A stretch of DNA of 33,830 nt. It comes from Chiloscyllium plagiosum (lineage: Eukaryota). A model generated the notes under the pieces. That model did no database searches, was not told where the DNA came from, and saw nothing but the letters and a program-made list of their open reading frames with translations. The position numbers were made by a program, and so were the translations under genes. This document shows, in pieces, positions 1-33,830 of this stretch. The stretch lies in assembly GCF_004010195.1 (NCBI RefSeq), contig NC_057751.1, positions 3,747,707 through 3,781,536 of the forward strand, given 5' to 3'. Position 1 is the stretch's first letter. Each line of letters begins with the position of its first letter.

Positions 1-179
1 TCAGGACTGGAATCACTTGCAGGCCAGGTCAGATGAGGATATTAGGGAAGCCGATGGGTATTTCCTGGCAAGAAACAATCTTAATTCCAGATTTTTTACT
101 GAATTAACCTGGGTCCCTCGAACATGATGACGTTCACTGGACTATCAGTCACTTTAAAATGTCTCTCGGCCATCGCCTC
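1..179 (-). mobile_element. Degraded tRNA-derived SINE (same family as 15231-15785), 5' part
   Basis: Reverse complement aligns by eye with the head of the copy at 15231: ggccatcgcctc at ~168-179 is the 5' end, and ttaattccagattttttactgaatt matches aataaagaaaaatctggaattaa. Confidence 0.6.
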
Positions 180-361
180 ACCAATGGCAGGCACAGCAGT
201 CTGCACAGTTAAGTGCCTGATTCTCAAAAGCTCCAAGTGTGAGACTTTTGCCAGCTTTTCAGCTGGTAAACCTGGATCCAATCACCTCCAATATCACCCA
301 TTTTATAAATGTTCATCCTGTGAATGAAACAAATGATTTGTGTTTGACAAATTGTGTTCTG

Positions 362-666
362 AGAGTACTGTGGGACCTTGAACAGATGGGACAGGGACTG
401 AGGAGTGGCAACTGGAGTTAGGTTTCGGTAAATGTTAGGTGCTGCATTTTGGAAAGGCAAATCAGGGCAAAACTTATACACTTAATGGTGAGTCCTGGGG
501 AGTGCGGGTTCATAGTTCCTTGAAAGTGGAGTCCCAGGTCGACAGGATAGTGAAGAAGGATATTGGCCAAATGCTGGCAAATGGGATTTGATTAATTTAG
601 GTTATTTGGTCAGCTTGGAAGAGTTGGACCGAAGGGTTTGTTTCTATGCTGTGAAGCTCTATGACT
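362..666 (+). mobile_element. CR1 LINE 3' fragment with a large internal deletion
   Basis: RT C-terminal sequence (gtgctgcattttggaaaggcaaatcagggc ... gtgaagaagg) is joined at ~560 directly to the CR1 3' tail (ggccaaatgctggcaaatggg ... ctctatgact). The tail matches those at 11900-12031 and 12780-12925. Confidence 0.8.
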
Positions 667-914
667 GTAAATGTATTTCTTAATGTGTTTTTAACCATTC
701 CTGTTTACCCAAAGCATTTTAAAGTTAAGCAAGAGATAGTTGGAGTGAATTTACAGACTGGCAAAAGACAGGGAGTCTGTTTCCCTGAAGGATACTAACA
801 GGCTAATAGGAAAGTGACAACAATCTGGTGCTTGCCAACAAATGACCAATTGAATACGTAATTGATTAATTATTCATATTGAGATTTGAACTCATTTTTC
901 AGTTTACAAGTCCA

Positions 915-1227
915 ATCAGATTAGATTCCCTACAATTTGGGAACAGGCCTTTCAGCCCAAAAAGTCCACATCGACTCTCTGAAGAGTAACCCATCTGGAA
1001 CCATTCCCCTACCCTATATTTACCCCTGACTAATACACCTAACATTATGGACAGTTTAGCATGGCCAATTCACCTGACCTGCACATCTTTGCACTGTGGG
1101 AGGAAACTCACGCAGACACAGGGAGAACATGCAAACTCTACACAGACAGTCGCCCAAGGTGTGAATCAAACCCGGGTCCCTGGCGCTGTGAGGCAGCAGT
1201 GCTAACCACTGAGCCACCCTGCCGCCC
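915..1227 (-). mobile_element. HE1-type (V-SINE) tRNA-derived SINE, near full length
   Basis: Minus strand begins GGGCGGCAGGGTGGCTCAGTGGTTAGCACTGCTGCCTCACAGCGCCAGGGACCCGGGTTTGATTC (Pol III A and B boxes), then the V-domain-like core GAGTTTGCATGTTCTCCCTGTGTCTGCGTG and a short (AATCT)n tail. Confidence 0.92.
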
Positions 1228-1231
1228 CATA

Positions 1232-1326
1232 TCATGGTGCAGTGGTCATATGCCTTCTTCAGAAACTGGAGGCTAAGGTTCAGTTCCCATCTGAAGAGAT
1301 GTGTAGTAACATTTCTGGACAGGTTC
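1232..1326 (+). mobile_element. Short (~100 bp) tRNA-derived SINE, degraded
   Basis: A-box-like tggtgcagtgg and B-box-like ggttcagttcc, followed by a tail (aacatttctggacaggtt) similar to the copies at 3478-3583 and 28727-28834. Confidence 0.5.
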
Positions 1327-2608
1327 GCATGAAAATGTCTCAAGGTCCAATTCCAGAACCAACAAGCTACTGACAATATTCTGTTGTACCAACAAAGAAG
1401 AAAGAAAGTTAACTCTGCATTCAAACAAGGAATTCAAATTCCACCATCCTCCATTGTTGATTTGAACCTGGGTCCCCAGAATGTAATGTGAAAAATGGTA
1501 CAATTACATAAGATTATTAAAAGAAATGCCTTCAACAAACCACTAAAGGCTGTTAACATTCTTTCCTTGACCACGATTTAAGTAGTTCAGAGTCAGCCAT
1601 TTCCACTTTCCTTTCTGAGAAGTGAAAAGAACTGAAAAATAAAATTAATAACCTGACATTTATTCTACATCTACCGATACTTTTTTGTTCATTATTATTT
1701 GACCACAAGCATGATGCTCTCCTTCTCCAAGTGCACTTTTTAATGGAGCTCCCAAACACACACAGAGTTAAAAAAAAAACGACAACTTGAAAATTTTCAA
1801 GGCTATTTAAAAATACATAAGTCATAAAATATATTGGCAAAAATTCTTCCTCAAGTAAGATACCTGTATGATTTCTGGTCAAATAAACACTTAAGTGATG
1901 AGAACTATGAAAAAGCATGTTAGAGATATGAAGAAGTGACTGCAATTTTAAAGCCTGCAAATGAAACAAACCGATCGAACACTGCTTTGACTGTGAAGTA
2001 TCACAGAACATGTTTCTTATTTACCAAGCAGCACAGAATGTAAATCGAACAAGCAGAACTAACATCTCAAAGATAAATCTTGTTCATTCTTTATGATCAT
2101 CTGAGTCATTGAGCATGAATCATTGTTTCCTCGGCTTGTGGCTTTTCAAGTAAATGATAAATTATACAGTGAACACAAAGCAGGGTGGAAGGGAATGTCT
2201 AGTCTGGACAGGGAGTAGTGGGTGGATATTTGAAGATTAGTCAGGGCAGGCAAAAGAGCAATTAAAATATATTCTGAGACTTACCATGACTTAACAAGTG
2301 CATGCAAATTTGGGTTTTCATATGTTTGTTTTGTGGTCCTTTCTCTCTAGATTGTTTTAAAAGTTCTCCCTCTCTCCCATTCAGCATTTTTGGAGTCATA
2401 TTCTCTTAAAGGGTATTTATAGTTGAAAATTGTATTGTTCTCTCTGATGTTATTGTTACTGGGAATTGGCTATAGAGGAATGCAAGTTAACAGGCAAGAA
2501 CCATAACCAACTGTCCAAACTAGAATGATCTCAGACTTGGTCCTTCAGAATTTTTTGGGCAATTCAGGATGAGTTCAGCTGGGAACTCTTTGATGGTATT
2601 ACAGAACA

Positions 2609-2716
2609 CAGTTGAGAGTTGCTGGGAAAGCAGAGCAGGTCAGGCAGCATCTGAGGAGCAGGAGAGTCGATGTTTTGGGCAGAAGTCCTCCAGCATCTGC
2701 TGTCCTCACTTTCTCC
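2609..2716. mobile_element. 108-bp Penelope-derived mini-element with internal inversion, 12-bp TSD
   Basis: The direct repeat TATTACAGAACA lies at 2597-2608 and 2717-2728. The inner sequence is a minus-strand piece and then a plus-strand piece of the family at 20008-20147. Confidence 0.75.
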
Positions 2717-3204
2717 TATTACAGAACATACTCAGTCTCAAATGGACTTCAAAGGAGAGCCATATCAAGTGGTATTTCACATCAGGCAGGCCAAATCAAA
2801 ATTATTGCATGTTTTTGAAAAATATCACTGTTTATCAAAATAGACATGACAAAATGAGCCAATATTAGGCTATGCCAATTAACCATGCAATTATTGTCAA
2901 TGCTTCCTCACTCACATCTCAGGCTTCTCAAACCAGGGATAAGCATACCTGTCAACTCTATCTTATACAAATTCTCACAATGAATTATGTCACAAAAATG
3001 GACCAAATGGAATTAAGTGTCCCAAATTAGAGCTTCTTAATAGGGATGGAAACATGGCACTGCAAGTAGTTCTCATCTAAATCAGATTCAATTTTCAAAA
3101 CTTGTTCGTAGCTTGAATTAGACAATGCAAAGAATCAATTGAAAAAATAAAATACTTTAAGAACTAATTTTGAGCAACTAGGGGACAGCAAGTTCAGAAT
3201 TCTT

Positions 3205-3361
3205 AAGAATAAAGAATAGGACAGCAGAGAAACAAGACCTACAGCCCACCAAGCCTGTGCAGACACATGATGCCGTTCTGAACTAAGAGTTTTTTGTCTT
3301 TATCTGCTCCATATCCTTTTATTCCCTGCCTATTCATTGATCTGTCAAGATTCTTCTGAAA
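3205..3361 (-). mobile_element. CR1 LINE 3' tail fragment (older subfamily)
   Basis: Resembles CR1 3' ends (acagcagagaaacaagacctacagcccaccaagcctgtgc ... ccatatccttttattccctgcctattcat). Confidence 0.55.
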
Positions 3362-3477
3362 CTAGAAAATAATTTTAAGTTAGAATTAAAAACAGGGATA
3401 TACAAGGAGGAGAACATTTAAGACAAAATCTGAGACACAACTGAATTGATTTTCATTTCAAAATTGGTTTAAAGGTA

Positions 3478-3583
3478 GATATTTTGAATTAACCTATTCT
3501 GATATCTCTGCAGTGGATGGGATTTGAACCCAAGCCTGCAGGTCCAAAGGTACGTACAGCATCACTGTACCACAAGAGTACCC
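3478..3583 (-). mobile_element. Short tRNA-derived SINE (same family as 1232-1326)
   Basis: Minus strand has tggtacagtga (A-box-like) and gggttcaaatccc (B box), with tail atatcagaataggttaattcaaaatatc. Confidence 0.55.
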
Positions 3584-4029
3584 ACTTAATTGACCCACTT
3601 AATTGAACACGTTTCACAATAACTGGCTTAATATCAAAATAACAAAACTACTATCTGGCATTAATTGACAGACACAATCATATTATTGGTTTACTTGTTT
3701 CCACAAGAAGTGATTTAAACCCTGCTCACCAATCAGGATAATGCAGATAGCATTAATGCAGAACAGCTCTGGAACTTAACTGCAAAGACCTCACATGTTT
3801 TGATTTTAATAAGCTGTCCTGAGCTGAGGAGAAAGACACTTGCCAAAAAGTGGCAATCGTATTCTTTGGACTTGAAGGTTAAGCTGCAATGCGCCATCTG
3901 GGGTCAGACTACTATTTTTTCACTTGAATTCTAAGGAGTGAAACTGTTGGAAGGAGAATCAATCAGGGAGCAGAGTTAGGCCAGAAGAAATGTAAAAAAT
4001 TAAACAATTTTGAATCAAATTGAAGTCTG

Positions 4030-4380
4030 AACAACTGCTTCTTCACAACAAACATTCCTGTTTATTTTGGCTTTTGTCCCATTACATATTTGTCAGTTAA
4101 ATTCTTCTGGCCTCTACGTCATCCCAAACAATCCCTTTTATCATTCCTGCCCCTCCTTTCTACCGTCTTTCACTTTTGAAGAAGACTTGTATTCAACTTA
4201 AAACACTGCCTGTGTTTCCATCTGTTGTGAGACCTACTTCATGTCCAGAAGTGAAATAGTGGCAAAATACTGAAAATGCTGGAAACCTGAAACAAGCACA
4301 GTGAATGTTGGAGAAATGCAGCGGGCCTGGCAGCATCAGTGGGGAAAGAAATAGAGTTAATGTTGCAAGTGTAGTATGAC
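4030..4380. mobile_element. Degraded Penelope-type 3' region (+) followed by an opposite-orientation Penelope-derived terminal piece
   Basis: A pyrimidine-rich UTR ends in a decayed hammerhead-like segment (~4172-4215). 4262-4380 matches the aatgctggagaaa-cagcaggtctggcagcatc-agagttaatgtt terminal motif seen at 5260-5392 and 8105-8200. Confidence 0.5.
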
Positions 4381-4385
4381 ACTTA

Positions 4386-5026
4386 CAGTCATTGAGATGA
4401 TCACCGCAGAAACAGACCCTTCGGTCCAACTCGTCCATGCCGACCAGATATCCCAAACCAATCTTGTCCCACCTGCCAGCACATGGCCCATATCCTTCCA
4501 AATCCTTCCTATTCATATACCAATCCAGATGCCTTTTAAATGTTGCAATTGTACCAGCCTCCACCACTTCCTCTGGCAGCTCATTCCATACACTTACCAC
4601 CCACTGCATGAAAAGGTTGCCCCTTAGGTCTCTTTTGTGTCTTTCCCCTTTCACCCTAAAGCTGTACCCTCTACTTCTGGACTCCTCCACCCAGGGAAGA
4701 GACTTTGTCTATTTATCTTACCCAAACCCCTCATGATTTTATAAACCTCAGTAAGGTGAGCCCTCCGATGCTCCAGGGAAAACAGCCCCAGCCTATTCAG
4801 CCTCTCCCTATAGCTCAAATCCTCCAACCCTGGCAACATCCTTGTAAATCTTTTCCAAACCCTTTCGAGTTTCACAATATCTTTCTGATAGAAAGGAGAC
4901 CAGGATTGCACGCAATATTCCAAAAGTAGCCTCACCAATGTCCTGTACAGCCGCAACATGACCTCCCAACTCCTGTACTCAATACTCTGACCAATAAAAG
5001 AAAGCATACCAAACGCCTTCTTCACT
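4386..5026 (-). mobile_element. CR1 LINE, 5'-truncated (RT C-terminus plus 3' tail)
   Basis: ORFs 4651-5025 (KKAFGMLSFIGQSIEYRSWEVMLRLYRTLVRLLLEYCVQSWSP) and 4193-4690 (FMQWVVSVWNELPEEVVEAGTIATFKRHLD) are typical CR1 ORF2 C-terminal peptides. Confidence 0.93.
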
Positions 5027-5257
5027 TTTACTGGAATATTCTGAGGTGCTGCACAATAGCATCATATAACAATGCCATAAAGGATAGATATGGTCAAATG
5101 GTTGAAAACCTGATGAAAGAGATAAGTTTTAAGAAATGTTTTAAACAAGAAAGGGAAGATAGCAAGGAAGAAAGCTGCAGGAAGTGCTCTGACACGGTGA
5201 CAGACAGCAGAACTAAATCAGATTTTCTACATCTGTACTTGCACTGTAATAAAATTA

Positions 5258-5393
5258 AACAAAAGAACAAAGAACTGCAGATGCTACGAATCCAAAGTAA
5301 AGACAGAAATTGCTGGAGAAACTGAGCAGGTCTGGCAGTATCTGTGATGAGAATGTAGAGTCCACATTTTGGATTCAATGACCCTTCTTTCTA
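5258..5393 (-). mobile_element. Penelope-derived mini-element ending at a decayed hammerhead motif
   Basis: Carries the terminal motif agaaattgctggagaaactgagcaggtctggcag. It ends in ggattcaatgacccttctttctagaa, the reverse complement of a degenerate CTGANGA-stem-GAAA region. Confidence 0.6.
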
Positions 5394-6646
5394 GAAATAC
5401 AGAAAACTGAAGTAAGCCATTTAGCCCCTCAGGCCTGCTCCACCATTCAAGAAGCTCTTTGCTGATCTGTGGCTGCCTTGGTCCATATCCTCTGATACTT
5501 GTGCTCCATGAAAAGTGACTGTTTCAAATTTAAGTTTAACAATTCAATAACATCAACCAGCATTTAAGGAAAAGAGTTCCAAACCTCTAGAATCTTCAAG
5601 CAGTTATAGGATCATCAATTAGTGGAAATAGTTTATCTTTATCTACCCTATCTTTCCCTGTTAATATCCTAAAGACCTTGAGTCTTTTACACTACTGGAT
5701 GCGAAAGGCCTAATTTGTTTCATCCCTCCTTATAATTTAATCCTTGAAGCTCAGGTATGATCCTTGTAAACCTGTGTTGAACTCCCGCTCGGGCCAAAAC
5801 ATCCTTTCTGAGGTGTATGCTCAGATCTGCTCATAGTACTCAAGTAGGCACTAACTTGGGTTTTGCAAAACTGCAGCAAAGTTCTGCATCTCTTTCCTCC
5901 AGTCTTTTAGATATGAAAGTCAGCATTCCGTTCGCCTTCTTAACTATTATTTGTATCTGTTTGTGGCATTTTAAAAAAACAATGCACCTGAACCCCCAAA
6001 TCTCATGAGAGATCCATTACACTTAACTTCGTGCCTTCTGAAAAATATGTGATCAATCCTTTTCCAGTCTGAAATGGATAAACATATACTTGCTGATATC
6101 TGCCACAGTTTTGCCCATTCACCTAATCTATCAGTATCCTGTTAATATTTAATGCTGCCATCAGCACTGTCTGCAATGCTGCCCAATTTTATGGTCACGA
6201 GCAATGTTGGATATTTGATTTTTCATGCCATTATCCAAATTGTTAATGAATATTGTGAATAATTGAGGCATTAACACAGATCAACGAGACACCATTTATT
6301 CTGTCTTGTCAAATTGACTTCTTATTCAGAATTCAAACTCCCTGCTTCCAGCCAGTCAAGCAATTTCCTATCCATGTCAGTAATTTACCCCCAATTCCAC
6401 AGGTTTCCACCTTAGCTAACACTCTCTTGCAAAGGACTTGGTCAAAATTCTTCTTGAAATCCTTGTAAACAACATCCATCGACTTTGCACTGTCCACCGT
6501 TGTTGTTACCTCTTCAAAATACTGTTAGATTTATCAGGTATGACATATGCTTCATGAATCCATGCTGGTTCTCCCTGATTAATTGATGTTTTTCAAGTTG
6601 ATCGGTTACTGTATCCCAATTTATCAACTCCAATAACTTCTCCACC

Positions 6647-6755
6647 CTGACTGAAAACAACATATGTTGCAGATTACAGCGGGTCAGGCAGCATCCATGA
6701 AGAGAGAGCAAGCTAACATTTTGAATCTCGATGACTCTTCATCAGAGCACCAGAG
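6647..6755 (-). mobile_element. Penelope-derived mini-element with degenerate minimal hammerhead, inserted in CR1
   Basis: Flanked by cttctccacc (6637-6646) and cttcttcacc (6756-6765). Minus strand 6748-6712 reads gct CTGATGA a gagtc atcga gattc aAAA tg TT agc, a hammerhead core in which GAAA has become AAAA, consistent with CpG decay. Confidence 0.7.
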
Positions 6756-7084
6756 CTTCTTCACCATAGATATCAGACATTGGCAATGGGCTCTCCTTCC
6801 TCTTTTAACACTTGTGCATGGAAGCCACCAAGTCCTGGGGATTTGTCAAACTTTAGTTGCAGTAATTTCTCCATTACTGATGATTCACTTCAGATAATTT
6901 TATTTAGACCTGTTCCTGATGGTCTGTTAACTTCTTTGGGACTTGCGGCAAGATAGCCCCGTTTTCAGCTGTGAAAAATGTAGCAAAATAATTGTTCAGG
7001 ATGTTTGCCATTTCCTCTTGGTCATTGACAATAACGCCAATCTTAGCCTTCAGCGGGTCAACAGCACTCTTAACCAGCTGTTTT

Positions 7085-7240
7085 CCCATAACCTCAGTTA
7101 TCCAAACGTCAATTATCCAAATTTCAGATTATCCGAAAAAGATCTCAAGGTCCCATAAAAAGGATTTCAATTATCCAAACAATCAGTTATCCGAACAAAA
7201 TACTCCTGCCCGTCTCATTCAGATAATCGAGGTTGTTCTG
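7085..7240. mobile_element. Tc1/mariner-pogo (Tigger-like) MITE, left end eroded
   Basis: The right end ttcagataatcgaggttgttctg is followed by TA (7241-7242). The left end aacctcagttatccaaa (from 7090) is its imperfect inverse. TTATCC[A/G]AA is repeated five times on the + strand. The element interrupts the CR1. Confidence 0.65.
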
Positions 7241-7945
7241 TATCTCTTCTTATTGTCTTTTAAGTACCATGCACGTTTTATTTCATAATCTTTTTAGCCT
7301 CTCTTATAAACTGCATTGTGGCCTTTGTATTGGCTTTTTGTATTTGTTCTTTTCTGTGAGATCTGTACTGTTCTTTTTGTTTTTAGAAGGCCTTTCTTTC
7401 AATTTTATGCTGTCCTTTACCTCCTTACATGTCATGGCTGTTTTTCCTTGTGAGGTGCAGCTTCTCCTTCTCATGAGCACAAACTGCCTCTGAATAGTGT
7501 GAAATGTTTTTTTGAACATCCTCGACTGTTCCTTGGCTATTTTACATGTTAACAGAGCTTCCCAGTTTACTATGGACAGTGAATGCCTCCTCCCATTAAA
7601 GTCTGCTTTCCTTAAATCCAAAATTCTAGAGTCTAATCTTTGCTTAGGTCTAACAAGCATGACATGAAACTCCATCATGTTACCATCGTTATTTGACAAA
7701 TGGTCATGAACAACTTGATCACCAATTAAATCAGGCTCATTGATCATTACTAGATTCAATATTGCTTGTCCCCTTGTCACATCCAAGACATGTTATCAGA
7801 GGAAACTATCCTGTACACACTCAAGAAATTCATAATCTTTTTGGCAAGTGCTTGACTGCCTCTCCCAACCTATGCGAAGATTAAAATCCACTATTAATAC
7901 TACTCTGCTTTTGTTACACAGCTGTTTTATTTCCGCTTTTATACA

Positions 7946-8030
7946 ACTGGACCCAAAATGTTGACTCTGCTTTTTCTCCACAGATATTGCCAGACCTACT
8001 GAGTTTCTTCAGCAATTTCTGGTTTTGTTA
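7946..8030 (+). mobile_element. Penelope-derived terminal fragment
   Basis: actggacccaaaatgttgactctgc ... cagatattgccagacctactgagtttcttcagcaatttctg is the reverse-orientation match to the motif at 5260-5392. Confidence 0.6.
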
Positions 8031-8102
8031 TGGTAAAATTAAAACCTTCAAAGATTGTCAAAATTGACCCCACTGGTTCCTTAACGGACTTTCAAGGAAT
8101 CA

Positions 8103-8632
8103 ACACAAAAATGGAACTGCTGGAACAGCAGGTCAGGCAGCCTCTGTGGAGAGAAGTCAGACTTAACATTTTGGTTCCAGTGACCCTTCCTCACAACTCA
8201 TAGCAGCTAAGAAAATGTTGGCCGATGCAGAAGATAGGATGGGGGTGGGTGTAGGCTGTAAACAATAAATGGAGATAGAACCCAAAGAGAGAGAACAACA
8301 CATGGACAGATAGAGGAGCACATAACAACAAGCCGAGGAGAATGACTGGCCATTAATGGGGACTATTAGTGCTAAAGATGGGCTGTGTGTAACAGCAGAC
8401 TATGCAATAACAAGGCCTCGTGTGTGGGGGGGTTGGGGGAAGGATATGATACAAGTTGCGCCAATCCCTAAAATTGTTGAATTCGATATTGAGTCCAGAA
8501 GGCTGCTGAGGTCCCAAGAGGAAAATGAGGTGTTGCTCGTCCAGCTTTGCTGGAGTAGTTCACCAAACCTCAGACACAAATGCTGGCCAGGGAACAAGGT
8601 GGTGTGTTGAAGTGGGCGGGAACTGGAAGCTC
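8103..8632 (-). mobile_element. Penelope-like element 3' end (GIY-YIG C-terminus, UTR, terminal motif)
   Basis: Minus strand ~8550-8467 translates AKLDEQHLIFLLGPQQPSGLNIEFNNFR, the typical E..I..LGT..P.GLN end of Penelope GIY-YIG domains. A decayed hammerhead is at ~8161-8197. Confidence 0.8.
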
Positions 8633-8764
8633 AGACCATATGTTGCAGGCCAAGTATTTATTTAAAGTCTAAGTTCCAGATCTGATTCACCTAGTCAAAC
8701 TAATAGGCTTTAAGCAAAACACACTTTATTCTTACACCACAGTTAAAATACAAACCAAAATAAA

Positions 8765-9190
8765 TTCATGTAAAACTCACTTTTTACATTAGAATCAATT
8801 TAAACATCATGGCATAGACAGAGAACACAGGGGGCTAACACCTTCAACATATTGTCCAGATATCACCATTGCTAACAGCTAACCTGAGAATGCAACTTTT
8901 TAAAAAAAGGTTTTGTGATTTACACATGAAAGAACTGAAACTATCATGGTATTCAAACAGATGAAAGACTTAACAGACAATCAATTTTTAATGTATAACT
9001 TCAGTGACATCACACTGTAAATTTTTGCTATAAATTCTGTGTGTTAGGATTGAGCCCTCCACTATCACCTGATGAAGGAGCAATGCTCCGAAAGCTAGTG
9101 TGCTTCCAATTAAACCTGTTGGACTATAACCTGGTGTTGTGTGATTTTTAACTTTGCACACCCCAGTCCAACACCGGCATCTCCAAATCA
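8765..9190 (+). mobile_element. Penelope-like element 3' terminal region (pLTR), 5'-truncated
   Basis: Homologous in inverse orientation to 12256-12560, which is linked to a GIY-YIG ORF. It ends ...ccccagtccaacaccggcatctccaaatca and is flanked by caaaataaa at 8756-8764 and 9189-9197. Confidence 0.85.
9066..9100 (+). ncRNA. Minimal type I hammerhead ribozyme motif of a Penelope-like element
   Basis: cac-CTGATGA-a-ggagc-aat-gctcc-GAAA-gc-TA-gtg. Both catalytic boxes are intact, with a 5-bp stem II, cac/gtg stem I and palindromic AGCT in place of stem III. Cleavage is predicted after A9097. Confidence 0.8.
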
Positions 9191-9512
9191 AAATAAAAAC
9201 CAATTGGTATAACTTCAAGTCAATCAAAATAATGAACAAGTGAATATTTATTATTCAATTACTCCTCATGAACTGTTCCAATATAGTAGCCTCCTATAAA
9301 TACACCCTTGCCAAAGGCAAACTCAGCAAAACCAATTTGCTCACTTGCTTTCTACTTCAGTCCAGGAGAAGGAACACCAACAGAATGAATCCAGCAGCAC
9401 AGCAAAATCTCATGCTTTTGCAACGACAAAGAGAGCTATATCTAGCAGCTTCAACTCCAAAATTCCAACTTCAACAACGGCAGCAAAACTAAAACCCTAG
9501 GTCTGTGTGAGT

Positions 9513-10541
9513 CAGATTTAGGACCATTCAGTGCAGCCATTTTGGCGCGAGTGATTTGGCGCGGCCTGTTTGGCGCAACCTATTTTGCCACAGACACATT
9601 TAGGCGCAGAACTATTTTGGCACAGATATATGTAGTCATCAACAAAACAGTAAAATTATTAAATGGGTAGTTTCCAGTAGTTTGTAGTTATTATTAAAAT
9701 AATTCATCATCAAAGAAGAACAACTGTAGAGGGAACTTTACAAGTGATTAACGAGTGCCTAGAAAATTTGTCGGAAGCTTGCAAAGGAACAATGCCGAAC
9801 AACAGAGTGCTGATGAAAATGGTTCGTGGGACAAGGAAAGAAATTGCTGCTTACCCAGTAAATCCAAGAAATTTAGAAGAACGTGTAATTCCAGATAGCT
9901 TTAAAACATATTCTGTGAATGAATATAATAAAGAACAATCTTTACAAGCTGACAGCGGAAGCACCATCTGCAGAATTCTTATATTTGGAAGAAAAAGGAA
10001 TGCCGAGTTTCTGAAACAATCAAAAAAGTTATATATTGATGAAACATTCAAAATTTTCCCACCCCTATTTTCACAAGATTATGTTATTTTAGGGGGAATG
10101 CATAAAGATGTGTTCCCACTGTTGTATGTTTTACTCCCACATAAGTTACAAACAACATATAATAAATTATTTGAAATTATTCTGGAAATACAGCCTGAAT
10201 GCTGCCCTGACATTATCAACTGTGACTTTGAACTTGTACATTGCGTAGCAGAGCACGATATTCCGTTGAAATGAAAGAAAATCAGGAAATTTAATGGGTT
10301 ATATTTTCTTTTTTTTAGAAATTTTGAGGAACCACGGTTAGGAGTGGACTAATCACAGACTAAATGCAGTTGATACACAAATAACTACAAACTACTGGAA
10401 ACTACCCATTTAATAATTCTACTATTATGTTGATTTTCATTGATGTCTACCATATATCTGCGCCAAAATAGTTCTGCGCCGAAAAATAGGCTGTGCCAAA
10501 CAGGCCGCGCCAAAATGGCTGCGCCGAATGGTCCCACTCTG
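9513..10541 (+). mobile_element. Mutator-like (MULE) DNA transposon, internally deleted non-autonomous copy
   Basis: Long imperfect TIRs (~9513-9692 and ~10380-10541) include a perfect 39-bp inverted match (9654-9692 vs 10380-10418). The direct repeat GTGTGAGT(C) lies at 9505-9512/13 and 10542-10549/50. An internal MULE transposase fragment is present. Confidence 0.88.
9744..10274 (+). pseudogene. MULE (DDE) transposase fragment, 176 aa open frame, lacking the N-terminal domain and the C-terminal catalytic Glu region
   Basis: RILIFG ... LYIDETFKIFPPLFSQDYVI ... VFPLLYVLLPHKLQTTYNKLF ... PDIINCDFE matches the MULE-domain pattern (DGTF.. P..F.Q.Y.. PL.Y.LL..K...Y.. DFE). Similarity stops just after DFE. 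Confidence 0.85.
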
Positions 10542-10704
10542 GTGTGAGTCTGATTCCATCCACTCATGCTTCTTTCGTCTCAATTAAAAACTACCCAAAG
10601 CTGTTTACTTTCCATGGAGCAGCCACCTCAGCACCATGTTTACAACACACCTCTTCAAGAGGAACAGGACAGATAAATCCCTCTTAAAGGCACATCTCAT
10701 CATA

Positions 10705-10870
10705 ACTGTCAGTGGGATCAGAATCGTGGAATACTGTTCCTAACAGAACTGTGTGTTTAACTATACCACATTGACTGCAATAGTCCAAGGTGACAGCTCA
10801 TCACCACTGTTGCAAGAGCAATCAGGGAAAGAAATAGATGCTGGTGTTGCCATATTCAATGAACAAGTAA
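10705..10870 (+). mobile_element. 3' end of an old CR1/L2-group LINE
   Basis: cagctcatcaccactgttgcaagagcaatcagggaaagaaatagatgctgg resembles the 3' tail of the SINE at 15720-15785 and of the LINE remnant at 18700-18795. Confidence 0.55.
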
Positions 10871-10903
10871 GTTTTAAAATGATTTGAATTAACCGAAGCT
10901 TAC

Positions 10904-12031
10904 CAAATGGAGTTTAATTTAGATAAATATGCAGGACCTATAAACCTAATGGTAAGGTCCTGGGGAGTGTTGCTGAACAAAGAGACCTTGAAGTGCAGAT
11001 TCATAGTTCCTTGAAAGTAGAGTCGCAGGTAGATAGGATAGTGAAGAGAATTAGATTAGATATATCAGATTCCCTACAGTGTGGAAAAAAGCCCTTCAGC
11101 CCAACAAGTCCACACCAACCCTCTGAAGAGCAACCCACCCAAACCCATTTACCTCTAACTGATGTACCTAACACTATGGGCAATTTAGTATGGCCAAGTC
11201 ACCTAATCTGTACATCTTTTGATTGTGGGAGGAAACCGGAGCACCCAGAGGAAAGCCACGCAGACATGGGGAGAATGTGCAAACACCACACGGAAAGTCA
11301 CCCAAGATGGGAATCGAATCAGGGTCCCTGGTGCTGTGAGGCAGCAGTGCTAACCACTGAGCCACGGTGAGGCGTTTGGTATGCTTTTCTTTACTGGACA
11401 GAGTATTGAGTACAGGAGTTGAGAGGTCATGTTGCGGCTGTACAGGACATTGGTCAGGCCACGTTTTGAATGTTGCGTGCAATTCCTATCTCCCTCTTAT
11501 GGGAAGGATGTTGTGAAACTTGAAAGGGTTCAGAAAAGATTTACAAGGATGTTGCAAGGGTTGGAGGATTTGAGCAATAGGGAGAGACTGAATCTCTCTG
11601 TTTCCCTGGGGCTGTTTTCCCTGAAACATTGCATTTTGAGGGTGACCTTATTGAGATTTATAAAACCATGAGGGGCATGGATAGGGTAAAGTAGACAATG
11701 TCGTTTCCCAGGGGTGGGGGAGTCTGGAACTAGAGGCTAGGGTAGAGACTAGAGGTTTAGGGTAAGAGGGGAAAAAGTTAAAAGGGACCGAGTGGGCAAC
11801 TTTTTCATGCAGAGGGTGGTGCATCTATGGAATGAGCTGCCAGAGGAAGTGGTGGAGGCTGGTACAATTATAACATTTAAAACGTATCTGGATGGGTATA
11901 TGAATAGGAAGGGTTGAGAGGCATATGGGCCAAGAGCTGGCAAATGGGACTAGATTGGATTAGGATATCTGAATGTCATGGACAGGTTGGACAAAAGGGT
12001 CTGGTTCCATGCTGTACATCTCTATGACTCT
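10904..12031 (+). mobile_element. CR1 LINE 3' part, interrupted by an HE1 SINE
   Basis: Peptides QIHSSLKVESQVDRIVK (10993) and LYRTLVRPRFECCVQFLSPSYGKDVVKLERVQKRFTRML (11429) are present. The 3' tail ends ctgtacatctctatgactct. Confidence 0.92.
11048..11369 (-). mobile_element. HE1-type (V-SINE) SINE nested in CR1
   Basis: Matches 915-1227, with A box TGGCTCAGTGG and B box GATTCGATTCC. Removing it restores the CR1 sequence gtgaaga|aggcgtttgg. Confidence 0.92.
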
Positions 12032-12343
12032 CAATGAGAACAGGTCAGTTTGTAGGTTGCACTTCTCCCATGGTACAATTAACATTCACCCAAATGCTCC
12101 CATGTTCCTTTGATGTTGTAGAAAACTCTGAAGGTTGCCAAATTAAATTGGAAAAGTATACATACATAAGAAAATATTACTTTAAATTCAGTATCTGCTT
12201 TTGAAACAAGGCAATCAGGGCCTTGAAACAAAGCTTGTATTATCATTTCTAAGCATGATTTGGAGGTGCTGATGTTGGACTGGGGTGTACAAAATTAAAC
12301 ATCACACAACACGAGGTTATAGTCCAACAGGTTTACTTGGAAG

Positions 12344-12378
12344 CACTAGCTTTCGGAGCACTGCTCTTTCATCAGGTG
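12344..12378 (-). ncRNA. Minimal hammerhead ribozyme motif (second copy)
   Basis: Minus strand reads cac-CTGATGA-a-agagc-agt-gctcc-GAAA-gc-TA-gtg. The core boxes are intact, but the first pair of stem II is mismatched (A-C). Confidence 0.7.
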
Positions 12379-12560
12379 GTTGTGGAGTATAAGATTCTAA
12401 GATACAGAATTTATTCCCGAAGTTTACAGAGTGATGTAACTGAAATTATATATTGAAAAAGACCTGGATTGTTTGTTTCTTCTCTCATCTTTCATGTTGG
12501 TTTCAGTTCTTTTATATGTAAATTCCAGAATGTTCTTAAAGTTACATTCTCAAGTGAACT

Positions 12561-12927
12561 TAAAATTATGAGGGGCATGGATAGGGTAAATAAGCAAAGT
12601 CTTTTCTCTGGGGTCGGGGAGTCCAGAACAAGAGGGCATAGGTTTAGGGTGAGAGGGGAAAGATATAAAAGAGATGTAAGGGGCAACGTTTTCACGCAGA
12701 GGGTGGTGTGTGTATGGAATGAGATGCCAGAGGAAGTGGTGGAGGCTAGTACAATTGCAACATTTAAGAGGCATTTGGATGGGTATATGAACAGGAAGGG
12801 TTTGGATGGATATGGGCCAGATGCTGGCAGGTGGGACTAGATTGAGTTGGGATATCTGGTCGGCATGGACAGGTTGGACTGAAGAGTCTGTTTCCATGCA
12901 ATACATCTCGATAACACTATGACTATC
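12561..12927 (+). mobile_element. CR1 LINE 3' tail nested in a Penelope element
   Basis: Encodes KIMRGMDRVNKQSLFSGVGESRTRGHRFRVRG...WNEMPEEVVEASTIATFKRHLD. Penelope sequence resumes at ~12931. Confidence 0.9.
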
Positions 12928-13008
12928 ACTAATAGGTGCCATGTTGCCCAGATAATGCAGTGAGGGTGTGAGGTGCCCTGTGCCCTAATGTTCAGACTGA
13001 TTCTAATG

Positions 13009-13217
13009 TGGGTGTGTGTGGGGGGGGGGGGGGGGGGGGGGGGGAGGAGTGTCTGTGAGAGAGTGTGGGTATGTGTATGAGTGTAAAGGGGTAGAGGTCT
13101 ATAAGAGGGTGCGTGTGTGAGTGTGGGTGTGTATGTGTGAGCATATGAGAGACAGCTTGTGTAAGAGAGATGGCCTGTATGAGTGTATCTGTCAGTGGGA
13201 GTGAGTGTGTGTGTGGT
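13009..13217. repeat. GT-rich low-complexity tract including a 25-nt poly-G run (13020-13044)
   Basis: Directly visible. It lies in the 3' UTR of the Penelope element. Confidence 0.85.
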
Positions 13218-14249
13218 CACCTGTAGTGTGACATGAACCCAATGTCCTGGTTGAGGCCATCCCCATGGGTACCAAACTTGGCTATCAGCCTCTGCTCGGC
13301 CACTTTGCGTTGTTGCCTATCCTGAAGTCCGACTTGGAGGATGGTCACCCGAAGATCCGAGGTTGAATCTCCCGGACTGCTAAAGTGTTCTCCAACTGGG
13401 AGGAAACACTCCTGTGTGTTGATTGTTGTGCGGTGTCCATTCATCCATCGCCATATCCTCTGCTCGGTCTCACCAATATACCATGCCTCAGGGCATTCTT
13501 GCCTGCAGCAAGATAGTACTTGTTCGAAGCAAGTTGATATTTATTCACATTATAATGATATGGCCAAATCAGGTTAAAAAAAATGTGCACAGGTTACAAT
13601 AGAGTGTTACGTCTATGTTTGATGGCTACAATTTAATTCATGGGAGGTGTCAGTAAAATGTGCACAATGGTTAACAGCTTGCACAAACCCAACAGATTTG
13701 TGACAAACTGAATTTGAGAGTCTTTTCTACTTTCCTCAATCGCGGTTTCAGGACAGTTACAGCTGAGATCACATATTTGACTAACATTACTTAATTAATG
13801 TTACTCCTGTGACCCAACCAAATTAGTTCTAGGGTTTTCCCTGCTTCATGTCACCCGAAGTTCAATTTACGCCTTTATCACTAGTCATGCTTGTGGATTT
13901 GAGGTGCTTTTCACTTGGCATCTCAATTCTCCACCTTGCTTCTGTGCTGACCCTTCTGATATTGACAATTTTCCAATGAAGTTCAACATGTGCTCCAAGT
14001 ACAGCATCTCACCTTTCAACGGTGTTCTCCAGATTTCAGAACTCACAGTGAGAGTCCAAAAATTTTAGTTCAAAAAATCTTTTTCCATTTGTTTCATAGT
14101 TCTTTTGGAACTAGAGTTTTGTCTAATTTTTTCCTTTATTCCTTCACATTGCATGAGGGTTACCATTTTTGTGACATGAAGTCTGAAATTTCATCTCTCC
14201 TGCCCTTTTTATAGCTTCCAATTCCCTTATTTTAGCTTCCCTTCTGTTC

Positions 14250-14407
14250 CTCTTCAATCTCCCCTCTTCTTTTTGCTGAAAACTTTCTGCACTTGTAATA
14301 TTCCTCAATTCTGAAATGCTAACTTTTCTCTTTCCACAAGTGCTATCAAACCTGTTAAGTATTTCCAGTTTCTCCTTCTGTTTTAGATTTCCAGTATCCA
14401 TAGTATT
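14250..14407 (+). mobile_element. Degraded Penelope-derived terminal fragment
   Basis: ctgaaatgctaacttttctctttccacaagtgctatcaaacctgttaagtatttccag ... agatttccagtatccatagtatt matches the terminal motif family at 7946-8030. Confidence 0.5.
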
Positions 14408-15230
14408 ACATTTATCTTCAAATAATTCCATTCCTTACCAATATCCAAAGTTTAATCTGATGTTGTTCTCGTCTAACCTTGGCACTGAGATCAACCCAAT
14501 AAATGTGGCAAATTTCCCAGCTAAAACTCCCTCAAAAGACAGAATACATCTCCCTTTCCAATGAGTGTCATATCAGGCTCCTCCTAATCAGTGTTAAATC
14601 GTGGAGGGAGACTTTAATAGTGCTATCAGGAAACACCTACTTACCAATTACTTTCTCATCAAAGCTTTGTATGAGCTTCACTGTGAAGAAAGTCAACTCC
14701 AGACTTCAGCATAGTCTTAATCAAACAATTTTGCAAAAACCAAATACCACAGGACTGCTGAGAGAAGCTGTACTCCACAACATAGCAATATTTAATCAAG
14801 CATAGTAACAAGGAGCCTCAGCAAAATGAAGATCTGTGAGGACCAACAGACAACTGTCACGATTGGAGTCAAAATTGCAAATATGATTGAATTGGTTGGA
14901 AGTCTATTATTAAAGCTGGTGATATTTGCACAGGAGTTCCTCTGGGCTATATCCCATCTTCAACTGGTCATTAACAATCTTGCTCTGTTCCAGAATCAGG
15001 ATACAGGCTTCTCACTACTAATTTCTTGATGAACAGCTGTAGTCACAATTCCTTCTATGAAGCAGTCAAGGCTAGCCAGCACAAGATCTGCAAAGTATCC
15101 ACATTTGGACAATAACAGGCAGGCAACATTCCAAAATCAGGCAATTTTTCCAACAAAATGAAGTCCAACAGCATACGCAGAGATTTCAATGGTAGCACTG
15201 TCATAGAATTGAATCTTAGTCACCTTACTA

Positions 15231-15785
15231 GGAAAGACGATGGCCTCATGCTATTATTGTTGGACTGTTATTCCAGATACCCTAAGTATTGTTCTGGGCA
15301 CCCAGTTCAAATTGTGCTATGGCAGATGGTGGAATTTGAACTCAATAAAGAAAAATCTGGAATTAACAATCTAATGACGACCATAAAACCATTGTCGATT
15401 GTTGGAAAAACCCATGTGGTTCACGAATGTCATTTAGGATACTGCCATCCTTACCTAGTCTGGCCTACAGGTCATTCTGCTCTAATGTGCGTTTCATCAG
15501 CACAAATTGGAAATAATGTAATAGCCAAATTATGAATGTTGTTTGGATAAGGCAAACTTTCTACTGAACGGATGTTGCGATTTTCTGTTCGCAATCTTCT
15601 ACAGGTGCAATTTTCTGTAGCATGAGATTGCAAAGGAACACAATTGTCATGTTACAGCAGAATGACCTGTACATATGACTCCAGAACCACAGCTATGTGG
15701 ATGCATCTCAAATGCCCCATGGGCAATTTGGGTTGGGCAATAAATACTGGACTAGTCTGTGATACCTTCATCTTGTGAATTAATT
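15231..15785 (+). mobile_element. tRNA-derived SINE (full length, split by a MITE)
   Basis: The head ggaaagacgatggcctcatgctattattgttggactg has a B-box-like cagttcaaatt. The body is ccatccttacctagtctggccta|catatgactccagaaccacagc and the tail is gggcaatttgggttgggcaataaatactgg...gtgaattaat. Confidence 0.8.
15468..15669. mobile_element. 202-bp Tc1/mariner-pogo-type MITE with TA TSD
   Basis: TA|CAGGTCATTCTGCTctaatgtg ... catgttacAGCAGAATGACCTG|TA: a 14-bp perfect (19/22) TIR, with TA at 15466-67 and 15670-71. Confidence 0.9.
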
Positions 15786-16106
15786 TTTAAAAGACTAATT
15801 AGAAGCTGAAATGAACCAGCCACATAATGCAACAGGACAGATAATTGGTACAAAGAATTAAAAGACACTGCAGACCACTGAACCTTCCACAAAGTGGAAG
15901 TTAGAAGCGTACTGGAATATCCACCAATCACTTGTCTGAGTGAGAGTGCAACATCACTCAAGAAGCTTGGTACAATCCATAGTTTTGTCATCCACTTGAT
16001 TATGCCTCTTCTTCACACAGGACTGAATTTTCAAACCCTCCCATCACTGACACACCTGAACTTCAGACTGCATGACCTACATGATGTCTTTGAAAAGTTC
16101 ACTCAA

Positions 16107-18465
16107 GTTGTTAAGTGTGTACAGGAAAGTTTTCTCAAGCAGTATACAGAGGATCCTATATGAGAAAGGGCAAAACTCCACCTAGTCTTGGGAAACAGGG
16201 CAGGACAGATGATGGAGGTGACAGTGAGGGAGCACTTTGGGACTCGTGACCATAGTTCTATTAATTTTAAAATATAGCTTTGGAGAGGGACAAAACTGGT
16301 CCACAGGTTCAAGTTCTGAATTGGGACAAGGCAAATTTTGACAGGAGCTTGCAGGGATTGATTGGAGTAGTTTGTTTGCAGGCAAAGAGACCTCCAGCTT
16401 GTGGAAGGCTTTTAAAAGTGAGATAGCGAGAGTTCAAGGTCTGTATGTTCCTGTGAGGATGAAGCCCAAGGTTGGCAGGAATACGGAACCCTGGATGACA
16501 AAACATGTTGAGGCTTTGACCAGAAAAAAAGAAGGCGTGGCCCAGGTACAGGCAGCTGGGATCAAAGTAATCCCAGGATGTACACAGGAGTTTACTGAAG
16601 AAGGAAATCAGGAGGGCAAAAAGGAGACATGAAATAGCCTTGGCTGAGAAGATTAGGGTGAATCCAAAGAGGTACTTTCAGGATATTAAAAGAAAAAGAA
16701 TAACTAGTGAGAGAATGGGCCCTGAAGGACAAAAGTGGACATGTATGCAGGAGACGGACGAGGTTCTCAACAAATATTTCACCTCTGCGTTTACCATGGA
16801 GAAAGACATGAACACTTGGGAACTTGGGGAAGTTGGTTGTGATATCTTGGGGATAGACCATTTCTCAGTCGAGGAGGTGTTGGATATATTAGAATGTATG
16901 AAAGTGGAGAAATTTCCTGGTCTGGACCAGATATATGCAAGAACATTGCAAGAGGCTAAAGAAGAAATTGCACAAGCCCTGGCTGATATTTCTGCATCAC
17001 TGTTAACCATGGGCGAGGTCCCAGAAGACTGGACAGTAGCAAATGTTCTGCCTTTATTCAAGAAGGGCTGCAAAGAAAAGCCTGGGAAATATAGACCAGT
17101 AAGCCCAACATCTTTGGTGGGTAAGTTACTTGAGAAGATGCTAAGGGATAAGATATACCTGCATTTGGAAAGACAGGGTTTGATTAGGAGTAGTCAGCAT
17201 GGCTTTAAGAGTGACCTCACAAATTTGTTTGAGTTCTTTGATGCAGTGTCCAGCAAGGTTGACGAGGACAGGGTGGCAGATGTAGTCTAATTGGATTTCA
17301 CTAAGGTCTTTGATGAGGTTTATAGGCTGCTCTGGAAGGTTAGATCGCATGGAATCCAGGGGAACTGGCAAATTAGATACAAAACTGGCTTGATGGTAGG
17401 ATGCAGAGGGTAATAGTGCAAGGATGCTTGTCGGACTGGAGGCCTGTGGTTAGTGAAGTGCCTCAGGGGTTGGTGCTAGGCCCATTACTGCTTGTTATCC
17501 ATATCAATGATTTGGATGAGAACATACAAAGCATGATTAGTAAATTTGCTGATGACACTAAAATAGGCTATATCATGGACAATGAGGAAGATTGTCAGAA
17601 TTTGCAGCATGACTTTGATCAGCTGGGAAGTGGGCCCAGAAATGGCAAATGGAGTTTAATATAGATAAATGTGAGGTCTTGCATTTTGGAAAGTCAAGTC
17701 AAGGTAGGAATTTCATGGTGCATGTTAGGGCCTTAAGGTGTGTCGTGGGATAGAGGCATGTTGAAGTTTAGGTTCACAGTTCTCTGAAAGTGGAGTCACA
17801 GGTAGACAGGGCAGTGAAGGTGGCTTTTGGCACACTGGCCTTCATCAGTCAGGACTCTGAGTATATAAGTTGGGAAGTTATGTTGCAGTTGTATAGGGCA
17901 TTAGTGAGGCAACAGTGGGAGTATTGTGTTCAGTTTTGGTCACCTTGCTTCAGGAAGAATGTTATTAAACTGGAAAGAGTGCAGAAGAAATGTTCAAGGA
18001 TGTTGCCTGGACTCGAGAGTCTGAGTTGTAGTGAGAGGGTGGACAAGCTCGGATATTTTCCTGCAGAGCGTAGGAGACTGAGTGGGGGCTCTTATAGACA
18101 TGTTTAAGATCATGAGAGAGATGGACAGGTTGATTGCACTCAGTCTTTTTCTCAGGCTTGGTGAATAGAGGATGAGACGGCATCAGTTTAAGGTTAGAGG
18201 GGAAAGAATAAAAGGTAATCTGAGGGGCAAAATTTTTACACAGAGGGTATGCATATAGAATGAGCTGCCAGCGGAAGTTGTTGAGGTGGGTACATTAACA
18301 ACATTTAAAAGACATTTTGACACATATACGGATATGAAGGCAAATTTTGCAAGGCCATTTTAGAAGGCCAAGTTCAGGGAAATGAGATTCGTGTGGACAG
18401 ACATTTTGGTTGGCATAGACCAGTTTGGGCCAAAGGGCCTGTGTGTGCTGTCGGACTCTATGACT
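16107..18465 (+). mobile_element. CR1 LINE, 5'-truncated (endonuclease C-terminus, RT, 3' tail), frameshifted
   Basis: ORF 16640-17290 has EKFPGLDQIYARTL, VPEDWTVANVLPLFKKG, YRPVS and QHGF. ORF 17401-17664 has VPQGLVLGP and KFADDTKIG. ORF 17790-18107 has EYCVQFWSP. Confidence 0.95.
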
Positions 18466-18619
18466 TGAAAAGGCATCTGGATAGGTATATGAATAGGAAT
18501 GGTTTAGAGAGATGTGGGCCAAGTGCTGGCAAATGGGACGAGATTAATTTAGGATATCTGGTCGACATGGACAAGTTGGACTGAAGGGTCTGTTTCTGTG
18601 TTGCTTGAATCTATGATTC
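18466..18619 (+). mobile_element. Second CR1 3' tail (different subfamily) abutting the first
   Basis: aaaaggcatctggataggtatatgaatagg ... gttggactgaagggtctgtttc matches the tails at 11880-12031 and 12765-12925. Confidence 0.85.
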
Positions 18620-19249
18620 CAACTTACTATTAGGGTATCTCTCTCCCCTGCAATCTTTATCACTGAAAACATAACAACAACAATGTTTAATTTGCAGCAT
18701 CAATTCAAGGAGAAAGCCCACTATCACCATTTACTTGTCAACTGGATGGCAATAAATTCATCCTATGTGTCACCTCCCTCCCAATGAAAGACATATTTCC
18801 TGACATAAAAGCCTGTGAGGTTGATTTCCATGTATAATTATTCAAATTAAAGCATTAACACTCAATTCCAGTTTTGGATTTTAAACTGTAGTCATTGGAT
18901 ATTTAAATCAATGGCAACTGTAAAGTCTGTTTGACAACTAAATGTCTAATGTTTGAAAACATGAATAAATTCTAACAATGAAAGGACAACAAACATGTTT
19001 GCAGTGCATTTATAATTTTGTCAGTGGGTTTTCAATTCTAACAGCTCGAATTTTAAGAGCACAAGGTGGACACAAAGGAAGTTAAGCATTTCTGGAAGCT
19101 ATTCCAGAAGAATAAAAATGTGCAATTTTTTTTGTAAGGCTTTGATTATTTTTTCTTCTGGTTTTCCCCTTTTCACATGACTTTAACTGAGAACCAACAC
19201 AGAGACAATTCAGAGCAAACACAGAATGTTTTCAAGTAGAGAACTGACA

Positions 19250-19478
19250 TAGTTCTTGGAGTTAAGGGGATCAAAAGGTATGAGCAGAAAGCAGGAACTA
19301 GGTACTAAGTTAGAGAAAACAAAGTCTTGCTGATGCTGGAGATCTGCAAAAAGCAAAATCAGAAATTGCTGGAGAAACTCAACAGGTTTGAGTTGGATGA
19401 TCAGCCAAAATTCATAGTGAACGGTGGAACAGGCTCAAAGGACAAAATGCCAATTCCTGCTCCTAATTTCTGTTTCTA
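19250..19478 (+). mobile_element. CR1 3' tail (older subfamily) interrupted by a Penelope-derived fragment (~19314-19388)
   Basis: aaggggatcaaaaggtatgagcagaaagcaggaac ... gagttggatgatcagcca ... ttcctgctcctaatttc. The insert carries agaaattgctggagaaactcaacagg. Confidence 0.65.
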
Positions 19479-19587
19479 AATTTAGTTAGAGAGCTTATGC
19501 ATCCAACTTCCTCATCAAATGCATGAAAATATCTAAAGTAAGTGTTGGTAATTACCTTTTACAGTTGCGTGTACTTCTTTTAATGAG

Positions 19588-19706
19588 ATTTCGAGGGATA
19601 TGGGTCAAACAGAACAAAAGAGACTTGTTTAGTTTGGGAAACTTGGTCCTCATGAAAGAGTTGGACCGATGGATCTGTTTCCATGCTGTATAACTCTATG
19701 ACTCTA
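19588..19706 (+). mobile_element. CR1 3' tail
   Basis: gagggatatgggtcaaac ... gagttggaccgatggatctgtttccatgctgtataactctatgactcta. Confidence 0.8.
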
Positions 19707-20007
19707 CAAATGCTTTTGTTTATGAGTTTAAACTCAGAACGTAAAACCTGACAATACTGCTTCACTGTGGGGAAAACATCCTGACCCTTCACTGTACCTC
19801 TTTGCATGCACTTATCATTCATTTATAATGTGTTTATAAATTGCTATTGCTATGCCCACAGGGTATGAAGGGAGATTTCTTTTTTAAAAATGCAGTACTC
19901 TCTTGGTTAATATGAAAATGGAATCTTGCTTGACTTGATTGCTGTCAACCACTGAATATACAAGTTGGCTAAGGTCTAGAAAATTCAAAAGACATCCAAA
20001 GGACAAA

Positions 20008-20147
20008 TTCCTGATTAAGGTATTTTTGCCCGATCCTTTTGCACGAAACAACTCTCCTGCTCTTCAGATGCTGCCTGACCTGCTGTGTTTTTCCAGCACC
20101 ACACTCTTGACTCTAATCTCCAATATCTACAGTCCTCACTTTTGCCT
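20008..20147 (+). mobile_element. 140-bp Penelope-derived mini-element starting at a decayed hammerhead, 14-bp TSD
   Basis: Flanked by atccaaaggacaaa (19994-20007) and atctaaaggacaaa (20148-20161). It begins ttcCTGATTAagg...cGAAAc and continues ctcctgctcttcagatgctgcctgacctgctg. Confidence 0.75.
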
Positions 20148-20285
20148 ATCTAAAGGACAAAACTAACCCATCACTCTTGTGGAGGTTTATGCTTACAAAT
20201 GTAGTCACTGTAAACTCAGCAAGACAATCGGAGTGCAGATCTTTTCTCTGAATCTGAACTAACAACAAGGATAGGGTCATCAAAC

Positions 20286-20487
20286 AAAAACAGAAACAGC
20301 TGAAGAAATGCAGCAGGTCTGGTAACAGTTGTGGAGTGAAAGCAGAATCAACATTTTAGGTCAAGCAACCCTTCTCCATTGATTCTGCTTTGAATCCATT
20401 GATGCAGCCAGACGTTACTGAGTTTCTCCAGCTCGTTCTGTTTTTGTTTCAGATTTTCAGCATCAGTAATTCATTATTTTTTGGAGA
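20286..20487. mobile_element. Fold-back (inverted pair) Penelope-derived mini-element, 10-bp TSD
   Basis: GTCATCAAAC lies at 20276-20285 and 20488-20497. The arms ~20282-20351 and ~20379-20449 are imperfect inverted repeats. Confidence 0.75.
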
Positions 20488-21282
20488 GTCATCAAACCTT
20501 GCTACACCTGAAACTGTGTATGATGATATATGATTGAAATTGCTAGCTTGTGATAATGTTCAAAACTCTGTTCTCAGGGTACTTTTTTTTAAACATTGAA
20601 ACAGAGAACAACAATCAGCTCAAGGCTTAGCTAAAGTCTGCTTCTTGGTACAACTTGGCTTGAAACCTGATTTCTGGGAATAATCGATATTCATCCATCT
20701 ACAAGAACCTATTGCTATGATTCAACAATTCCCACTTGTATCCAAGTTCCAAGAAAAAAACTGCAAGAATCCTCAGTAAAGATGACTTCCTGGACTTTGG
20801 TTCATGTGAGTTAATGCCCATGTCTTTGATGTTTAAGTTATTCACAATTGTAACTTATTTTCCTTCATTTCTTTCATCCAGGTATGCTTGTGTGTCTGTG
20901 TGTTGTGGCAAATGTTGAATGCATCAATAAACTCATTTCAGCTTTAATCCAAAAGGGGGTTTGCTGCAGTTCTTTAAAAACAGTCTTCACAACACTGCAC
21001 AATCTATTTTCAAAATGGTGGATGAAGGAAAAATTTAAAATCATCTTTGCCCATGGAGAAGGACACGCAGATAATTCAACTTGCCTCCCTGTCTTTTTTG
21101 TAACACTTCATAAAACACTTCATTAAAATGCAGTGGTCCACTTAACTTGATTTCATCAAATGTTTCGCTCAAAACAGTGATCAAAGCAAAAACACAATTT
21201 TGGCAGTAGCTGTCATCAAATGGACTTGAAGTCCAGATGCAGTTTATCCTTTCTAAATAGTTGGTAATCACAGATTATCATT

Positions 21283-21565
21283 GGACAAAAAGTCAAGGTT
21301 GACATTTTAATGCAGCGCTGAGGGAAAATTACATTTGTGTAGTGCTGCCTTTTAGATGTGCTAAATGGAAGGCTCAGCCACCTGCTCAGATCAATGCAAA
21401 AACTCTCCTTGAAGTCAAATAAAAATTATTCATCTTCAAACAGTATTACTGAAAAGAGGAGCTCTGGCTGGGTCCTCATTTGTTGCTTTTGGGACCTTAT
21501 GGTAAATTGCTTTCAGACATTCCAAGGACATAAAGGCATCACATGACAGAAAATTATTTCTTTTT
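21283..21565 (+). mobile_element. Degraded Deu-SINE (SacSINE1/AmnSINE1-like)
   Basis: aggttgacattttaatgcagcgctgaggga ... gtgctgccttttagatg ... ttgcttttgggaccttat ... taaaggcatc resembles the recalled Deu-domain and L2-type tail. Confidence 0.55.
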
Positions 21566-21578
21566 CCTTTGGTCCATT

Positions 21579-21924
21579 TAGAGTCATAGGGTCATAGAGA
21601 TGTACAGCACAGAAACAGACCCTTCGGTCCAACTCATCCATGCTGACCAGATATCCGAAATTAATTTAGTCCCATTTTCCAGCATTTGGCCCCTACTTCT
21701 TTAAACATTTCCTATTCATGTACCCATTCAGATGCCTTTTAAATATTGTAAATGTCTCACCACTTCCTCTGGCAGCTCATTCCACAGACACACAACGCTC
21801 TGCGTGAAAATGTTGCCCCTAAGGTCCCTTTTAAATCTTTTCCCTCTCACCCTACACTGATGCCCTTCTACTTCTGGCCTCCCTCACAACAGGGAAAATA
21901 CCTTGTTTATTTACCCTATCCATG
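21579..21924 (-). mobile_element. CR1 LINE 3' tail
   Basis: agagtcatagggtcatagagatgtacagcacagaaacagacccttcggtccaactc ... tttaccctatccatg is the inverse of the tail at 12561-12927. Confidence 0.9.
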
Positions 21925-24692
21925 TCGATTAATAAAATATGAAAACTGGTGGTGCTAAGTACTTGCATAGGACTGGGAACCCATAATAATGTCGAATGAC
22001 AGAACATATTGGCTATCACAACTTGGGTAATATCATTGTCCCCTGGAAAAGGCACAAATAAGCACACTGACCTAATCAAATATGTACTCTAAAGAAGAAC
22101 TTTACAACAGGTCCAAGTGATTGCTATCTTGGAGAAGAAAAGAGCAAAGTGCAACGCAACTGATTTAATTGTATTCATCATACAATCTATAGTTGAATAT
22201 TTGCTGTGCACCCCACCTTCTTTGCAGGAAAAACAAGGAATAACAGCTAATAATTGGTACTCATTACACATTTTTTTGGCATCCACCAGAGAAGCAGATG
22301 GATGGATATTTCAATTCTCGCTCTACCAAGCAGAATAAGGACAAAGGCTGCCAACTCTCATGTCATTTAGTATATGGTTAGAAAGAATAATTAATTAACC
22401 ATTTCATGTGTTGAGTTACAGCAACATATAGACAATGTAACACAAGCAACAGTACAACTTGAGAGATGGGCTGGATGAAAATAGTTCCACGCAAAGTTTT
22501 TGATAGCTTTCCCTTTTAAGAATAAAATTCCTGTTCATAGGATACTGAAGCAAGTAACTACAGAAGCTATGGATATACGAGGAGTAATTTTAAAAAAACT
22601 CTAGATTCTGGAAATGTCCTGAGAGTTGGAAAACTGCCAATTTAACAGCTAAATTGAAAAAGTGAAGGAGTCAAAAAAGTAGAGGCCATTTAGCTTAATG
22701 CTGTTGTTGGGAAAATGTTCAAGTCTATTGGTTGTAATAGCAGAACATTTAAAAGTACACGATATGATCATGCAGTCAGGGTCATAGAGACGTACAGCAC
22801 GAAAACAGACCCTTCAGTCCAACTTGTCCATGCCGTCCAGATATCCCAACCCAATCCAGTCCCACCTGCCAGCACCTGGCCCATATCCCTCCAAACCCTT
22901 CCCATTCATATACCCATCCAGATGACTTTTTAATGTTGCAATCAGACTACCCTCTATCACTTCCTCTGGCAGCTCATTCCAGACATGTATCACCCTCTGC
23001 GTGAAGAAGCTTGCCTTAGGTCTCTTTTATATCTTTCCCCTCTCACCCTAAACCTATGCTGTCTAGTTCTGGACTCCCTCACCCCAGGGAAGAGACTTTG
23101 TCTATTTATCCTATCCATGCCCCTCATGATTTTATAAACCTCTATAAAGTCACCCCTCAGCCTCTGACACTTCAGGGAAAACAGCCCCAGCCTATTCAAC
23201 GTCTCCCTATAGCTCAAATCCTCCAACCCTGGCAACATCCTTGTAAATCATTTCTGAACCCTGACAAGTTTCACAACATCCTTCCGATAGGAAGGAGACC
23301 AGAATTGCACGCAATATTCCAACAGTGGCCTCACCAATGTCCTGTACACCCGCAACATGACCTCCCAACTTCTGGACTCAATACACTGACCAATAAAGGA
23401 AAGCATACCAAATGCCTTCTTCACTATGCTATCTACCTGCGACTCTACTTTCAAGGAGCTCTGAACCTGCACTCCAAGGGCTCTTTACTCAGCAACATTC
23501 CCTCGGACCTTACCATTAAGTGTATACGTCCTGCTAAGATTTGCTTTCCCAAAATGCAGCATCTCGCATTTATCTAAATTGAACACCATCTGCCACCTCT
23601 CAGCCCATTAGCCAATCTGATCAAGATCCTGTTGTAATCTGAGGTAACCTTCTTCGCTGTCCACTATACCTGCAATTTTAGTATCATCTGCAAATTTAGT
23701 AACTCAACCTCTTGTCCTCACATCCAAATCATTTAAATAGATGATGGAAAGTAGTGTAGCGAGCACTGATCCTTGTGGCACTCCACTGGTCACAGGCCTC
23801 CAGTATGAAAAACGACCCTCCACCACCACCCTCTGTCTTCTATATTTGAGCCAGTTCTGTATCCAAATGGCTAGTTCTCTCTGTATACCGTGAAATCTAA
23901 CCTTCCTAACTAGTCTCCCATGGGGAACCTTGTCAAACGCCTTACTGAAGTCCATATAGATCATGTCTACCACTCTGCCCTCATCAATCTTCTTTGTGAC
24001 TTCTTCAAAAAACTCAAATCAAGTTTATGAAATATGATTTCCCATGCACAAAGTGATGTTGACTATCCCTAATCAGTCCTTGCCTTTCCAAATACATGTA
24101 CATCCTGGTCCTCAGGATTCCCTCCAACAAATTGCCCACCACTAACATTAGGCTCACTGGTCTATAGTTCCCTGGCTTGTCCTTACCAACTTTCTTAAAC
24201 ATTGCCACCATGTTAGCCAACGTCCAGTCTTCCGGCACCTCACCTGTGACTGTCGATGATAAAAATACCTCAGCAAGGGGTCCAGGAATCACTTGTCTAG
24301 CTTCCCACAAAGTTCTAGGGTACACCTGATCAGGTCCTGGGGATTTATCCACTTCTATGCATTTCAAGACATCCAGCACTTCCTCCTCTATAATATGGAC
24401 ATTTTTCAAGATGTCACCATCTATTTCACTGCATTCTATATCTCCCATGTCCTTTTCCACAGTAAATACTAATGCAAAATACTCATTTAGTATCTCCCCC
24501 ACCTCCTGCGGCTCCACACAAAGGCCGCCTTGCTGATCTTTGAGGGGCCCTATTCTCTCCCTAGTTACCCTTTTGTCCTTAATATATTTGTAAAAATCCT
24601 TTGGATTCTCCCTAACACTACTTGCCAAAGTTGCTTCATGTCTCCTTTTTGCTCCCCTGATTTCCCTCAAGTATACTCTACTGCCTTTATAC

Positions 24693-26057
24693 CAGCACGT
24701 TTTAAGAAGATTTGTAGCTCAGGTTGCGGTTCTCACTGAGCTGGAAGGTTCATTTTCGGATGTTTCATCACCCTACTAGGTAACATCTTCACTGACCCTC
24801 CAGACGAAACACTGATGTTTCCTGCTTTCTATTTATATGATTGGGTTTATTTGGTTTGGGGCTGTCATTTCCTGGGGTGATGTCATTTCCTATTGCGATG
24901 TCATTTCCTGTTCTTTATCTCAGGGGGTGGTAAATGGGATCCAAGTCAATGTGTTTGTTGACAGAGTTCCAGTTGGAATGCCATGCTTCTAGGAGTTCTC
25001 AAGCGTGTCTATGTTTGGCTTGTCCTAGGATGGATGTGTTGTCCCAGTCGAACTGGTGTCCTTCTTTATCTGTATGTAAGGATACTAGTGAGAGTGGATC
25101 ATGATGTTTTATGGCAAGTTGATGTTCATATATACTGGTAGCAAGTCTTCTGCCTGTTTATCCAATGTAGTGTTTGTCCAATACAGTAGAGCGAACAGCC
25201 AATGAGGAACTTCAAACCAGGGTCTGCAGGAAAACACATACAGACCAAATATTGAACTACAGAAGCAATCATCCCATCATCCGCAGACGAAGCTGCATTA
25301 GAACATTATTTCAATGAGCCACTACACACTGCAGCACAGAGGAACTACGCAGAGCAGAGAAAAATCATCTGTACAGTGTATTCAAAAAGAATGGGTACCC
25401 AATGTACAGTCAGCCAATTTCTCAGCAACAAATCCAAACTAGCAGACAAAGTGCATCCAGAAGCCCTAGCCACTCTCTCCTACATCAAAGACATCCCAGA
25501 AATGACTGCCAGACTCCTCAGACCCTTTGGCATCATGGTAGCCCACAAATCCACCAACACAGTAAATCATCAGCTAATGAACTTTAAAGACCCTACACAG
25601 ACAACAAGAAAATTTATGTCATTTACAAAATACCGTGCAAGAACCTTAACAAACACTACATTGGATAAACAGGCAGAAAACTAGCTACCAGGATACGTGA
25701 ACATCAACTAACCACAAAACGACATGACCCACTCTCACTCGTATCCTTCCATACAGATAAGAAAGGACCACTTCGACCGGAACAACACATCTATCCTCGA
25801 ACAGGCCAAACAGAGACACACATGAGAATTCCTAGAAGCATGGCATTCCAACTAGAACTCCATCAACAAACACATTGACTTGGACCCCACTTACCACCCT
25901 CTGAGAAAAAGAACAGGAAATGACATCACCATAGGAAATTACATCACCATCCCAAGGAAATCCCAAACATATAAATAGAAAGCAGGAATCAACAGCAGTG
26001 CTTTGTCCGGAGGCTCGCTGAAGATGTTACCGAGTAGAGTGACGAAAACCTTCCAGC
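24693..26057 (+). mobile_element. Penelope-like element: 5'-truncated sense copy (~25181-26057) preceded by an inverted copy of its 3' end (~24697-25177), 10-bp TSD
   Basis: GCCTTTATAC lies at 24683-24692 and 26058-26067. Decayed peptides are TDQILNYRSNHP, LATLSYIKDIPEMTARLLRPFGIMVAHK, IYKIPCK..NKHYIG*TGRKLATRIREH (GIY-YIG) and EFLEAWHS. 24735-25177 is the reverse complement of ~25649-26057. Confidence 0.92.
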
Positions 26058-26200
26058 GCCTTTATACTCTTCTCAGGGTTCACTCGATCTATCCTGTGCA
26101 GTGCTTTGTCCGGAGGATCGCTGAAGATGTTACCGAGTAGAGTGACGAAAACCTTCCAGCGCCTTTATACTCTTCTCAGGTTTCACTCGATCTATCCTGT
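25995..26200 (+). repeat. Tandem duplication, 2 x 103 bp, 2 mismatches
   Basis: Unit 1 is 25995-26097 and unit 2 is 26098-26200. The differences are ggctcg/ggatcg and cagggttc/caggtttc. Confidence 0.95.
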
Positions 26201-27556
26201 CCATACCTGACATATGCTTTCTTCTTTTTCTTAACCAAACTTTCAATTTCTTTCGTCATCCAGCATCCCCTATACCTACCAGCCTTTACTTTCACCCTAA
26301 CAGGAATAGACTGTCTCTGGACTCTCAATATCTCATTTTTGAAGACTTCCCATTTTCCAGCCATCCCTTTACTGAACATCTGCCTCCATTCAGTTTTGAA
26401 ATTCTTACCTGATACTGCCAAAATTGGCCTTTCTCCAATTTAGAACTTCAACTTTTAGATTTGGTCTGTCTTCTTCCATCACTATTTTCAAACTCATAGA
26501 ATTATGGTCGCTGGCCCCAAAGTGCTCCACCACTGACACCACAATCACCTGCCCTGCCTTATTTCCCAAGAGTAGGTCATGTTTTGCACCTTCTCTAGAA
26601 GGTACATCCACACATTGAATCAGAATTTTTTCTTCAGTATGCCTGACAAATTTACAAGAATTATTTAAGGAGGTAACATGTAGGACAGACAACGGTTGGG
26701 GGGGAGGGGTGGGGAATTTAGAGGATTTTGATTTTCAGAAGACTTTTGACAAAGGTACCACATATTACACTACTTAATAATATCAGCCAATGGTTTTGTG
26801 GATAGGCTATATTAGCATGGATAGAGGCTAACTAATAGAAGATATGAGTTGGGAGAAAGGGGGCATTTTCAGGCTGGCAACCTGTTTTCATGGAGTGCCA
26901 CAGGGATAAGTACTGGTGCCACAATTATTTACAATATATATTCATGTTTTGGATGAGGAAAGTCATTGTACTGTTGACAAGTTTGTAGATGACACAAAAA
27001 TAAGTGGGAACGCAAGTGGTCAGGAAGACACAAAGAGGGATGACAGACAAATTAACTGAGTGGGCAAAAACTTGGCATTATGGAATATCATGTGGGAAAA
27101 TGAGAGGTTTTGCACTATGGCAGGTAGAATACAGGAAGTTCAGCGGGTATTAGTGAAGACAAATACATTGTTGGCCTTTATTTCAAGTAAAGAAATAAGA
27201 AAGTGTTGCTTGAACTATGCAAGGCACTGGTCAGACCACAGTTGAAATGTTGTGAATGGTTTTGGGCCCCTTATTTAGGGAAACATATACTGGCACAGTT
27301 ATGAGAAGGTTCATTCAGCCTTTACCAGATATGGAGAGGCTGCCTTTTGAGGAGATGTTGAGTAGGTTGGACTTGTATTCATTGGAATTTAGAGGAATGA
27401 GAAGTGACTGCAGTGACACATAACAGATTGTAAGGAGACTTGACAGGGTAGATGTGGAGAGATTGTTTTACTTTGTGGCTGGGTCTTGGATTTATTCTCA
27501 GAATAAAGGGTCATCCAGTTAAGTCAGAGATTAGCAGGATTTTTTTCTTTCAGAGA

Positions 27557-27938
27557 ACAAAATAGAATAGAGTGGAATAATAATTTATTGTCACTTCTAT
27601 CTCCACAAAAAGATACAGAAAAAAATCTTTAAGTTGCCATTCTCTCGTGCCTCCATTAATAGCAGAAGTCATATATTAAAAAACATTAATCCACCTTTGA
27701 GGAAAAGACAGGACCAATACTCTCCACCACTGCAGATTGAATCCAGGGCCATTGGAATCTCAGGCCAGACCAGCACATTGTCAAATCCACTGAAGCAGAG
27801 CACCACTTTGTTGGGCCCACGAGCACATGACTGCAACGGCAACTAGGAACGAATCAGACTGCTTTTACCACTGCAGCAGCCACTCAAAACATCCTTCATT
27901 CACCAACCAGCCGACTCTGAAGCCACTTCCTATGCTGC
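27557..27938 (-). mobile_element. Unclassified 382-bp retroposon-like insertion, 6-bp TSD
   Basis: CAGAGA lies at 27551-27556 and 27939-27944, and the host CR1 resumes exactly. The minus strand ends gtgacAATAAAttattattccactctattctatttt (polyA signal plus simple-repeat tail). Confidence 0.65.
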
Positions 27939-28389
27939 CAGAGAGTCGTTAATCTGTGGAATTCTTCACAGAGGGCTGTTGAGCATATTTAAGGCTGAGA
28001 TGGACAAATTTTATGAATTCGAGATAGAATCAAGGATTATCAGGAAAAGGCAGGAAAGTGGAGTTGAGGATGATCAAATCAGGCTTTATCTCATTGAAAG
28101 ACAGAGCAAACTCAATGGGCTGAATGGCTATTTCAACTCATATGTCTTATGCTCCAAAGACTTAGGGTATTATGTTCTAATCTTGTTGGCAGAAATAGGA
28201 TTTTAAGAAAGAGAGAAATTACAAATATGTGGATATCACTTTTTAAGGAACTCTGACAGCCTTTGCTGATTTCTTTACACAAGATCCATTTCAATTTTTT
28301 TTACTTTTAATTTCTTTCCTTTGGGAAATATCAGGAATAGTAACAGAGTTAAGCAGCCCAAATTCGACAGCAATGTTGATTGTAAGGTT

Positions 28390-28563
28390 TATGATATGGA
28401 GGTGCCAGTGTTGGATTGAGGTGGACAAAGTTAAAAATCACACAACACCAGGTTACAGTCCGACAGGTTTATTTGGAAGTACAAGCTTTTGGATTGCTGC
28501 TCCTTCGCTTGTACCTCCAAATAACCCTGTTGGACTATAACCTGGTGTGGTGTGATTTTTAAC
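28390..28563. mobile_element. Fold-back Penelope pLTR mini-element, 11-bp TSD
   Basis: 57-bp inverted arms at 28430-28486 and 28507-28563 (5 mismatches) share sequence with 9094-9152. Flanks are attgtaaggtt (28379-28389) and attggaaggtt (28564-28574). Confidence 0.85.
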
Positions 28564-28726
28564 ATTGGAAGGTTCAGCACTTAAATCTACCCTAAGCCAG
28601 AAATTAATTAATACATGAAGGCCTGCTTCATTTTTATATTTTAGTTGATCACACTGCTAAATTTGTTAAAGCCTTTATTTCAAAGAAACAGATGGTAACT
28701 GTTCATTGAGCACAAAAGCGCAAGTA

Positions 28727-28834
28727 GGTCCTCTTGAGTGCAGTGGTAGCATCCCTATTCCAGACCGGGAGACCTGGGTTCAATCGCACCTACAATCGCA
28801 ACAACACCTCAGAACCAGTTAATGAGAAAATATC
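28727..28834 (+). mobile_element. Short tRNA-derived SINE (same family as 1232-1326 and 3478-3583)
   Basis: gagtgcagtggtagcatccct (A-box-like), gggttcaatcgc (B-box-like), tail aacacctcagaaccagttaatgagaaaatatc. Confidence 0.55.
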
Positions 28835-29604
28835 AAAAATGCAGGGAACACTGGGGAGAGGAAGGCACTTTAAAACTGAGGAGTCAATAAAGTCACTCCA
28901 CAAAGGAGTCTTTGTTACCTGTCTCACTGACTGGCTTGGATTCAAATTGACATTCAAGTCTGTTCGGCTCTGTACAAGTATATTCTCTTCTGATCAGTCA
29001 TTGAAAGACATCAACAACAAGCAATGAAAACTCTATTATTTATTATCTGGTTTGCAATTCAGGAAGATGCACAGTTCCATTTGAACAAATAATAAAGCCC
29101 AGAATTTGTTGGAAAAATAACAGTCTCTCTGACAAAGAATTTTCTAACTTATCGGTTGGTTTGCAATTTGTGGTAACGAGGAAATACTCTGAGATTTACA
29201 TCCTGTCATCAGTTGCTTTTCCAGTTATGCTGCTTGGCCATTAGCTTGGTGAAAATGGCACTGTGTTCTTAAACTGTCCAAATTGCATTTACACAGAATT
29301 GCTTGTAATATTTAACAGAAAAAGTCAAGTCACCTATTAGAGATTTTCAAAATGTCATTTCCAAATGTAACATGAATATTCTTACTTTGCTGCTTTCTCT
29401 TTATCAGTCTTTGTTTTGTCCTCTCTTCCCTTTTGTACCAATTTGAAATTAAATTAACTCACTTTCATCCACTATCCTTCTCTGCAGCTCTTTCACGAGT
29501 TCTTCCTCAAATCTAATTAAATAGTTGGTAGAACAAAAATTAAGCATTGCCAAGAGGAATTGAGAAGTCAAACCTTTTCATCTTGCAATCATCAAAATTA
29601 GAAT

Positions 29605-29767
29605 AAGACACAGGAGCACAATTAGACGATTCAGCCCATCGAGTCTGCTCTGCCATTCAATCATGTTTGTTAAGTTTGTCAACCCCATTCTTCTGCCTTC
29701 TCCCTGTAATCTTTGATCCCCTTACTAATCAAGAGCCTATCCATCTCTGTCTTAAATGCACTCAATG
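29605..29767 (-). mobile_element. CR1 3' tail (older subfamily)
   Basis: taagacacaggagcacaattagacgattcagcccatcgagtctgctctgccattcaat ... ctctgtcttaaatgcactcaa is the inverse of the tail at 27980-28151. Confidence 0.8.
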
Positions 29768-31808
29768 GCTTCACCAAGAAGCAAGAAAGTGGTACAAATT
29801 TATACAGCAGAAGACTGGGGTACTGATTGGTTAGGGCATTGAGACTCAACAAGAACAGTTAAATGTCAATCTTAATTTTTGAATCAGACAGATAGATTCT
29901 AGTTGGTCAGGTCTTACAGAGGTTACAGTCGGTTGTGGCAGTTATTATGGCTCCTTTCTTTTTTGTAGATGCAAAGTATATACACATTCTTTTGCCTGCA
30001 TAAAACAGGTTTTTGAATCTTGACACATGCTGCTTCTACCATATGCAAATGCATCACATTGCAGGCCTATTTGATGATCTGAAACTTGTTATTTATTAAA
30101 TGATTTCTAATAGTAGAATCACATCTAACAGTGGATATACTTTCCTTTGGCTTTCAAACAAAGTCTGATTGAGCAGAAAAGACCTGCTGTCAACTGCGAA
30201 TGGTCAATGGCATGTGTTGTTTGATATGATCCATGGATCACTGGAATGTATAACTGACAAATCTGACATCATAACATTGGAACTTATCTAACACAGTACT
30301 TAGTTGTGTGGTTGGCAAAATGTGTGTTTGGCTGGACAACAGCATCCTGTTTGTGGAAGGGAACCTGGAATGATTAAGTCTGCTCAGGATCGTGTTCAAT
30401 GGAAGGCACCATGTGCACTCTCTGGGTTTACCAATTCTAGGCAAATTGAGCGATCAGTCATAATGCATGTTAATTTCAGCACACTGGGCAGAAATGCCTG
30501 GAACGAATTAGGAAGATCCTGTTCAGAAAACATTGCAAAAAAAAAAGCTTGAAACAAATGCCATATCAATTGCATTAATTGTCCTTGGAACAAATTGTGC
30601 AACCAAATTATTCCACCTCTTGCATCCAAATCCTTGAGAGTACCTGCTCCACAGATGTCCCATCACCCATCATTCGAACAATTCCTGGGTTGCATTAAAA
30701 TTAGAAGAGCGATAACGACCGAGTACATACAGAAATACCATATTCAGACAAATAAATAGTTTTACTCCACACAAAGCTGGATATAGTAACTACCTTACAA
30801 CTCAATCTTTCAGCTTCTATTCTGCATCCACTCTTGAACTGTCTCGTATTAACATGAAGAATTCAGGAAGAATTCTGTGGGAATATCTGTGAAATATCTG
30901 ATCCATGTCACTGACAAAACATTGCAGTTATTTTGCCTTCCCTCCCTCTCTCACTTAACTTCACTATTAATTTTTTGAAAAGAACTAAGTGTGGAGGTAA
31001 CTGTAAAGGATATTATTTTGGGACACTATCACATGAAAGTTTAATTATCTCTGACTGTACTTCCTTTCACAATGCGATTAAAGGACATCTGATAGACCAA
31101 GGAGGAGTCAATGGTGAGACTTTCACCCATTCAAATGAACTCTAGAATCCAAAGGACTTTCATTTATCTCTCCTCTCAGCAATAAAAATTGTTTTTTTTC
31201 AGAGCAGCAATGGGACAGAGTAGGATGAACCTGGTGGCAGCAGAGCTTCATGATAAAAGCCTGAGGAGCAATGCCAAGATCATGCTCAGTCAGACAGCAG
31301 CAGGATGGGGTGAAGCAAGCCTTAACTGAATCCACAAGCAGCCACAGAATTGCCTGTTGGTTCTCCTTAAAATCGATTCCCCTCTCAATAGGTTCAGGGT
31401 TCAAAAGTGACCGAGGGCAAAAAGCAGCAGCTGATTTGTTGATTTAGGTCAAATTAAATCTAAAACTGCCAGGTCTATGACTTCTGGGAATCGGAGTCTC
31501 AGTGCAAAGCCTGTAGTAGAGGAGCTTTGCACTGAGCAGTGAGTGATAAAAATAAAAACAAAACTTCAATCTGAACGGGAAAAAACAATTAGGGTGACAT
31601 CGAAAGAAAACGGTGAGGTGAGGTGACTGTTTAGGAACCAGGAAGAGGGACTGAAAGAGTAGTACCATGAAGGAGACAGAATGTCAATCTCTTGTAGTTT
31701 TTTAGGATCAGATGGAGACAGAGAGAGAGAGAAATCTGACTTGCTGAGCAGTGCATAAAGTTGAATTATTTGTTCCTAGTTTATTGTTTGTCGTTGATAA
31801 GGATCACA

Positions 31809-33405
31809 ATGGCAGGAGAAGTCTGCCCTGTGAATGCTACTGCTGCCCAAAATGTGGGACACTTCCATTGTTCTTGGTGACCATTTACCCAGGAAGTGTG
31901 TTCAGCTGCAGCTCCTAATTGATCGCTGGAAGTTAAGGAGCTGGAACTATCTGCCATGATTCTGAGAATGCTGTGGATAGCACACTTAGCAAGCTAGTCA
32001 TACGACAAGTAAGGGCTACATAGGCAGAATAGCACTGTGACCATCAGGAAGATAATGAAGTGTGAGCAGGTGGTGCAGAAGTGCCTGTCCCTATCATCCC
32101 CTCAAACAGATACAGCATGTTAGATACTGTTGTCGGGGATGGCCTCACAGGGGAAAGCAGCAACAGCCAAGTTTGTGTCATCATAGTTGGATCTGGTGCA
32201 CAGTCGGGGAGGAAAAAGATTGGGAGATCTTTACTGTTGGGGACTTGATTTGAAGAACAACTGATAAGCAATTCTGTGGCTGCAAACGAGATTTCCAAAT
32301 GATATGTTGTCTTCTTGGTGCTAGGGTCAGGGAAATGTCAGAGTGACTACAAGGCATTCTGAAGAGGGTGGAGGGCAGACGTGGTACATGTTTGTACCAA
32401 CGACATGGGTAAAAAATGAGGTCCTGCAACAAGACTTTAAAAAGTTTGGTGGTGGATTAAAAATGAAGACTTCTAAGGTTGTAATCTCCATGTTACATCC
32501 AGTGTCACACACTAATAAGTATAGGAATAGCAAAAGAGATCAGATGAACATGTGGCCGAAGTGATTCTTTAGGAGGAAGGTCTTTAGACTTTTGGATCAT
32601 TGAGACAGTTTCTGTGGTAACAAGGAAATGTTCAAGCTGGAGAGGTTGCACCTGAACCAGAACAGGGTTTTGTCAGGAGGAATTGGGACAGGGAGTTGAT
32701 GTAAATTTGAGAGCAAGGTTCATTCAGATTTTGAAAGGACAGTAAATAAGACTTGGGAACAATAAGGCACATGGGAAGGCTGGAAAGCAAAATTTTAATA
32801 CATCAATTTTAGCGACCCTGACTGTGGAATTCACAGAGAACAGAGGAATTCAGCATTAATCTGCACACAGGAATATGATATTATTGCAGTCATTCAGACT
32901 TGGTCAAAGGAAGGGCAAGACAAGCAGTTCAACATTCCAGGGTACACAGTTCCAAGCATAGTGAGGGTAACATCAGAAAGATGGCAGTGCATTATTACAA
33001 TGGTCCTCCTTTGCCAATAATGACGGAGAATGTCTCAAAAGGATCTTCAAATGCAGTCATCTAGGTAGAGCTTAGAAATAAAAAAAAGGGATGATCACTT
33101 TCCTGGGATTATACTTCAGGCCTCCCAGCAGTCAGAGGGAGATATGAGGGCAAATCACAGCAAAGTGTTAGAGGAATAGGGCTACAACAGTGGGGGATTT
33201 CAACTTTGCCAACAATAACTGGGATTGCTCGTGTGTGAAAGAATTCGATGGGGTGAACATTTTCAAATGCATCCAGGAGTGTTTTTTATGAGAGTACAGA
33301 GGTAGTTCTACTCGAGATGGGCAGTGCTACACCTAATCCTCGGGAATGAAGCTGAAATGTAGTTGAAATGTCAATGAGCAAGGATTTCAGGGACAATGAT
33401 CATAA
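31809..33405 (+). mobile_element. Old CR1 LINE 5' half: decayed ORF1 (Cys-rich N-terminus plus SGNH esterase-like domain) and ORF2 APE endonuclease; possible 5' UTR upstream from ~31400
   Basis: Peptides RKCVQLQLLIDR (~31890), VGDLI*RTTDKQFCGCKRDFQMICCLLGARVREMSE (GDS block, ~32236), VVHVCTNDMG, RLHLN, then EYDIIAVIQTW, FNIPGY, VGDFNF and DNDHN. Many stops and frameshifts. Confidence 0.85.
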
Positions 33406-33460
33406 CTGGAAGTTGCTGTGGTTCTGTTTGCCGAGCTGGAAGTTTTGTTGCAAACGTTTA
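33406..33460 (-). mobile_element. Short terminal fragment of a Penelope-like element
   Basis: tttgccgagctggaagttttgttgcaaacgttt parallels the Penelope terminus at 24731-24766 (tctcactgagctggaaggttcattttcggatgtttc). Confidence 0.55.
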
Positions 33461-33830
33461 TGGCTTTGAGGTATGTAGAGAAGAGGTGTTGGAAATTCTG
33501 GAAAGGGTGAAAATAGATAAGTCCCCTGGGCCTGATGGCATTTATCCTAGGATTCTCTGGGAAGCAAGGGAGGAGATTGCAGAGCCATTGGCCTTGATTT
33601 TTATGTCCTCGTTGTCTACAGGAGTAGTGCCAGAAGATGGGAGGCTAGCAAGTGTGGTTCCCTTGTTCAAGAAGTGGAGTAGGGAAAAACCCTAGTAACT
33701 ATAGGCCGGTGAGTCTCACTTCTGTTGTGGGCAAAGTCTAAGAGAGAATTGTAAGGGATAGGATTTATGAACATCTGGATAGGAATAATATGATCAAGGA
33801 TAGTCAGCATTGTTTTGTGAAGGGCAGGTC
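33461..33830 (+). mobile_element. Younger CR1 LINE ORF2 (RT N-terminal region), runs off the window
   Basis: EEVLEILERVKIDKSPGPDGIYPRILWEAREEIAEPLALIF..SL.TGVVPED.R.A.VVPLFKK, then NYRPVSLTSVVGKV and SQH in a shifted frame. Confidence 0.93.

Follow-up and report, generated by a model that had tools for sequence, protein, structure and literature searches.

The 33,830-nucleotide stretch of the Chiloscyllium plagiosum genome analysed here (NC_057751.1, positions 3,747,707 to 3,781,536; the window) contains six short insertions, 108-200 bp in total size, that are the 3' ends of Penelope-like elements (PLEs; Table 1). Clear TSDs of 10-14 bp flank five of the six. Three are inverted, each of them with a tail on one arm and a tail-less second arm, and no two of the six share a structure, nor is any of them tandem. 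The original prediction had likewise reported the six insertions and five TSDs. Its list was nevertheless selective, since it passed over four long insertions that run past the hammerhead, as well as the shorter stub at 19317-19390.

Table 1. PLE-derived insertions and associated features in the window. Offsets give the 5'-most base relative to C3, the first C of the CUGANGA box.
Feature	Positions	Strand	Structure and boundaries	TSD	Basis
Head-to-head PLE stub	2609-2716		Tail-less inverted arm 2609-2689 (-) ending at stem II base (C3+7), joined to tail piece of 27-29 nt (+)	2597-2608/2717-2728, 12/12	TSD, alignment, leave-one-out profile
Direct PLE stub with tail	5258-5393	-	5' end at decayed CUGANGA box, C3+3 to about C3-4	Sought, none convincing; best 11/15	Alignment, leave-one-out profile
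Direct tail-less PLE stub	6647-6755	-	CTGATGA at 6745-6739; 5' end C3-10	6637-6646/6756-6765, 9/10	TSD, alignment, leave-one-out profile
Direct PLE stub with tail	20008-20147	+	Box CTGATTA 20011-20017, G8 lost; 5' end C3-3; apparent short internal duplication within stem II (judged by eye)	19994-20007/20148-20161, 13/14	TSD, alignment, leave-one-out profile
Palindromic PLE insertion	20286-20484		Tail-less arm 20286-20378 (-) holds hammerhead core, reaching C3+1; tail-bearing arm 20379-20484 (+); axis 20365.0, stem II centre 20364.5; hairpin z -5.0	20273-20285/20485-20497, 12/13	TSD, hairpin, alignment
Palindromic PLE insertion, second family	28390-28563		Tail-bearing arm 28390-28506 (-) holds stem II, reaching C3+5; tail-less arm 28507-28563 (+); axis 28496.5, stem II centre 28497; hairpin z -12.7	28379-28389/28564-28574, 10/11	TSD, hairpin, alignment
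Tail-less stub	7950-8030	+	5' end in stem II loop, about C3+13	No clear TSD	
Counter-example stub	19317-19390	-	Ends about 30 nt downstream of scissile bond		
Old PLE end	4266-4379	-	Adjoins CR1 3' tail at hammerhead; 5' end censored		
Old PLE end	14304-14406	+	Homology further upstream no better than shuffles		Alignment, leave-one-out profile
Long tail-less family-1 copy, counter-example	8101-8658	-	Through hammerhead into decayed ORF C-terminus		
Long family-2 copy, used as reference	8759-9189	+		8745-8758/9190-9203, 13/14	
Long family-2 copy with GIY-YIG remnant	12256-13522	-	CR1 piece interrupts	8/9	
Long head-to-head PLE insertion, third family, counter-example	24693-26057		Strand switch in ORF near 25178, far from its own hammerheads	10/10	
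Minimal type I hammerhead, core intact	9066-9100	+	Stem I arm 9066-9068, CTGATGA 9069-9075, stem II 9077-9089, GAAA 9090-9093; predicted cut after 9097		Predicted from consensus
Poly(A) signal ATTAAA and poly(A) site	9109-9129	+	Tails added after 9126-9129 in RNA reads (1002 tailed of 4259 aligned)		RNA and DNA reads

Each copy was tested with a profile built from the remaining copies, 20286 being counted as two arms, and all five family-1 elements (six arms) were recovered, with E values from 2.9e-7 to 3.2e-24. The stubs align to the PLE terminus either over their full length or to within about 10 nt of the stub 5' end. Two copies picked out by eye, 4170-4245 and 33405-33452, failed the same test and were left out of the counts. 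Stub 28390, which represents family 2 among the six, matches the long copies 8759 and 12256 at 83-86%. The family-2 frame at 13217-13537 has a GIY-YIG cluster as best atlas match (score 0.95, the family being present on 41% of members), while a Pfam scan found no families in two peptides, this frame included. Of the family-1 ORF only a decayed C-terminus is visible; the atlas gave no useful match for the third-family frame 25256-25684, and no RT core was identified in the PLE pieces of the window. The families behind the six stubs are presumably Neptune-like.

The hammerhead, numbered here according to the established consensus, has an intact core in the reference copy, and an intact CTGATGA, stem II and GAAA recur at 12375-12347 as a second putative ribozyme. 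In none of the six stubs is the catalytic core still intact, and in three of them part of it is missing. Rfam returned no hammerhead match, and the predicted RNA folds are weak in all six cases tested (z -0.3 to -1.4). A type I hammerhead is cleaved 3' of GAAA. The 5'-most bases of all six stubs lie between about 10 nt before and 7 nt after C3, which puts them 21-38 nt ahead of the predicted cut, and across the window copies the offsets range from C3-10 to C3+13. Stub inner ends thus tend to the front edge of the hammerhead, rather than to the cut site, with a spread (about 24 nt) wider than a single start site. The proposed clustering of inner boundaries is accordingly borne out, as are the strand switches of the three inverted elements within the ribozyme.

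Contigs from three runs (X1, X13 and X18), two of them DNA runs, were aligned to the long family-2 copy, although family 2 accounts for one of the six stubs; the evidence covers the joints and loose ends that were listed (15 of 145 and 24 of 1477, respectively), and X1 counts are minima. Loose 3' ends fall at two positions 34-38 nt apart, which correspond to the known PLE pair bounding the tail: 9190 (at least 1880 contigs in X1, 1863 in X13 and 257 in X18) and 9152-9156 (at least 620 + 962, 835 + 961 and 91, respectively). Among the 13 opposite-strand joints listed, a category in which head-to-head arrangement is not distinguished, six have one side at the 5' edge of stem I, 9064-9066 (at least 17 contigs in X1, 17 in X13 and 2 in X18), with listed partners at 9028, 9099, 9107, 9111 and 9127; a further six involve the terminus and one lies elsewhere. 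In each run a listed hammerhead joint is carried by 1-6 contigs, with a depth close to that of a single copy. For X18 the list includes a 5' end at 9065 (18 contigs, consensus agreement 0.41), which is absent from the six loose ends listed for each DNA run. Many copies depart from the reference at 9063, 9065, 9098-9099 and 9110, so that clipping can pool nearby breakpoints and may sharpen the 9064-9066 cluster. Contig depth in X1 is about 6-fold higher at 9114-9130 than at 9012-9028, a ratio inflated by subfamilies with other upstream sequence. At the poly(A) signal, T9110 is kept by most of the DNA-run depth in its bin, and copies with A at this position, hence AATAAA, are also common. The poly(A) single-cell library gave no 5' RNA ends, which a library of this kind is unlikely to show. 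A step in RNA run X21 depth at 9046-9079 was rejected as evidence of a start site because it is accounted for by read length, counted back from the poly(A) site.

Does this pattern call for more than ordinary truncation? Six of the 13 uncensored PLE insertions in the window end within the hammerhead span, five clearly end elsewhere and one more is not placeable. The probability of six in 13 is about 0.002 under an exponential length null (with lengths estimated by hand), but it rises to 0.08 once one end in four is permitted to fall in that span, and is 0.06 when the span is set against an equal one downstream; the window statistics alone are suggestive, not decisive. The cluster could reflect ascertainment, since at 90-130 nt from the terminus the hammerhead sits close to the shortest readily recognised length, and homology in older subfamilies fades upstream of it. 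The long copies and the shorter stub fit such random 5' truncation, as does the lack of the 9065 end among those listed for the DNA runs, and mismatches at 9063 and 9065 can create clipped ends. On the other hand, five of the six stub boundaries are set by TSDs or the opposite arm and not by fading homology, the mirror axes of both full palindromes lie within 0.5 nt of the stem II centre, and the same 9064-9066 edge recurs in joints of DNA runs from two organisms. Random truncation is therefore considered unlikely, and the position of the breakpoints probably depends on the hammerhead.

Two ways in which the ribozyme might set unit length had been suggested, and neither is supported. Were self-cleavage responsible, as in a retrozyme, cleaved RNA pieces or circles would be copied into DNA. 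The shorter arms of 20286 and 28390 do begin 2 and 4 nt upstream of the predicted scissile bond and one listed joint partner lies at 9099, but these arm starts are also what pairing in the register of the stems predicts, and every stub retains sequence upstream of the cut, which indicates that self-cleavage did not set its length. None is tandem or runs cut-to-cut. Loose ends at 9100 (718 and 666; agreement 0.64-0.66) and at 9111 were treated as alignment artefacts; those at 9100 could hide true ends because the reference carries a 2-nt insertion exactly there, yet their consensus is the element's own sequence. Moreover, RNA reads cross 9097 with no pile of ends, and in the Anolis PAc system insertion proceeds without cleavage, which makes this origin very unlikely. 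Stalling and drop-off of RT at the folded RNA hammerhead would account for ends in or beside the fold, such as that of 7950-8030. However, a block should presumably leave 5'-most ends where RT enters the fold from its 3' side, and none of the six stubs ends there, all lying past most or all of the fold, and weak predicted folds also count against stalling, the least probable of the explanations considered.

The reading preferred here, to which we assign a probability of roughly 0.7, is known PLE architecture (truncation, inverted arm and tail) combined with a breakpoint hotspot at the front edge of the hammerhead. The stubs would be insertion products of ordinary endonuclease-bearing PLEs, each formed on landing. 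An uncleaved template would give one or two cDNAs, often ending at the hammerhead 5' edge some 120-140 nt from the terminus, and the hammerhead stems would supply the pairing that joins two antisense cDNAs head to head. The hammerhead being nearly palindromic, its stems would allow cDNA pairing of a kind that centres the mirror axis on stem II. The arm that holds the core in 2609 and 20286 is the tail-less one, an arrangement that self-priming of a single cDNA cannot give and that thus points to two cDNAs (or to later loop inversion). In the accessible account of Anolis PAc (Poseidon; Frangieh et al. 2024, PMC11167929), the enzyme in vitro cuts and extends both target strands, two internal RT start sites bound the tail, uncleaved RNA is used, cleavage is dispensable and RNA-seq gives no ends at the cut site; these shared features stop short of in vivo cDNA end positions, which that in vitro work, as far as it is available, does not address.

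Why cDNAs would end at this edge is less certain. The likeliest cause, at somewhat less than even odds, is a promoter internal to the pLTR from which the template RNA would begin at this edge. A pLTR-internal promoter is known in the D. virilis PLE (PMC2377424), but transcription there starts about 120 nt upstream of the hammerhead, according to the portions available, which counts against a start at its edge (PMC2377424, PMC4209133). The next candidate, more tentative, is folding or pairing of stems I and II once copied into cDNA, which would end synthesis. In D. virilis a conserved splice acceptor lies at the edge of the hammerhead; a counterpart here was considered and discarded, family 2 having no AG within 15 nt of C3.

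These insertions resemble those described for EN+ PLEs, in which, to judge from the accessible text, a 5'-truncated copy is accompanied by an adjacent inverted arm, an optional 30-40 nt tail, a TSD and palindromes at inverted junctions (Craig et al. 2021, PMC8557442; Arkhipova et al. 2013, PMC3846280). The stubs share the head-to-head arms, one-arm tail, 10-14 bp TSDs and junction palindrome, and the 1.4 kb insertion 24693-26057 follows the same plan. Membership is further indicated by the GIY-YIG remnant in a longer relative (family 2), a predicted minimal type I hammerhead in the terminal repeat, the two 3' termini in three runs, and an inverted 5'-truncated arm in three and a TSD in five of the six. 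What differs from those accounts, in the sections available, is the small total size, a junction palindrome that is the hammerhead itself with its axis on stem II, and breakpoints probably tied to the hammerhead (PMC8557442, PMC3846280). Metazoan solo hammerheads likewise have a minimal type I core with no real stem III; the available text describes them as mostly single and dispersed, attributed to truncated PLEs, with opposite-strand pairs 100-700 bp apart, and does not map solo-copy 5' ends relative to the motif as is done here (Cervera and de la Pena 2014, PMC4209133). Metazoan non-LTR retrozymes share a PLE pLTR origin, type I hammerheads and dispersed 'monomers', and are described in the parts consulted as tandem units with complete hammerheads yielding circular RNA (de la Pena, PMC7761336; Li et al., bioRxiv 10.64898/2026.07.22.740005). 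In contrast, the six stubs are solo or head-to-head, with none in a tandem array, all ending upstream of the predicted cut. The one tandem dimer in the window, 25995-26200, lacks the cut-site region, and no circular-RNA joint is among the 15 of 145 listed, from a poly(A) library and contigs unsuited to circles.

Nothing seen here points to a SINE or retrozyme family that amplifies itself. Rfam found no head derived from tRNA, 7SL or 5S. As to a fixed 5' end, the offsets vary within the window, and 9064-9066 recurs in the listed joints, where clipping is possible. Pattern scans of viral contig and genome contig collections gave no matches. The 119 loci of a metagenome scan were dismissed as chance matches to a pattern that is too short, four of them aligning to the window over at least 30 nt (longest 54). 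If PLE RNA starts at the hammerhead front edge, a solo terminal stub would nevertheless be a complete mini-transcription unit, with promoter and both RT starts, breeding further stubs in trans in the manner of a Pol II SINE and with self-cleavage uninvolved; this is doubtful. A self-propagating family of this kind, its stubs transcribed from an internal promoter of their own and moved again in trans by PLE proteins, with short copies thus giving rise to short copies, is decidedly improbable. A stub beginning at the RNA start would retain everything downstream, including both RT start sites; an internal promoter exists in D. virilis; the accessible text reports both non-autonomous PLEs (MRC1) and mobilisation in trans by way of pLTRs (PMC8557442, PMC3846280); and the 2609 arm is sister to 20008 (87.7% identity, support 99/98) in a window tree of 11 rows with one of eight inner branches supported. 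Against it stand six stubs with six structures, the near single-copy hammerhead joints, and the long copy 8101, which is as close to several stubs (71-80%) as the stubs are to one another. In addition, use of the family-2 poly(A) site at 9126-9129 would end the RNA before the RT start sites.

Collectively, the original reading is supported in identifying PLE ends whose breakpoints probably do not fall at random but are linked to the hammerhead, and is not supported on the length mechanisms or on a separate class resembling SINEs or retrozymes. As such, the stubs are debris of the sort that a known class of element would be expected to leave. The in vivo role of the PLE hammerhead is stated to be unknown in the available parts of two accounts (PMC7761336, PMC8557442), and a literature search, with subscription papers outside its scope, found no paper mapping PLE breakpoints to it. 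If breakpoints pile up at its 5' edge, and if its stems serve in forming inverted junctions, the stubs would mark the likely RNA start and the hammerhead would have a non-catalytic role in cDNA joining. Should solo stubs indeed be mini-transcription units, the main genomic legacy of the hammerhead would be structural, as a pairing site that joins two cDNAs.

All six short insertions of Penelope-like element (PLE) origin named in the original prediction (here, stubs) are present in the window; the five said to carry their own TSDs have them, with 12/12, 9/10, 13/14, 12/13 and 10/11 matching positions, and none was found for 5258-5393, as had been claimed. Five stubs form one loose family of terminal modules (family 1), each retrieved by a leave-one-out profile, and the sixth, 28390, belongs to a second family (family 2) whose long copy at 12256-13522 bears a GIY-YIG remnant. 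With the tail (34-38 nt between two PLE 3' termini), inverted arm, TSD and minimal hammerhead of PLEs all present, the six stubs are PLE insertion debris and work like it. They have no SINE head and, unlike retrozymes as portrayed in the literature (PMC7761336; Li et al. bioRxiv 10.64898/2026.07.22.740005), neither tandem units nor ends at the cut, so that the proposed SINE- or retrozyme-like class is not supported. Two 103-bp tandem units, 98% alike, span the 3' end of a PLE insertion and its CR1 flank at 25995-26200; each holds the CUGANGA box, stem II and GAAA without the cut-site region, and the pair is a local duplication mistakable for a retrozyme dimer.

The window has the look of cartilaginous-fish DNA, with an abundance of PLE pieces and of what resemble CR1 LINEs and V-type SINEs. 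Two related SINE-like copies, presumably of V-SINE type, lie at 920-1230 and 11050-11365 (piecewise 76-86% alike), and a short element with internal repeats of 15-16 nt at 7085-7240 resembles a Tc1/mariner-type MITE. A DNA-transposon-like element with terminal inverted repeats (9520-10545) contains a 197-aa frame (9681-10274) that gave no Pfam match and that resembles a MULE transposase. Our census confirmed 14 PLE insertions, one of which is censored by a CR1 tail and was left out of the breakpoint counts. Seven of the other 13 (the six stubs and 7950-8030) end between C3-10 and C3+13, where C3 is the first C of the hammerhead CUGANGA box; one ends about 30 nt beyond the cut site, four extend 300-800 nt upstream, and one has no assigned 5' end. 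For the six of these 13 that end within a hammerhead span fixed in advance, P is about 0.002 when the null is exponential and lengths are estimated by hand, 0.08 when the null is lenient and 0.06 against an equal span downstream; that ascertainment produces the apparent cluster is unlikely. Two candidate PLE ends picked by eye, 4170-4245 and 33405-33452, failed the leave-one-out profiles and were not counted; the latter lies inside a CR1 and ends at a GAAAC-like motif.

Type I hammerheads are cut 3' of GAAA plus a short stem III, and by this established numbering the predicted cut in the intact copy falls after 9097. The 5'-most bases of all six stubs lie 21-38 nt upstream of it, contrary to the suggestion that self-cleavage sets unit length, and the stubs were therefore copied from uncleaved RNA. 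Cleavage as the determinant of the ends is accordingly very improbable, although a 2-nt insertion at the cut site of the family-2 reference copy used below could hide a minor class ending there; stalling of reverse transcriptase on the RNA fold is the least probable explanation. An uncleaved template recalls the Anolis PAc assay, in which, according to Frangieh 2024 (PMC11167929), cleavage proved dispensable and no RNA ends were seen at the cut site. None of the six stubs has an intact hammerhead core today: G12 is changed to A in five, consistent with CpG decay, and G8 is lost in the sixth; three are missing part of the box from the outset.

Positions of the six stubs relative to C3 and of the family-2 poly(A) site
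Feature	Coordinates	5'-most base	Also at	Location
Stub 2609	2609-2716	C3+7		
Stub 5258	5258-5393	about C3 (0)		
Stub 6647	6647-6755	C3-10		
Stub 20008	20008-20147	C3-3		
Stub 20286	20286-20484	C3+1		
Stub 28390	28390-28563	C3+5		
Family-2 poly(A) site	9109-9129		28473-28468, 12337-12332	just past hammerhead

Every inverted stub has one arm with the tail and one without, the pattern found in Craig 2021 (PMC8557442) and Arkhipova 2013 (PMC3846280). Frangieh 2024 attributes the tail to two reverse transcription start sites and observed extension of both strands. The core lies on the tail-less arm in 2609 and 20286; folding back of one cDNA cannot put the tail on the other arm, which implies two cDNAs (or later loop inversion). 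In 20286 and 28390 the mirror axis and the centre of stem II are no more than 0.5 nt apart, and the joining site is therefore likely to be the ribozyme's own self-complementarity. The hammerhead is not the sole switch point, since 24693-26057, a long insertion built on this head-to-head plan too, changes strand within its ORF. Stub structure, offsets, axes and the two 3' termini are direct observations; to these we would add that, in two-strand, two-start reverse transcription from uncleaved RNA (PMC11167929), cDNA may often stop at the front edge of the hammerhead, whose stems would then direct head-to-head joining. Our leading, still tentative reading (probability about 0.45) is that the cDNA ends there because the RNA begins there; that cDNA stems fold or pair is possible but more doubtful. 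For D. virilis an internal pLTR promoter is described (PMC2377424), but it precedes the hammerhead by about 120 nt (PMC4209133). Our literature search, with most subscription papers outside its scope, found no paper mapping PLE breakpoints to the hammerhead.

The long copy of family 2 (8740-9220) served as reference for four sequencing runs, matched at 80% likeness: DNA runs of two organisms (96,747 and 85,321 contigs), a probable RNA run (11,690 contigs) and a single-cell poly(A) library (4,259 raw reads). Loose ends are dominated by two 3' termini, 9190 and 9152-9156. Counting against breakpoints at the stem I edge, position 9065 is not among the six loose-end positions listed for each DNA run; it is listed for the probable RNA run (18 contigs). 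Strand switches make up 13 of the 15 joints listed out of 145, in counts that are incomplete and concern the family of one of the six stubs. In six of the 13, one side falls on the 5' edge of stem I (9064-9066), and five partner positions occur among them; these joints are seen in 17 and 17 contigs of the DNA runs and 2 of the probable RNA run, although reference mismatches at 9063 and 9065 may merge nearby breakpoints. Six others involve the terminus and one lies elsewhere. A self-propagating family of short copies is slightly less likely than ascertainment. Each listed hammerhead joint turns up in 1-6 contigs of a run, its depth close to that of a single copy (depth along this copy being confounded by subfamilies), which agrees with joints arising repeatedly and independently and not with amplification of a master. 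Five listed strand-switch joints, 9146-9155/9189-9190, unite a tail-less end with a full terminus in up to 23 contigs per run; they are probably 3'-to-3' junctions that arose when one element inserted at the end of another already in place, or from repeated inverted units.

The stubs are real and mostly ordinary, with one testable detail concerning the PLE hammerhead. In the single-cell reads, poly(A) follows 9126 in 456 and 9129 in 546 (1002 of 4259). The tails begin 12-15 nt beyond the poly(A) hexamer (positions 9109-9114), ahead of a GU-rich stretch; no start or end piles are listed for this run, a library type unlikely to reveal 5' ends. These polyadenylated RNAs traverse the hammerhead and stop ahead of both reverse transcription start sites, and are therefore unlikely insertion templates. 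The hexamer is missing from all four family-1 and third-family ends tested. Many genomic family-2 copies could serve as portable poly(A) sites.
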